From Alphaproteobacteria bacterium (GTDB lineage Bacteria > Pseudomonadota > Alphaproteobacteria > MPNO01 > UBA830), in NCBI GenBank assembly GCA_964291215.2, contig OZ219790.1, positions 448,001 through 512,000 of the forward strand: a stretch of 64,000 bases of DNA. Reading direction: 5' to 3'. A program made the translations under genes and the position numbers. The notes beneath the pieces were generated by a model, which was not told the origin of the DNA, made no database searches, and saw nothing but the letters and a program-made list of their open reading frames with translations. This document shows positions 1 through 64,000 of this stretch, one piece after another. Each line of letters starts with the position of its first letter. Position 1 is the stretch's first letter.

Positions 1-281
1 GCGGTCATGTCCGCACTTTTGCGGACAGCGTTGCACGGCGTGGTGCGGAGCGCGGTGTGCGGCGGAGCCGTCACCGGCGAGGCACGGAATGCAGCGGCGG
101 CGAGCCGGGGCGGTGCCCGCAGCCGGCGCAGCCGGCCAGGGCGAGCGGGGCGCGTTCGCCGACGAGCGCGGTGCGCAGCGCCGGCGCGAGGAGACCGTTG
201 CGGTCAGGCGGGCGGTGTGCGCATACGAAAACGGGCCACGCCGCCGCCGGAGCGACGACATGGCCCGTCGAGGTGCTGCGG

Positions 282-1201
282 TCAGGCGGCGCAGCGCTGC
301 ACGGGGATGCCGAGGCTGCGGGCCTTGTCGACGAGGTTGTCGGTGATGCCGGAGCCGGGGAAGGCGATGACGCCCTTCGGCAGGAGGTTGAGCAGTTCGT
401 CGTTGCGGCGGAACGGGGCGGCGCGACCGTGCCTGTCCCAGTCGGGCTTGCAGACGACCTGGTGGACGCCGTTGCGCTCGGCCCAGCTTGCGGCGATCTT
501 CTCGACGCCGGGGCCGCCGCCGTGGACGAGGACGAGGTCGGCATACTTGGCGCGGACCTTGTCGAGGCGCTTGATGACCGCCGCCGGGTTTGCGATGTCC
601 TTTCCGCCGGCGATGGCGACGAGGGTGCCCTGCGGCAGGTGGGCCTGTGTCTTGCGGTCCTTGCGGGCGCGGACGAAGTCGCGGGCGTCGATGGCTGCGG
701 AGGTCAGATGTCCGGTCTGGCTGGCGTGGCTGCCGCGCCGGGGCCGCCAAGTGTCGCCGGTGTCTGCGCGGTAGGCTTCGGCGGCCTCGTTGCGCAAGGT
801 CTCGAAGGCGTCGCGGCGTGCGGTGAGGCACTGTGCGCGGTGAGTTCCAGTTCGAGGGACCTGATCTCGGAGCCGTCCTGTGTGCGCTGGAGGTCCTGGA
901 GTTCGGGGGTGAGCCTGTCGACGCTGCGGTCGAGGCGCTGCGTCTGGGCGTGGAGCATGTTGACGAAGCCCCAGAGCAGGCTCTCGCGTTCGTCTGCCAT
1001 CTGGTAGCCATCGGGCGCGACGCCCTGGCTGAGGATGCGGAAGGCTTCGTTGACGGCGGCGATGGCATCGTCCTCGTCCCAGACGTCGCGGGTGTCGAAC
1101 TCGTCGCGCTCGGGGGTTGCGCCGAAGAGTGCGGCGTTGTCGCAGACGATCGCGGTTGCGGACTGCGCTGCGGTTTCGGTGGTATCGGTATGGAAGGTCA
1201 T
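282..1201 (-). pseudogene. DUF2493 / YspA-related SLOG domain protein, frameshifted near 835
   Basis: N-half in ORF 704..1201 (LLWGFVNMLHAQ...QDGSEIRSLELE); C-half in ORF 282..1463 (VAIAGG...VLVHGGGPGVEKIAASWA...PDWDRHGRAAPFRRND...IAFPGSGIT), a typical plasmid/ICE SLOG protein. Confidence 0.8.
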
Positions 1202-1281
1202 GTCGTTTTCCTTTCGGTTTCACGTTCGGGGCCGATCCCCGTTGTGATGTCCTGTCGGGGCACGCGCGCGCAGCAGAAGCA

Positions 1282-1401
1282 CCCGGGCGTAGAAGCTCTT
1301 GGGCGGAGTGGTGCGGAAAGTCGGCGATGGTGCGGAAGATCGCCCTGCGATCTTCACGGTCGTCGACTTTCACGGTCCGCCCGTAGAGCTTCTTGCCCGG
1401 G
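1282..1401. promoter_or_regulatory. Long imperfect stem-loop upstream of DUF2493 (candidate ssDNA promoter or ssi-like structure)
   Basis: Nested arms CCCGGGC..AGAAGCTCT..GGGCGGA..GAAAGTCG pair with CGACTTTC..TCCGCCC..AGAGCTTCT..GCCCGGG. Confidence 0.5.
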
Positions 1402-1571
1402 CCGCAGGGAGCGGAGCGACCGGAGGACCCCGCAGGGGTTGCTGTCGCGAGCACGTGTGACACGATTGGAGATCACAGCGGGGTGGCGTATTTCTCTCCC
1501 CCTGCACGGACCCCATCGGCGGTTCGGCCGGCACGGCGCCGGGGCGGAGGGTGCCGCCGCCCGCCCTTGAG

Positions 1572-1799
1572 TCAGCCCCACAGGAGATGGGAGTGGACCC
1601 GCTGCCGGGCGGTCTCGCGGATGCGGGCGCGGTCGTGGAGATACACCGGCCCGCGCGGGTCCTCGTCGAGATGTATGGCGAACACCCTGCGCCCCGGCCG
1701 GGTGCTGTCGTCGAAGGCGTGGACATCTCCGACATGGTCGCCGTCCCGGTAGATGCGGGATTCGTCGGGGGCGATGCGGCGGAAGGAGATGGTGCTCAT
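1572..1799 (-). CDS. Small hypothetical protein (75 aa)
   Basis: MSTISFRRIAPDESRIYRDG...; ATG overlaps the TGA of the upstream DUF4326 gene (ATGA coupling). Confidence 0.6.
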   Translation of the reverse strand: MSTISFRRIAPDESRIYRDGDHVGDVHAFDDSTRPGRRVFAIHLDEDPRGPVYLHDRARIRETARQRVHSHLLWG

Positions 1800-2146
1800 G
1801 ACGCGCCTCCTTCCGTCCGGCCGGTGTTGCGCTGCGCCAGCTGCCCGGATGCCCATTCTGCGGCCCGGGCGAGGACATCGCCGTGGCAGGGCAGCGGCTC
1901 GCACCAGCAGGCGAGCCAGCAGCCGTCCAGTTCGGCCAGCTCTTCGAGGGTAATCTCGCCCGCGCGGATGCGACGCCAGAGGTCGGCGCGGTAGCGGGTG
2001 ATCGCCTGCGCGCGGTCCTGGCCGATGCGGAACGGATTGCCCCATTTGGTGCGGCGGTCGATCAGCACGGTGTTGTCGACGACATGCGCGTATTCGAACT
2101 CTTCGCGCAGCCGGGTCTCGGTCTTCAGGTTGACGACGGCTTTCAT
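1796..2146 (-). CDS. DUF4326 domain protein
   Basis: IDRRTKWGNPF...LACWCEPLPCHGDVL signature; GGAG upstream. Confidence 0.85.
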   Translation of the reverse strand: MKAVVNLKTETRLREEFEYAHVVDNTVLIDRRTKWGNPFRIGQDRAQAITRYRADLWRRIRAGEITLEELAELDGCWLACWCEPLPCHGDVLARAAEWASGQLAQRNTGRTEGGAS

Positions 2147-2172
2147 GGACTCCCTCCACTCTTCAGGTCGGC

Positions 2173-3282
2173 TTACCCGACCCTCCGCTCTCCTCTTCCT
2201 CCCCCGGACCGGGAGCCCGCGCCGGCCTGCGGGCCGGTGGCGCAGGAGGGGGTGCGGAACAGCGGCGCGAAGCGGGCGCGGAGCGTTGCCGGGCCGAGGG
2301 CGACGAGGTCGTCGTTGAAGTCGTTGCCGGCGGGCAGGATCACCGTGGCGGCGACGCCGGCCCGCGCGCAGCGCCGGGCGAGGCGTTCGGCCGCGAGCGC
2401 GCCGTGCCCGTCATTGTCCTGCGCGATGACCAGCCGCGCGAGGCCGGGCGGCGGCGCGAACGCGCCGAGGCTCCCGGCGGAGAGCGCGGCGGCGGCCGTG
2501 ATCTCGGGCACGGCGGCGACCAGCGAGAGTACCGTCTCGATGCCCTCGCCGACGACGAGCGGTGCGTGACCGGCAGGCGCGCCGAAGCGCACCGCGAGGC
2601 CGTGGATGCGTCCGAGCGCCTTGCGCGGCGACGGCCGCCTTGGCGGGCGCGCGGGGATCGAGCCAGGTGCGCTGCACGCCGAGGACGGCGCCGTCGTCGC
2701 CGGTGACGGCGGCGACCAGCGCCGGGAAGCAGCGCACCGCCGGGCCTTCGCGGTAGCGAAGCTCCGGGTGATAGCGCAGCGCCGCGAAACGGCAGCGCGC
2801 GAGGCCCCGGGCGTGGAGATAACGCTCGGCATGGGTGGCGTCGATGGCGCGGCAGCGCCGCCACAGGCGGCGGGCAGCCTCTGTCGCGTCCCAGGGTGCG
2901 TCCGGGGTTCCCGGATACCCGGAACAGGTCCGGGCACTGTCCGGGGCAGGCTCCAGGGCGAGGAAGGCGCGCGCCTCGTCGAGCGCCGCGCGCAGCGTCG
3001 GCGCGCCCGAGCGGTAGCGGACCAGATCGAGCAGGTCGCCGTGCGTGCCCCGGGCCGCATCGGTCCACTTCCCCGGCGTGCCGGGTCCTGGAGGGACATC
3101 CCGAACGCCGGTTCCGGGAAGAGGCTTGCGAAGCCGTGCACCGGACAGGCCGCGCCCCTGTCGGGGCAGCGGATGGCGCGCTCGTCCTCGGCGGTCTCGC
3201 GGACGGTGCGACGGTCGACGCCGAGTTCGGCGAGCAGGTCGCAGCCGAGCGGAAGGTCGAGGGATGTATCGGGATGAAACAT
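2173..3282 (-). pseudogene. Toprim-domain (DUF7146 / primase-like) protein of conjugative elements, frameshifted
   Basis: GKWTDAA..GDLLDL, ERYLHARG, LRYHP, ALVAAVT..GVQRTWL in one frame; VVGEGIET..SL and IAQDND..G, NDFND in another. Confidence 0.8.
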
Positions 3283-3372
3283 GGGCGGGAACTCCTCTGC
3301 CGGTGTCCGATCCGGCATCGGCGCGGGGAGTTTCTCTCCTCCGCCCTGCCGGACACTCGCCCGGCAGGCGCC

Positions 3373-3918
3373 TCACTCCTCTCTACGCGGGGGGACGGCG
3401 CGGCGGATCGCGGCCAGGCGCTCGCAGACGGCGCGCGGCGGCATCGACCCCAGGTTCAGCACCGGGATGCCGCGGGTCCGGGCGATGCGGATGGCCATGC
3501 CCGTGCCGCCGATTGACGCGCCGCGTTCGCTCCAGCACATGACCGCATCGACCGGGCGCTCCAGGGTCCCGCCGAGCACCACCGCCGCGTTCCGGGCATG
3601 CAGCTTGCGCACGGCCGGCGAACAGTGCTCCCAGGCCGGATGCAGGGGCGCCGCGATCTCCAGGCTTGCCGCCATCGCCGCCGGAGACAGGGTCCGGCAG
3701 TCGGCGCCGCGATGCCCGTTATAGCCCCGCCACGGCAGCCAGATCGTCCGCTGCTCTGCTGACGCTCCCGCCGCAAACGCCGCATCGGCGCCGCCCGCTC
3801 CGCCGCTCGACAGATGCCAGCCGGTCCGAGCCAGCCATCCCGCCATCGTGGTCATGTCGGCCAGCATCCCCGTCGGCGTCGCCCGCGCCCCGATCCCCGC
3901 ATAGGTCAATGTCGTCAT
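3373..3918 (-). CDS. DprA/Smf-related SLOG family protein (phage/plasmid type)
   Basis: YAGIGARATP, LSSGGAGGADAAF, LPWRGYNG, LHARN, GGTGMAIRIA...IPVLNL. Confidence 0.75.
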   Translation of the reverse strand: MTTLTYAGIGARATPTGMLADMTTMAGWLARTGWHLSSGGAGGADAAFAAGASAEQRTIWLPWRGYNGHRGADCRTLSPAAMAASLEIAAPLHPAWEHCSPAVRKLHARNAAVVLGGTLERPVDAVMCWSERGASIGGTGMAIRIARTRGIPVLNLGSMPPRAVCERLAAIRRAVPPRREE

Positions 3919-4267
3919 GGTCCGATCTCCCCGGTTGCGTCCGCCGCGACTCCCTCCCGGTCAACGGCTTCGCTCCCGAACCGCCTTTCTCCACCTCTGC
4001 GGCGCGAACGGGTCGGCCTCGCCTGCATTGCCGCGCTGCCCGGGGCATCGGTGCGCATGAACGGGCGGGGATCGATGGCGCGGCGCGGCGCGGGTGACGA
4101 CAGACGGCGGCGGGCCGGCAGCGGAGCATGGCCGCCATGTGCGAGCCCCCATGGGTCGCCGGACAGCACGGGCCGGCGGCGCAGCAGGAAGACGAACACG
4201 GTCGGGCCGCCTGTTCCGTCCGGCGAAGGCGACATGGCGAAGGCAACGATCGGAGGGCGGTTCAGCC

Positions 4268-4379
4268 TCAGTGCCACGGCTCGCTGTCGGGATCGCCGTC
4301 CTCGGCGCGCATGGAGGCGGCAACCATGGCGGTCCAGGCTTCGCGGTCGTAACCGAGCCTTCGGTTCAGTTTGTCGCAG
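4268..4379 (-). pseudogene. 3' part of a small gene interrupted by the RIT element
   Basis: Reads CDKLNRRLGYDREAWTAMVAASMRAEDGDPDSEPWH* and joins in frame to 8092..8255 across the shared TCGCAG. Confidence 0.7.
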
Positions 4380-4405
4380 CTATGGAAAGCTTTCCATAGC
4401 TGCGA
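4374..4405. repeat. Perfect 32-bp palindrome at the RIT left junction
   Basis: TCGCAGCTATGGAAAG|CTTTCCATAGCTGCGA. Confidence 0.95.
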
Positions 4406-4528
4406 TTATGGTGACAACAAGACTATGGTGAGTTGCAGAGATAAAGCCTTGAAATAAAGAGCGAGTCGCTCCGGATCGCTTTCCATAGTATCAGCATTCT
4501 CCTCGCGTCAACCCAATTGCGAAGGAGA

Positions 4529-6100
4529 ATGAAAATGCGATCAATAAGCGAACCAGGGTGTTCATGGCACGTCATCAACGACCTGCATGCCGGGTTGTTG
4601 TCGGAGTTTCACATTTATCTGCAACAAGCAGGTAATTCTGAGAACTCCATCCGGTTTTATCTCGGTACAGCAAGGCATTTCCTAGCTTGGCTGAAGGCGG
4701 ACGGGACCACGCTGGAAACCATTGATAATTCAGTTCTGTTAGCTTTCCGGGACCATGATTGCGACTGTTTCGTGTCGACGCAAGGGTTTCCATGGCCGAA
4801 GCGGGAACCCGGGCTTGGCAAGACAAGCATGTTGCAGGCTATCCGCTTTGTGAATTTCCTGGAAAGCAGCGGCAGAACCTGGCATCCCGGCGAGATTCGA
4901 ATTGGCATTCAATACCTTGAAGATTATAGCGAACAATGTTCGGAACTGGGGTATCGAGAAAGGACCCTTCGTGACTTGAAGTTTTACATCCGCCACTTTC
5001 TGGTGTGGCTCTACCGAACAAGAACTTCGATAAAGTCGATCAACTCGAACATTATAGAGTCGTTTCTCAGTCACGACTGCTTGTGCCACAACTACGCTTT
5101 AACCCCCAACAAGCTCAGAAGGGCCAAGACCTGCGAATCGACTGTCAAGGACTTTGCAAATTACCTCGCCGAGCAGGGTGTCGCATCAGCGGCCGCTGCG
5201 AAATCACAGCAAGGAAGACCTCGAAAACTGGAGGGGTTTTGCGTCTGGCTTGAACAGCATCGCGGCATATCAACATCGACCATCGAGGTACATGATCACT
5301 ATGCGTCGATTGTTGTCGGCAATCTTGGAACCGACACGAACCAGTACGATGCCGCTTTGGTCCGTCAAGTTCTGCTCCGCGAATTTGCCAGTAGCGGCTT
5401 GGGCCGTGCGAAGGCCATGACTTGTTCCACACGCATGTACCTGCGCTTTCTCGCGTCGACCGGTGCGTGTTCTCCTGGCCTCGTCAACTCAGTTCCATCC
5501 CCAGCGTTTTGGCGGCTCTCGACGCTGCCGCGTTACATACCCATGGAAGATGTCGAACAGATGATCGCATCCTGCGATGTGAACACGCCTGGAGGCGTGC
5601 GTGATCGCGCCATCCTGCTTCTACTTGCGAGGTTGGGTCTGCGTGCTGGAGATATCTGCGAACTTGGGCCCTCGGACATCGATTGGGTCAACGCCGAAAT
5701 CCATGTCTGCGGCAAGACGAGGCGGTCTGTGGCATTGCCGCTCCCACAAGACGTTGGCGATGCGGTGTTGCATTACATTCGCACAGCTCGTCCGACCGCC
5801 GCGACATCAAAGCTGTTTCTGTGCCTGAATGCGCCACATCGGCCTTTCGCCGATTCCAGCGCTGTGTCGATGATAGTCGCGGCCGCCCTCAAGCGCGCAG
5901 GTATAAATAGGCCACGCGGTCGAGGTGCCCATCTTCTGCGCCATTCTCTGGCCACAGACATGCTCCGCTCCGGTGCATCGATGGATACCATAGGAGCGTT
6001 GCTTCGGCACAAGTCTCGGGAAACCACCGCGATCTACGCCAAAGTCGACGTTCCCATGCTCGAAAGTGTGGCTCAGCCGTGGGTCGGAGGCGACCGATGA
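4529..6100 (+). CDS. Tyrosine recombinase RitA-like, with long N-terminus
   Basis: RDRAIL..LGLRAGD, HLLRHS, LRH, IYAKVD catalytic motifs; AAGGAG RBS. Confidence 0.92.
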   Translation: MKMRSISEPGCSWHVINDLHAGLLSEFHIYLQQAGNSENSIRFYLGTARHFLAWLKADGTTLETIDNSVLLAFRDHDCDCFVSTQGFPWPKREPGLGKTSMLQAIRFVNFLESSGRTWHPGEIRIGIQYLEDYSEQCSELGYRERTLRDLKFYIRHFLVWLYRTRTSIKSINSNIIESFLSHDCLCHNYALTPNKLRRAKTCESTVKDFANYLAEQGVASAAAAKSQQGRPRKLEGFCVWLEQHRGISTSTIEVHDHYASIVVGNLGTDTNQYDAALVRQVLLREFASSGLGRAKAMTCSTRMYLRFLASTGACSPGLVNSVPSPAFWRLSTLPRYIPMEDVEQMIASCDVNTPGGVRDRAILLLLARLGLRAGDICELGPSDIDWVNAEIHVCGKTRRSVALPLPQDVGDAVLHYIRTARPTAATSKLFLCLNAPHRPFADSSAVSMIVAAALKRAGINRPRGRGAHLLRHSLATDMLRSGASMDTIGALLRHKSRETTAIYAKVDVPMLESVAQPWVGGDR

Positions 6101-7017
6101 CCATGACTTATCACGTCGAGCGCTACGTCGCTCTCAAACGCCATCTTGGCTTCAAGTTCGTCGGGCAGGGACGAATCCTGGGGACCTACGCCAAGCATGC
6201 GGACGATCACGGCGATGAGTTCATTCTTTGCAACCGGATGATCGAAGCGGCGACCGGAACCGCGAAACTTCCGACCATAAGGACGAGGCTCGCGTTTCTC
6301 CGGAATTTTGCCTTGTGGCTCCACTCAGAAGACGAACGCCACGAAGTCTTGCCCCGGAATGTGCTTGGCCAGCCGGAAACACGACGGCGAACGCCATGCC
6401 TGATGACGCCGGAGGAAATCCGGAAAGTGATGAACGCGGCACTGGACTTGCCGCCTGCGGGTTCAATTACGCCGCACAGCATTTACTACATGATCGGACT
6501 CGCCGCGGCCACGGGAATGCGAGCAAGCGAGGTCGTTTTGCTGACGATATCGGACCTCACCCCCGACGGTGTTGTTATCCAGGAGACAAAGTTCAAGAAA
6601 TCAAGGCTCGTTCCCTTGCACCTTACCGTTCGCAGAGCTCTCGAACGGTATCTGGAGATCCGGAGGCAGAACGGAGCTGTCCACGACCGCCTGTTCGTTC
6701 TATCGAACGGCAATCCGGTTCAACCCGGGTACCTGTCCCAGAAGTTCACCGAACTGGCGATAAAGACAGGAATCAAAAAGGGGCCGGGCGAGGGACCCAG
6801 CTTTCACAGTTTGCGCCATACCTTCGCGGTCAGATCTCTGGAAACGGCCGATACGACCGATCACGCAGACATTAGTCGGCACATCGTGGCTTTGACTACC
6901 TATCTCGGCCACGCTCACATGTCGAGCACCTACTGGTACCTGGAGGCCACTCCGACTCTGCTCCAGTCAATCTCCGACGCTGTCGAGAACGCACATGTGA
7001 AAGGGGTATCGCGATGA
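6097..7017 (+). CDS. Tyrosine recombinase RitB-like
   Basis: TGMRASE, TKFKKSR, HSLRHTF, YLGH, TYWYL; ATGA overlap with RitA. Confidence 0.92.
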   Translation: MTMTYHVERYVALKRHLGFKFVGQGRILGTYAKHADDHGDEFILCNRMIEAATGTAKLPTIRTRLAFLRNFALWLHSEDERHEVLPRNVLGQPETRRRTPCLMTPEEIRKVMNAALDLPPAGSITPHSIYYMIGLAAATGMRASEVVLLTISDLTPDGVVIQETKFKKSRLVPLHLTVRRALERYLEIRRQNGAVHDRLFVLSNGNPVQPGYLSQKFTELAIKTGIKKGPGEGPSFHSLRHTFAVRSLETADTTDHADISRHIVALTTYLGHAHMSSTYWYLEATPTLLQSISDAVENAHVKGVSR

Positions 7018-8006
7018 CGGACCTTGCCCCTTACATCTCTATGTTCCTGCAGCAGCATCTGCCGCGTGACCGAAACGTCAGCCGCCATACAATCGCGAGT
7101 TACGCATACACCTTCGAGTTACTTGTCGACTTCGCCGCGGACAGGTTGGGAATCTGGCCGTCCGAAATGGCGATCGAGCAGATTACGGTAGAACTGGTTC
7201 TCGACTTCCTCGATAGTCTTGAAAAAGAGCGTCAGAATACGGTCCGGACCCGTAATCTCAGGCTTGCGGCGATCAAGTCGTTCTTCCGGTATCTGGAGTT
7301 CAAGGTCCCCGCATGCCTGCATCTGGCGCAACGCGTTCATGCGATCCCCATAAAGAGCTTCGACCAAGCCTTGGTCGATTACCTCGAACGCGATGAGCTG
7401 CAAGCGGTACTGGATGCTCCGGACCCGACGACCGTGAATGGCGTACGGGATCGAGCAATGCTGCACTTGACCTACGCCGCGGGCTTGCGGGTCTCCGAAC
7501 TCATCGGGCTCAAGTGCAACGATATAGCTCCCAATCCGGGGTGGGTTCATGTGATGGGAAAGGGCGACCGCAAATTGCCGGTAAGGAAGGAGACGCGCTC
7601 GCTCTTGGAGGACTGGCTGGCTGTACGGCCGGACTGTATCAGTGACCATCTCTTCCTGAACGCTCGGGGGCGGGCGATGACCCGACATGGGTTCGCGCAC
7701 CGATTGGCTATCCATGTCGCTGCAGCAAAGCAGATAGTGCCGTCGATTGCAGAAAAGCGGGTCAGTCCGCATGTCATTCGACATTCCTGCGCGATCCATA
7801 CCTTGGAAGTGGTCAGAGATCCGCGAAAGGTGTCGTTGTGGCTAGGTCATGCAAGTGTGCAGTCCACCGAAATCTATCTGCGCGCCGAACCGATCCAGAA
7901 ACTCGAAATGCTGGGCGAAATGGTTCCGCCACATATCAGGAAAGGCAGATTCAATAATGTGCCAGACCACTTGATCGCAATGTTCCGTGATCTCAAGAGG
8001 GTCTAA
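7014..8006 (+). CDS. Tyrosine recombinase RitC-like
   Basis: RTRNLRLAAIKSFF, AGLRVSE, HVIRHS, WLGH, TEIY; ATGA overlap. Confidence 0.92.
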   Translation: MTDLAPYISMFLQQHLPRDRNVSRHTIASYAYTFELLVDFAADRLGIWPSEMAIEQITVELVLDFLDSLEKERQNTVRTRNLRLAAIKSFFRYLEFKVPACLHLAQRVHAIPIKSFDQALVDYLERDELQAVLDAPDPTTVNGVRDRAMLHLTYAAGLRVSELIGLKCNDIAPNPGWVHVMGKGDRKLPVRKETRSLLEDWLAVRPDCISDHLFLNARGRAMTRHGFAHRLAIHVAAAKQIVPSIAEKRVSPHVIRHSCAIHTLEVVRDPRKVSLWLGHASVQSTEIYLRAEPIQKLEMLGEMVPPHIRKGRFNNVPDHLIAMFRDLKRV

Positions 8007-8091
8007 CGCTATGGAGATAGTTAAGGCCCTGAAATCCAATGATCACAGGGCCTTATCTCTGCAACTCACCATAGTCTTGTTGTCACCATAA

Positions 8092-8255
8092 TCGCAGATG
8101 TTCAGGGCATCGTCGAGGTCGAGGGCGATGAGCGCGGTGGGGACATGCCCGGCGAGGCCTTCGATGACGATCCTGATCTGCTGGGCATCGACTTCGACGT
8201 CCCAGGCGGGGCAGAAACAGAAGTTCGGATTGTCCGGCAGGGTCTGCGCGGTCAT
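8092..8255 (-). pseudogene. 5' part of the small gene interrupted by the RIT element
   Basis: MTAQTLPDNPNFCFCPAW...DDALNICD, preceded by AAGGAG; runs into the RIT inverted repeat. Confidence 0.7.
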
Positions 8256-8339
8256 GGCGTCGGTCTCCTTGTCGGGTCGCCCGGCCGGCATCATGGATTC
8301 TGGCGGGCGGCGGCGCGAGCCTGTCTTCGGGTGGGTTCG

Positions 8340-11300
8340 CAGACGGTACCGGCCCCTCGATCTCGACCCGGTCGGCGCCCATCAGGCGGCGGCGGGCGAG
8401 CCGCCAGCCATTGGCGAGCGGGTTGCCGCGTTCCATCACCGCTTCGAAGGCTTCCGCGCCGGTCATGGCGGGGCCGCCGTCAAGGCCGAAGCCGGCGCGC
8501 ACGGCGCGCACCTGCTCCGCGTCGAGCACGCGCCCGATGAGGACCATGCCGTCGTCCGAGGTGAGCCGGCGGACGCGCATGTTCTCGGCCGGGAGGCGGT
8601 CCCAGACGGGCATCAGCAGGCCGGTGGCGAGCCAAAAGCAGGACTCGCGGTGGGACGGCAGGCCGGCGGTCTCGGCGTCCCAGAGCATGCGCCAGTGCCG
8701 TTCGTCGGCATGGCTCCAGTTGGAAGCGGCGAACTCGGCCCGGGCCATGCGGTCCCGGGCGGTGGGGCGGAGCAGTTGCACGCGTTCCTGCACCCCGCCG
8801 TCGTCGAGCATGCGCGACGGGGCGGGCAGCAGGACGGCGGCGCGCTTCGAGCGCGCGTTGACCGCCAGACGGGGCTTCCCGTCCGGCCCCGGATCGCGGC
8901 TTCCGATCTCCAGCGCGGCATCGGCCGTGAGCGGCGCCAGCCTGTCGCGGCGGACGATCCCGACCAGTTCGGTTGCGGCCCCGGCGCCGGGATGCTCATG
9001 GAGCGTCTCCCTGCCGGCGACGGCGAGCGAGTCGGCGGTGACGGTCTCGACCCCCCGCTCGTAGCTGCCGGCCTCGATCGCCTGCTCGATATTGGCGGCG
9101 ATGCGCTCCTCCAGCGCGGCGATGAGCCGGTTCTGCTCGGCGATGGGGAGCGCCAGCAGCCGGTTGAGGAACTTCGGCATCGGCGGCAGGTCGTCCTTCA
9201 GCCCGCCCTCGTGGACGATCCTGAGGCCGGTCGACTCCTGGAACCGTTCCGTGTTCCAGCCCTTGATGGCGCCGCGCCAGAGCGCGCCGTAGAACTGCCT
9301 GAGCGCCGCCTTCGCGTAGGCGCTCTCCAGGTTGTCGCTCTCGCGGAACAGCGCGGCGTCGCCCATGGCGGTCTGGCTGTCGCGCTGGCCGCGGGTGATG
9401 GCGCCCAGGCTGTCGAGCCGCCAGGCGATGGTGGCGATGAAGCGGCGCTCGCCCTTCACGTCCGTGGTGACGGGCCGGAAGAGCGGCGCGCTGGCCTGGT
9501 GCGTCCTGTGGGTGCGGCCCAGCCCCTGGATGGCCTGGTCGGCCCGCCAGCCGGGCTCCAGCAGGTAGTGGATGCGCCGCTCCGTGTTCCCGCAGGAGAG
9601 GTCGGCGTGGTAGCTGCGCCCGGTGCCGCCGGCCATGGAGAACACCAGGATGCGCTTGGTTCCGTCCATGAAGGCGGCAGTCTCGGCGAGGTTGGCGGAG
9701 GCGGGCCGCGAGCGCAGCGCGAGGCGTTCGCCCCTTGCGTCCACAATGCGCAGCACCCGCCGCGACCGGCCGGTGACCTCAGCGCCGGCCTCGTGCCCGA
9801 AATGCTGCACGATCCGGTCCAGCGCCGTCGGCACCGGCGGGAGCGCGGCGAGCTTCCCGATCAGCGCGTCGCGCCGCTCCTCGGCTTCCCTGCAGGCGAT
9901 CGTGTTGCCGTCGGCGTCCCTGGCGGGGCGGCTGAGCAGCTTGCCGCCGTCGTCGGTGAAGGGCTCCTGCAACTGCACCGGGAAGGCGTGCATCAGGCAG
10001 GACAGGATGGCGTCCCGGGGCGTGAGGTCGATGTTGAGATCGTCCCACTCCGAGGCCGGGACCTCGGCGATGCGCCGCTCCATGAGCGCCTCGCCGGTCG
10101 AGACCAGCTGGACCACGGCCGACCGGCCGGCTTCGAGGTCGGCCTCGATGGCGCGGATCAGGCTCGGACACTTCATGCCGGTGAGCAGATGGCCGAAGAA
10201 GCGCTGCTTCGTGCCCTCGAAGGCGCTCAGTGCTGCCGCTTTTGCGCTCCTGTTGAGCGTGTCCTCGCCCCGGACGATGCCGGTGGCCTTCAGCGCCTCC
10301 CCGATATTGTGGTGGATCACCTTGAAGGCGCCGGCATAGGCGTCGTAGATGCGGCGCTGCTCGGGTGTGAGCGGGTGTTCGAGGATATCGACCTCGACGC
10401 CGTCATAGGCGAGCGCGCGCGCCTGGTAGAGGCCGAGCGCCTTCAGGTCCCTGGCGACGACCTCCATCGCGGCGACGCCGCCGGCTTCCATGGCGGAGAT
10501 GAACTCGACGCGCTTCTCGAACGGCGTCTCGCCGGCGCCCCAGAGGCCGAGCCGTCCGGCATAGGCCAGGCCCGGCAGCGTGGTGGCGCCGGTCGCGGAC
10601 ACATAGGCGATGCGGGCGTCGGGCAATGCGTTCTGGAGCCTGAGCCCGGCCTTTCCCTGCTGCGACGGCTTGGTGTCGCCGCGTTCGCTCTTCGAGCCGG
10701 CGGCGTTGGCCATGGCGTGGGCCTCGTCGAAGACGATGACCCCGTCGAAGGCGTGGCGGTCCTCCTCGTCCAATGAGCCGGCGAGCCATTCGACGATCTG
10801 TTCCAGCCGCGACGGCCTGCCTTGGCGGGACGGCGAGCGCAGCGTGGCGTAGGTGGCGAACAGGATGCCCTCGTCGAGGGGGATCTCCCTCCCCTGGCGA
10901 AAGGCGCCGAGCGGGATGACGTCGCTTTCCAGCCCGCCGAGCGCGGTCCAGTCGCGCCTTGCGTCCTCCAGCAGCTTGTCGGACTGCGACAGCCAGAGGG
11001 CGCGCTTCCGGCCCCTCAGCCGGTTGTCGAGGATGACGGCGGCGACCTGCCGGCCCTTGCCGCAGCCGGTGCCGTCGCCCAGCATCCAGCCCCGGCGGAA
11101 ACGCACCGGCAGGGTCTCGTCCCCGGATCGAGTCCGGGGCAGGCTGTCCCGGGTGGCCGGAGACGTGCCGGGTTCTTCAACTTCGCCGTCCTGCGGGCAG
11201 CGGTGGACGGTCTCCCAGCCGGAGCCGATACGGTACTGCGCTGCCAGATGGCGGGAATGGGCCTCGCCCGCCAGCACGACGCTCTCCAGCTGGGCGTCGG

Positions 11301-12711
11301 ACAGGAGGCCGTCGGTAACCACGCGCTCCGGCAGCATGGGCCGGTATGCCGGCGCCGGATGGGGCACGGCGGCCATGGCGGCGGACTGCACCAGCGGCGT
11401 CGGATGCTCGACCGCCCCCGGCACCCGCACCGCGCCGGGCCGCCAGGGTGCCCAGGGGCCGGTGTCGGCGGCGGGACGGGTATCCTGTTCGGCGGGTTCG
11501 ACCGGCTCGGTCTCGACGACCAGCTCCGTAACCGGCCCCCGGTCATGGGCCTGCTGCGTCTCGGGCGTCGATGCGGATTTCGGACCCCGCAGCTTCGCGG
11601 GCGGCGGCGCGACGGCTGCGCCGAACAGGTCGCGGGCGGGTCCGGCGGGAACGGATGCGATGGGCTGGCGCTTCGGCACGCGCGCGATGACGGCATCGAG
11701 CAGCCCGGCAGCGGTCGCGGCGCGGGCGGTCGTGTCCAGCTCGACTTCAGGTCCGGCGCCGCGCTCCAGCACGGTGAGGCGGGTGTCGAATCCGGTGCCG
11801 CGCCTGGCATAGGCGCGGCCGTCGAGCGCCATGGTGAAGATGCAGCGGGCGTCGTCGATCGAGCCGAAGGCATCGCGCCATGCGGTGTCGCCGGGCGCGC
11901 AATGGGCCGAGGTGACCGCGACCAGCCGCCCGCCGGGCGGCAGCATCGAGGCGGCCGAGCGGACATGGCGCAGATCGGCGCCGCGGGCGGTGCGGTCGAC
12001 GCCGGGCGTCGCCGAGAAGGGCGGGTTCATCAGCACCACGGTGGGACGGACATCGCGCAGCCGGTCGGCGATGGTCTCGGCGTCGAACGCGGTGACGGCG
12101 GCCCCGGGGAAGAGCCGCGTCAGCAACCCCGCCCGCGTGGGCGCGTATTCATTGAGATGGAGCGCGTCTGCCGCCCGGTCGCCGAGCGCGCACTGCGCCA
12201 TCACCGCCAGCATGCCGGTGCCGGCGGACGGCTCCAGCACGACATCGCCCGGCCGGATCGCGGCGGCCTGGAGGACAGCATAGGCGAGCGGCAGCGGGGT
12301 CGAGAACTGCTGGAGCCGGACCTGTTCCTCCGAGCGCCTGGTGTGCGAGGGTTCCAGCGCGGCGAGCACTTCCAGCATCGCCAGCATGCGGCGGGGTCCG
12401 CCGGCACCCGCATTGCGGCGCATGGCCCGGGCGTAGCGCTGCATGAAGATCACCACGGCCGCTTCGGCGGCTTCATAGGCGTCCTTCCAGACCCAGCCGC
12501 CCTCGGCGTCGGTGGCGCCGAAGGCCTCCGTCATGGCGGCGCGCAGCGTCGCGGCGTCGAGCGGCCGTCCGGCCTCCAGCGCCGGCAGCAGGGTTCGGGC
12601 GGCGGCGATCAGGGCGTCGCCCGCGGCCGGGCGGGCCGGGGATGCGGGCGGGTTGGTGGCGAGCGCGGGAAGGGGCGGACGCGCGTCCGGCGCCTGCGGG
12701 GCGTCTAGCAT
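8340..12711 (-). CDS. Methyltransferase plus strawberry-notch-like SF2 helicase (C-terminus probably damaged)
   Basis: QQFSTP, VLEPSAGTG, LMNPPF (N6-MTase); LGDGTGCGKGRQ, FDEAH, YVSATG, AGGTGRSYHA, QGLGRTHR (SNO helicase); recognisable sequence ends near 8350. Confidence 0.88.
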
Positions 12712-13246
12712 GGACAGTCTCCGTGCTGGAAGGCGGGAAGCGGGCCGGCGGCGCAAGTCCTCCCGCGCCGCCCGGCGGACCGCCCCCGGACGGCTGGCCG
12801 GACTCCCGCCGGCGGGACGCACGGAGACGCGAAGATGGAGGGAATTGGCCGGAACGGCCGGTCCGCCCGGGCCGTGTCAGTGGGGCTGCGGAGGGCGCTC
12901 AGGCATGAAGACGGATAAGTACGGCCGCGGCAAAATCGGCCGCAGCGTTGCCGATAGCAGCCGGAATTCTCGAATCGTATTCAGGCGATGATTGAGCCGA
13001 TGAACGAAAGATACGGCCGCGCGGTCTCGTGGGAGGATTTGATGTTCACCGTCGAAACAGCGCAAGGCGAGCAAGCGATGGGCGGGAAGGCGCCTGGCGG
13101 GCGATCAAGACCGCCTGAAACCGGTTGGCAAGGCCGCGCCGGACCGCGTCCAACCCGGCAGGATGCGCAGTTCCGACAAGTCGCCGGGGAACGTTCGGAT
13201 GGCCGCAGCCGGCGGAGCGGCCGGCTGAGGAGGCTGAGAGACCTGT

Positions 13247-14278
13247 CTATTCCCGTTCGGTCGGCGCGGTCCCGCCGATAGTGAACGTCCCCAGACCCCG
13301 AAAGAGCCTCTCCCGGGCAAGCGTATCGTCGCGCTCGATAGCGCGCCGCGCCACATTCAGCAGGTCCGGTTCGGGAGGGGCGCTCCCCGGGGCGTACATG
13401 CGCGGCATGACGGTAGCGAGGGCGTAGCCGGTGCTGCCCATGTGGGTGTAGGCGGGACCGGCGACGGAGGCGGCTTCGGCGATGCGCATGGTGACATCGA
13501 CCGTGCGGGCGCGGACGTCGGACAGGCGCTTGACGTCAACGTTCCGATGCTCGAATCCGGCGGGAAGGCCTTCATGCCTGAAAACGTGCTCAAGGCGGGC
13601 GGAACCGTCCTCATCGACGCTGAGCCATGCGCCGTGGCAGAGTGCGTTGCGCCAGGGCCGGAGTTCATCGAGGCGCGCGACGAGATCCTCACGAACGGCG
13701 CGGGGAATCAGCCCGCCTTCGGTCAGGACCCGGTCGAGTTCGCAGGTGAGGTGGTACAGACCGTCGGTCTGGGAGCGCAGGAGTCGCTTATACCACTCGG
13801 ACAGGGCTTCATGGTCGTTCTCCTCAAGAAGGGCGATTGCCCTCTCGCCCGTCCCCAGGAGCGCGTAGCAGGTGGAGGCCAGAATGTGCTCCAGGTAGCC
13901 GAAGGCGGCTACGGTCTTGCCGAGTTCCTGCCAGAAGGCGGCGGGCCCCTGGTTCATCGGCCAGTCGGGCGGCAGGGCGTCACGGTCGATGGGCAGACAG
14001 CGGCGCATCCGTTCGCGGGCCTCGCGGATCGCATCGGGGTCGCGGGATACGGCGAGCCGGCGAACGAACCATGCGCCGTTCTTCCGGTTGGGGCGCTGCA
14101 CCTGGCCTGCAATACGCCCGGCACACAGCAATCTGCGCAACGGCAGGCCGTTCTTGCGGTTTCGCAGGAGGCTGGCCTTGTCGAGCCAGCGCGCGGCCTC
14201 TACGGCGCGGACTTCCTCGTGCCACTCCTGTTCGAGCCGTTCCTGAAGATGAAGATTGATGGCGTAGAGGTCGGGCAT
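13247..14278 (-). CDS. Hypothetical protein with a HEPN-like RxxxxH motif
   Basis: 343-aa open frame; helical C-half 'ELGKTVAAFGYLE...LDELRPWRNALCHG'. Confidence 0.6.
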   Translation of the reverse strand: MPDLYAINLHLQERLEQEWHEEVRAVEAARWLDKASLLRNRKNGLPLRRLLCAGRIAGQVQRPNRKNGAWFVRRLAVSRDPDAIREARERMRRCLPIDRDALPPDWPMNQGPAAFWQELGKTVAAFGYLEHILASTCYALLGTGERAIALLEENDHEALSEWYKRLLRSQTDGLYHLTCELDRVLTEGGLIPRAVREDLVARLDELRPWRNALCHGAWLSVDEDGSARLEHVFRHEGLPAGFEHRNVDVKRLSDVRARTVDVTMRIAEAASVAGPAYTHMGSTGYALATVMPRMYAPGSAPPEPDLLNVARRAIERDDTLARERLFRGLGTFTIGGTAPTERE

Positions 14279-14437
14279 GGGGACTGCCGGGTGTATCGAG
14301 CAAGAGCGTCGATGGATTGCCTGACGGAGTACGGCACTGTCAATGATCGGTCAGCGACGGACGATTGGGGGCGAAGGGCGCCTGCGACGCGACGAAAATC
14401 CACGATTGGCGGGGTGAAGTCCAGTCGATGCACCCTG

Positions 14438-14869
14438 TCAGTCGAACCGGTTTCCAGAGACCGCAAACGACCGGGAGTTGGCCGCAATTGTTTCGTCGCC
14501 CGCTTCGTCCGAGCTCAGGTGTTCGTACTCGGTGCGAAGCTGGCGGTAGAGCCAGCACGCGAGGGCGCACATGGCCCCGGTCACCGTGTCCCCGGCATCG
14601 TCCGTCGGCAGCTGCCGGATCGGGCTGTCCCGTTCCACCTCGGTGGACATGGTGTATTCGTGGCAGTAGCGCCCGCGCTGGCGGATCGTGGCATGCAGCT
14701 GGTGGTAATTTCGCTTCTGGATGGTCTGCAATGCATCCGCGATGCGGTGCAACTCGTCATCCTTGGGGGCGCAGGCGCGAATGGCTTTGGCGGCGCCTCT
14801 GGCGTGGCTGTAGTGACCGGCGAACGAGGCGCCCTGATTCCAGAAACCCGTGAAGAAGACCTGCGGCAT
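14438..14869 (-). pseudogene. C-terminal portion of a conserved plasmid/ICE protein often labelled 'antitoxin of toxin-antitoxin stability system'
   Basis: FTGFWNQGASF..Y, APKDDELHRIAD, GRYCHEYTM, WLYRQL..EYEHL; appears N-terminally shortened. Confidence 0.6.
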
Positions 14870-14871
14870 TG

Positions 14872-15380
14872 TCAGCCCTCCTGCGGACGGGGGATGCCGG
14901 CCACGCGCACGAACCGGACCGCTTCCCGGACACGGCGGAGCGCGACGCGGTCGTGTTCGGCCCGGGACCACCGGGCGGGCCGGCGCGAGAATCAGCAGAA
15001 TCCGCGACGAAGCCGTCCGCACAGGCCACGAAGTGGCTGCTCGCGGAGATCGTCCATGTCCCGGCGGGCGCGGCGTCGAGGAACGCGCCCAGCGTGATCG
15101 CGCGCTCGTCGAAGGGGACGCCGGCGAAGAGGGGCTCCCATTCCCGCTCGCGCCGGGCGAAACAGCGGTTCCGGTATTTCGGATGGCGGAGCGCGTAGTC
15201 CGGCGCCCACCCGAACGCTTCGAGCGCGGCGGCGAGTTCGTCGATGAAGACGCCGTTCACCGACGGCCGGTCGAACAGGCGGCGGATGACGGCGGCGGCC
15301 TCATGGGTCGGCACGCCGGCGATCGCGGAAATGGCGGACGGGCTGCACTTCGTGGCGCGGCCGGTGATCCGGTGGAGCAT
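14872..15380 (-). pseudogene. Small papain/C39-like fold protein, frameshifted near the C-terminus
   Basis: N-terminal C-S-P-S-A-I-S-A-I helix and SSHFVACADG..D strand (Cys-His-Asp arrangement). Confidence 0.4.
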
Positions 15381-15464
15381 GGCGGTCTCCGGGCTGGGTG
15401 GCGGGGGATCGGCCCGACGCGGCGCGGACCGCGGTCGCACCGGGGAGGTCCATCGGTTCGCCTT

Positions 15465-16199
15465 TCAGAGCAACCCCCTCTCGTGGAAGCTCACGGAGCC
15501 GGTCGGCGTGACGATCAGATGGTCGAGCAGCGTGACCTCGATGGTCTTCAGCGCGTCGCGGAGGCGGTCGGTCATGGCGATGTCGGCGCGGGACGGTTCG
15601 GGCGAACCGCCCGGGTGGTTGTGGACCGCGATGACCGCGCTGGCCTGAAGCTCCAGACAGCGGATGCAGACCTCCCGGGGATAGGTGTGGCAGACGGAGC
15701 CCTTCTGGAGGCGCTCGTCGGCAATGAGGAGATTGTTGCGGTTCAGGTACAGCAGCCTGAATTCCTCGACCTCGCGGTGGCCGGCGAGGGTGCGGCAATA
15801 CTCGATCACCCTGTCGTAGCCGGCGAGGGACGGGCGCAGGGTGTCGGGCATTTCGGCCCGCGCCATGCGGATGGCGAGCGCTTCGGCGGCCTTGAGGGCG
15901 GCGATGGCGTCTTCCGGCAGGCCCGGCACGGTGCGCAGGCGGTCCGGGCGGGCGGCGAGCGCGCGCGGCGCCGTGCCGAAGGTGTCCAGCAATGCGCGGG
16001 CGAGCGCCCCGGCATCGTCCACCGGCGGGCGCCCGGAGAGCAGCAGTTCGAGCAGGTCGCGGTCGTCGACCGCCTCGCGCCCGGCGCGGAGGAAACGGCG
16101 CTGGAGCCGGCGGCGGTCCACGGCCTTCCGGACCGATGCCGGCGCTGCGGGCATGTCGTGCAGCGGCATGTCGTCGAGACCTGGCGAGGAATCGGGCAT
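15465..16199 (-). CDS. radC: RadC-like JAB domain protein
   Basis: ELLELLL, HhH-like 'VPGLPE', EEFRLLYLN, YPREV, HNHPGG.PEPSRAD, LLDHLIV. Confidence 0.9.
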   Translation of the reverse strand: MPDSSPGLDDMPLHDMPAAPASVRKAVDRRRLQRRFLRAGREAVDDRDLLELLLSGRPPVDDAGALARALLDTFGTAPRALAARPDRLRTVPGLPEDAIAALKAAEALAIRMARAEMPDTLRPSLAGYDRVIEYCRTLAGHREVEEFRLLYLNRNNLLIADERLQKGSVCHTYPREVCIRCLELQASAVIAVHNHPGGSPEPSRADIAMTDRLRDALKTIEVTLLDHLIVTPTGSVSFHERGLL

Positions 16200-16302
16200 G
16201 GCGGCGTCCTCCGCGGGTTTGAAGGGAAACGCCCGGTTCCGGCGAGCGGGACGGGCCGATGGCGGAACGGGGCAGCGTCGGGGCGAACGGATCCCGGGCG
16301 GG

Positions 16303-16491
16303 TCAACGGGCCGGAACTTCCGGGTCCGGGCCGAGTTCGACCGCGACCCTGCCGTCGGTGACGGCGATGGTGACCGTGCGGTCCGGCGGCATCAGCAGGT
16401 CGGTCCACACGGCGATGGCGCGTTTCCGCACCTCGTCGCCGGGGTCACGCGGAGCGGTCGCTTCGGGGGCGGGCATGGCGGCCAGCGTCAT
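16303..16491 (-). CDS. Small hypothetical protein (62 aa)
   Basis: ATG with GGGAG RBS, overlapping the stop of the upstream gene. Confidence 0.4.
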   Translation of the reverse strand: MTLAAMPAPEATAPRDPGDEVRKRAIAVWTDLLMPPDRTVTIAVTDGRVAVELGPDPEVPAR

Positions 16492-18303
16492 GGCTGCGGT
16501 CTCCCTTGATGGCGAGCCGTCCCGGCGCACGGCGGCGCCGGGACGGCTTCGGGGGAGCGCGGAGGCGGTCGGGCGCCGTCCGCCGCGCTTCCGTCGCCGA
16601 GGATCACGGTCACGTCGGGTCGGCGGATGCGGATGTCGACGGCGCGGTCGCGGGGCGCAAGCCACATCAGCTCGCGCCGCACCGCCTCGGCGATGGATGC
16701 CCGGCAGGCCTCGTCGTCGGACAGCAGCAGGCGGGTCGCCAGGTGCAGCGCGTCCTCCTCGAAGCGGTTGCGCTGGGTCTCCCAGCTGTCGGCGTCGGCA
16801 TCGTCGGAGGGCGAAAAGAACCCCGCCATGAGCAGCGCGGCGAGCTCGTGCGGCTGAAGTGGGCTGTCTTCGGTGACCAGCGGCATGGCCTCGTCGATCT
16901 AGGACCAGGCCTCGCCGGCGAACGCCATGTCGGCCGGCAGGTCGAGGGTGCGTTCCGGACCCGACGTCGGGCGGACGGCGAGCGCGATGCGGATGGCGGC
17001 GGGGCGGGCCGGCAGCGGCGCGAGACGGCCCGGGCAGCGGATACTCCGCGAGCGTTGTCCAGTCGTCCCCGGCAGCGACCCGGACGGCTATATCCGTCAC
17101 CCGGTCGAGCGCATCGTACCAGCCATGGCCCTCCAGCCGCCGGTCGGCCTCGAAGAGCCGCGGCGCGATGCCGGCGCGTTCGGCGGCGCGCCACAGCGCC
17201 TGCGCCTCCGGCGGCTCCGGATCGCGGTCCATGACCAGGGCGTCATGGCCGGCATCGGCCAGCTTGCCCGGTTCGCGCCAGTCGTTGCAGTCGGCGATCA
17301 TGGGCCGCCAGGGCCGCAGGGCGGCCGGCGGCGGCGCGATGGCGATGCCGGCCTTGCGCGCCCGCGTCCAGTCGGCGAAGGCCGGGCGCGGCGAGGGGTC
17401 GGCCGCCATGGCGCGCCAGACCGCCAGCCGCGCGGCCTCGCGCATCTCTCCGGGAAAGGCGTTCTCGACCGCTTCCTTGCGGGCCGGCAGGACCAGTTCG
17501 AGGTCCGGGCAGTCTTCCAGATCCGCCAATACGGTCCAGGTCGCGCCGTGGACGGTCTCGACCGTGGGCAGGCGGAGCGCCAGGGTCAGCCCGAAGAAAT
17601 TGAGGTCGGGGTCGTTGTAGCCGCTGCGGCGGTCCTTGAAGACCCCGAAGACGAGGCCGCGCCAGGGCTCGACATGGACCGCGCCGTCGAGAAAGGCGCG
17701 GCGGGGCAGTTCCTCCCCGGCGCCGTCTCCCCCGCCGTCCTCAAAGACGACCGGCAGCGGGTAGTGGCGGGCGGCGTTCCCGGCCGCGTTGCGGATGGCC
17801 AGGGCGGGTTTGGTGGCCTCGAACGAGACTGCCGTCCCGCAGGGATACGGGGCCTCGTTATCGCCCTGCACCCCGGCGTCGGCCTCCCCGAGGAAATGCG
17901 CCGGTTGCAGCGCGACGTGCCAGCCGGGCAATGTCTCCCCGTCCGGCGAGCGGGGCCGCGAGGAGACGGCGCAGTTGCGGCGCGCGAGGCTGGCGAAGCC
18001 GAAGCCGGCGGCGTCCTCGCGGCGGACCAGCGCGTCGTCCCAGCCGTTCTCGCCGAAGCTGAGCAGCACGGCAGGATCGGCGATGCCGTCGTCGGAAACG
18101 GTGACGGTGAGCGGCGTCTCGCCCGCAATGGCGGCGGTTTCGTGCGCCGGGGCGGCGGCAACCGAGATGCGCACCCGCCGGGCGCCGGCGCGGCGGCTGT
18201 TCTGCAATGTCTCGGCGAAGATGTCGGCCAGGGTTGCGGTGTAGATGCGGGTGACCCGCTTCACGGCGGTTTCGTGGATGCGGGCGCGGATCGTCCGGTT
18301 CAT
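16488..18303 (-). pseudogene. GHKL (HATPase_c) ATP-binding protein of plasmids/ICEs, with a frameshift and an internal stop
   Basis: ETLQNSRRAGA (N box), DDG(xG) shortened, DAAGFGFASL; C-terminus in ORF 16488..16886; TAG at about 16900. Confidence 0.75.
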
Positions 18304-18411
18304 GGACGGACCTCCATGGATTGCTGAAACGGAAACGCCCCGCCGGCGCTACCCAGGGCCTGAAGCCCGGAGCAATGCGCCGGCGGGGCGTCTTGCGGGG
18401 TCTGCGGTCGC

Positions 18412-20668
18412 CTACCGGACCTGGCGGAGGAACTCGGGGATCTCCATCGGGTGGGCGGCCTGCCCGTTGACCGGGCCGGTCGCCCCGATGTCGTCCGGCC
18501 CGTTCGCGGTGACCGGACCGGCATCGGCCTCCCCGGTATCGACCGCGTCGGCGGCGTCCGTCGCCTCCTCCCCGGCATTGCCGACCGTGCGCCCGGTGTC
18601 GAACGCGGTGAAGCCGGGCGGCGTCCAGGCGAGCGCGGCGGCGTGCATCGCGGCGCTCACTCCGACCGGCGGGTCGCCGGCGGCGAAGGCGGCCTCCATC
18701 GCCTCGGCGAGCGCGGGCTTCCTGTATTTCGACCGCGCCGAGGCCCAGTTGATGCCGAACACCGTGCGGGCGATGTCGAGGATGCGGCTCCTGGCGATCC
18801 GCGACCACAGCATCGCCGCCGTCGGACGGACATGCCTGGCGAAGTCGATGCCGAGCCGGGCCACCGTGGCTTCGAGTTCGGGCCGCGCCTGGGGTTCGAA
18901 GGCGAGCTGGCCCTTCACCGTGCGCGCGACGCAGGCCGCGAACAGCGCCTGTTTCTCCGCCCGGGGCAGCGCCCGGAGCGCGGCGAAGGACTGGCCGTCG
19001 TCCTCGATGGTCAGCCAGTCGAGCGACAGGTGCGAGCGGTCCTCCAGCATCGCCTCGCCCGGCGACCAGGCCGCGAAACCGGCATCGTTCATGCGGGCGC
19101 CGGGCCTGTCCGAGGTCTCGTTGACCGCGATGTCGAGGGCGTGACGGCCCGGCGCGAACACGGCGCGGCCCGTCTGGAACAGCACGAGGTCGAAGGCGGC
19201 CTCGAAGTCGCCGGCGAGATGCGCCTTGACCAGCGCGGTGCGGATCGCGCGCAGGTCGTCGGCGAGCCCGATGCCGACGCCGGCCTCCCTGCGCGCCTCG
19301 GATTCGGGGTCCTTCGGCGGCGCCATGGGCGTCGAGATGGGCGGATTGACGGACGGGCCGGCGGTGTGAACGCCATGACCGGCGGCAGGATCGACAGGGG
19401 TCCCGGCATCCGGGTCGCGGCCGGCCGGGGTCGCCGTACCGCTGGTTTCCGCCTGCTTCGGCATGTCCGCAGGTCTGACCAGGCCCTGGATGACCTGCAT
19501 CGCGCCGTCATGGCCGACGGTGACGATGCAGCCGGCCATCGCGAAGTCCTCGCGCCGGAACACCGCGCGCGCCTCGACGGCGGCCTCGATCCCGTCGAGC
19601 CGGGCCTCGACGGCCTCCGCTTCGGCGGCCAGTTCGTCGGTCCACTCGTCGTCATCGAGATTGACGAGTTCGTCGTGGCGGGTCGTCAGCTTCCCGATCT
19701 CGGCCCGCTCTTCGTCGGTCGGTGCGCCGGGCCGGGGCTCGATGCGCCCGTAACGGGCGGTGTCGCTCCAGTCGACCTCGACCATGGGGACAGCCCACTT
19801 CCAGCGGGTCGCCAGCTCGTCGGCGGCGGCCCGGAGCTTCTCCGCCGCGAGCTTCTCCAGCAGCACCGGGTCCTCGAACCAGATGCCGTGCTCGTATTCG
19901 TCGGCGAACAGATCGCGCATGACCTGGCCGCCCGCGGCCTCGTAGGCATCGACCCCGACGAAGCGGGCCACGGCCGAGGCGCCCGGCACGCGCTCCTCGG
20001 TCAGCAGGCGCTTCACCTGCCAGGCCGACGGGCGGCCGGCCTGCCCGGAGAGTTGTTCCCATACCGTCATCTGGCGCGTGCGGTCGGCGGTGACGGCGAA
20101 GGCCTTCAGCACTTCGAGGTCGATCCCGCCGGCCCGGTAGGCGTCCAGAAGCTCGGGTGCGGCGTTGCCGAGGCGCAGGCGCTGCTCGACGGTGCGCTCC
20201 GAGGCGCCGAACCGCGCCGCTATGGCGGCAACCGGCTGGCCGGCGTCGGCCAGCTTCGTGAACGCGACCACCTGGTCGGCCGGATGCATGGCGATGCGGA
20301 CCACGTTCTCGGCGAGCGAGAGTTCGGCCGGCTCGGCGTCGCCGGTCCTGACCAGGCAGGGCACCGGGTGGTCGGCGTCGAGCGCCTTGTCCCCGACGAG
20401 TGCCTGCATGGCCTTGATGCGGCGCCCGCCGGCGACCACGGCATAGCGCTCGATGCCATCCGGAGCCTGTCCCGGACCAGATCCGGGATCCGGCCGGACG
20501 ACGAGGTTCTCCAGCAGGCCGAGGGCGGCGATCGAGGCCTTGAGCTCGGCGTCGGCCCGGGCATCGGGCGGGGTCTTGCGGACGTTCTCGGGGGCGAGGC
20601 CGGGCGAGCGGGATGTCCCGGATGAGCGGCGCGGCCCCGGGGGCGATGAAGTTCATGCCAGTCTCCAT
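18412..20668 (-). pseudogene. ParB/RepB/Spo0J-family protein (long plasmid type), frameshifted at the N-terminus
   Basis: ENVRKT, GLLENLVV, VVAGGRR, SLAENVVR.AMHPADQ, IAARFG..ERTVEQRLRL, YEAAGG..RDLF. Confidence 0.85.
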
Positions 20669-20987
20669 GGAGGGTTGCGGACGGTCGGCGCGGGCGGCCC
20701 ACTCCGGCGGCCCCGCGCCTGCCCGGACCGCCGCCCCGCTCCGGCTCCGGGCGGTGCGGTCCGGCGGGCGCCGGCGCCGGATACGGCGGCCGGCGCGGTG
20801 CGGCGGTATCGGGAAAGGCGGCAGACGGCGCGCGGCCGGAAGGGGTCCGGCCGGCGCTGCTGCGGGCGGGGAGCGGCGGTCCGCCCCGCGTCACGGGATC
20901 CGGATACGCAGGCGGCCGGCAGCGCCGGGGGCGCCGGCAGACGAAGGCGCCGTGGAGGGTCGGGAAGCGGCGCGCCGCCATCGGAGG

Positions 20988-22306
20988 TCAGGCGGCGATG
21001 CGCTCGCCCCAGGGCGCGGGTTGCCGCCACGGGCTGTCCCCGTGGTCGCACCACAGCACCGGGAACGGGGGCTCCGTCTCCGGATAGCGGGAGCATTCCA
21101 TGTCGGTGAAGTAGAGGCACACGCCCGGTTGTATCCCCTGCTCGTCGAGCCACTCGAAGCCCGGGCGGAAGTCCGTGCCGCCCCGCCCCTTCAGCGCGAT
21201 CTCTTCGGGGAGGTCGTCGGGCGCGTATTCCGCCGCGTCCTGCAGCGCTGCATCGACCTGGAGCACGACGACGCGCCCGGGCCGGATGTCTGCCGCGACC
21301 TCGCGCAGTTCGGCCCGGAACGCGGCCAGCGTCTCCGCCGGCAGCGAGCCCGAGGTGTCGATGATGACGGCAATCGTATCCATGCCCTCGGAACGGATCG
21401 AGGGGAGATAGAGGCCGGAGTCGATGAAGCGCCGGTTGGGGACGCTCCAGGAATAGTCGCTCTTCGCCGCGTCGGTCATGTGGCGGCGCAGCAGCGAGCG
21501 CCAGTCGAGCGCGCCCGCATGGGCGCCGCGGACGGTTTCCTCGACCGCGCCGGGCAATCTGCCTTCGGCCCTGGCGAGACCGAGCGCCTGGTGCATGGCC
21601 TCGTCCCAGGCCTGTTCTTCCAGCGTCATGTCGCCCGGCGAAGGCGCGCCGTCCCCGGCGCCGCCCGCCGGCGCGTCCATGACCTCGCCGGTGCCCGACG
21701 GATCGCAGCTTGCGTCGCCGCCGTTGTCATCGTTGCCGGAACCGCCGTCATCGTTCGAAGCGTCTGCCGAAGCATCCGCCTCCCTGTCATCGCCCGGTCG
21801 GACGGGTCGCTCCCGTCGGGCATGGGAGCGCCTGCCGAACCGGCGCCGGCATCTCCGCTGCCGGACGGGGGATTGCCGGCATCGCCGGATCCACCTTCGT
21901 CCGGCTTCGGCAATTGCTCGTATGCTTCCTCGACGCTGATCCCGTCCCACGCTTCCGCGTCGGGCGGCAGGGTGAAGCCGGCATCGCGCAGCAGGCCGTG
22001 GGTGACGAGCTGCGAGGCCAGCTGCCAGCGTTCCGGGTCGCGTTCGCCCCGGCGCGTGTGGTGCTTCAGCGCGCAGGCCAGCACCACCCGGGCGATCGCG
22101 GTCCCGATAAGGTGCGCCCCGGTCTCCGCGATTCATTGCGGCGAATAGCGGATCTCCCGCCCGTCGCTCGCCAGCGTCTTGCGGCCGGCGTCGGCGCGGA
22201 CCGGCAGGCGGAGCGCCAGGGTGCCGAAGAAGGGCTGCTCCCGCAGCAGCGCGGTCACGCAGCGGCTCACCCGCTGCGCCGACTCCGGGCAAGGGCGGGC
22301 GGCCAT
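20988..22306 (-). pseudogene. DUF2201 N-domain plus VWA-like domain protein, with internal stop and frameshift
   Basis: PFFGTLAL, LKHHTRRG.RDP..W, LDWRSLL, WSVPNRR, IDTSGS (MIDAS), GRGGTDFRP, YFTD; TGA at 22133. Confidence 0.85.
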
Positions 22307-23204
22307 CACGCGGCCTCCCGCACCGGCGCCGTCCCTGCCTCCGGCGCGAAATACCCCGCGAACCTCTCCGCCAGCGCATCCGCGTCGCGCTTCACCCGCG
22401 CGCGGGCGACCGGATCGAAACTCTTCGACGGCCTGAGCGCGTCCGGCTCGACGCCGGCGATCTTCTCCTTCACCTGCCCGCAGAGCCGGGCGAGTTCGTC
22501 GTCGCCGAAGATATTGAGCCGCGGCACGATGTCGACAAGGTCGCGGATGTTGCCGATCATCGAGTCCCGGAACACCAGCGGCTTGCCCTCGCCGTCCTCC
22601 CGCAGGCGTTCGGAGACCCGCTCCACGGCATCGCCGAGGCGCCGGTAGAGGTCGCCCACCGCGCCGTGCAGCCGCTCCTCCACCTGGTTCTCGATGTCGC
22701 GCTTCACCCGGTCGGTGTCGTCGGAGGCGAGCTTCGCCATGAAATGGTCGGCACCGGGACGATCCGCCAGCGCAGGCCGAACCTGTCCCGGAGCGCCTCC
22801 TTCGAGGGATAGTCCCCGATGCGGAACAGCTTGCCGAGGTCGAGCCGGGCCTTTTCGATATTGTCGTCATAGTCCTCGATGAAGCGGGCGCGCTCGCGCA
22901 CCATGCGCTCGCGCAAGGACTCCATCAGCCCGGTGTAGCGCTCGTGGTTGGCGACGGGGAGCAGCCGGCTCCCCCGGTCGTCCCAGGGCAGGGTCTGGGC
23001 GTCGTGGGCCGCGCGCGCCGCGCTGACGGTGGCGTTGAGGGCGGCGAAGGCGGTTCGGGGCAGCAGGCACTTGTTGTAGCGCCCGGCGCTGACGCTCGCC
23101 TCGTGGTGGACGGCGACATGGGTGCTGGCCTGGCGGTCATGGAGCCGGCCCGACCAAGCGGCGATGCGCAGGCTGACCAGCATGGCGTCGTGGCTGAGAT
23201 TCAT
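22306..23204 (-). pseudogene. DUF3150-like protein, frameshifted
   Basis: AMLVSLRI..WSG, AGRYNK.LL, TLPW, GKLFRIGDYPS, FRDSMIGN, LNIFGD; frameshift near 22745. Confidence 0.7.
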
Positions 23205-23344
23205 CGGCGTTGTCTCCCTTGCAGTGGTTATCGGAGGGTCCATACGGGGAGGTTCGGAGCGGCGGCGAGACCGGATGCCCGCACGGCGCAGCTGCGCGTC
23301 TCCCGGCGGGTAGTGGATGAGTCGCCGGACCGCGGGATACTCCG

Positions 23345-24337
23345 TCATTGCGTGCGTGCGGCGGCCCAGCGGATGAAGGCCGGCGAGTGCTGGAGGGCGG
23401 CGGATGCAGGACCCGACCAGGAACTCGCCGACCTCCCGGCGCAGGCGCCCGGCATAGGTGACGATGGCGTCGAGCGTGATGTCGTCGGCCATGCGGTAGA
23501 GCACGCCGCAGAGCGCGATCAGCGCGCTCGCGTTGTCCGGCACGACCGCGTTCCCGGGATCGTCGAGCACGGCCCGGGGATGGGGCAGTTCGCGCCATAC
23601 CTTCAGGAAGGCCGAGAACTCGACCGCCGCCGCCTCGCCCACCGTGCCCCGGAACAGCGCCCGCTCGACAGAGGGGTCGGGACCGGCGCGCCGGTTGACG
23701 ATGCCGGAGACCATCTCCCAGGTCCGGGGGCAGCAGAACGCCTTCTCCTGCGGATCGAAGCGGTGCAGCAGGTCCGGGCGCATCCGGATGTAGAACAGCA
23801 CCTCGGGCGCGATGCCGTTGGCCGCCCCCCAGGCGAGCCAGTCTTCCGCGTCCACCCGGACCTCCAGATGGACAAAGCGCGAGGCGTCGGCATGCGGTGG
23901 ACCACGCCGCGGTCGCTCTCGCGGTTGCCGCAGGCGATCAGCGAGGCGCCCTCGGGCAGCTCGTATTCGCCGACCTTGCGGTCGAGCACCAGCTGGTAGA
24001 GCGCCGCCTGCACCATCGGCACGGCCGAGGGCAGTTCCTCCAGGTTGATGAGCCAGCGGCCGGGGTCGTCCGCCGGCGGCAGGAAGGCGGGCGGCGCCCA
24101 GCGGGTGCGCCCGTCCGCGTCGCGCCACGGGATGCCGCGCAGGTCCACCGGATCGAGCAGCAGCGCGCGCACGTCGACATAGCGGCGCGAACCCTCGGCG
24201 GCGGCCTGCTGCGCGAGCGCGCTCTTGGCGCAGCCCGGCGCGCCCCACAGGATGCAGGGCTGGCGCGCCTCGACCAGCAGCGCCAGGGTCGGCGCAAGCT
24301 CGCGCAGCGTGTAGTCGGCGGAAACGGTGTCGGTCAT
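23345..24337 (-). pseudogene. MoxR-like AAA+ ATPase, frameshifted
   Basis: WGAPGCAKS (Walker A), DPVDLRGIP, INLEE (Walker B), ACGNR, SRFVH, CPRTWE. Confidence 0.85.
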
Positions 24338-24828
24338 CGGCGGCCTCCGGAATGGCGGAAATGCGGCGCGGGCTCCCTCCGGGCGCCCGGCCGTTCACCC
24401 GAACCTCCGCGGCCCTTTCCTCATCGTGCCGGGGGAGCTTGTGCCGGCGCGCCAGGCGGGGGCCGGCACAGGACGGGAATGTGCGGTCAGGCGCCGACCG
24501 GATCCGCCGGGGTCTTCGAGGTCGCCAGCCAGGGAAACGCCGGTCGGTTCCGGAAGCGGCCTGCCGATGGCAGGGTGTCCGGCTGCCGGGCTTTCGGGCG
24601 CGGCGTGTGTTGAAACCGGCCTCCGGACGGATTATGGGTTGCAACGGCGGGTTCGCTGCGGCCGTGCGGGCGCGGCGCAGGTTTGGAATTCGGCAAGGGA
24701 GGATGGGGCCATGACGCGGATGCCCGGCGATGTCGGGATGCATGACCTGCGGCTCTTCGGGCGGGGCATGAGCGCCTCACGCGCGAACCCGAACTCGTTG
24801 TACCCCCCCCCTCAAGAGTCAGGGCTAG

Positions 24829-26814
24829 CCCTGCCGTGTCATGACAAATCTGGTTGACAATGGTTTACGTGTTCACGCGTGTCTTTGTCCATCCCGGAAC
24901 CCGATTTCCCGGCCGATTTGGTGACCCAGTGCGGCGCTGGTGTGTCTGGCCACATGATCTGGTGACCCGGGCGTGCTGCGGTAGCCGCCGAGATGGGCGA
25001 CCAGGTGCACCGCATCGGCGAGACGCTCCGGTTCCTTCAGGGCGTACTTGTGTGCGTAGTCGCGCGAGTTCGCTGTCGGTGAACATCAGCTGCGGCTCGC
25101 ACCTGGCGGCCGAGCAGGGTCATGACCATGATGCGCCATGCGATGACGGCGTTGATCGCCCGCTGCAGGCGGTGCGGAACAGCAGGTGTTCCACCCTGCA
25201 TCCGGATTTGAGCACGTAATCCTCGATTCGCCAGCGCTGAAGGTAGAAGCCGACGATGTCGGCCGCCTCCTTCGCCAACCCGCACGGTGGTCAGCAGGCA
25301 CCGGGATCCTCACCCTCGGGCGCTCCCTGACCCCGTGCAGGGACACCGGCTTCGCGCTGGGGGCGGTGCCCGTCACGGGTGACGGACCGTAACTCGCCAG
25401 GCGCTTCTGTCGCGCGGGCCTTCTTCCGGCTGGCTTGCTCCGTCAGTCCCTCGATCTCAATCAGGCCGCCGGCCATGACGGCGAACAGCCTTCCCTCCTT
25501 CAGCACCCTGTCATGCTTGGCGCGCAGATCGACGCGGGGCAAGCGCGTGTCGAACAGCTCGAAGATGTCGGCTTCCCGACGGAGATGACGCGCGTCTTGC
25601 CGCCGGGGTGGCAGCGCCTTGAACCCCTCGAGCTGCGGCGTGTCTCCTGCGACCGGGGCTTCACCGGACCCAGCACCCCGAGTGGCAGGTCAGTCACCGC
25701 CAGGGTCGCGTGCAGGCTTGAGGCCCCGGTCTGGTTCTCACCTGCAGGCCGTCGCAGCCGGGAGAAGTTCAGGTCCGTGCCGCAAGAACCGTCTTCTGGC
25801 CACGGATGCGCCGGATGCTGCGCTCACGGTGCGGCGCAAGAATGTTCGCCGGCGTGATCTCCGAGGGCGACCATCCGGTAAAACGCATTGATCGCGGTGT
25901 TGTCGGCGCTGGGAGACGCATTGATCTTCTGACCGGCCGCCAGAAGGCTGGCGCTCCAGGCGCGCAGAAAGTCGCTTGTCACCCCCCTCCAAACTCGTTC
26001 TGCGCCCAGTCGTTCAGACCTTCGCCCGGCGAGGGCGCATGATCGACCTCCCCAGCTTCCTGCGCGCTCCAGTTCGGCCACGAAGACCGTCTTCACCGTC
26101 TCCCAGTGCTCCCGATCCTGCCGGCCTTCGGTCCTGCACAGGAAGTTGGCTGCGCGCAGGCAGGGTAACCTTCATCGGCAAAACTGAGCCATGGTCGAAA
26201 CGGTCCTCGAAGTCACGCGGCGCAGGATGCGCACATGGCTGGGCGGGCAGAGCACCTGATCAAGAAACGGCTCAGACAGACGATCCGCTGCAGGTGGTTC
26301 CGGCGCTGCCCGTCGTTCCATCCAGCGGTCCCGCGCCGCGCGGCGGCGGCAAACCCCGCCACCCGTGCGCCGAGCCCACGAGATATTGGCAGCCGGCGAA
26401 GGTCGTCGCGGGTGTTCACGCGCAATCAGCGTGACCGCTCGGTCAATACGATCCCCGACCACGATGATCTCGAGATCCCGAATGCGCGCGCCGGAACCTC
26501 TGCAGCGATACCAACAGGCGAGGCCGGCGGTCGATTGTCGGTGACTTCGGCACCGGCAGGACGATCTCCGGGCGCCCTCAGCGCCTTCATGCAGCCGGCA
26601 AGCTGCAGACGGCCGCGCGCGTCGACAAAGGCAAACTCCTCGCAGACGACCCAGAGCCGACCGGCTGTCGAACTGCTCACAGGACAGCAGCGACGCGATC
26701 CGCGCAACTGCTGCCTCGTCCCGCAATGTGCGGCTGATCTGAGACTGTGACATGGGACACTTATGCCACGCCGAAACACCGTTGTCCAGCTAAAATTTCC
26801 GTGACATGCGAGGG
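24829..26814 (-). mobile_element. Degenerate IS4-family (Tn5/IS50-like) element with an N-terminal DUF4338/DruA domain, copy 1
   Basis: CTAG on both sides (24825-28, 26815-18); related ends CCCTGCCGTGTCATGA and CCCTCGCATGTCACGG; remnants RIVCLSRFLIR, AINAFYR, DLNFS, ADIFELF, AINAVIAWRIMVMTLLGR, HLGGY. Confidence 0.85.
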
Positions 26815-26818
26815 CTAG

Positions 26819-27022
26819 GGGCTCAGCCGGTGGGCGCCCCCGGGAGAACCGCCCGCCGCCTGAGCGCGGGACTCGCCTTCGTCTTCTTCGCGCTGGTGGT
26901 GCTCTCCGCACCCGAAAATGCGCATGCGGCCAAGACCGTCACCATATCGACCGCGTCAACCACGATCACCGAGGGCGATTCCGGCAAGAAGGATGTGACG
27001 ACCAACGTCAAGCTCGGGGAAG
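26819..27022 (+). pseudogene. Fragment of a secreted Calx-beta-like adhesin gene
   Basis: Signal-peptide-like LAFVFFALVVLSAPENAHA followed by VTISTASTTITEGDSG; cut by IS on both sides. Confidence 0.5.
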
Positions 27023-27770
27023 GTAAGCGTTCGTTCGTACGGTGAGGTGTTGCTGTTTTCGTCCGTTCGACGGGCTTTCGTCAGGGAGTTCCAGCGTCAC
27101 CTGGAGCGGTTTCGTGCGCCGCCGGGCCGGATGCGCGGTGAGGGGCACTGGTGCCATGCCGTGTTTTTCGCATTGGTTGCCGTTTGTCCCGGCGCTGCGG
27201 AGGAGGAGCTGAGCGCTATCCTGTGCCGGTTGCAGGGTTCGGCGATTGAGGGTCCGCTTCCTGTCCTTGCGAAGCGGGCAGAGCCAGATGTCCTTCTTCG
27301 GCTTGTCGGCCCTGTCATGTCGGTCGTAGCGGCCGCGCCCCTTGGTTGTTCCGACGCGGATCTGGCCCGCGGCCCGGTAGACGCCGCCGCTGTGGCGCGG
27401 GACCTCGACCAAGGTCTCACAGGGCGTGGTGTTGTAGCGCGCGGTTCAGTCTCCATGCGGCGGTCCAGAAGCCGAGCATGGCCAGCGGCTCGCCGTTCCG
27501 GTCATGGGCCGCGTAGCGGATCTGCGCGCCGACCAGGCGCGTGTATCCGAGGCAGTGTTAGCGGGCGACGAACTCGTTCCACAACCGGCCTTCCCGGGTG
27601 CCCACGATCCGGAAGTCGGCGGGCGGAGCTCGTCGAGAGTCTTCGGGGCTACGGCTCGGTGTCCGACGTGATCAGCTTCGGGGCCGGCGGGGTCCGGGCT
27701 GGCGGCGGCAGAAGGCGCGGGCGATGGCCAAACGGGTCCGCTCCGTGATCGTCACCCGTGGTGGCCTTGT
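27023..27770 (-). mobile_element. Right end plus DUF4338/DruA passenger of an IS66-family element (partial, degenerate)
   Basis: Terminus GTAAGCGTTCGTTCG; remnants GYTRLVGAQIRY, ETLVE, GGVYRAAG, VGTTKGRGRYDR, KKDIWLCPL; homologous to 41710-42171 and 62575-63112. Confidence 0.8.
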
Positions 27771-27867
27771 ATTCGAGCGTTTCCGACTCTCCGGCGGCAA
27801 CGATTGCGTAAATCTGCTCAGGCGTCATGGGCTATTACCATCGCGGAGTCCCGCACTATGCGTGCTT

Positions 27868-28942
27868 CTATGGAATCGCTTCCGAACCCATATCGGTTGG
27901 TAAGGGCTCCAAGGTCTGCACGATCTCCTCCAGAATATCGAATACCTTTTCAAAGTGCCGAAAGTCTTCGTCCGTGCCTTCGTTACGTAGCCAATCGCAG
28001 AGATTTCTTTTCTCGTCCTTATTTACACTCCAACATTCTGGAACTTCCTCTTGCCGTCCTCTAATGGTTCTGGCATGAGATGAGGCGATATCTATAAATC
28101 TCGGGTGATGTTTCCGAGCCCTCTCCAAAGTTGTCCTATCAAAAAGATTCTCGACACCTTTCTTTATGGGATGATTTTCGAAGTAAGGCATTTTCCTTTT
28201 GTAGATGCTGTCTTCCCTGTCTTCCCTGTCTTGGCTTTCCGGATCATGCAGCAAGATTATCATCTTTTCAGACAATGTGTCAACATTTGCAAGCTTTTTT
28301 AGGCTCGTCCATATCATCTTCAGATTTCCATTACCCCCAGAGCATTTAATTTCGAATTTTTCCAGGACGTCATTTTTCCCAAGGAACATTGCCGCACTCC
28401 TAAGGTAATCTCGATCTGTTTCACCTTCAACGATTATCATCAAATGTTGTGCACTTTCAACCAAATACCGAACCTCATTTGAAAATCTTGTAGTGTCCTT
28501 ATACGCCTGAAATGCTTGATCGAACTCGTCAAACTCCTCTGGAGAGATGCGAGAGCCGCTCGGAAGGTCATAGATCTCGAATCCGTCGTCTCCAAACACC
28601 TTTGCCATTCCGAGGGCAAACAACACCGAATGCGTAGTCATTACAAACTGAATTTGAGGAAACATCCGAATCAGTGTCGGGAGTATATCGTGCTGATGTC
28701 GTGAATGAAGATGCAGGTCAACCTCATCAACTACTACAATCCCTTTCACGGTTTCGATCGAAGTAAAAGGTATATTCCGCGCTTCCCTGAGGTCAAAATC
28801 CCTCAGTATGGAAAAAAACAGTGTTAACAGAGTCATCTCTCCGCTGGACAGCTGGAAGAGATTAGGGACCAATGCCTGCTGATCGTCCTCCAAGCTTATG
28901 ACTCGATTGTGTCTCCCGCCGATACCAAACCGAAGATTTTTC
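27868..28942 (-). pseudogene. C-terminal half of an ABC/AAA_21 ATPase-TOPRIM (OLD-like) protein
   Basis: LSSGE signature, VVVDEVDLHLH (Walker B), TTHS, IIVEGETD (TOPRIM); low GC. Confidence 0.85.
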
Positions 28943-29038
28943 GTAACTGCCCAGGTCTGCTTCCGGCGATCAGCCACGGGTTATGGACTGAAGCTTCCGG
29001 TCTGCTGCCGCGGACGCGGAGGCGAGCGGCGGGGGATT

Positions 29039-30430
29039 TCAGAGGCGCAGTCTCGGGATCAGCTGCATGGGATCGGGATGCGCCAGGGTTTCGAGGACAT
29101 TCCAGCGTTGCTTTCGGGCTGTTGCGATGACGGAACGCAGGCTGGCGAAGTCGCGGGCGCCTTGCATTGATCGGAAGCCGCCCGAGATTTTCTGGCGCAG
29201 CTTGCCCATGCGGAGGTCGCGCTCGGCCTGGTTGTTCGAGAAGGGGGTTCTCGGGTCGGTGAGGAAGCGCAGGCAGCCCTCCTTGTATTTCTGGAGCCGG
29301 AGGGCGAGGTTGTGACCGATGCGGCGCTTTTGTCGTCCGTGCTTTCCGCTCTGGAGGGGCGCCATCTCTTCGTGAGAGGCGATGGCCTGCTCAAGGATGC
29401 GGTCCCAGGCTCGGGAGATGCGGGCCACCAGTGAAGCGGGCAGGTCGCGGTCATTCTTGCGGGCGAAGCGGGCGGCTCTGTTGGCACGGCTGAGGAGCCG
29501 GTGCGTGGTGGCTGCCCAGTTCTCGATCTCGATCAGGGCTTGGAGTTCGCGCAGGTGATGGGCATTGCAGGCCCCGTGGCGCACGCCTTGGAGAGCGAAG
29601 TAGGTGGCGTAGTCGTCATGGATGACGATGCCGTTGAGCTTCTCGTCGATGTGGCTGCGCCCGGCGGCGATGCGCAGGATGGTCAGCAACGGGGTGCACA
29701 GTACGTGGAGCCATTGGGTCCGGGCGGCGATGCGGATGCCGGTCTCGTCGAGGTGTTTGACCGGGGCCGCGGTGCGGATGATCTCGCCGACACGGTCGAG
29801 GAAGCCCTCGAAGCGCCGGGCGGTGCGTCTGCCCATGGCGGCGATGGTGGCGGTTGAGAGCCTGACCGCGAAGAGGTCGCTCATGACTTCGGCGACGCGC
29901 TTCTCCGGAATGAACTGCGCGTGCAGCAGGTAGGTCACCCACGCGGTGATACGCGGCCCGTACTGGACCGGGGCGCCGTTCGGGAAGACGGCTGTCGTCA
30001 CGGTGCCGCAGGCGGCACAGAGGCAGCGGTGCTCGGTGACCTCAAGGGGCTGCGGCACATCGAAGACCTGCCGGCAGACGGGGGCTCGGTGACGCTCAGC
30101 GGCCGACAGCGGCGCGCCGCAGCCCGCACAGGCGCAGGGATCATGATCGACGACGTGGTCGGGCGTCGCGGTCCGCTCCAGAGTGGTTCCCTTGTGGCTG
30201 ACCGCCGCCTGTCGGACGTGCCGCTCCGGGTGCGCTGGGGTCCGCTCTTCTTCTTCAGACCGTCGCTGGCCGGCGACCGGGAGCTGGTGGTGCTGTCGAG
30301 CGCGGCACTGCGCTCGAGTTCGGCAATCCGCTCGCGCAAGTGGGCGTTCTCCCGCTCCAGCGCGTCGTTCTCCCTGACCAGCGCCGCGCTCAGGCGCAGC
30401 AGCCCCTGGCCCGGATGGCTTTGATGACCG
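29039..30430 (-). pseudogene. IS66 transposase, frameshifted in the N-terminal third
   Basis: DSTTSSRSPASD, VQYGPR, HLDETG, HDDYATY, HGACNAHHLREL, FSNNQAERDLR, KISGGFRS. Confidence 0.9.
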
Positions 30431-30512
30431 TCATCGCCAGGCATTGTGGGGTGAAAAGGTCCTGCAGGCACGCAAAAGCCTCGTCGTGGCCGGCGAGGTC
30501 CTCGCGCCACCG

Positions 30513-31172
30513 TCACGGGACCTCGACGGCCATGATCGCGGCCAGCACCGCCAGGCGTTCGCCCGCCGGCATGGCCTCGTAGAGCCGGCCCCAGTTGGCC
30601 GCCTTGCGCTTGATGCGCTGGCGGTCGGTGAAGTTCCGGCCGGCGAAGCGCGCCCAGTGCACCCGGTCGGGCGCGAAGTTGAACCACACCACCTCGGTCC
30701 GCACCCGGGCCTGGGTCGTCACCTGCAGCGCCAGCCGGCGCCAGCCCGACAGCAGGTCGTCATAGAGCGCAGACGGGTGGCCCGAGACCATCACCTGGCA
30801 GGGCAGACCCTTGAGCAGCTCAAGCAGCGCGACGTGGTCGGCCTCCGCATACTCGAAGCGGTAGCGCTGCGACGAACGCCGGGTCGCGTGCAGATAGGGC
30901 GGATCGCTGTAGACCAGCTCCGGGCCCAGAAACGCAAACGACGCCAGAAAGGAGTGGGCGCAGCCATGCACCAACTCCACCGGGTAGTCGCAGCCAAAGG
31001 CCTCAAGCGCCCGCTCATCGAGGTCGATCCCGATCGAGCGCACGGCAGCAGGCTTGCGCTTCATCAGCGCACCGCCCCCCAGGTGACTCTCGATATAGAC
31101 AGAGTGCGGCGGCATCAGCGCAATCAGCGCCTGGCTCAGACCCGTCGTCGCCTTCGATCCGAAATACCCCAC
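30513..31172 (-). CDS. D12-class (Dam-like) N6-adenine DNA methyltransferase, IS66 passenger
   Basis: YFGSK, YIESHLGGGA (SAM-binding motif), YSDPPY (catalytic), MVSG, E..W.N; open frame. Confidence 0.88.
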   Translation of the reverse strand: MGYFGSKATTGLSQALIALMPPHSVYIESHLGGGALMKRKPAAVRSIGIDLDERALEAFGCDYPVELVHGCAHSFLASFAFLGPELVYSDPPYLHATRRSSQRYRFEYAEADHVALLELLKGLPCQVMVSGHPSALYDDLLSGWRRLALQVTTQARVRTEVVWFNFAPDRVHWARFAGRNFTDRQRIKRKAANWGRLYEAMPAGERLAVLAAIMAVEVP

Positions 31173-31299
31173 CAGCCGCTCCTCCCATGCGAGAGGGCAA
31201 CCCATAGGCGCGCGCGCCTATGCAGTCAAGGCCGAGAGCAGCGACACGGCGAACAAAATCAGCAAGCTCTCACACTTGGCAGGGTACCTGGGTAGTTAC

Positions 31300-32140
31300 G
31301 ATTTTTCTTTGCCGCCAATTCTGGCATAACGGCATGCAAGATTTCCAGTACCGAATTGTACATATTTGTTGCATCGCCTTGATACCCAAGAAACAGGGGA
31401 AGCATTGCAGTTTGCTTCTGCTCCTTATCCGGAGCAGCGGGAAGGGAAATGGGAATGTTGCCCGATTGTATTTCGAAAGCTGCACGGTCATAGGCAACGT
31501 CATACAACCAATCGTGGATGTCTCGAAGCGGCGAGTGAGCGATCAATCGACGTCGAGTTTCTCCTTCCCGGCGAGAGCCTTGTGTATAATGTGGCTTGGC
31601 GCGTAGATTGTCCTTATTCAGCCAAGCTGGTTCTTCAGTACGATTGGATGGAAAATAGAGCAAACAATTTTCTGATATTATGTTTTTTACGGCCGTGATT
31701 TGTGAAGGATCCAGTATGTTAGATTTGAAGTGATCCATTTCTTCGTCATCGAAGTGAGCTTCCCAAGCATCAAACCCGGGGCTGCCGTCTGGCATCGGTG
31801 CTTGGGTATACTCTTTCCTTGGTTTTCTCAGGCGGAGTTCTTGAATAAAATATTCAGGATGAAAGTCACATCTAGCATAATAATATTCGGCCCCAACGGA
31901 GATGTAGGAGCTGCTGCGCAGCTTGAATACCCTGTCGGCATCCAATTCTCTCGATTCCAGATAAACGCTGTCCTTGGCAATCACCATGGCATTGACTATG
32001 TGGGAAAGGACTATGGTCTTGCCGGAGCCGTTTTCGCCAACAAGCAAAACGGGTTTCGGTCGATCTCCGTCGAACGGGAAGTGGAGGTCAAGATTCCGGA
32101 GCGGGCCGTAGTTTGCCAGCTGAAGCCATGTCAGGTACAT
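31300..32140 (-). pseudogene. N-terminal half of the OLD-like ATPase-TOPRIM protein
   Basis: LQLANYGP, LLVGENGSGKT (Walker A), YFPSNR; rejoins 27868..28934 in frame (AAKKN|LRFGIG), giving 635 aa. Confidence 0.88.
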
Positions 32141-32232
32141 GTGGTCATTCCCTTGGATGGTCGGTGCTTTAGCGCCAGGTCAGCATCCGCCAAGAGGCGA
32201 AAGTTCCTGACCGTGACTTTATGAAGGTGCAT
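32131..32232 (-). pseudogene. N-terminal stub of a second ATP-dependent nuclease-like gene
   Basis: MHLHKVTVRNFRLLAD, a typical start of SMC/OLD ATPases. Confidence 0.4.
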
Positions 32233-32369
32233 GTGCGGGCCTGTGTGTCGGGGGATATGTGTCGGGCAGGCGAGGTCGAGTTTCCCTGAAGCTTCGAGAG
32301 TACAGTTCCCAGCAGCCGAAAGCACCATGATCCAGAAGGAACCCAAGTCAGGTGCATAGCACAGACTCC

Positions 32370-32480
32370 ACGCGGCCGCACCTCAGCGGCGCGGATCGCG
32401 CCTGCCGTTCGGCGAGACGCCGCTCGGGCGTACTGCCGCGGGTGTCGGCCTCGATGCCCGCCTTCGGCAGGGTGCAGGCG
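32370..32480 (-). pseudogene. IS66 TnpC fragment
   Basis: IEADTRGSTPERRLAERQARSAPL, similar to 40740-40800. Confidence 0.6.
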
Positions 32481-32520
32481 TTGCCCAAAACCTTCATGGT
32501 CTCTGCGTTCTGAGCCGCCC

Positions 32521-34228
32521 CGTTTGATGAAACAGGGGCTTGGCGGCTTCTGCTGTGGCAGGGTGGCTGATGGCGGGGGCGGGGACGCGTGAGCGTGTTC
32601 TTATCGGTGACGTAGTTCCCGACGCCAAAACTGCTTCCGGCGGTCGGCTCCGCACCCCGTATTGTGCCCGGCCATTGGCCGTGGACGCGCGGCAAAACGA
32701 ACCGCATCCGCATGGCGGATGCGTGTCCTTCCGACCGCTGTCCCCGCCTCCACCGTAGCGATGCCACGTCGTGATCCTGTGCGACCGTGGCGAAAGGGCG
32801 CAATGAGGAGAAGAGGATGAAGACGGAAGGCTTGCATGTTGTCCGGGCGCGCGCGGCGGGTCTGGACGTGCACAAGATGGAGATTACCGCGACGGTTCGC
32901 CTGTGCGAGGGCGAGCCGGTGGTCGAGACGCGCTGCTTCGGCACGCCGCCCAGCGGTCTGGAGGCGATGGTCGCCTGGCTGAACGACCATGGCGTCGAGG
33001 TTGCGGTGATGGAAGGGACCGGCATCTACTGGCATGCGCCCTTCGCGGCCCTGGAAGCGGCCGGGCTCGAGGCGATCCTGGTGCACGCGCAGCAGGTGAA
33101 GCAGTTGAAGGGGCGCAAGACCGACATGACCGACAGCGTATGGCTGGCCTGCGTGTGCCAGTTCGGGCTCTGCACGCCGTCCCATGTGCCGCCCGAGCCG
33201 TTCCGGGAGTTGCGCGCCTTGAGCCGCCAGCGTCGCACCCTGGTCGGACAGCGCTCCACCGTGCGCAACCGTGTGCAGAAGATCATCGACCGCGCCGGCG
33301 TGCGCATCGGCGGCATCCTCTCCGACGTCTTCGGCCTCAACGGGCGCAAGATCCTCGACGGCCTGGCGCAGGGCGTGGAGCGCGAGGTCATTCTTGCCTC
33401 GCTCACCGGCCATGTCGCCAGCAAGCTGGAAGGGCTCGGCGAGGCGCTCTCGCTCAGCCTGGGCGACAACGAACGCTTCATGCTCGGCGACCTGCTGGCG
33501 GAGCATGACGCGCTGGAGGCGCGCATCGCCTCCTACACCGCGCAGATCGACGGGCAGATGACGCCGTGGGAGGAGCAGCTCCGTCTGCTGACCACCATCC
33601 CCGGGATCGACCGCATCGCCGCCTCGACCATCCTGATCGAGATCGGTCCCGATATCGGGGCCTTCGCCTCCAAGGAGCACTTCGCCGCCTGGGCCGGGCT
33701 GTGCCCCGGCAACAACGAGAGCGGCGGAAAGCGCCGCAACGCGCGCACCCGAAAGGGCTCCAGAACCCTGCGCGCCAGCCTCGTCGAGTGCGCCCACGGC
33801 ACCGCCCGAACCAAGGGATGCCAGTTCGAGGCCCACCACCGCGCCCTCGCCGCACGGCGCGGATACAAGCGCGCCATCGTCGCCGGCGCACACAAGATGC
33901 TGCGCATCGTCCATGTCGTCCTCAAGACCGCCACGCCCTACTACGACCGCACCGCCGACTACGACGCTCTGATGGTCAAACGCAACGCCCCGCGCTGGAT
34001 CCGAATGCTCCGACGATACGGCTACATCGCACCCGTCAACGCGCCAGAACTCAACCCCGCCTGAGCCTCCTGAAACACGCCAGCCGGCAACGCGGGACTG
34101 CTACGGGCCACATCGGGGAAGTCCAACGCTCGTCCCTGCCGCGCCGGTCTCGGCCACCGACCCCAACTCCGCAACACGGCGTTGGAACCCCTCCGCGCGC
34201 CCCTCAACCGAATCTGTTTCACGGCAAC
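32521..34228 (+). mobile_element. IS110/IS1111-family element (ends approximate)
   Basis: Intact transposase with about 300 bp of upstream and 160 bp of downstream non-coding DNA; short inverted repeat TGAAACAG (32528) and CTGTTTCA (34214). Confidence 0.7.
32817..34064 (+). CDS. IS110-family DEDD transposase/recombinase
   Basis: GLDVHK, VMEGTG.YW, KTDMTDS, TIPGI, WAGLCP...ESGG. Confidence 0.95.
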   Translation: MKTEGLHVVRARAAGLDVHKMEITATVRLCEGEPVVETRCFGTPPSGLEAMVAWLNDHGVEVAVMEGTGIYWHAPFAALEAAGLEAILVHAQQVKQLKGRKTDMTDSVWLACVCQFGLCTPSHVPPEPFRELRALSRQRRTLVGQRSTVRNRVQKIIDRAGVRIGGILSDVFGLNGRKILDGLAQGVEREVILASLTGHVASKLEGLGEALSLSLGDNERFMLGDLLAEHDALEARIASYTAQIDGQMTPWEEQLRLLTTIPGIDRIAASTILIEIGPDIGAFASKEHFAAWAGLCPGNNESGGKRRNARTRKGSRTLRASLVECAHGTARTKGCQFEAHHRALAARRGYKRAIVAGAHKMLRIVHVVLKTATPYYDRTADYDALMVKRNAPRWIRMLRRYGYIAPVNAPELNPA

Positions 34229-34303
34229 CAGCGAAGCCACGCTTGCTCCTTCGCCCGTCCGGTGTAAAATACACCAGATGGGTTGGGTGAGGAGTCGAAG
34301 CTC

Positions 34304-34540
34304 ATGGGTCGGCCAAGGCAGAACAAGCAGACCGCCCGGCTGAGCGTCAGCTTCGAGAAAGCGGATTATGAGCAGGTTGCCGCGATTGCCGAAGCCAACG
34401 ATGTGTCCACCGCGTGGATCATCCGGCAGGCCGTCACCGCTTATCTGGACGCTTACCGAGATTCGGCGCTTTCTTTTGATCCACGGCATGGGCAAACGCC
34501 GGAACGCGCGCCGGTAACCGAGGGAAGGCGGGGCTCGTGA
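34304..34540 (+). CDS. Ribbon-helix-helix (CopG-like) regulator
   Basis: RLSVSF...VAAIAE..DVSTAWIIRQAV. Confidence 0.75.
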   Translation: MGRPRQNKQTARLSVSFEKADYEQVAAIAEANDVSTAWIIRQAVTAYLDAYRDSALSFDPRHGQTPERAPVTEGRRGS

Positions 34541-35061
34541 GCAAAAAGAGCGATCTCCCCTTCGGCAGCGAGTTTTCGCCCTCGCAGATCGAACTACCGA
34601 AGGCGCTGGGGTTTGCGGCTCGGCATGGCGGTAATTGGCGCGCCTTCGAGGAGACCGTGCGGGAAGCCTGGTTTGAGGACCACAAGACCAGCGCCTACAA
34701 CCGCGCCAAACTCGCCAACAACACAAAGCTGGGAATGATCGCCTACGGGATTATTGACCGGGATGCAACGCTGACCCCGTTCGGCCAGGAACTCAACGAC
34801 CTGCGCAATGACGACGATGCGCTGCATGATCGATTGGCTAGGCATATCCTCCTCAACCTTCATGGAATGACCCTTGTCCAGTGTATTCGCGACATGGTCG
34901 CCGCGGGCGAGCAGGTAAACCTGACTACTCTTCGGGAGGGTCTGGCGGCCCGCGGCATCCACTATCCATCAGGCGGCAAGCATCCAAGCATGATGCGCCT
35001 GTGGCTTGCGAAGGCTGGCGTCTTCATCGGCAGTCGGTGGCAAATCAATGAAAACCGGATC
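34537..35061 (+). pseudogene. Probable restriction endonuclease, N-terminal part, truncated by IS66
   Basis: Coupled to the RHH gene by a GTGA overlap; N-terminus KSDLPFGSEFSP recalled from Mrr-cat-type restriction proteins; frame runs into GTAACTGCTCA at 35062; no catalytic domain present. Confidence 0.55.
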
Positions 35062-35739
35062 GTAACTGCTCACCCCCTGGTTCCGGCTTGATGTCGGGGT
35101 AGAGCAACGAACGGGTTTTCGTGGAGATTTGACACTGCATGCCGATTCGCTTAGTGGTGGTCATCGAGAACGACGGGGACCGCCAGTGGGCTACTTTGGA
35201 TCGAAGGCGACGAGCGGGCTGTGCCAGCTGCTTCCGGGGCTCCAGCCCCCGCATGATCTGTATATGGAAACGCATCTCGGAAGCGGCGCGCTGATGAAGC
35301 GCAAGGCCGGGTGATGGCGACGGTCAACGCGGCGCGCGAGGAGTTCGAAGCGGCCAAGACCCGGATCGCGGCGCTGCGTGCGGCCGGCAAGGTGGCGGAA
35401 GAGGCCGTGATCCGCGTCCTCGTCATCCTGCTCGACATCATCATCGTCGTCCTTCTGGAGAAGACCACGCACGAGCCGGAACTCCGGTCTGCCGCCGTCA
35501 CAGACGGACAAGAGCGTGCCGGGAGCAACGGCCCGAAGCCGAACCGGCAGATGGGCGACAACCTGCGCAAGATCATCGTCGAGGAGACGGTCGCGGCCTG
35601 CGACGCCTGCGGCGCTGACATCGACGGCCCCGTCGATCGGGAGCGCCGCGTCCTCTACGACATCGTGTTCGAGGTCGTGCCGCGCCGAGATCAAGGAATG
35701 CCCGAAGTGCAAGGCCCGGAACAACCAAGGGTATACCAA
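35062..35739 (+). mobile_element. Left part of an IS66-family element (methyltransferase stub plus degenerate transposase 5' end)
   Basis: GTAACTGCTCAC terminus; GYFGSKAT..HLGSGALMKRK* at 35187-35314; LLEKTT, ACDACGAD, YDIVFEV, KECPKC; near-identical to 63767-64000. Confidence 0.8.
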
Positions 35740-35815
35740 GGGTACTGTAACTTGATGTCTGGAAATTTGTCTGAGGTTTGCGCTTTGAGGCGTTTCACTG
35801 GGGGGGGGGGGCTAG

Positions 35816-37798
35816 CCCTCGCATGTCACGGAAATTTTAGCTGGACAACGGTGTTTCGGCGTGGCATAAGTGTCCCATGTCACAGTCTCAGATCAGCCGC
35901 ACATTGCGGGACGAGGCAGCAGTTGCGCGGATCGCGTCGCTGCTGTCCTGTGAGCAGTTCGACAGCCGGTCGGCTCTGGGTCGTCTGCGAGGAGTTTGCC
36001 TTTGTCGACGCGCGCGGCCGTCTGCAGCTTGCCGGCTGCATGAAGGCGCTGAGGGCGCCCGGAGATCGTCCTGCCGGTGCCGAAGTCACCGACAATCGAC
36101 CGCCGGCCTCGCCTGTTGGTATCGCTGCAGAGGTTCCGGCGCGCGCATTCGGGATCTCGAGATCATCGTGGTCGGGGATCGTATTGACCGAGCGGTCACG
36201 CTGATTGCGCGTGAACACCCGCGACGACCTTCGCCGGCTGCCAATATCTCGTGGGCTCGGCGCACGGGTGGCGGGGTTTGCCGCCGCCGCGCGGCGCGGG
36301 ACCGCTGGATGGAACGACGGGCAGCGCCGGAACCACCTGCAGCGGATCGTCTGTCTGAGCCGTTTCTTGATCAGGTGCTCTGCCCGCCCAGCCATGTGCG
36401 CATCCTGCGCCGCGTGACTTCGAGGACCGTTTCGACCATGGCTCAGTTTTGCCGATGAAGGTTACCCTGCCTGCGCGCGGCCAACTTCCTGTGCAGGACC
36501 GAAGGCCGGCAGGATCGGGAGCACTGGGAGACGGTGAAGACGGTCTTCGTGGCCGAACTGGAGCGCGCAGGAAGCTGGGGAGGTCGATCATGCGCCCTCG
36601 CCGGGCGAAGGTCTGAACGACTGGGCGCAGAACGAGTTTGGAGGGGGGTGACAAGCGACTTTCTGCGCGCCTGGAGCGCCGGCCTTCTGGCGGCCGGTCA
36701 GAAGATCAATGCGTCTCCCAGCGCCGACAACACCGCGATCAATGCGTTTTACCGGATGGTCGCCCTCGGAGATCACGCCGGCGAACATTCTTGCGCCGCA
36801 CCGTGAGCGCAGCATCCGGCGCATCCGTGGCCAGAAGACGGTTCTTGCGGCACGGACCTGAACTTCTCCCGGCTGCGACGGCCTGCAGGTGAGAACCAGA
36901 CCGGGGCCTCAAGCCTGCACCTGCACGCGACCCTGGCGGTGACTGACCTGCCACTCGGGGTGCTGGGTCCGGTGAAGCCCCGGTCGCAGGAGACACGCCG
37001 CAGCTCGAGGGGTTCAAGGCGCTGCCACCCCGGCGGCAAGACGCGCGTCATCTCCGTCGGGAAGCCGACATCTTCGAGCTGTTCGACACGCGCTTGCCCC
37101 GCGTCGATCTGCGCGCCAAGCATGACAGGGTGCTGAAGGAGGGAAGGCTGTTCGCCGTCATGGCCGGCGGCCTGATTGAGATCGAGGGACTGACGGAGCA
37201 AGCCAGCCGGAAGAAGGCCCGCGCGACAGAAGCGCCTGGCGAGTTGCGGTCCGTCACCCGTGACGGGCACCGCCCCCAGCGCGAAGCCGGTGTCCCTGCA
37301 CGGGGTCAGGGAGCGCCCGAGGGTGAGGATCCCGTGGTGCCTGCTGACCACCGTGCGGGTCGGCGAAGGAGGCGGCCGACATCGTCGGCTTCTACCTTCA
37401 GCGCTGGCGAATCGAGGATTACGTGCTCAAATCCGGATGCAGGGTGGAACACCTTCTGTTCCGCACCGGCTGCAGCGGGCGATCAACGCCGTCATCGCGC
37501 ATCATGACCCTGCTCGGCCGCCAGGTGCGAGCCGCAGCTGATGTTCACCGACAGCGAACTCGCGCGACTACGCACACAAGTACGCCCTGAAGGAACCGGA
37601 GCGTCTCGCCGATGCGGTGCACCTGGTCGCCCATCTCGGCGGCTACCGCAGCACGCCCGGGTCACCAGATCATGTGGCCAGACACACCAGCGCCGCACTG
37701 GGTCACCAAATCGGCCGGGAAATCGGGTTCCGGGATGGACAAAGACACGCGTGAACACGTAAACCATTGTCAACCAGATTTGTCATGACACGGCAGGG
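35816..37798 (+). mobile_element. Degenerate IS4-family / DUF4338 element, copy 2 (inverted relative to copy 1)
   Basis: Near-identical reverse complement of 24829-26814; CTAG at 35812-15 and 37799-802. Confidence 0.9.
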
Positions 37799-37869
37799 CT
37801 AGCCCCCCAGTGAAACGCGGCGCCATCGTGCTATCCCATGGAGCTGTAAAACATTCATGGAGGAAGCGA

Positions 37870-38947
37870 ATGGACCTGCGACACACTACGACGATCGAGG
37901 CCGTTTTGGAACATCTGATCGCAAACGGAGCAACGGATCTGGGGCGGATCTTTGGTCAGCTCTTCGAGCTTGCGATGCAAATCGAGCGCGAGCAGTACTT
38001 GAAAGCGGGCCACCGGACACCGGAACGACAGGGCTATGCCAACGGCTACAAGCGGATCGACACCCCCACTGTTACCGTTCAAGTGCCAAAGACGGCCGGT
38101 CACGGGGACGACCCCCCCAGTCGCTTGAACGCGGCCAGCGATCTTCTCGCGCCGTCATGCTGGCTGTAGCCGAGATGTACATCAAGGGTGTTTCCACGCG
38201 GCAAGATGTAATGCGCGAGTTCGGGAGCCTGTCCTCTTCTCAGGTCAGCCGGGCCACCAGGTTGCTCGATGAAGAACTCGCCGCGCAACCGGCCCCTGAT
38301 GAAATACCTGATCCTGGATGCGCGCTACGAAAAAGCCCGCCATGACGGCGTTGTGCGCGATGTTGCAGTGCTCTCGGCCATCGGAATAGGGGCTGCAGGC
38401 ACGTTCTGGGGCTCTCTGTGGCGCTCTCCGAGGCCGAGGTCCATTGGAGAGCCTTCCTGGAAAGCTTGCTAGCCCTGCATGGTACGACCTTCATCGTCTC
38501 GGATGCCGGGCTGAAAGCGGCACGACGCGCGGTGCTGGGCGCGGCGACATGGCAGCGCTGCCAATTCCACCTGGCACAAAACGCCGTGCACCGAACAACG
38601 ACATCAGGAAACGTATTGGAAAACAGCTCGGAGCCACGCCTCCTCACTCCAAGCCGCCGAGGCTGAACTGGGCGCCCTCGTGGCCAGCTATCGCGACAAG
38701 CATCCAGGCTTCCTGGCTGGAAAACAATGCGGGGCTCGCTGTCTTCACCTTGCCCGATGCTCACCACAAGCGTATGCGAACCTCGAACGGCATCGAGCGA
38801 CCGATCCAGCAAGAGCTCAAGCGGCGCACCTCCAAAGTCAGGGTCTTTCCGAACCTCGCCTCGTTGGAGCGCCTCTCAACCGCGGTCCTCATCGACGAAA
38901 AATGGGAAACCGAAACCAAGATCAAATGGGAACAGCTCGATGACTGA
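37870..38947 (+). pseudogene. IS256 transposase, multiply frameshifted
   Basis: GYANGYK, EMYIKGVSTR, YLILDARYEK, SEAEVHW, WQRCQFHL, RTSNGIER. Confidence 0.9.
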
Positions 38948-38987
38948 CAGCTTCACGACAATTTCCAGACATCAGGTTGCGTAATCC

Positions 38988-39859
38988 TCAAATACGTGGC
39001 CTACTGCTCCAGCCTGAAGAAGGCGGAGATTGTCGAGGTCTATCAGAAATACTTGGACCGCTGGTCGGAAGACGCGGACGCGGTGGCGAACCTGTGCGAC
39101 TTCCTCGATGTCGAGGATCTCGACGAGGTGGTGCTGATCGCGGCGAATTTTCGAAAGGAGGTGACGACGACCGTGCTCTGGCTGATCGGCCACGGGGTGC
39201 GCGCCCAGTGCTTCCGGGTCGTGCCTTACAGCTTCGGCGAAGAGCTCTTCATCGACCTGCGGCAGATCATTCCGACGCCCGAAGCTGCGGACTACATGAT
39301 CGGCATGGCGGCCAAGGATTCCGAGGAGAAATCCGTTGAAGGAGCGCAGAGGCACAGCCATCGACTGCGGCAGGCGTTCTGGACCGGGGTGCTCGAGGAG
39401 CTCCGCACCCGGAACGTTGCACAGTTCGATAACGTCAGCCCATCGACGGATTACTACGTAAATCTCGCTGCCGGGGTGGCCGGCTGCCATTTTGCCCTCA
39501 TTTTCCTGAGAACGCAGGCACGCGTGGAACTGAATCTCCAGCGTTCCGACGCCACCGAGAACAAATGGCTGTTCGATCAGCTGAAAAGGCAGAAGCATGA
39601 ACTTGAGGGGCGGTTCGGGAACGAACTCCGGTGGCGACGGATGGATGAGCGAAAGGCAAGCAGGATCAACTATTCATGCTCCTTCGACAGCTACGATGAG
39701 AAAAATTGGCCGCGGATGACCGAGTGGATGTGCGAACACATTGTCCGACTCGTCGAGACGTTCTCCGAACCGCTCAACCATCTAAATCTGGAACTCAAAA
39801 CCAGAATTGGAACATCGCCCGATGAAGGGGACGCCACTGCATCGGCCTCGGAGGATTGA
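38988..39859 (+). pseudogene. DUF4268-domain protein, 5'-truncated by IS256
   Basis: KYVAYCS, AANFRKEVTTTVLWL, QIIP, FW..LE, LRWRRMDERKASRI; no native start. Confidence 0.75.
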
Positions 39860-39913
39860 TTGCTGGGTCCAGCCATTCAGGGCAAGAACGAAAATGACGG
39901 AGAAAGGAGCGAC

Positions 39914-40200
39914 GTGAGGGAAGCCCCATTCCGCGACTGGTTGAAGAACGAGAGGGGCTGAGCGCTCGCACTGTCAGCACTCGAAACAGCAATTGCCGAC
40001 GTGTCGAGCACCATGAGGACGATCTCGACGGTCACTACGACTCCGACGAACTGGGAAGCCTGTTGCAGCGCCTGGACCCAAGGCAACCCGGACACAGGAT
40101 TCTGATCGATGGCGACATCTACAAAGGCACGGCAACGCTGAAGAGTGCGGTCGCCCTCTATCGTGATTTCCGGAAAGGCGCCGGACGACCCGCTGCTTCA
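39914..40200 (+). pseudogene. Small hypothetical gene remnant
   Basis: F..WL...TVSTRNSNCRRVE..DLD.HY...IDGDIYKGTATLKSAVALY. Confidence 0.4.
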
Positions 40201-40627
40201 GGCGGTATTCCTGAGGTGCGACGGCCGAGACGGCGGCAGGGCCCGGCATTTGTTCCGGGCTTCCTCCACCGTCATCAGCGCGACCGCGCCTATGGTCGTC
40301 CGCACCATCCTGCCGTTCACGGTCCCGTGCCACACGAAGCTGCGATGCCCGGAAGGCCGGATCCGCACGCCCAGACCGGCAACCCGAATGTCCTTCACGA
40401 TGTATTCGGTACTGCCGGGCTTCAATCTTGCGACGCCTGCATCCGTCCGGCGGACCTTGCTTGCCTTGCCCGTCATGACTGCGCCCCGAGAGCAGCGGCG
40501 CCAGCGCCTCGACCGTTTCCCTGACCGTCGCGTCGGAGAGATGCGCGTATTTCAGCGTGGTCGCTGCATTCCCATGGCCCAGCAGCCAGCCCACCGTGAG
40601 GGTCGTCTCGCCGCTGGACAGCGCCAT
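40198..40627 (-). pseudogene. Remnant of two tandem tyrosine integrases (C-terminus of one, arm-binding domain of the next)
   Basis: LLGH...TLKYAHL at 40473-40627; GLGVRIRPSG.RSF...TIG....TVEEAR at 40198-40476. Confidence 0.75.
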
Positions 40628-41095
40628 GCTGGCATACTGCTGGTTCCATGCTAGGCGCCGGCTCCGCGAAATCCACGACGGCAGCGGCTCGGAGATCGCG
40701 GCCGAGGGCCTGCGCCGGATTGCCGAGCTCTACGCCATCGAGGCCGACATCCGCGGCAGCGCGCCCGAGCGGAGGCTCGCCGAACGGCAAAGCAGCAGCG
40801 CGCCCGTGTCTCGCCCAAGTCCCGGCTCGGCGAGAAACTCGCCTATATCGCCCGGCCGATCGCCCTGAACCGCAAGAACGCACTCTTCGCCGGTCACGAT
40901 GAAGGCGCCGCCGCATGGGCACGCATCGCTGATCGAGACGGCGAAACTGAACGGCATCGAACCCTACGCCTGGCAAAAGGCTACACTCGATGCCATCGCC
41001 ACCGGCCATCCAAACAGCCGGATCGATGAGCTCATGCCCTGGAACTTCAGGCCCGCGTCAAGCTGAAACCCGGGTGCCTTCCCGGCATCGCTTAC
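40625..41095 (+). mobile_element. Right end of a TnpC-type IS66 (degenerate)
   Basis: YCWFHARR, ELYAIEADIRG, RKNALFAG, SLIETAKLNGIEPYAW, IDELMPWN; terminal GCTTAC. Confidence 0.85.
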
Positions 41096-41709
41096 CTTAC
41101 CGTCATGCCCTTCGGGCGATGGACCGTTTGTCGGCATGCGCGAGCCGGCAACGCCTCATTTCGGATCTATCCGGTCTCGGGCCGCTATCTGGAAACAGGC
41201 TTGATTTAGAGGAGGTCGAAAAAACAAGTAAAATCAAGTCTGTATAGAAGGTTCAAAATATTTCACCTCATTGGGGGCAAGCAGGCATTCGACAGTCCTG
41301 CGCCTTCGTCGGCTCCCGAGTGCTGCGGCGACAAACCGGCTCCCGTCCGTTGGCTCAGTGACCGCCCGTCCTCGGCAAGTGCGCGGCACGCTGTTGCAAG
41401 CGAGTGTTCGTCCTGTGGCGAACCATCTCGCCGGTGGTGAGGTCGCGGCCGTAACAGCGGTATGCGACCTCGGCCACCCAATTCCGCCGTTGCTCCGAAT
41501 TCACTGACCATGGCAGCGATGGGAAAGGGACGTCAGGTTACGTCTTGGCAGACCAAGTCCTGATTTTTGCAGATGGCCGAACCACATCTCAATGCGGATT
41601 TTCAGATGTCTCCTGCTCATGATGACCCTGAGGTCATCTTCGGTCGCAATGAACTCGGGCTCTGTCCTGTTGTGCTTCGTCAAGAGCGAAAGGATCCTGT
41701 TGCGCATCC

Positions 41710-42171
41710 CCATGACCTCCGCCCCCACATCCTCTCGCTCGTCCGCAAGCGGCTGCCCGGGAACTGGACCGCGCGCTACGGCAACACGCCCGTGCTCTGC
41801 GAGACCTTGGTCGAGGTCTCGCGCCGCGGCGTCTGCCGGGCCGCGGGCCGGATCCGCGTCGGAACAACCAGGGCGCGCGGCCGCCACGACCGACACAACA
41901 GAAGCCGAAGAAGGACATCTGGCCCGCTCCACAAGGACTGGAAGCGGACCCTCAATCGCTGAACCCTGCAACCGGCACAGGATGGCGCTCAGCTCCTCCT
42001 CCGCAGCGTTGGGACAAAACGCAACCAATGCCGAAAACACGGCATGGCGCCAGTGCCCCTCACCGCGCATCACGGTGCACGAAACCGCTCCGGGTGACGC
42101 TGGAACTCCCTGACAAAAGCCCGTCAAACGGACGAAAACAACAACACCTCACCGCACGAACGAACGCTTAC
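41710..42171 (+). mobile_element. DUF4338/DruA 3' part plus IS66 right end (partial copy)
   Basis: HILSL...RYGNTPVLCETLV..VCRAAG.IRVGTT; ends CGAACGAACGCTTAC. Confidence 0.8.
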
Positions 42172-42173
42172 TC

Positions 42174-43397
42174 CTATGCTGAATCCCTGATCGCTGTCGA
42201 GTAGGCAGCGAGGTCCGATGAGCTCATCCGAAGCTGTCGCGCTATCTGTTGCCACCCGTCCAGTGTGGTTGCGACTTCCTCGATGATGGCATCGGCCCGG
42301 ACCAGGTCCAGCGCGAAATACGGTGTAGCGGCGCGGGCCAGGTCGAGATCGGCGTCCGGCCCTTCTTCCGATATCCAGGTCGTCAGTTCGCGCGTTTTTT
42401 CGGTCAGCGGCACCGGGTTCAGGTCATAGGCCGGCGAAAGGCGCCATTTGTCGTCGTAATCGTACAGGAAGCCATGGTTGCGGAGGTGATCGTCGAGATT
42501 GCCGACCATCACATTGAAGACGATCCGCCTCCACAGTTCATGCAGGTCTTCGATGGGCGCACTCGAATACACTCTGATGACTTCTGCGATATCCGTGTAG
42601 GACGCTTCGTCGCCGTCGCTGAGCCCGAGTAGGGTCATGGCAGAAATGAACGGGATTCTCCGGCCCTGATCACGGTCGAATCGCGTTATCAGGGACACCG
42701 GTCGACCAGCCACGTCCAGCAGTGTTGCCTGAGCAACATCAACGCCTGCGGCGGCGGCGAGTGTCATCGCGAGGACCTCGCCATGCGGGATGCTGCGATC
42801 ATCATCGTTCTTCGGAAACTTGGCGATCGCCAAGCGACCATCATTGTCGATGACGGCGGACTTGGGGCGGGCGCCGCCGAGCGGCGAGCCCTCGTTCAGC
42901 AGGAGCTTCAGGTCTTCGGCAGTTTCGGAGTTGGACAGTACCGCATTGGCGGCGTCAAGGAGCGCCGGTAGCCGGATCAGGGGAGGCACACGGTAGCGGC
43001 CGAAGTTGTGGTCGAAGGTCTTTTCGCCTTCCCGGCGATACCGGAGCGCGCCGATTCTAGTCTGATCGTTGATGGCGAGGAGATAGTCGGTCTCGGACAG
43101 GGTGCGCTGCTCGCCGGCTTTGCGAAAGGCGCGCCGAATCAGCTGTTGGCCCCAGCGGTCCGGGGCGGTGTCGCGCAATGCGCCGGGCAATGCGGACTTG
43201 TTGGAGGAAGTGTATATCTGGCGGCGTTCCAACGGCAGGTTCGCCGGATCCAGGGCAAAAGCACCGGCGCGGTCGTGCCACGTGTCGGCATACTCAAAGA
43301 CCGAGCTTTGGCCGTGTCGCTTGGCGATGTAGTAGCACCGCCCGACGAGAGAAGTCTGACCATTGTGGTCGACAAGAACCTCGATCGGGTCGGTCAT
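42174..43397 (-). CDS. hipA: HipA-family kinase toxin
   Basis: DTAPDRWG, SPLGGARPK, IAKFP, ITRFDR, GNLDDHLRNHGF, LSPAYDLNP. Confidence 0.95.
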   Translation of the reverse strand: MTDPIEVLVDHNGQTSLVGRCYYIAKRHGQSSVFEYADTWHDRAGAFALDPANLPLERRQIYTSSNKSALPGALRDTAPDRWGQQLIRRAFRKAGEQRTLSETDYLLAINDQTRIGALRYRREGEKTFDHNFGRYRVPPLIRLPALLDAANAVLSNSETAEDLKLLLNEGSPLGGARPKSAVIDNDGRLAIAKFPKNDDDRSIPHGEVLAMTLAAAAGVDVAQATLLDVAGRPVSLITRFDRDQGRRIPFISAMTLLGLSDGDEASYTDIAEVIRVYSSAPIEDLHELWRRIVFNVMVGNLDDHLRNHGFLYDYDDKWRLSPAYDLNPVPLTEKTRELTTWISEEGPDADLDLARAATPYFALDLVRADAIIEEVATTLDGWQQIARQLRMSSSDLAAYSTAIRDSA

Positions 43398-43732
43398 GAC
43401 TGTGATCGGGAGCGGCGCCGCGGTTGCACCTTCCTGGGCAGTCGATCCTCGTCGATGTCCAGTCCGAGGGAATCGTCGCGTCGGTCGGCCGCCTGGGCGA
43501 GACGGTCGGCGAGCCCCAGGATGGCCAATACGGTCACATAGATGCCGATCGAGACCGACGGGTCGCCGCGTTCGACCTTGTAGAGAGTGCCGCGGCTGAT
43601 GAATGCGCGCTCAGCCATCGAGACCGTCGAGATGCGACGCTTCTTGCGGGCGACCGCGATGTCCGCGCCCAGCTTGGCGAGGGCCTGTTTCGCTGCTCTG
43701 GGAAGCGCATGTGTCGCTAGTGTTTTCATCAT
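43394..43732 (-). CDS. XRE-family HTH antitoxin (HipB-like)
   Basis: ARKKRRIS...MAERAFISRGTLYKVERGDPSV; ATGA overlap with hipA. Confidence 0.88.
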   Translation of the reverse strand: MMKTLATHALPRAAKQALAKLGADIAVARKKRRISTVSMAERAFISRGTLYKVERGDPSVSIGIYVTVLAILGLADRLAQAADRRDDSLGLDIDEDRLPRKVQPRRRSRSQS

Positions 43733-44039
43733 CTGTGTGATCTGGAGATCAATAGGATACTCTATTGTTCATTATATAAGACATATGGGAGAGCAGTCAA
43801 CAGACTTCAGCCAGGTGTTTCCCACGCTGCATTCAATTTTGCTGTCTTCTGCTGTCCGGAGGTTTCACAGCGTGCCGGGTTTTCTGGCTTCGGGGCCGTC
43901 CGCGGTCGTCGCCGGCGGCGTTGCCGGTGCGTGGGCGGCGTCCGGGAATCGGCCGGACACCATTGGCGCTCAGGACCGGGGTGAGAGTTTCGTATGGCAC
44001 AGTTGCAGGCTCAGTACCATTTGTTCATCTCACAGTGCC

Positions 44040-44445
44040 GGGGTGTGATTTGGGCTGATGTTGTCGTTGGCTGGTGCGTCGTCTGCACCGATCATGGCCG
44101 TCCACGCGCTCTCGAAGCAGGATGCGCCGGCGCATGCCGGAGCGTTTCATGCGCTGTGTGACGAGGGTCTTGTTTGCCGCCTCGACAATTCCCGAGCCGG
44201 TTGCTTCAGCGCGTGGTAGCGCATGCGGTGGCGATGCTTGCGGAAGAAGGACTGTTCCCTGTCGATGTCGGCCCGTTGGCGCCGCGAAGGTGGCCCCGGA
44301 TCACCCTGTCGATGCCGCGAAGGTCGTGACAAAATCCTGTCCTGAAACGGGCGATTGTCACGAAAACCCGTTTTCGCCGCTACCTCGCGGCCGCACAACC
44401 GTGTTAAATCAATGACTTGGATTCGCCATACGAGAACTGCACCCC
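44040..44445 (-). mobile_element. Internally deleted ISLre2/ISKra4-like element
   Basis: FFRKHRHRMRY, SGIVEAANKTLVTQRMKRSGMR remnants; ends CCGGGGTG and CACCCCGG. Confidence 0.65.
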
Positions 44446-44446
44446 G

Positions 44447-44530
44447 GTAAGCGTTCGTTCGTGCGGTGAGGTGTTGTCGTTCCCGACCATTTGACGGTCA
44501 ACCGGAACTCACGAGCAACACCACCTGAAT
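44447..44530. repeat. Solo IS66 end
   Basis: GTAAGCGTTCGTTCGTGCGGTGAGGTGTTG, matching the ends at 27023 and 42171. Confidence 0.75.
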
Positions 44531-44637
44531 CCCCCGCGACCCGGGGAGAGGCAGTTCCCCGGCGTACAGCTGTCAAGGGGCATCACGTCCATGCCGATCC
44601 TTCGTTTTCGTCGCTGTCGAGCTCGTGCGGCTCGTCC

Positions 44638-45624
44638 TCAGAAATGCCGCCAGCCGGAACTCCCGACCTCGACGGGCCGGGCATCCGCATCGACCAAGAC
44701 GACGCTGGCACTGTCGCTGACGATCGTTCCGATTTCGGTGATTTCAACGCCCGATTCCGCGCCCGCGGCCAGCGCCTTCGCCCTGTCCCCGGCGACGACC
44801 GTAAAGATAAGTTCGTAATCGTCGCCCCCAGTCACCAGCGCGGTGGGGCCGAGCCGGCGTTCGCGGCACATCGCCGCCGCAGCCTCGGAGACCGGCACTC
44901 GATCGATCCGGATCCGTGCCCCCACGCCTGATGCCGCGCAAATATGGCCGAGATCGGCGATCAGCCCATCCGAGATGTCGGCCATCGCCGTGGCGATGCC
45001 TCTCAGGGACCGTCCGAGCGCAAGCCGCGGCTCGGGCAGACGGAAACGGTGGATCAGAAACTCGTGCTCTGCCGCCTCCTCCCTCGACGCCCGGAGGCCC
45101 AGGACGGCATCGCCGATAGTCCCAGAAACCATGACAAGATCACCCGGAACGGCGCCTCTGCGGGTGACCGCCTGTCCGGGGGGCAGCTCGCCGACAACCG
45201 TGACCGAAAGGACTGGCGGACCGTCCGTGCGTGTGATGTCGCCGCCAAGCAGCGTCACGGCAAACCTGTCCTGATCAATGCGCAGGCCGCGCGCAAACCC
45301 TTCGAACCAGGAATCACCGGTAGCGTCGGGCAGGGCCAGGTTGAGAAAATACGCGTTCGGCGTCGCCGCCATCGCCGCGAGGTCCGAAAGGTTTACCCTG
45401 AGAAGCCGGCGCGCCACCACTTCAGGGTCTTCGCCGACCGGGAAGTGAATTCCGGCGACCATGGTGTCGGTACTGACGACGGTATCGGCATCGGGCTGCG
45501 GCGGCAGCACCGCGGCATCGTCGCGAAATCCCAGCGCCCTCGGATCTCCGTTCCCGAGCGGGGCCAGCAATTCGGCGATTACCTCAAATTCGCCCCTGCC
45601 CGGCCATTCAGCCATCGCCGCCAT
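44638..45624 (-). CDS. thiL: Thiamine-monophosphate kinase
   Basis: EFEVI, DDAA, VNLSDLAAM, GGD, DISDGL..DL.HI, GGDDYEL, GWRHF. Confidence 0.96.
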   Translation of the reverse strand: MAAMAEWPGRGEFEVIAELLAPLGNGDPRALGFRDDAAVLPPQPDADTVVSTDTMVAGIHFPVGEDPEVVARRLLRVNLSDLAAMAATPNAYFLNLALPDATGDSWFEGFARGLRIDQDRFAVTLLGGDITRTDGPPVLSVTVVGELPPGQAVTRRGAVPGDLVMVSGTIGDAVLGLRASREEAAEHEFLIHRFRLPEPRLALGRSLRGIATAMADISDGLIADLGHICAASGVGARIRIDRVPVSEAAAAMCRERRLGPTALVTGGDDYELIFTVVAGDRAKALAAGAESGVEITEIGTIVSDSASVVLVDADARPVEVGSSGWRHF

Positions 45625-46120
45625 CCGGCGCCATCTTCACTGTTCCCAGCTCGTCGGGACGCAGGGCCCGGGCCACATCGTCCAGTACACCGTTCACCAT
45701 GCCCGCCTCGGGAGAATCGAAGAAAGCGTGCGCGATGTCGAGGTACTCGTTGATGACAACCTTCGCCGGCGTGTCGCGGCACGTCTCCAGTTCGCACACG
45801 GCCGTCCTCAGGATCGCACGCAGCACGTAAGCTAGTCTCTCGACCTTCCAGCGTTCGGAAAGCGAGTCCCGAATGATTCGATCGAACTCCTCCCGGCGCT
45901 TGACCGCAGCATCGACCAGGACTGCAAAGAATTCCCGGTCGGCTTCGACATCCTCTTCGGCGCCGAGACGTTCTCCCGGCGTGTAGGACTCGAATTCCGC
46001 CAACACCCTTTCGATATCGGCACCGGACAGATCGATCTGGTAGAGCCCCTGCACCGCTGCGAGGCGGGCTGCGCTCCGGGCGGCTCGGCGGTCCGCCCTC
46101 CGCTGGCCGCCACCGCTCAC
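45608..46120 (-). CDS. nusB: Transcription antitermination factor NusB
   Basis: RSAARLAAVQGLYQ, LRAILR, VVINEY, VNGVLD. Confidence 0.96.
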   Translation of the reverse strand: MSGGGQRRADRRAARSAARLAAVQGLYQIDLSGADIERVLAEFESYTPGERLGAEEDVEADREFFAVLVDAAVKRREEFDRIIRDSLSERWKVERLAYVLRAILRTAVCELETCRDTPAKVVINEYLDIAHAFFDSPEAGMVNGVLDDVARALRPDELGTVKMAPDGGDG

Positions 46121-46128
46121 CGGCGCCG

Positions 46129-46578
46129 TCAGCGGAATTGCCGGCGCAGCGCGATCATCGCCAGGCAGGCACGCGCCGCTGCCCCGCCCCGGTCATGCTG
46201 GTCCCGTTGCGCCCGCGCCATCGCCTGCTCGCCATTCTCGGTCGTCAACACACCGTAGCCGAGCGCCACGCCGTGTTCGAGAACCAGATCGTTCAGCCCG
46301 CGGGCACTTTCTTGGCAGACATAATCGTAGTGGGTCGTTTCGCCGCGAATGACGCAGCCGAGTGCGATATAGCCATCGAACGGCTCTCCCGCATCCGACT
46401 TGCCGCCGTTGCCGATAGCCATCCGTATTGCCCCCGGGAGCTCGAAGGTCCCCGGCACCTGGAATCGTTCCCAGGTCGCGCCAGCCGATTCAAGCTCCGC
46501 GATGACGCTCTCCATCATCCGGTCGGCAATCTCGTCGTAGAACCGCGCCTCGACGATCATCACGTGCACGTCTGCCAT
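46129..46578 (-). CDS. ribH: 6,7-dimethyl-8-ribityllumazine synthase
   Basis: ARFY, VPGTFELP, LGCVIRGETTHYDYV, GVLT. Confidence 0.96.
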   Translation of the reverse strand: MADVHVMIVEARFYDEIADRMMESVIAELESAGATWERFQVPGTFELPGAIRMAIGNGGKSDAGEPFDGYIALGCVIRGETTHYDYVCQESARGLNDLVLEHGVALGYGVLTTENGEQAMARAQRDQHDRGGAAARACLAMIALRRQFR

Positions 46579-46581
46579 CCC

Positions 46582-47814
46582 TCAGTCCTCCGAAGGCCCA
46601 AGGGGGCGCCGGCCGACGACCTTGAGCCCGAAGCCCTCTATGCCCTTGATCGCACGCTCGCGATTGCTGATCAGGATCAGCTCCCGGACGCCGAGATCGT
46701 TGAGGATCTGGGCTCCGACGCCGAAGTCGCGCAAGGCCGGTGGCGCCGTCTCGCGGCCCTCCTCGGTCTGCACCGAGATCTCGGCACTGGCCGACAGCGG
46801 ATCGGAGGGCACCCGGTGGCGGGTCCGTATCTGATTGGAGAGCTTCTCGGCCCACGGCTCGCGAATGATCACGATAACGCCGCGCCCTGCCTTACCGATG
46901 ATACGAAACGCGCTTTCGAGGTCGTCGTCGTGCTGGTTCGTAGTGTCATGGATCATGTCGTCAAGGATGTTCACCGCATGCATGCGGACCAAAAGCGGTT
47001 CGTCGCCAGAAACGTCCCCCTTCACCAGCGCGATGTGTTCGGCTCCGGACACGTTGTTACGATACAGGATGAGGCGGAAGTCGCCTTCGTGCCGACGATT
47101 GATGCGCGTCGTCAGCGATCTCTCGACGATCGAATCATGGCGCAGGCGGTAAGCGATCAGATCGGCGATCGTGGCCACCTTGAGCCCGTGGAACTGGGCA
47201 AATTTCACGAGATCCGGCAGGCGGGCCATGGTCCCGTCCTCGTTCATGATCTCGCAGATCACGCCCGACGGGTTGAGGCTGGCGAGCCGTGCGAGGTCGA
47301 CCGCCGCCTCAGTGTGTCCCGTGCGCACCAGCACGCCGCCATCCCGCGCCCGCAGCGGAAACACGTGGCCCGGCGTAACGATGTCGTCGCGCCCGTGCAG
47401 CGGGTCAATCGCCACCGCCACCGTGCGCGCCCGGTCGGACGCGGATATCCCGGTAGTTATTCCCTCGCGCGCTTCGATCGAGGTCGTGAACGCGGTCTCG
47501 AACTGTGACCTGTTGTCCGTCGACATCAGCGACAGGCCCAACTGGTCGACGCGCTCGGCCGTCATCGCAAGGCAGATCAGGCCGCGGCCGTGCTTGGCCA
47601 TGAAGTTGATGGCGTCCGGCGTCGCCATCTGTGCGGCGACAACAAGGTCGCCCTCGTTCTCGCGGTCCTCGTCGTCAACGATGACCACCATGCGACCGTT
47701 GCGGATATCGTCGATCACGTCGGGGATCGGGGCCAGAAAATCCTGAAAGTCGTCTGCCGACCCCGGTCCTTCGGGCGCCGCGTTGCCGACGACGGACAAT
47801 TGCCTTTCGATCAC
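46582..47814 (-). CDS. ribB: DHBP synthase with a degenerate GTP cyclohydrolase II domain (RibBX-type)
   Basis: DDEDRENEGD, GISASDR, RTGHTEA, CEIMNEDG; C-domain lacks the zinc-binding cysteines. Confidence 0.94.
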   Translation of the reverse strand: MIERQLSVVGNAAPEGPGSADDFQDFLAPIPDVIDDIRNGRMVVIVDDEDRENEGDLVVAAQMATPDAINFMAKHGRGLICLAMTAERVDQLGLSLMSTDNRSQFETAFTTSIEAREGITTGISASDRARTVAVAIDPLHGRDDIVTPGHVFPLRARDGGVLVRTGHTEAAVDLARLASLNPSGVICEIMNEDGTMARLPDLVKFAQFHGLKVATIADLIAYRLRHDSIVERSLTTRINRRHEGDFRLILYRNNVSGAEHIALVKGDVSGDEPLLVRMHAVNILDDMIHDTTNQHDDDLESAFRIIGKAGRGVIVIIREPWAEKLSNQIRTRHRVPSDPLSASAEISVQTEEGRETAPPALRDFGVGAQILNDLGVRELILISNRERAIKGIEGFGLKVVGRRPLGPSED

Positions 47815-47817
47815 TGG

Positions 47818-48405
47818 TCAGTCCTTTCCGAGAAGCCGCGCCACATAGCGCGCGATAGTATCGATCTCGACATTGACGCTGTCGCCGACCCGGCGCAAAC
47901 CGAAGGTTGTCACCGCGCGTGTATGGCTGATGATGTTGACACCGAAGCGGGCGCCCTCGACCTCGTTGACGGTCAGCGACACCCCGTCAATCGCGATCGA
48001 GCCCTTGGGAGCGACATAGATTGCGAACGCATCCGGAATCTCGAAGCGGAAGCGGACGCTGTCGCCCTCCGGCTCCATGTCGACTACGGCGGCTACGGCG
48101 TCGACATGACCCGACACGATGTGTCCGCCCAACTCGTCGCCGACGCGCATCGCGCGCTCAAGATTGACTGCTGTGCCGACTTCCCAGCCGCCGAGTGTTG
48201 TCCGGGCAAGTGTCTCTGCGGACGCTTCGACTGCAAACCAGTCCACCCCCTTCTCGACCACCGTCAGACAGGGACCCGAACAGGCAATCGAAGCGCCGAT
48301 GTCGACGCTCTCCATGTCGTAGGATGTCGTGATCTCGATACGGGTGTCCCCACCCCTGACGATCGCACGAACGCGGCCAAAATCCGAGACAATGCCGGTA
48401 AACAC
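47818..48405 (-). CDS. ribE: Riboflavin synthase
   Basis: MFTGIV, SIACSGPCLT, VNLERA, GGHIVSGHVD, KGSIAIDGVSLTVN. Confidence 0.97.
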   Translation of the reverse strand: MFTGIVSDFGRVRAIVRGGDTRIEITTSYDMESVDIGASIACSGPCLTVVEKGVDWFAVEASAETLARTTLGGWEVGTAVNLERAMRVGDELGGHIVSGHVDAVAAVVDMEPEGDSVRFRFEIPDAFAIYVAPKGSIAIDGVSLTVNEVEGARFGVNIISHTRAVTTFGLRRVGDSVNVEIDTIARYVARLLGKD

Positions 48406-49521
48406 CTAATTCTCCCTTCGCACGCGCTCATAGGTCTCGACGAGATCCGGGCCGATTGCTTCGCTCGACAGTCTGACGAAGTGTCGCGTATCGTCAAGCC
48501 TTTCCAGACCGAAATCCGCAACCGCCGACATGCCGTCCGCCCCGATGACGACCGGCGCCCGGTACCATACGATGCGATCAACAAGATCGCGCGCGATCAG
48601 CGTGGCGACCGTGCGCCCGCCCCCTTCGACCATGAGCCGGTTAATCCCGCGATTCCCCAGCGCCTCCAGGGCGGCGCCGGGGTCGGGCCTGCCGTCGCCG
48701 GTTCCTGCTACCGCGACGATCTCGACGCCAGCTTCGGCCAACGCCGCCGGCTGCCGGGCCTCCTCGGCGATGATGAGCCAGGTCGGCACATCACGCGCCG
48801 TCGCCACCAGGCGATGGCTTGCCGGCAGCGGCGTCCGTCCCCCGAGCACGATGCGGATCGGCGAGCTCTTGCCGAGTCCGGGCAGCCGACAGGTTAGAGC
48901 CGGATCGTCCGCAACCGCGGTTCTGTTGCCGACGAGTATCGCGTCGCTCCGCGCCCTGACCCCGTGAACACGGTCCCGTGCCATGGGCCCGGTGATCCAT
49001 CTGCTTTCGCCGGTTGACGTGGCGATGCGGCCGTCGAGGCTGGTCGCCAGCTTGACGGTGACCAGCGGCCGGCCGTGTTCGACCCGCATGAGAAAATCTG
49101 CCGTCACCTCTCGAGCGGCCTCGGCACACACGCCGAGCGAGATCTCGACTCCAGCATCTTCGAGCCTCCGCAACCCGGCGCCATCGACGCGAGGGTCGGG
49201 ATCGCGCACGCCGACGACGACCCGCGCGATGCCGGCCTCGATCAGGACATCTGCGCAGGGCGGGGTCTGGCCGTGGTGAGCGCACGGCTCCAGCGTCACA
49301 TAGGCGGTGGCCCCTCTGGCACCGTCTCCGGCGCGTCCGAGCGCAACAGTCTCCGCATGCGGCCGTCCGCCCGGTTGCGTCCAGCCGCGCCCGATGACGC
49401 GCCCGTCCCGCGCAATGACGCAGCCTACTGCGGGGTTCGGAGAAACATTGCCGTGGCCGCGCCTCGCCAGCGCGACCGCAGCAGCCATGAAGCGTTCGTC
49501 AGACAAGCCGCTCGGGCACAT
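48406..49521 (-). CDS. ribD: Riboflavin biosynthesis deaminase/reductase
   Basis: PNPAVG, HAE, TLEPCAH.G.TPPC, SLDG, VEGG. Confidence 0.97.
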
Positions 49522-49963
49522 TCAGGCCTTCAACGAAATCTTCGAAGTCCCGCGCCTCGCGGAAGTCGCGATAGACCGAGGCGAAGCGGATATATGCCAC
49601 GGGGTCGAGCCGCTCGAGCGCTTCCATCACCAGTTCCCCGATCTGGCCCGACTTGATCTCCGACATTCCGGAACTTTCGATCTTTCGGATGATTCCGGTC
49701 ACCGCGCGCTCGACCCGGTCCGGCTCAACCGGACGCTTGCGCAGTGCGACCGTCATCGACCTCGTGATTTTCTCGCGTTCCAGCGGCTCGCGCTTGTCAT
49801 TTTCCTTGAGAACGACGATGTCCCGCAGCTGCACGCGCTCGAATGTCGTGAAGCGCATGCCGCAGTCGTTGCAAGAGCGGCGACGGCGGATCGACGCGTT
49901 GTCCTCGGCTGGCCGCGAATCCTTGACCTGCGTGTTATCACTACCGCAAAAAGGACACTTCAT
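49499..49963 (-). CDS. nrdR: Transcriptional repressor NrdR
   Basis: [33 protein letters not shown]. Confidence 0.98.
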
Positions 49964-49979
49964 CCCTGCTCTCCCCGCC

Positions 49980-51281
49980 TCATTGTGGATAAATCGGAAA
50001 CCGCCTACACAGTCGGGTCACCTGCTCACGCGCCTTCTTCTCGGTCACCGCGTTGTCGCCGCCGGACGAGCCGAAACCGTCGAGAACCTCCGCAATCAGT
50101 TCCCCGATCTCGCGGAATTCCGCCGGCCCGAAACCGCGCGTCGTGGCCGCCGGCGACCCCAGGCGAATGCCGGACGTGACCGTCGGCGGCTGCGGATCGA
50201 ACGGCACGCCATTCTTGTTGCAGGTCATGCCGGCGGCCTCGAGAGTCGCCTCGGCGGCCTTGCCGGTCACGGCCTTGGCGCGCAGGTCGACGAGCAGGAG
50301 ATGGGTATCAGTGCCACCCGAGACGATATCGCAGCCGGCGTCCGAAAGGGTAGAGGCGAGAACCCGCGCGTTCTCGGCAACCGCTGCCGTATAGACGCGG
50401 AACTCGGGACGCAGCGCCTCGCCGAAGGCCGCGGCCTTCGCCGCGATGATATGCATCAACGGCCCCCCCTGGGTTCCGGGAAAGATCGCGGAATCGATCT
50501 TCCGGGCAAGGTCGCCGTCGTCGGCAAGGATCATTCCGCCGCGAGGCCCGCGCAGCGTCTTGTGGGTCGTGGTGGTGACGACATGCGCATGCGGGAACGG
50601 ACTCGGATGCACACCGCCGGCAACCAGCCCGGCAAAATGTGCCATGTCGACCATCAGCATGGCGCCGACGGAATCCGCGATTTCCCGGAAACGCGCGAAA
50701 TCGAGAATGCGGGGGTAGGCCGAACCGCCGGCGATGACCAGCTTCGGTCGATACTCTTCGGCCAAGCGCGCGACCTCGTCGAAGTCGACCCGCGCGTCGT
50801 CCTCGCGCACGCCGTACTGGATGGCCTTGAGCCATCGTCCGGAAAGATTGGGGCGCGCGCCGTGCGTGAGATGGCCGCCGGCAGCGAGGGAAAGTCCGAG
50901 TATGGTGTCGCCTGGCTTCAGCAGGGCGAAGAATACGGCCGCATTGGCCTGGGCGCCGGAATGGGGCTGGACATTGGCGTGGCTGCAGCCGAAAAGCCGG
51001 CAGGCGCGGTCAATCGCCATCTGCTCGGCGACATCGACATACTCGCATCCGCCGTAATAGCGGCGTCCGGGATAGCCCTCGGCATACTTGTTGGTGAGGA
51101 CCGAGCCGGCGGCTTCGAGCACCGCCCGCGAGACGATATTCTCGGAGGCGATGAGCTCGATCTGGTCCTGCTGGCGGGCAAGCTCGCGCCCCAGCGCGCG
51201 TTCGAGATCCGGATCCGTTTCCACAAGAGGTGAGGTAAAAAATCCCTCGTGCAACATGGCCGAAGGCGGCAGCGCGTCCAT
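49980..51281 (-). CDS. glyA: Serine hydroxymethyltransferase
   Basis: [35 protein letters not shown]; start codon uncertain. Confidence 0.98.
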
Positions 51282-51303
51282 AGAATACTCCGTATCGTCG
51301 ATG

Positions 51304-51753
51304 TCAGGCAGCCCGACACCGCTCAAGTTTGGCGATCCGGCGCTCATGCCGTCCGCCCTCGAATTCCGTCGAGAGGAACACCCCTACCATGGCACGGGCG
51401 ATTCCCTCTGGGGTCTTTCTCCCGCCCAGGCACATGATGTTGGCGTCATTGTGTCGACGGGCCAAGGCCGCTGTTTCCTCGTCGTAGCAGAGCGCAGCAC
51501 GAATGCCGGGGTGCCGGTTCGCAGCAATCGAAACGCCGATACCCGTTCCGCAAATCAGAATTCCGGCATCGCTCTCGCCGGCAGCAAGCGCGTCGACCAG
51601 CCTGAAGGCAAAGTCGGTGTAGTCCACCGGTTCAACCCCGTCGGTTCCGAGATCCAGCACGTCGAAACCGGCGCGATGGATCTCCTCCACGCAGGCCTGT
51701 TTGAGCGAATGACCGCCATGGTCGACGGCGATGGCAACCGTTTTCCTGCTCAT
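51304..51753 (-). CDS. rpiB: Ribose-5-phosphate isomerase B
   Basis: DHGG, ICGTGIG.SIAAN, RRHNDAN, FEGGRH.RR. Confidence 0.96.
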
Positions 51754-52065
51754 GGGGCCTTCATCCCGGATCTCTCGACACAGCGCGATCCTGTCTCGCG
51801 GATCGGTTGCCGACACCAAATATCATATCACCATAGCATGGTACTACAAGGTATAGCAAGGTTCCCGGTTTTTACGGAGAGACACCCGCGAACCCGCCGC
51901 GCCAATGCCGGGACTTCGGTCCGACGCCGGACTGTTGCGGTCCGGGAACGGCGGCCTTTGCAAAACGGCATGCGGAGCCCTATATTCAATGCAACGATCT
52001 CACGCCGCCCGACACTCGGCGCCGCATCCGGGTTCGGGCTCCGGGAGGGGAAAAAGGAGCGAACG

Positions 52066-53481
52066 ATGGAAGACCAGCCCAACACCGGCAGATCCCTGTC
52101 AGATACGGGCAGCGACACCCTCCCGTCAGGCCACATGGTTCCCCAATCGACTGGGCGTTACCGTGCACTCACGGCCCGACATCTTGACGAGATTCCGCAG
52201 CTCAAGACACTCACTGCCGACGAGCAGTTTGCCATGCGCGTCGTCAGCAGCGTGCTCCCCTTCCGTTCCAACCGCTACGTGATCGAGAACCTCATCGACT
52301 GGGACCGGGTACCCGACGATCCGCTATACCAGATCACCTTCCCTCAGCGGGAGATGCTCAGGGACGAGGATTTTACGCGGATGGCGGATCTCGTCGCGCG
52401 TGACGCCACACCCGGCGAGATCAACGAAGCCGCAAACGAGATTCGGGTCGGCCTCAACCCGCATCCCGCCGGCCAGCGGGAACTCAACATACCCGAATCG
52501 GACGAAGGCGTTCTCGAAGGCCTCCAGCACAAGTACCGCGAGACCGTGCTCTTCTTCCCGAGCCACGGGCAGACCTGCCATGCGTACTGCACGTTCTGTT
52601 TCCGCTGGGCCCAGTTCGTCGGCGACAAGGATCTCAAGATCGTCGCCAAGGAGGAGACCGGCCTGCACCAATACCTGGCCGCGCACCCGGACGTGTCGGA
52701 CCTGCTGGTCACCGGCGGCGACCCGATGATCATGAAGGTGAGTTCGATGGAGCGCTTTCTCCGGCCGTTCATCGACGATCCCTCGCTCGGCCACGTTCAG
52801 GATATCCGCATTGGAACGAAGTCGCTGACCTTCTGGCCGCATCGGTTCGTGAACGACGAGGACGCGGATGACATGCTGAGGCTCCTCGAAGACCTCGCCG
52901 AGGCCGGCAAGCATGTCGCCATCATGGCGCACTTCAATCACTGGCAGGAACTCGAGACGGAGGTTGCCCGCGAGGCTATCCGCCGTCTCCGCGATACCGG
53001 CGCCGTGATCCGCTGCCAGGCCCCCCTTCTCGCCCACATCAACGATTCCTCCGATGTCTGGAGCCGCATGTGGCGCGAACAGGTACGTCTCGGGATGATC
53101 CCGTACTACATGTTTGTCGAGCGGGACACCGGGGCGCGGCACTATTTCGAGGTACCGCTGGAGCGGGCGTGGGAGATTTTCGCCGGTGCGCTCAACCAGG
53201 TGTCCGGGCTTGGCCGCACCGTTCGCGGTCCGAGCATGAGCGCCACGCCGGGCAAGATAGAGGTCCTCGGCGTGCAGGAAGTTCACGGCGAAAAAGTGTT
53301 CGTGCTGCGCTTCCTGCAAGGACGGAATCCGGATTGGGTCGGGCGGCCTTTCTTCGCCAGGTTCGATCCGGCGGCCACTTGGTTCGACCACCTCGAGCCA
53401 GCATTCGGAGAATCGAAGTTCTTCTTCGAAGACGATTTCCGGAGCATGCTCAAGGGCACCGCGATGGCAGACGCAGGCTGA
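52066..53481 (+). CDS. KamA-family radical SAM protein (lysine 2,3-aminomutase-like)
   Basis: HKYRETVLFF, CHAYCTFCFRW (CxxxCxxC), TGGDP, IRIGTK, HFNH, PYYMF; AAGGAG RBS. Confidence 0.9.
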   Translation: MEDQPNTGRSLSDTGSDTLPSGHMVPQSTGRYRALTARHLDEIPQLKTLTADEQFAMRVVSSVLPFRSNRYVIENLIDWDRVPDDPLYQITFPQREMLRDEDFTRMADLVARDATPGEINEAANEIRVGLNPHPAGQRELNIPESDEGVLEGLQHKYRETVLFFPSHGQTCHAYCTFCFRWAQFVGDKDLKIVAKEETGLHQYLAAHPDVSDLLVTGGDPMIMKVSSMERFLRPFIDDPSLGHVQDIRIGTKSLTFWPHRFVNDEDADDMLRLLEDLAEAGKHVAIMAHFNHWQELETEVAREAIRRLRDTGAVIRCQAPLLAHINDSSDVWSRMWREQVRLGMIPYYMFVERDTGARHYFEVPLERAWEIFAGALNQVSGLGRTVRGPSMSATPGKIEVLGVQEVHGEKVFVLRFLQGRNPDWVGRPFFARFDPAATWFDHLEPAFGESKFFFEDDFRSMLKGTAMADAG

Positions 53482-53652
53482 AACCCGGATCGGCGAAAGC
53501 CGCCTTGCCGGCAACGGACGAATTTTCGGCATGCCCTGTCGACCGACGGGATGCGACAAGGTGAATATCCGACCGCCGCCGGGGCACGGAGAACATTTCA
53601 GGCGAGAGATGCGCACAAGGCAGTGCAGAAAGCAATGCCGGATTGCGTGGAG

Positions 53653-54174
53653 ATGACCATTCCCACGATACATGGGACCGTCGCCGTGGTCGGCGACTAC
53701 GTCTCGGGCGATGTCATACTGCCTGGCCGCCATGCCTTTCTCGATACCGAAGGAATGGCGGCGCATGTGCTTGAGGAACTCAACGACACGGCCAACGCCT
53801 GCGTCCGCGCCGCCTCCGTCCTCGTCGCCGGAACCGCCTTCGGCTACGGGACCGGACGGGAATCGTCAGCGCGCGCGCTCCGCGCGGCCGGCATAAGGGC
53901 TGTCATCGGCGGCCCCTTCGCCCGAATGTTCTACCGCAACGCGATCAACAACGGCCTCCTGGTTCTGGACTGCCCCGCACTCGTCGAGCAGGGCGTTGAA
54001 GACGGCTCGGCGATCGAGATCGACCCTGCTTCGGGCCGGGTGCGCTGCGAGGGCCGCGAACACGCGATACCGGCAGTGCCTGACCTGATCGGCGCCATCG
54101 TTTCGGCAGGCAACCTCGTCGAATACGGGCGCCGCCTCCTGTCTTCCGAGGCCGGGGAGACTGCGCATGGCTGA
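53653..54174 (+). CDS. LeuD/HacB-like aconitase-family small subunit
   Basis: GDYVSGDVILP, FGYGTGRES, FARMFYRNAINNG. Confidence 0.88.
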   Translation: MTIPTIHGTVAVVGDYVSGDVILPGRHAFLDTEGMAAHVLEELNDTANACVRAASVLVAGTAFGYGTGRESSARALRAAGIRAVIGGPFARMFYRNAINNGLLVLDCPALVEQGVEDGSAIEIDPASGRVRCEGREHAIPAVPDLIGAIVSAGNLVEYGRRLLSSEAGETAHG

Positions 54175-55468
54175 GAGCGGCCTGACGCTTGCCCAGAAGG
54201 TCCTGGGCCGTGCCGCAGGAATTACCGCGCCGCGCCCGGGCGAGATCATCGAGGTACGGCCCGACTTCTCCTATTCCCACGATTTTGCCGTCTATGTCAT
54301 CGACGCGTTCGAACGCATGGGTGCCCGCAGGGTCGTACAGCCGGACCGGGTCGCCATCTGCCTTGACCATGTCATTCCGGCAGACAACCGGCGCGACGCA
54401 AACAACCATGCCCGGATCCGCACCTTTGCCAGGGCCCAGGGGTTGCGTCATTTCTTCGACGCCGGTACCGGAATCGCCCATCAGGTGATGTTCGAGAAGG
54501 GGCTGGTCGCACCCGGCAGCCTCGTCATCGCCAGTGATTCCCACACGCCGTCAGGAGGAGCGCTCGGCGCGCTTGCGCTTGGTGTCGGAGAAACGGAACT
54601 GGGTTTCGCCTGGGCCACGGGCTTCCTCTGGATCAGGGTTCCGGCCACCATCCGCATCTCGCTCGAGGGCAGGTTTCAGCCGGGAGTTTATGCCAAGGAC
54701 ATGATGCTTCACCTGATCGCGAAGCTCGGCGTCCTCGGCGCGGTGTACGAGGTGCTGGAATATGGCGGGCCGTCGGCTGCGACACTATCGGCTTCCGAAC
54801 GCTTCACACTGTGCAACATGAGCGCCGAACTCGGTGCCAAGACAGGGGTGTTCCCGCACGACCGGATAACCTCTGACTTCCTCGACGGGCGCGTCCAGTT
54901 CGATAGTCAGCCGGTGCAACCGGATCCGGACGCCACCTATTCGCGCGAGCTGACCGTCGACCTCGACGCCCTTGAACCGATGCTCGCCCTCCCTGGGCGA
55001 GAAGATCGCGGCGTGCCAGTGACCGAGGCAGCCGGCCGGGCTGTACAGCAGATATTCATCGGGTCCTGCACCAATGCCCGCGCCGACGACCTCGCGATCG
55101 CCGCCCGGATCCTGCGCGGACAGCAGGTTCGTTCCGGCGTACGCCTGATTGTCGTCCCGGCTTCGCGCGCGGTTATGGCAGAGACCGCGCACAACGGTGA
55201 TCTCGCGACTCTTCTCGAGGCCGGGGCCACGTTCATGCCGAGCGGATGCGCGGTATGCGCCGGAACGCATCAGGGTGTGCTCGCGGACGGAGAACTCTGC
55301 CTCTCGACCAGCAACCGAAACGCCCCTGGCCGCATGGGCAACAGGCAAGCTGAAATCGCTCTTTGCAGCCCCGCGACGGCAGCTGCAAGCGCAATTACAG
55401 GCGTCGTCACCGACGCGCGCGAATTCGCTGGAGAGCAAACGCCGCTGGCGGCCGCAGACGAGGGCTAA
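54167..55468 (+). CDS. LeuC/HacA-like aconitase-family large subunit
   Basis: DH, GIAHQ, SDSHT, LCNMSAE.GAK, IGSCTN, GCAVC.G, STSNRN..GRMG. Confidence 0.92.
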   Translation: MAESGLTLAQKVLGRAAGITAPRPGEIIEVRPDFSYSHDFAVYVIDAFERMGARRVVQPDRVAICLDHVIPADNRRDANNHARIRTFARAQGLRHFFDAGTGIAHQVMFEKGLVAPGSLVIASDSHTPSGGALGALALGVGETELGFAWATGFLWIRVPATIRISLEGRFQPGVYAKDMMLHLIAKLGVLGAVYEVLEYGGPSAATLSASERFTLCNMSAELGAKTGVFPHDRITSDFLDGRVQFDSQPVQPDPDATYSRELTVDLDALEPMLALPGREDRGVPVTEAAGRAVQQIFIGSCTNARADDLAIAARILRGQQVRSGVRLIVVPASRAVMAETAHNGDLATLLEAGATFMPSGCAVCAGTHQGVLADGELCLSTSNRNAPGRMGNRQAEIALCSPATAAASAITGVVTDAREFAGEQTPLAAADEG

Positions 55469-55484
55469 TCGTCGGACGCACAGC

Positions 55485-56084
55485 CTATCGATTTACGTTT
55501 TCCGCGTAGAAGGCTGACGGCAGGTTGTCCTTGGGCCAGTCGTCGCCGTTCTCGAACGGAGCGACGCCGACGGCATGGCGCGCCATGCCCGACTCGAGCA
55601 TCGCCATCGAGACGATCTCTGCGATTCCGATGTCGTCTATGCCGTGGTCGCGCAGTGCCTGGAAGTCGCCGTCCTCCGTACCCTCGTTGAACGCCACCTT
55701 GCGCGCGAAGCGAAGGACATCCTTCCACATCGGCTCCAGCGTCGAGGAATTCTCGAAATCTATGCACTCCATCACATCGTCGGCCGTCATCTGGAAATGC
55801 TCGATGAGATGGGTCTGGTGGTTGTTGATGCAGCGCGGACAATCAACCTCCGCCGCACAGACCAGAGAAATGGCATTGAGCAATGGCTTGGGCAGCGAGC
55901 CGGGAGTCATCTGCAGCCGCTTCGTGAGCGTCCACCATCCCTTAAGAAGGTCGATGTCGAGAGCAAAGAACCCCCAAGTCGGCGTCAAGAAATTGGCACC
56001 TTTCGTGGCTCGGATGTCATCGAAGATCTCCGCAACTTCGTCATCGGCAAGATCCGGCCGAATCAGCTTCACCTTGTCCATCAT
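55485..56084 (-). CDS. AhpD/carboxymuconolactone-decarboxylase-family protein
   Basis: CPRCINNH (CxxC..H), LRDHG..D..IAEI. Confidence 0.8.
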   Translation of the reverse strand: MMDKVKLIRPDLADDEVAEIFDDIRATKGANFLTPTWGFFALDIDLLKGWWTLTKRLQMTPGSLPKPLLNAISLVCAAEVDCPRCINNHQTHLIEHFQMTADDVMECIDFENSSTLEPMWKDVLRFARKVAFNEGTEDGDFQALRDHGIDDIGIAEIVSMAMLESGMARHAVGVAPFENGDDWPKDNLPSAFYAENVNR

Positions 56085-56518
56085 CCGTCATGCCGTCTCC
56101 CCGGTCGACGAGTCGTCACGGTCACGGACCGTCTCGCCGGCCTTTCGACGCTGCATCTCCCTGCCAGCGGCGGTTTGCCTCGGGTCGGCGCCGGGCGCTG
56201 GCTGCCGACGCCTCAATCGCTTAGCTGCCTGGAGATCCGGGGTCAAGCTGGAGCCTGCTCGCCGGGCCCGTCAGAAGCCGGTACGACCTGACAAGTCCCC
56301 GTGCTTGCAATGGCCCGTTTCTTCGTTTCTGGAAAATGGAGGCAACAACCCGCAACAGAACCGAAATTCGCCTTCGTGACCGATTTCCAAGCGGTTGTCT
56401 GCTACTGCCTGTGGTGCTAGCCTTGTCTGCGGCAAACAGGCTGCCCCCACATGCATGCCAAGCCATCGGGCGCCTGCACCGAATCCGTTTTCGCAATACC
56501 TTCAGGAAGCAGACCAAC

Positions 56519-57538
56519 ATGAATAGCATTACACGCCGTCATGCCCTCGGCACCATCAGCGCCGCAACAGCGATATCCGCTGCCGGCCTGCCCGCACATG
56601 CGGCCACCAAGACCAAGGTGGGAGCATTGCGCTTCACCAGCCATGCGGCGAGTTTCGTGGCCTATGAGCGTGGATACTTCAAGGAGGCGGGACTCGATGT
56701 CGAGTTCCGGTTCTTCCAGGCTGCCCAGCCCATGGCGGTAGCGATCGCTTCGGGAGATGTCGACTATGGCGTCACCGCGATCTCGGGCGGGCTCATCAGC
56801 CTTGCCGAGAAGGGGGCCGCGAAGGTGATCGGCGGCGCGCTTAGCGAGGAAAAGGGCATAGACGGCCAGATGATTCTTGCTTCCAACGCTGCCCATGCTG
56901 CAGGGCTGACGTCGCCGGCCCAGCTCAAGGGCAAGCTCTACGGTATGACCACAGCGGGTTCGTCGTTCCACTACATGGCTTCGAAGATTGCCAGCGCCGA
57001 GGGCTTCCCCGGCGGGATCAGGATGAAACCGCTCCAGAAGGTGGGGGCGATCATTGGCGCGCTAAAATCGGGCCAGATCGATGCCTGGTCGATCGTACCG
57101 CATATCGCCAAGGCGCTTGCCGGCGGCGGCGCCGTGAAGCCGATCGGCGTGATTGCGGATTACATTCCGGACTACCAGGTAACCACCGTGTTCACCTCGG
57201 CCAATACCGCTGCCAAGGAGAGGGCCAAGACCAAGGCATTCCTTGCCGCGTTCTCCAAGGGCGCCGATGACTTCAATGCGGCACTGGTCGACAAGACTGC
57301 GGGCGCAGACGCCGCCGAGGCCATGGTCAAGCTCATCCACAAATACGTCTACGCCGACCGTCCTTATGCCAAGGCCGCACCGTCGATCCGCAACGGCGCC
57401 ATGCGCATCAATAAAGGCGCCGCGTTGAGGACGGGTTCGGTCTCCGACCAGCTCGAATGGTTCAAGTCCGAAAAACTGGTCAAGGCCGGGATCACGATGG
57501 ACACGCTCGTCGATCCGTCTTACGTCAAGTCGATCTGA
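56519..57538 (+). CDS. NitT/TauT-family ABC substrate-binding protein with Tat signal
   Basis: ITRRHALG; A.ERGYF.E.GLDVE, G.T..GS, LKSGQIDA. Confidence 0.9.
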   Translation: MNSITRRHALGTISAATAISAAGLPAHAATKTKVGALRFTSHAASFVAYERGYFKEAGLDVEFRFFQAAQPMAVAIASGDVDYGVTAISGGLISLAEKGAAKVIGGALSEEKGIDGQMILASNAAHAAGLTSPAQLKGKLYGMTTAGSSFHYMASKIASAEGFPGGIRMKPLQKVGAIIGALKSGQIDAWSIVPHIAKALAGGGAVKPIGVIADYIPDYQVTTVFTSANTAAKERAKTKAFLAAFSKGADDFNAALVDKTAGADAAEAMVKLIHKYVYADRPYAKAAPSIRNGAMRINKGAALRTGSVSDQLEWFKSEKLVKAGITMDTLVDPSYVKSI

Positions 57539-57588
57539 ACAGGCATTCCGGCCGGGGTGGCAGCACCCCCACCCTGGCCGGAAACTCC

Positions 57589-58356
57589 ATGGACCTCGTT
57601 CTCGACCGGATCAGCCACAGCTATGGCGACACCGAGGTTCTACGCGGCATCTCCCTGACGATCAGAGCCGGCCAGATCGTTTGCATCATAGGGCCGTCCG
57701 GCTGCGGCAAATCGACATTGCTGCGAATCATAGGTGGGCTTGAGCAGCCGGGTAGCGGCAAGGTCCTGCAGGAAGGCGCGCCGCCGGCCGATAGCCTCAA
57801 TCCGCTGACCTACGTATTCCAGGACTTCGCGCTCCTGCCGTGGCGCACCGCCGGCGGCAATGTCAGCCTGGCGCTGGAAGACCATGGCCTTGCGCGCGAA
57901 CGCAGAGAAGCCGTCATCTCGGATGTGCTGCAACGCACCCGCCTCAGCGAGTTTCGCGACGCGCTACCACGGCAACTTTCCGGGGGCATGAAACAACGCG
58001 TGGCAATCGCCCGAGCCCTGGCGGTCAACCCGGCAGTGATGCTCCTCGACGAACCGCTCTCGGCGCTCGACGCCCAGACCCGTGAACTGCTCCTGGACGA
58101 CCTGATTGGCCTGTGGTCGCGCCAGCCGTTCACCGCAGTCTACATCACCCACAATCTCGGCGAGGCCGTGCGTCTTGGCCACCGCATCGTCGTTCTCTCG
58201 CGCCGTCCCGGAGTAATCCGGGAGGTGATCGAAATCGATCGCCCGATAGACGGGCGCGGCATTGCGGACGCCGAGCTCGAAGACCTTCAGAAACACCTCT
58301 GGACGCTGATTCGCGACGAGGCCGCTGCCGCTGACAAGCAACTCGTCCATGGCTGA
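57589..58356 (+). CDS. NitT/TauT-family ABC ATP-binding protein
   Basis: GPSGCGKST, LSGGMKQR, LLDEP, ITH. Confidence 0.95.
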   Translation: MDLVLDRISHSYGDTEVLRGISLTIRAGQIVCIIGPSGCGKSTLLRIIGGLEQPGSGKVLQEGAPPADSLNPLTYVFQDFALLPWRTAGGNVSLALEDHGLARERREAVISDVLQRTRLSEFRDALPRQLSGGMKQRVAIARALAVNPAVMLLDEPLSALDAQTRELLLDDLIGLWSRQPFTAVYITHNLGEAVRLGHRIVVLSRRPGVIREVIEIDRPIDGRGIADAELEDLQKHLWTLIRDEAAAADKQLVHG

Positions 58357-59173
58357 AATCAGATCAGTGGCCGAGCGTTCCGACACGACGCGGTCGACGG
58401 TACAGTTCCGCGGCGGCGGATTCGCGCCACAGCGGCTCGGCTGGATAGGCCCGATCGTGTTCGTTTCCCTGATCGCGCTCGTCGAAGCCGGAACGTGGAC
58501 CGGCATCATTTCCAAGCTGACCCTGCCACGACCGTCCGCGGTGTTCGAAACGTTCGGCGACCTTTGGAACACGGGACTGCTCTGGAAACACCTGGTCCCA
58601 TCGGTCACGCGCCTCGTCGTCGGCGGCGTGGCCGGCGCCTCCGCCGGCATCGCTATCGGAATTCTCATCGGCCTGTTCACGTTTATCCGTGCAGGCCTTG
58701 TGCCGCTGGTCGCTGCCATCTTCCCGATACCGAAGATTGCGCTCCTGCCACTGTTCGTGATCTGGTTCGGGATCGACGAAGGATCGAAATACGCTCTGAT
58801 CGCGTTCGGGACCTTCACACCGACCGTGGTTGCAACCTACGGCGCCGTCGACAATGTCGACCGCGGGTTGATCCGCATGGGTCAGAGCTTCGGCCTGACG
58901 TGGCTTTCAATCGTGCGCAAGATCGTGCTGCCGGGCGCCCTTCCCGGCATTCTGTCCGGTCTTCGCGTCTCGCTGGCAATCGCGATCATCCTGCTCGTCG
59001 CCGCCGAGATGCTGGGCGCCGAATACGGGGTCGGCGCCTACATCCTCGAAGCCGGTGCACTCTTCGATCTCGAACGGCTCTTCGCCGGAGTGACGATCCT
59101 CTCGATTCTCGGCGTAACGGTGAGTTACATGGTCGGACGGCTTGAGAAGAGACTCCTGAACTGGAGGAGTTGA
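58349..59173 (+). CDS. NitT/TauT-family ABC permease
   Basis: LP.PS.V, PIPKIALLP..WFG, LPGALP, VAAEM. Confidence 0.93.
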   Translation: MAEIRSVAERSDTTRSTVQFRGGGFAPQRLGWIGPIVFVSLIALVEAGTWTGIISKLTLPRPSAVFETFGDLWNTGLLWKHLVPSVTRLVVGGVAGASAGIAIGILIGLFTFIRAGLVPLVAAIFPIPKIALLPLFVIWFGIDEGSKYALIAFGTFTPTVVATYGAVDNVDRGLIRMGQSFGLTWLSIVRKIVLPGALPGILSGLRVSLAIAIILLVAAEMLGAEYGVGAYILEAGALFDLERLFAGVTILSILGVTVSYMVGRLEKRLLNWRS

Positions 59174-59210
59174 CCACAGCCTGTTCCGGAGCAATTCGCG
59201 CCCGCTCAAC

Positions 59211-60972
59211 CCGAAGTTCCAAAAAATTCCGGCTGAAATGCACGTCAAGTCATTGATGCAGCGTGGTTTATCGGATTTTTCGTGCGTCAGACTGTGCCCA
59301 TGTAATATTGTGTTGGATGCTCGACATCCATGGATCTGTCGCCTATATGCAGTAGTCATCTATATCGAATCCATCCCCAACCGCTCGTCCCCGCCCGCCA
59401 TCCTGCTCCGCGAGTCCTGTCGCGAAGCCGGAACGGTCAAGAAGCGCACCCTCGCCAACCTTTCCAGGTGGTCGCCCGCTCTCATCGAGGGATTGCGCAT
59501 TCTGCTCAAGAAAGGAACCGCAGGTCTCGACGACGCCTTTGACCTCGTCCGCTCTCTTCCCCATGGTCATGTGGCCGCGGTGCTGGGAACCCTGAAGAAA
59601 CTGGACCGGCGGATCGATCCGAAGCCCTCGCGCGATCAGGTGCTGGCCATGATCGTGGCACGCATCCTTGAGCCCGCCTCGAAGCTGGCCAGGAGGCTGG
59701 CGACAGCGGTCAGCACCTTGGGTGAGCTCCTTGATGCGGAGTTGGACGAGAATGTCCTCTACGGCGCCGGCTCCTGGAACGTCAGGAGAAGATCGAGCGG
59801 TCCCTGGCGAAGCGGCACCTCGAAGAGGGCTGCTTGGTGCTCCTGACTTCCGTGTGGATGGAGGGGAGAGCGTGTCCCCTGGCCAAACGGGGTCATCCCC
59901 GGGATGGCAAGAAGGGCAAGCTGCAGTCGGCCTTCTGTGTGATCGGGACGGGTGTCGGTGGAAGTGTTCCCCGGCAACACGGCGGACCCGGCGACGCTGT
60001 CCTCGCAGGTCGCCACGCTGCAGGAACTGTTCTCCCTTGCGAAGGTGGTGGGGCATCGGGGGACCGAGGCCCGCGAGGAGGTGAAGCCTGCGGGCCTGGA
60101 TCAGCGCCTTGATGAGGACCGGCCATCCGTTCACTGGTGGAGGCCGGCGACATCGAGATGTCGCTCTTCGACGAGAGAGACCTTGTGGAGATCACCAGCG
60201 ATGCGTATCCCGGCGAGCGCCTCTGCCGCAACCCCCTGCTGGCCGAGGACCGGGCCCGCGGGACCTGCTCGAGGCCACCGAGGCTCGCACCGATTGCCGC
60301 AGCGACACGGCGCGACAAGCGCCGGAAAGATCGGGGAGCGGGTCGGCAAGGTCGGTACAAGATGGCGAAGCACTTCACGTGGTCCATCGACGATGACGGT
60401 GTCTTCACCTATGGGCGCGATGAGGCTGCGCTCGCCGCCGAGGCTCCTCCACGTGATCCGCCTGCCGCAGAGCGAGCTCGACGGTCCCGGCACGGTGCGC
60501 GCCTGAAAGCGGCTGAGTTCCGTGGAACGAGCCTTCCGCAGCCTCAAGGACCTGAAGGTGCGTCCCGTCTACCCGAGCCCCGGGCCCACGTCTTCCTGTG
60601 CATGCTCGCCTACTACATGGCACATGCGACTGAAGCCCCTGCTGTTCGACGACGAGGATGCCGAAGGCGGCCGTCCGTCGTGGCGCCGGCAGAGGTCTCG
60701 GCGAGCGCCCGGGCCACGGCGGCAACCGGAAGGACGCCCGGGGGTGGCACAGCTTCCGTACCTTCATCGATGATCTCGCGACCATCACCCGCAACACCGT
60801 GGCGCCCCGCCTTGCGGGCGCCGAACCCTTCCAGGTCACCACGCGGCCCACGCCGCTCCAGAGAAGGGCATTCAAGCTCCTGGGCGTGAAGCCATAGTGT
60901 ACCCAGACCGCTGAAATGTATCGAATGTCATTTCTATCAGATACTTAGGTCTGATCGGCTCTGGAACTTCGG
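59211..60972 (+). mobile_element. Degenerate IS1634-family element
   Basis: Inverted ends CCGAAGTTCCA and TGGAACTTCGG; YIESIPNRSSPPAILLRES, PHGHV, VFPGNTAD, ERAFRSLK, HVFLCMLAYY in shifting frames. Confidence 0.9.
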
Positions 60973-60974
60973 AC

Positions 60975-63112
60975 GTAAGCGTTCGTTCATGCGGTGATGA
61001 CGATCTGCGCTGAGGTTTGTTTTGGTAATTCGGAGAAGGAGTCTGGTAAATTTTTTTTGGCGGTGCCATCAGATGGTCATGTGCATCAAGGATTCGTGTC
61101 ATCATCGGGTGCGGACGCCGCTGGCGACATGCCGCAGTCGTCGTGTCGTGATTCGGCCATCTGGAAGTCCCTGTACGATCGCGAGCGTATTCGAGTCGAG
61201 GCGGCGGAAGCCCGCACGGCGGCTGCGGAGGGTCGCTGTGAGAGGAGCTGCGCTTGCAGGAGGTGGAGGAGCGCAGCCGCGCGAATTCCCTGAAGGCGAT
61301 TTTCGAGAGCAATCGCAAGAAGCTGTCAGCTGCCCGTGCGGAGGTCAGGGAAGTTCGGCGGACGGCGAAGCAGTCTCTTGCGCTGAAGCATGAGGTTGCA
61401 CGTCCGGGCCAGCTTCTTGCCGAGGCCGGCGCGCGGAAGCGGTCGAAGGTGGTATCGCTGCGCATGAAGAATGCCAGCCTGAAGACCGCGATGAAGGTTC
61501 TGAAGGGTCGGGGCGGAGAACGACAAGCTTCGTTCGAACAGGTCGTCGATGTACGGGCGCAAGAGCGAGAAGAGGCAGCGGGCGCCATCGAAGCGCGGCC
61601 GACGCTCGAGGAGGTGGCGGAGGACGCCTGCTCGTGCTGCGTTGCCAACGGTTCGCACCAGGATCATCGAGATCAAAAGCGGCGGATTGTCCGCCGGGGC
61701 TGTGACTGCCCCGGTTCACCGAGCGAGGCGGCTGTTTCCCAGCACCGCATTCGGGTGTGGACGCATGTGCTGCACGAGCGCGTGCATGCGGCCCTTGCGC
61801 CGCGTCCAGGGGCTTTCGCCGGGAACGCTGGCCAGCGAGCCGGATGCTGCCCCTGTTCGAGCCGCTTCGGGACGCGATCCTCGCGCACCGGGGTTTGCGC
61901 CATGCCGATGCATCCAGGCCTCGAGGGAGGTCCGGAAATCGCGCCTGGCTCCGGACATCGGTCAGCCGTGACGCAGCCCTCTCCCTCGCGCAGCGCCGAG
62001 GTCGCGGCGAAGCTGTTCGCGGACGCCCCCATGTATCCGGTCTGCGGCCGCTACAACCCCTGCAAGAAGCTGGCGCGCCTGTGGTCCTTCATCATCCTGT
62101 GCTGTTGCCGGGCGCATTGTCGGCGCGACTTTCCGGACTGCGCCGGCCGCAGCTGGAGGGGTGGGCGGACGAACGGGTCGATCGCGGAGGTCTGCCGCCT
62201 GAACACGGCTCGACTGCCTTGCTTCCGGCGGCGTTCGAGGCGGCGCGGGCGGTGCCGGAGACCCCGGTCGCTGTTTGCGGAAGCGCCGAGGCTTCCGAAA
62301 GCGGCGCCGGAAGGCAGGCCGCTGCGCTCAACCATCGCGTGTTCGTCGACCATGGACAACAATTTCGGGGAAAGGGCTGTCAGGGGGCCCGGCCAACGGG
62401 CGGAAGCCCGGCTTCGGTTCCGACAGCATGGACGGCTGTCATGTACACGGCACGGTCGCGAAGAGCGGCCTCGACGTTCTGCGCTGGCGCCTGCGCGGAG
62501 AACGGCGGCCCGGCGATCTGTCGCCCTGGTTGCCGTGAGCCCGGAGAGGCGGCGGAGATTCGCGGCGCCGCCGTGAGGTCGAGGGCGCGACTTCATGGCC
62601 GCGCAGTGCTACGACGACCACGGAGCGGACCCCATCGCCCGCGCCTTCTGCCGCCGCCGGCCCCGAAGCTGATCACACCGCCGCCCCGAAGACCCTCGAC
62701 GAGCTCCGCCCGCTGATACTACCTCGGATACACGCGCCTGGTCGGCGCGCAGATACGCTAGGCGGTCCATGCGGTGAGCCGCTGCTTCTCGACCGCCGCA
62801 TGGACCGCGCGCTGCAACACCCCGCCCGTGCCCTGCGAGACCCTGGTCGAGGTCCCGCGCCGCGGCGTCTGTCGGATCCGCGTCGGAACAACCAGCGGCC
62901 GCTACGACCGACATGACAGAAGCCGAAGAAGGACATCTGGCCCGCTCCGCAAGGACTGGAAGCGGACCCTCAGATCCCTGCAACCGGCACAGGATCGCGC
63001 TCAGCTCCTCCTCCGCAGCGCCGGGACAAAACCGCAACCAATGCGGAAAACACGGCATGGCGCCAGTGCCCCTCACCGCGCATCCCGGTACACGAAACCG
63101 CTCCGGATGACG
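60975..63112 (+). mobile_element. Degenerate IS66-family element: transposase plus DUF4338/DruA passenger
   Basis: Left end GTAAGCGTTCGTTC; MYGRKSEK, HAD, C.AH.RRDF, MDNN..ER..RGP remnants, then YLGYTRLVGAQIR, CETLV, VGTT; right end cut off by IS630. Confidence 0.85.
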
Positions 63113-63766
63113 CTAGTAGTCTGGCATTGTTGTATTGACGGATATAGTGACTTCAGTTTCGTCCGGGCATCCTTCGTCGTGAAACGCCAGTCGACAGTGA
63201 CATCGGCCGCATTGCGCCGTTCCACCCACACCACGGTCTCCCGCAGCATGGTGTCGCGGTCGGGAATGCGTCGCCGAAGGCACTGCCGCGACAGCGCACC
63301 GATCTCGGCCATGTTGAGCCAGCTTCCGTGCTTGGGCGTGTAGCGAAACTCGAACCGCTTTCGCACCCGCCTCCTCGGGCTCGAAGGCTTCATACAGCGA
63401 TGAGGGATTGTGCGTGTTCAGATTATCCAGCACGATCTTCCTGTCGGGGAAATGGTCGTCGGCAAACTCCCGGATGAAGTGTGCCCAGTCCCGCGGCGGT
63501 CGGTGACTTTCACCGTGCGCCAGTTCTCGTTGGGCGCAAAGGCCAGGAAGAGGTTGGCCTTACCGTTGCGCTCATATTCATAGTCGACCACCTCCGGCTG
63601 ACCGGGGGATGCGGGTTTCCTTCGTCTGCTGCCGGCTGGTCTCCAGCACCTCGTCCCTGGCAAAATCCCGCTGATAAATGTCAAGCACACCGCCGCCACG
63701 AACTGTGCGCTCCGGTGCGGTGGAATGCACCAGTACTGCTTCAGCCACGGCTCGATTTCTTTTTTT
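63113..63766 (-). mobile_element. Degenerate IS630-family element (3' half)
   Basis: DYEYERNG, LDNLNTH, YTPKHGSWLNMAEI, DWRFT..DAR.KL; CTAG/TA end. Confidence 0.9.
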
Positions 63767-64000
63767 GTAACTGCTCACTCCCTGGTTCCGGCTTGATGTC
63801 GGGGTAGAGTAACGAACGGGTTTTCGTGGAGATTTGACACTGCAGGCCGATTCGTTTAGTGGTGGTAATCGAGAACGACGGGGACCGCCAGTGGGCTACT
63901 TTGGATCGAAGGCGACGAGCGGGCTGTGCCAGCTGCTTCCGGGGCTCCGCATGATCTGTATGTGGAAACGCATCTCGGAGGCGGTGCGCTGATGAAGCGC
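63767..64000 (+). mobile_element. Left end of the IS66 variant with a methyltransferase 5' end (runs off the window)
   Basis: Near-identical to 35062-35300; GTG GGC TAC TTT GGA TCG AAG at 63891. Confidence 0.85.

Follow-up and report, generated by a model that had tools for sequence, protein, structure and literature searches.

DUF4338 remnants in the window

The window, the whole stretch of 64,000 nucleotides analysed here (Alphaproteobacteria bacterium, contig OZ219790.1), contains five DUF4338/DruA stretches, all of which are dead copies of IS4/Tn5-type and IS66 insertion sequences (Table 1). Deletions of 5-8 nt have inactivated all five, frame shifts recur in every one, and none encodes a protein. 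Two belong to a single IS4 family. For these the original description, that the domain is N-terminal to a Tn5-like IS4 transposase, was exact in arrangement and coordinates, and CTAG flanks both elements. The copy on the (-) strand is a single gene for a helical N-domain, a Mom-like GNAT and a Tn5-type transposase, and its frame is broken by many deletions of 5-8 nt. Positions 2-316 of profile A2 are covered piecewise and in several frames within its N-terminal part. Contigs of sequencing runs X1 and X2 pass over this element at its CTAG site. An assembly artefact was rejected for 24822-26107, checked for this copy alone, as the X1 contig agrees with 2 substitutions and 0 gaps. The second IS4 copy is inserted at the CTAG midpoint of a perfect palindrome, close to the left end of an IS256-like element.

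The other three stretches had been described as passengers inside IS66 ends. This holds for 60975-63112, in which a left end, a TnpC remnant (PF03050 match at 61254-62576) and the domain follow one another up to a truncation by an IS630-like element at 63112. The remaining two are right ends only. TnpC is absent from both, and the stub at 27023 has no left end either, so that a single IS66 remnant of the three retains transposase sequence. The central part of the GNAT gene (profile about 171-206 or more) is missing from all three, and serine 207 (profile) is also missing from the remnants at 27023 and 62540. The sequence motifs listed for the domain do occur, but as a list pooled across copies: RFLI is confined to the two IS4 copies, and the IS66 remnants contribute nothing from the central part.

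Table 1. Coordinates of the features in the window. Positions are those of the 64,000-nucleotide stretch.
Feature	Position	Strand	Remarks
Dead IS4 (IS50/Tn5-type) element	24829..26814	(-)	1,986 bp; imperfect terminal inverted repeats
CTAG target duplication	24825..24828	(.)	partner copy 26815-26818
N-domain + GNAT (DUF4338) part of fused gene	25950..26753 (bounds approximate)	(-)	frameshifted
IS66 family B right end	27023..27770	(-)	GNAT gene internally deleted; profile 109-170 and 222-293 remain
Separate young IS66 without GNAT	28943..31300 (ends approximate)	(-)	upstream Dam-like methyltransferase ORF 30513-31205
IS256-like host element	35740..38987 (ends approximate)	(+)	receives the IS4 copy 35816..37798
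Second dead IS4 copy	35816..37798	(+)	1,983 bp; 98.8% identity to the 24829..26814 copy; CTAG duplication 35812-35815 and 37799-37802
IS66 family B right end	41710..42171	(+)	last third of GNAT gene (profile 207-293)
Decayed IS66 family B element	60975..63112	(+)	left end 60975; TnpC remnant about 61150-62540; GNAT remnant 62537-62971

A Pfam scan of the window ORFs gave no PF14236 match, and in a six-frame search of the genome with PF14236 only 27444-27593 scored within the window (21.5 bits, below the cut-off). For the window copies the domain identity thus depends on intact paralogues at other sites of the genome. Profiles derived from such intact relatives match all five stretches, the best pieces scoring 94 and 65 bits in the two IS4 elements and 103, 81 and 32 bits in the three IS66 remnants, and find 0 domains in 200 shuffled stretches. 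The observation of five copies is confirmed. Reconstruction of an intact element from the copies had been suggested. Neither the majority nor the union consensus of the 14 copies of the IS4 family contained a full ORF (longest 205 and 322 aa, respectively), and intact paralogues served as the reference instead. A neighbouring IS66 with a methyltransferase is present as described; its ORF is Dam-like by a weak TIGR00571 match (E 1.6e-5, under the cut-off).

Element families carrying the domain

The genome contains about 210 DUF4338 loci, in IS4, ISAs1 and IS66 elements, a few of which are intact. An intact IS4 paralogue (C2:1643624-1646005) matches PF14236, PF14706, PF01609, PF02281 and NF033590, the last with 280 bits against a cut-off of 160, and likewise carries a CTAG duplication. 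In the family found in the window, 12 of 14 near-full copies have imperfect repeats and CTAG on both sides (the other two lack the left end), and one palindrome is the site of 13 of the 14, a strong target preference. A search of 10 relatives turned up nothing close to the IS4 element of the window. The intact relatives resemble the IS50/Tn5 group (PDB 4dm0, 1mus; NF033590) in fold (E 1e-26), in the conserved catalytic D396 and E630, and in the Y-2-R-3-E-6-K signature, which is kept in at least 90% of 109 intact IS4-clade relatives. They differ in about 300 extra N-terminal residues and in the CTAG duplication of 4 bp, whereas that of IS50 is 9 bp; the window copies are, in addition, dead.

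Among the IS66 copies of this genome, one of the 12 checked has an exact 8-bp duplication and another has one with 1 mismatch. In the dead IS66 family the GNAT gene decays as fast as TnpC (19-26 versus 20-29 deletions per kb). Several GNAT genes of the genome remain open next to dead transposases. The GNAT was rejected as the cause of the 5-7 nt deletions, as GNAT-free IS families have an identical deletion spectrum. A recent swap of the module between the IS4 and IS66 families of the window was also rejected, since their proteins share 31% identity and form separate clades (SH-aLRT 99 each) in a quick, unrooted tree with weak deep branches.

Linkage of the domain to transposases

Recruitment by unrelated insertion sequence families is real and wider than the two families originally recognised. 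IS66 TnpC lies directly upstream of the GNAT gene in 76 of 76 loci (28 genomes), a sample drawn from the best 80 of 593 matches in which loci are not independent. In 73 of the 76 the TnpC stop is within 11 nt of the matched GNAT start. These elements have the GTAAGCG-type ends, the 8-bp duplication and the TnpC of the single-ORF IS66 type (NF033517) and differ from it in the fixed downstream GNAT gene, whose start overlaps the TnpC stop. Inverted ends with the duplication were found in 13 of 16 inspected elements of relatives, and TnpC is 630-890 aa long, with an NF033517 score of 285 bits in the intact relative L016. In IS4 and ISAs1 the GNAT and the transposase form one fused protein, and 119 of 120 listed relatives of the IS4 N-terminal part have Tn5 domains. 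It is also found C-terminal to IS66 transposases, N-terminal to IS630 and to another DDE type, and, in other IS66 lineages, upstream of the transposase or fused to it. In a phylum sample, 15 of 28 fetched PF14236 loci had a transposase fused or as a same-strand neighbour.

The IS66 and IS4 forms have an extra helical N-domain (residues 1-70, predicted with pLDDT 80-93), which is absent from the ISAs1 fusions. The intact elements examined contain the transposase and the GNAT gene and nothing else. A guide RNA downstream of the GNAT gene is unlikely, as the right end lies 20-35 nt past its stop in many intact elements. A search of a phage collection found no relative.

Median dN/dS is 0.23 for the GNAT gene and 0.45 for TnpC (250 non-independent pairs), and among 12 copies in one genome pN/pS is 0.20 versus 0.42. 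The GNAT gene is therefore under stronger purifying selection than TnpC. In these elements the module is a constant component, which purifying selection maintains and which travels with several unrelated transposases.

Fold and relationship to Mom

In predicted structures the domain has the GNAT fold; all 28 rows listed by Foldseek are GNATs or GNAT-containing complexes. The models support Mom of phage Mu (PMC13219725) as its closest characterised relative, and the separation of Mom from ordinary GNATs is not clear-cut. A structure search of 48,161 chains placed Mom (8bv8) first, with Z 10.2, 168 aligned residues, rmsd 4.4 and 15% identity; it is tied with other GNATs, and 16 further rows lie within 1 Z. 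Mom was the top GNAT for the model of the IS4 fusion (E 7.5e-5). For the stand-alone model it ranked 6 by Foldseek, and in a further comparison it ranked 2. The fold suspected from the sequence is borne out. At the sequence level, phrog_1384 ("Mom-like") was the sole PHROG match (34 of 55 diverse members), and profile-profile comparison with Mom gave 13% probability and E 0.002. A sequence search of solved structures gave no match to Mom, and PF25680, the Mom family, had no match anywhere in the genome, the best relative reaching 25.9 bits against a cut-off of 27.1.

The motif G-x-x-Y-x-A-x-[NG]-[WF], proposed to resemble Mom-like GNATs, aligns with Mom 156-164, and its form G-x-x-Y-x-A-x-N-F is shared with Mom by the IS66 and diverse sets. 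In the diverse set of 55, equivalents of Mom H58, R111, S124 and Y159 occur in 54, 55, 53 and 51 members (the register of R111 being taken from strand position), and the position of D149 is acidic in 47. Of the active-site residues H58, Y59, R111, S124, D149, R151 and Y159, the IS66 clade appears to keep six and the IS4 clade four, the assignment of R151 being doubtful. The IS4 clade has proline at Y59 (108 of 109), tyrosine at Y159 in 0 of 109, and no equivalent of R151; putative equivalents of H58, R111, S124 and D149 are common ground with Mom. Module and Mom are both basic (median pI of the module proteins 10.3-10.4), and both lack the CoA-binding glycine motif: Q/R-x-x-G-x-G/A occurs in 0 of 114, 0 of 109 and 3 of 55 sequences of three sets. 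Unlike Mom, the module is carried by insertion sequences, has the extra helical N-domain and has only a short basic loop in place of the HTH-like insertion 175-209, which is essential in Mom.

Mom has been described as potentially lethal, yet in one relative at least 24 of the 30 copies read have a GNAT gene free of interruptions, an observation that speaks against a Mom-like activity.

Relationship to Druantia and DndF

The domain had been equated with DruA of Druantia, which overstates the relationship. Both belong to PF14236, and the module is a distant subfamily of about 290 aa with a different N-domain and no druBCDE context. PADLOC DruA models (PDLC00001/2) match module proteins with E 8e-7 (26 bits) at best and leave two of six unmatched. 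In the reverse comparison, the IS-type profile gives DruA-like proteins no more than 17-19 bits. Type I Druantia is defined, in PMC7251935, by druA in druABCDE beside the DUF1998 helicase druE. No DruE-type gene was found near the PF14236 loci of this genome, whose only PF09369 (DUF1998) gene is 28.5 kb from the nearest PF14236 match.

Discussion

The novelty is limited, and the original view of an undescribed system went too far. Iyer, Tahiliani, Rao and Aravind reportedly linked Mom-like proteins to diverse bacterial transposase families in 2009, and their abstract is said to propose, as a computational prediction, DNA modification by mobile elements as a general strategy. Our literature search, whose coverage did not extend to the Iyer papers on Mom and related reviews, found no paper joining DUF4338 with transposases. 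The assignment of DUF4338 to GNATs is published: in PMC10853773, the DUF4338 fused to DndF, to which the module is related as a distant subfamily of the same Pfam family, is read as a protein-targeting GNAT.

We tentatively favour the reading that the GNAT-fold, Mom-related protein of the intact relatives modifies DNA adenines and thereby helps the element to spread. The protein is basic and, like Mom, lacks a CoA-binding glycine motif, so nucleic-acid binding is likely and a charged tRNA is a possible donor of the acyl group. Since the partner transposases are unrelated and DNA is what they share, DNA would be the simplest target. By analogy with the role of Mom in Mu, the foremost benefit may be that DNA carrying the element escapes restriction on entering a new host. 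The gene would be expressed at a low level, in step with the transposase. Weighing against this reading are the overlap of Mom with ordinary GNATs, the missing HTH-like insertion and IS4-clade residues, the many uninterrupted GNAT genes of one relative, and the equal decay of the GNAT gene and TnpC in the dead IS66 family of this genome.

Control of transposition, through modification that marks the ends, donor site or intermediates of the element, seems unlikely to us. Dam methylation gates IS10 and IS50 in a comparable way, almost every context read shows the GNAT fused or translationally coupled to its transposase, and the well-predicted helical N-domain of the IS66 and IS4 forms could supply site binding. 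Against this, the ISAs1 fusions have no such domain, the GNAT core is common to IS66, IS4 and ISAs1 despite their unrelated ends, and most members of these families transpose without the module.

A similarly low probability is given to a helper of target capture or complex assembly, which could be a basic, non-catalytic module that binds nucleic acid or an enzyme that acylates the transposase or a host protein. The IS4 clade's lack of counterparts to Y59, R151 and Y159, the site preference of the window's IS4 family and the protein target proposed for the DndF domain are consistent with it. The near-invariant His, Arg and Ser at Mom active-site positions, at a mean column identity of 38%, speak against it, and the unrelated folds of the partner transposases make a protein contact common to all of them improbable.

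Less probable again is a cargo gene for a toxin or abortive-defence effector, which would acylate tRNA or protein and be kept through host benefit or addiction. It would fit the distant DUF4338 relatives in the defence proteins of Druantia type I and DndF, and the open GNAT genes beside dead transposases in this genome. Distinct disrupting changes in one relative number 4 in the GNAT and up to 21 in TnpC, but this gap is weak evidence: about 2:1 is expected from length, insertions split another three GNATs, and intactness was the criterion by which the intact copies had been picked. The two-gene content of the intact elements leaves no room for an antitoxin. An origin of the copies from Druantia DruA, or as a neutral passenger acquired by chance, is very improbable, as the match to a Pfam family now named DruA is set against the weak scores, the distant DUF1998 gene, a purifying selection stronger than that on the transposase, and an element anatomy that largely refutes it.

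A broader form of DNA modification by the elements is conceivable, and we hold it with some doubt: at least five unrelated transposase families may share an interchangeable, tRNA-dependent DNA hypermodifier that writes a not-yet-seen base into bacterial chromosomes. Hypermodification writers would then exist as a large family outside phages, and transposon equipment would account for much of the DruA in databases. At 50% identity the family has 10,178 representatives, IS-linked and other.

The dead copies in the window add little beyond the spread of the module within one genome. Many PF14236 "DruA" calls in environmental genomes are already to be read as markers of insertion sequences and not of Druantia defence. 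The prediction attributed to the 2009 work can be tested directly on the intact IS66 elements with their two genes and on the IS4 fusion with its single gene. An active enzyme would mean that simple insertion sequences alter the chemistry of host DNA. Restriction barriers, gene transfer and sensitivity to phages would then be affected, and the family would be a source of many new DNA-labelling enzymes.

Copies in the window

A selected GNAT gene related to Mom, the DNA-modifying enzyme of phage Mu, is a built-in component of several unrelated insertion sequences. The five DUF4338 (PF14236) stretches of the window lie where the original prediction placed them, and each matches profiles from intact relatives (0 domains in 200 shuffles), but none of the five is intact. 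Two are copies of an IS4 element, 98.8% identical to one another, which has 14 near-full copies in the 6.15-Mb genome. The two window copies differ mainly by 5-8 nt indels shared as a mosaic, and where they were compared with intact proteins the longer allele is ancestral. A contig of an independent sequencing run (X1) is ungapped over 24822-26107, and the damage is therefore real in that stretch. Contigs of X1 and of a second run, X2, also join across the element at 24825-26818, skipping it. One contig of a third run, X3, has a less deleted, longer IS4 allele (1,293 vs 1,210 nt). The flanks of 24825-26818 are a repeat of very high depth.

The other three stretches belong to one IS66-type family with dozens of copies in the genome, and all three lack the middle of the GNAT domain. 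They had been described as passengers inside IS66 ends; this holds for 60975-63112, which retains the left end and a transposase remnant, whereas 27023-27770 and 41710-42171 are right-end stubs.

Features of the window
Feature	Position	Strand	Remarks
IS4 copy 1	24829-26814	-	CTAG duplications on both sides
IS4 copy 2	35816-37798	+	CTAG duplications on both sides
Parts of CTAG palindrome	35795-35815; 37799-37815
Young IS66 with Dam-like methyltransferase ORF	28943-31300		Inserted in AAA ATPase gene (27868-28977 and 31259-32140)
Remnants related to this IS66	35062-35302; 63767-64000
Three tandem tyrosine recombinase genes	4400-8097		Flanked by 52-bp inverted repeats; 57% GC; presumably an RIT element
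Block resembling a mobile element	1-24700		Toprim protein, RadC, DUF2201, several long Pfam-less ORFs, strawberry-notch helicase of 1,579 aa that includes a methyltransferase domain
HipA-like gene and HTH partner	42174-43732; 44447		Flanking IS66 right-end stubs face away
Gene cluster	51088-59173		Aconitase-family pair, NMT1-type ABC transporter, radical-SAM-like ORF

Indels in the older IS families of the genome peak at 5-7 nt (mode 6) and number 4.5-13 per kb; substitutions outnumber them only slightly in the IS4 family. Examples in the window lie at 24829-26814, 37830-38960, 59812-60970 and 63115-63765. Microhomology at the indels is modest (mean 1.9 vs 0.7 nt), and no Ku gene was found in this genome. 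Thirteen of the 14 IS4 copies, in both orientations, touch a perfect palindrome with a central CTAG inside an IS256-like element. The genome has 62 empty copies of this palindrome among 2,569 CTAG sites, and the association reflects either target preference or amplification within the host element.

Intact relatives

The genome contains 41 PF14236 matches and 223 tblastn loci, including 12 short singletons that are probably noise. An open 772-aa fusion combines DruA, Tnp_DNA_bind, DDE_Tnp_1 and Dimer_Tnp_Tn5 (NF033590), ISAs1 transposases (NF033564) bear other copies of the domain as fusions, and genes of about 290 aa stand alone; three IS families of this genome therefore carry the domain. 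Tn5 domains are present in 119 of 120 relatives of the fusion type, among those listed. For the stand-alone type, IS66 TnpC lies immediately upstream in all 76 related loci (28 genomes; drawn from the best 80 of 593 matches, 19 from one genome), and its stop is at most 11 nt from the matched GNAT start in 73. Inverted ends and an 8-bp duplication were identified in 13 of 16 IS66-GNAT elements inspected. The genome also has four miniature elements of 125 bp whose ends are of IS66 type (C2:689186-689310, 1513852-1513976, 1861932-1862056 and 2232999-2233123).

Over 250 non-independent pairs from 35 distinct elements, the passenger has a lower median dN/dS (0.23) than TnpC (0.45), and pN/pS among 12 copies within one genome is 0.20 versus 0.42, both tests taking only copies with the two genes open. 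Thirty copies in a related genome have 4 distinct disrupting changes in the passenger versus up to 21 in TnpC; three more passengers are split by insertions. In the dead family of the window's genome the two genes decay equally. Open GNAT genes at C2:3177607-3178584, C1:780133-781122, C2:527975-528955 and C1:536488-537576 adjoin a truncated, frameshifted or missing TnpC; host retention is possible at these loci, which were chosen because intact.

Similarity to Mom

AlphaFold2 models (mean pLDDT 78 and 81) have a GNAT core and, N-terminal to it, a helical domain some 70 residues long. Structure searches agree with the predicted GNAT fold and Mom likeness: Mom (8bv8) ranks first of 48,161, tied, in VIA-align (Z 10.2, 168 aligned, rmsd 4.4) and sixth in Foldseek, with a query TM-score of 0.37, the highest among the matches listed. 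Mom is also the top GNAT for the fusion model, and "Mom-like" is the sole PHROG matched (34 of 55 diverse members). The profile alignment with Mom is weak (probability 13%), yet colinear across 155 columns.

Of the Mom residues tested in PMC13219725, four persist in all clades: His, Ser, an acidic residue and, in a register set by strand position, Arg. The IS66 clade also retains both Mom tyrosines, which the window's IS4 clade lacks. Like Mom, the DUF4338 proteins have no CoA-binding glycine motif. The HTH-like insertion, essential in Mom, is missing from them. On the best reading the DUF4338 protein would work like Mom, but membership tests did not place it in the Mom family.

Possible function

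The GNAT protein is a putative nucleic-acid binder that may draw its acyl group from charged tRNA and would likely acylate adenine in DNA. Restriction protection during transfer is the first-ranked putative role, held tentatively. Control of transposition through putative marking is rather unlikely, as is a non-catalytic or protein-directed helper, and a toxin or defence cargo is improbable. The original equation with DruA of Druantia is overstated: the protein is not part of Druantia, and a Druantia remnant is highly improbable. The methyltransferase-bearing IS66, cited earlier in support, is a real, young element (8 other near-full, non-identical copies; 2.2 substitutions per kb), but its methyltransferase assignment is weak; by analogy only, it would fit the idea of DNA-modifying cargo. 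The original observation is real and was correctly seen, and its guess at function is probably correct, but the copies here are dead and the function is putative.

Distribution and precedents

In a phylum sample the domain matches 23 of 400 genomes. Among 28 loci examined out of 34 matches, 15 have the domain either fused to a gene of transposase type or next to one in the same orientation: ISAs1 (6), Tn5 (3), IS66 (3), the transposase family UPF0236 (2) and another DDE type (1). The rest comprise 2 with an opposite-strand transposase, 5 longer transposase-free proteins and 6 without assigned context. Further fusions place the domain on the C-terminus of IS66 and with IS630. The profile has 10,178 representatives at 50% identity, and its distribution among relatives is patchy (3/4 in the genus vs 0/20 others in the family). 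IS66-downstream, ISAs1 and window-type IS4 domains form separate clades in a quick, unrooted tree with weak deep branches. A full-length DruA-like protein (401 aa; L093:1333-2535) is encoded immediately 3' of a TniQ gene. Another protein, P0107, matches 79% of the stand-alone GNAT at 85% identity and is labeled as from an archaeal Cenarchaeum bin, reflecting either cross-domain transfer or mis-binning.

In the passages available, DUF4338 is named as a GNAT (PMC10853773), DruA-like folds are reported in phages (Phold preprint), and momylation systems are described in bacterial genomes (PMC7824862, there citing Iyer 2009 and 2013); those of PMC7261163, PMC4738411 and the 2026 Druantia preprint hold nothing on a DUF4338-transposase link. 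Our literature search found no paper joining DUF4338 to transposases. The elements themselves are members of the IS4 and IS66 families. Iyer et al. (2009) reportedly connect, in their abstract, Mom-like proteins with diverse bacterial transposase families. A Mom-type gene in insertion sequences was thus likely predicted earlier, and the present finding is a further case of that predicted kind.

Follow-up and report, generated by a model that had tools for sequence, protein, structure and literature searches.

The window (the whole stretch of DNA that was analysed, 64,000 nucleotides) contains on its reverse strand an insertion sequence (IS) of the IS66 family, in which a gene for a protein with a Dam-like fold, hereafter the passenger, lies 5' of the transposase gene tnpC. 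The features are listed in Table 1. The element ends read GTAACT(A/G)CCCAGGT and match as inverted repeats at 13 of 14 bases. An earlier note, made from the sequence alone, had described a 2357-bp element with GTAAC termini and an exact 8-bp duplication. This was borne out by the ends and by the 12 near-identical full-length copies in the genome, 11 of which are flanked by their own exact 8-bp duplications; the chance match of two random 8-mers in this genome is 4e-5. Excision of the element together with one duplication restores a host frame of 635 aa; the frame is not restored when both duplications are kept. Contigs from three of four sequencing runs (related samples) carry the empty site, with position 28934 joined to 31300 and 8 shared letters, and the host gene is uninterrupted in three runs.

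The G+C content is 67% in the element and 45-48% in the surrounding low-G+C host gene. Both halves of this gene have matches to PtuA-like ABC-type ATPases, which score far under the NCBIfam cut-off. The earlier note had placed the insertion in a putative defence nuclease gene; the matches indicate an ABC-type ATPase instead, and the one hint of a nuclease domain is the VEGETD motif, which we take to be TOPRIM-like. The gene (27868-32140, reverse strand) possibly encodes, as we assume, an OLD/GajA-like defence protein. The same 8-bp duplication is found at a second copy (C1:922207) with different outer flanks, and the targets of the 12-copy family (family A) are A+T-rich, with 28% G+C versus 64% in the genome. 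Positions 32787-34064 of the window (forward strand) hold an intact 425-aa ORF that by eye resembles an IS110 transposase; one other near-full copy of it exists in the genome.

Table 1. Positions of the element, its parts and the interrupted host gene in the window
Feature	Position	Strand	Remark
IS66-family element, ISBst12-type layout with Upf31-family cassette	28943..31299 (2357 bp)	-	one of 12 copies
Target-site duplication, copy 1, GATTTTTC	28935..28942	+	
Target-site duplication, copy 2, GATTTTTC	31300..31307	+	empty-site joint, 8 shared letters
Left terminal inverted repeat, GTAACTACCCAGGT	31286..31299	-	
Right terminal inverted repeat, GTAACTGCCCAGGT	28943..28956	+	
Predicted -35 hexamer, TTGACT	31224..31229	-	TTGACA in relatives; inferred from conservation, not called by consensus scan
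Predicted operator, CATAG-N10-CTATG	31203..31222	-	within -35/-10 spacer, overlaps -10
Predicted -10 hexamer, TATGGG	31201..31206	-	degenerate; TATGCT in most metagenome relatives
Passenger, Upf31-family Dam-fold protein	30513..31172	-	219 aa from GTG
Passenger DPPY	30894..30905	-	
Passenger helical C-terminal domain	about 30516..30665	-	with T182 and Q185
GTGA overlap of passenger stop and tnpC start codon	30513..30516	-	
tnpC 5' remnant (DUF6444 coiled coil)	29998..30516	-	out of frame with catalytic part
tnpC 3' remnant (zinc finger and DDE_Tnp_IS66 domain)	29039..30200	-	with in-frame deletions
Interrupted host gene, 5' part (P-loop, ABC-type ATPase)	31300..32140	-	
Interrupted host gene, 3' part (PtuA-like ATPase part and VEGETD motif)	27868..28942	-	

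Transposase, passenger and control region

The transposase is a TnpC-type DDE transposase (PF03050, NF033517; E 5e-39) with 237 bits at a cut-off of 180; the transposase of an intact relative, L013, reaches 283 bits in the same IS66 profile test. Terminal inverted repeats starting with GTAA are of the IS66 type, as is the 8-bp target duplication, which was also found in 47 of 62 complete relatives (within the best 75 of at least 540). The element contains neither tnpA nor tnpB, and the five PF05717 matches of the genome all lie outside the 12 copies. The element belongs to the IS66 family, but not to the classical tnpA/tnpB/tnpC type. According to excerpts of PMC12898284, members of the ISBst12 group (e.g., ISDge4) have a single TnpC-type DDE transposase without tnpA/tnpB, ends that start with GTAACT and an 8-bp duplication; they transpose with one ORF, and ISDge4 is described with one ORF. 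The element of the window lacks tnpA and tnpB and has GTAACT-type ends, but a second conserved gene lies 5' of its tnpC.

The passenger frame is open and contains the motifs YFGSK, ESHLGGG and DPPY. Homologues point to GTG 31172 as the start; ATG 31205, the start in the earlier reading, falls within the palindrome described below and was dropped. The predicted structure (pLDDT 75, pTM 0.71) has a Rossmann-like core and a helical C-terminal part, and the closest folds found with Foldseek are E. coli Dam and DpnM (E about 2e-7, TM about 0.55). With the Dam family (D12, alpha-class; E. coli Dam, DpnM and T4 Dam) the passenger shares the Rossmann-like fold, the SAM motif and the motif order X, I, II, DPPY at an identity of about 12-14%. 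Profile matches are under the cut-off both for PF02086 (E 0.04, 14.1 versus 22 bits) and for TIGR00571 (24.8 versus 114.85 bits). In the Dam layout, the target-recognition domain is located between motif II and DPPY. Only 42 residues separate the two in all 22 IS-borne representatives, so the passenger lacks this domain; unlike the Dam family, it has an extra helical domain at the C-terminus. The earlier assignment as an intact D12-class N6-adenine methyltransferase therefore stands for the motifs, the open frame and the Dam/DpnM-like fold, but not for the D12 profile, and the methylase activity is putative.

Judged by sequence, the passenger is a homologue of Upf31 of IncP-1beta plasmids. It aligns with Upf31 of pBP136 over the full length, C-terminal domain included, with 43% identity in 221 columns (pairwise E 1e-63). 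Among 43 homologues not selected by motif, D90-P91-P92 is invariant and Y93 is conserved in at least 90%; DPPY is present in Upf31 and in 13 of 13 plasmid homologues. A further count of 187/187 for DPPY is in part circular, as DPPY was included in one of the search patterns. The passenger is under purifying selection, with dN/dS values of 0.12-0.25 versus 0.24-0.30 for tnpC (15 pairs from six intact elements), the passenger having the lower value in every pair.

The sequence TTGACT, 1 nt, CATAG-N10-CTATG is situated 63 bases before the first conserved passenger codon. The consensus scan called no promoter here. Sigma-70 has no base preference in the -35/-10 spacer. In 72 unique metagenome promoters, the left half-site has 1.4-1.9 bits per base versus 0.03-0.6 in the N10 spacer, and the palindrome is exact in 43 of them. 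It occurs once per element; 12 of the 13 genome sites are in element copies (about 1.3 sites expected), and other half-site spacings of 6-15 nt gave 0-3 genome sites. The site lies in the predicted promoter and is absent from the IS ends, where the earlier note had proposed to look for the motif of the methylase. The GTGA overlap of stop and start codon is present in 66 of 79 genome loci, while metagenome members mostly have a gap of 3-30 nt. A 5' leader hairpin hiding the ribosome site was rejected, with a median z of 0.15 (88 leaders) versus 0.18 for coding controls. A GATC directly 3' of the -10 hexamer was observed in 44 of 88 metagenome and genome leaders and is absent in the sub-lineage of the window; an input from host Dam methylation at this point is possible.

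Upf31 offers the experimental comparison. In excerpts of Elg et al. 2025 (PMC11997246), its homologues are described on plasmids only. DpnI/MboI digestion and SMRT detected no methylation by Upf31. Genome-wide methylation was absent on induction in a methylase-free strain, the SMRT motif finding was performed in E. coli with an expression vector, and the authors report no kinetic signal whatever. A full-length hybrid repressed the upf31 promoter from 4.76 to 0.09 XylE units; a truncated allele had earlier given no strong repression, the C-terminal part apparently being needed. The C-terminal domain is also predicted to bind KorB (PMC11997246, same excerpts). The upf31 promoter has the layout TTGACA, 1 nt, CATCG, N10, second half-site, i.e., the geometry of the element with one base different per half-site (CATCG versus CATAG). 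By analogy, the passenger likely represses its own transcription.

For the origin of the cassette, a midpoint-rooted tree was calculated from 58 representatives of 140 distinct proteins clustered at 84%. All 22 IS-borne rows form one clade (99/99), nested in a 30-row TAG-operator clade (100/99) that includes eight plasmid proteins. In the 200 nt upstream, five of these eight plasmid genes have a TAG-type palindrome and three have none; a TCG-type palindrome precedes all five other plasmid genes examined. A plasmid origin of the IS cassette is likely on this tree. The groups are best told apart by positions 182 and 185 of the first C-terminal helix, which belongs to the domain apparently required for repression by Upf31. 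At position 182, 29/30 rows of the TAG clade have T and 27/27 other rows have R; at position 185, 30/30 have Q and 25/27 have E. Where a promoter is available, 97 of 102 T/Q records have AG|CT and 19 of 20 R/E records have CG|CG, with no cross cases. A two-residue helix code for the operator type is a prediction and not proof; the match of helix and operator is not independent evidence of co-evolution, because it reflects a single phylogenetic split. Motif X (GSK versus GGK) was rejected as a specificity code, with a poorer fit than the C-terminal helix and exceptions in L172 and L206.

Copies, relatives and other carriers

The transposase is broken in all 12 copies of the genome, and the frame of the passenger is kept. 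Compared with the intact relative L013 (91.5% identity), the window copy has 13 short deletions, mostly with 2-3 repeated bases at their borders. Ten lie in tnpC, one affects the last codons of the passenger, and two are in the left non-coding part. Passenger codons 1-215, although 27% of the element's length, contain none of the 13; the arithmetic chance of this is about 0.02. Of the ten tnpC deletions, six preserve the frame and two (8+7) compensate each other; the net shift is due to the remaining two, of 5 nt each, near 30208 and 30198. The open passenger frame and the frameshifted transposase of the earlier note were thus both confirmed, except that the damage to the transposase consists of ten short deletions and not one.

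The deleted bases are restored in none of the 12 genome copies. An assembly artefact was ruled out for the deletions, as contigs of runs X1 and X2 span the deleted stretch gap-free; one of these two runs may be the source sample. The version of run X3 has 3 substitutions in 451 nt and 37 letters put back (six deletions by comparison) and is in frame. A programmed -1 frameshift was rejected: the relatives are in frame, and visual inspection around the shift revealed no X XXY YYZ run. A helper transposase was also sought in the assembly; no intact cognate tnpC was found, and the classical IS66 elements with defined ends (three of the four with an intact tnpC) have GTAAGC-type ends. Candidate explanations for the spread of the broken form to 12 sites are a lost or unassembled helper, or gene conversion.

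Decay by deletions of mainly 3-23 nt between short repeated bases was observed across the IS copies of the genome, in families B and C alike. Family B has 208 left ends and 178 right ends genome-wide, mostly 1.45-1.65 kb apart as elements (example: window 35050-36600), with exact 8-bp duplications in 99 of 135 delimited copies. Its passenger is reduced to a 40-aa stub and its tnpC is broken; the palindrome is absent from its promoter, and T/Q is kept. With about 180-200 copies, family B multiplied far beyond family A, whose repressor is intact; this is no more than suggestive.

The scan of genome contigs gave at least 540 relatives; the analysis used the best 75 loci, which come from 14 genomes. 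Their genome labels are Alphaproteobacteria (including Rhodobacterales and Paracoccaceae), Dehalococcoidia, Binatia and Tectimicrobiota, and relatives in these four phyla are intact. Within these best 75, both GTAACT ends are present in 62 loci, 57 of which have a tnpC of at least 460 aa. In the best 80 of 573 metagenome loci, an IS66 transposase match was found downstream in 58, upstream in one and not at all in 21, 12 of the latter having less than 350 nt of contig left; both IS66 ends are present in 40 of the 80. The ends, the duplications and the empty site establish the joint mobility of both genes, and the earlier claim that the methyltransferase-like gene moved as part of the IS holds well beyond the window.

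The distribution is patchy. The element has matches in 5 of the 31 related genomes. Among 400 other genomes from the phylum, two carry a homologue, each with about 45% identity and assignable to the plasmid/phage type. At E<=0.001, 3761 passenger homologues were found; relatives also occur on conjugative plasmids and phages, and 0 of 32 viral loci have an IS66 match. The phage-borne Upf31 homologues (L168-L199) have a CATCG-type palindrome at the same promoter position, often accompanied by several related sites in the vicinity; their stretch from motif II to DPPY contains long insertions. On two unrelated plasmids, L207 and L208, the Upf31-type gene overlaps a downstream ORF, and a 7-cyano-7-deazaguanine synthase gene is nearby.

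The cassette is portable. It is located 5' of three IS66 transposase clusters that are about 33% identical to one another, their passengers being 63-77% identical; across all carriers (IS66 clusters, IS701, classical IS66) the passengers are 63-86% identical. One carrier is a 2.78-kb IS701-family unit with inverted ends of about 20 bp, present in two copies in genome G431. Another is a 3212-bp classical IS66 in genome G030, which keeps tnpB on the opposite strand, has an ATGA overlap and shows exact duplications at three of four copies examined. In this element (L229:318-3529), the opposite strand carries tnpB and a tnpA-sized ORF at the far end, both converging on passenger-tnpC. At L088/L089, one locus in two related genomes with undefined ends, an IS701-like gene lies downstream and is a candidate carrier at most. 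IS1634 was rejected as a further carrier, because at L130 it is nested within an IS66 copy. The use of one cassette by unrelated transposases is more in keeping with an expression module than with a protein partner.

Function of the passenger

The features of the locus (joint mobility, Upf31 homology, the palindrome at the promoter position, the stop/start overlap, selection on the passenger and portability) probably, though by no means securely, reflect a plasmid-derived Upf31-family autorepressor cassette that throttles transposase expression. The passenger is likely to be a brake and not a shield, because the plasmid family switches off its own promoter. Passenger and tnpC would be transcribed on one mRNA from one shared predicted promoter. 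A dimer of the passenger product would read the two half-sites of the palindrome via the C-terminal helix with T182 and Q185. Entry into a repressor-free cell would then lead to a burst of transposase, followed by a build-up of the repressor and a shut-down that may act in trans on sister copies too. Regulation of its own transposition was one of two functions offered by the earlier note and is the better one, given the Upf31 autorepressor, the promoter palindrome and the coupling to tnpC; repression in this element is argued from Upf31. Counting against the brake are the degenerate -10 hexamer, the lack of a promoter call by the consensus scan, family B with T/Q but without the palindrome, the three of eight TAG-clade plasmid genes that have none upstream, and the gaps in metagenome members in place of the overlap. 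The conservation of DPPY and the SAM motif also counts against it, as a pure repressor need not keep either.

This conservation, in homologues not selected by motif as well as in the plasmid proteins, speaks for a methylase switch that is active solely on its own 10-base bipartite site, where methylation or hemimethylation would time the opening of the promoter. Such a switch is possible, though rather unlikely. Host Dam methylation times the promoter of IS10 and IS50. Each half-site contains an adenine, and by arithmetic 4.6 Mb should hold only about 4 occurrences of a site with 10 fixed bases, so the motif calling for Upf31 by SMRT was probably short of sites. On the other hand, the kinetic signal of Upf31 is nil in the excerpts of PMC11997246, and the 187/187 count is weakened by its circularity. 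In its furthest form, which we regard as a speculative minority view, the methyltransferase was domesticated as a portable transposition timer that binds and methylates only its own bipartite operator via the two-residue helix code. If true, the timer would be a host-independent epigenetic switch on the transposase for ISBst12-type IS66, classical IS66 and IS701, and it would explain why Upf31 kept its catalytic motifs despite the lack of genome-wide methylation.

The second function of the earlier note, methylation of DNA that shields the element or its target, is improbable. A broad-specificity adenine methylase would protect the element, its circle intermediate or the host from restriction, which is in line with the Dam/DpnM fold, the catalytic motifs, the relatives on conjugative plasmids and phages and a weak PADLOC match to MTase_II (E 1e-21). 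However, Upf31 is an autorepressor without a methylation signal, even genome-wide after induction in a methylase-free strain (PMC11997246, excerpts), the passenger has no recognition domain, and a shield leaves the single conserved promoter palindrome and the tnpC coupling unexplained.

It is more improbable still that the passenger acts as a transpososome accessory in place of TnpA/TnpB, with its C-terminal domain binding to TnpC or to the IS ends. The gene does occupy the accessory-gene slot and is coupled to tnpC, and the KorB binding predicted for Upf31 (PMC11997246, excerpts) is a further point in favour. Against this, passengers of 63-86% identity accompany IS66 transposases of about 33% identity and are also carried by IS701 and by a classical IS66 that keeps tnpB, the palindrome is absent from the ends, and ISBst12-group elements transpose with one ORF (PMC12898284, excerpts). 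Neutral cargo kept as a promoter supplier for tnpC, which could appeal to family B having spread with only the 40-aa stub, is the least credible reading and is largely refuted by the selection signal, i.e., by the dN/dS values under those of tnpC in 15/15 pairs and by 0/13 deletions in codons 1-215.

Comparison with known systems

Transposases of IS are usually restrained by frameshifting, antisense RNA or host Dam methylation. A plasmid-derived repressor with a methyltransferase fold that serves unrelated transposases would represent a mode of control not found in the literature searched, nor was a description of an Upf31- or Dam-like gene inside IS66 found there; such elements may have an entry in the ISfinder/TnPedia catalogue. 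ISBst12-type IS66, transporter IS (tIS) with methyltransferase passengers and Upf31 were known already; what is new, as far as the literature searched in part goes, is their combination. In the element, Upf31 biology is pared down to a single gene with one operator and one output, so that DNA recognition by Upf31 proteins and the role of DPPY become directly testable; a swap of the two helix residues is predicted to change the specificity. Thousands of database entries named 'DNA adenine methylase', to judge by the number of homologues given above, may be regulators.

Like the tIS described in excerpts of PMC9330008 and PMC11891212, the element has a passenger gene within IS ends. The passengers of tIS are defined as uninvolved in transposition, whereas the passenger of the window is likely the regulator of the transposase. 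Methyltransferase passengers are listed for an IS1380-family element, and no IS66 example was seen among the tIS of these excerpts. With the ISBst12 group (PMC12898284, excerpts) the element shares the single TnpC-type transposase, the lack of tnpA/tnpB, the GTAACT ends and the 8-bp duplication, and it differs in the conserved gene 5' of tnpC with its predicted operator. With Upf31 it shares the motifs, the helical C-terminal domain and the promoter geometry with a 5-N10-5 palindrome; the C-terminal helix has R/E in Upf31 and T/Q in the IS passenger. Plasmid pBP136 has 13 perfect CATCG-N10-CGATG sites in four clusters, whereas the IS element has one CATAG-N10-CTATG site, and the Upf31-type passenger here lies within an IS and is coupled to the transposase.
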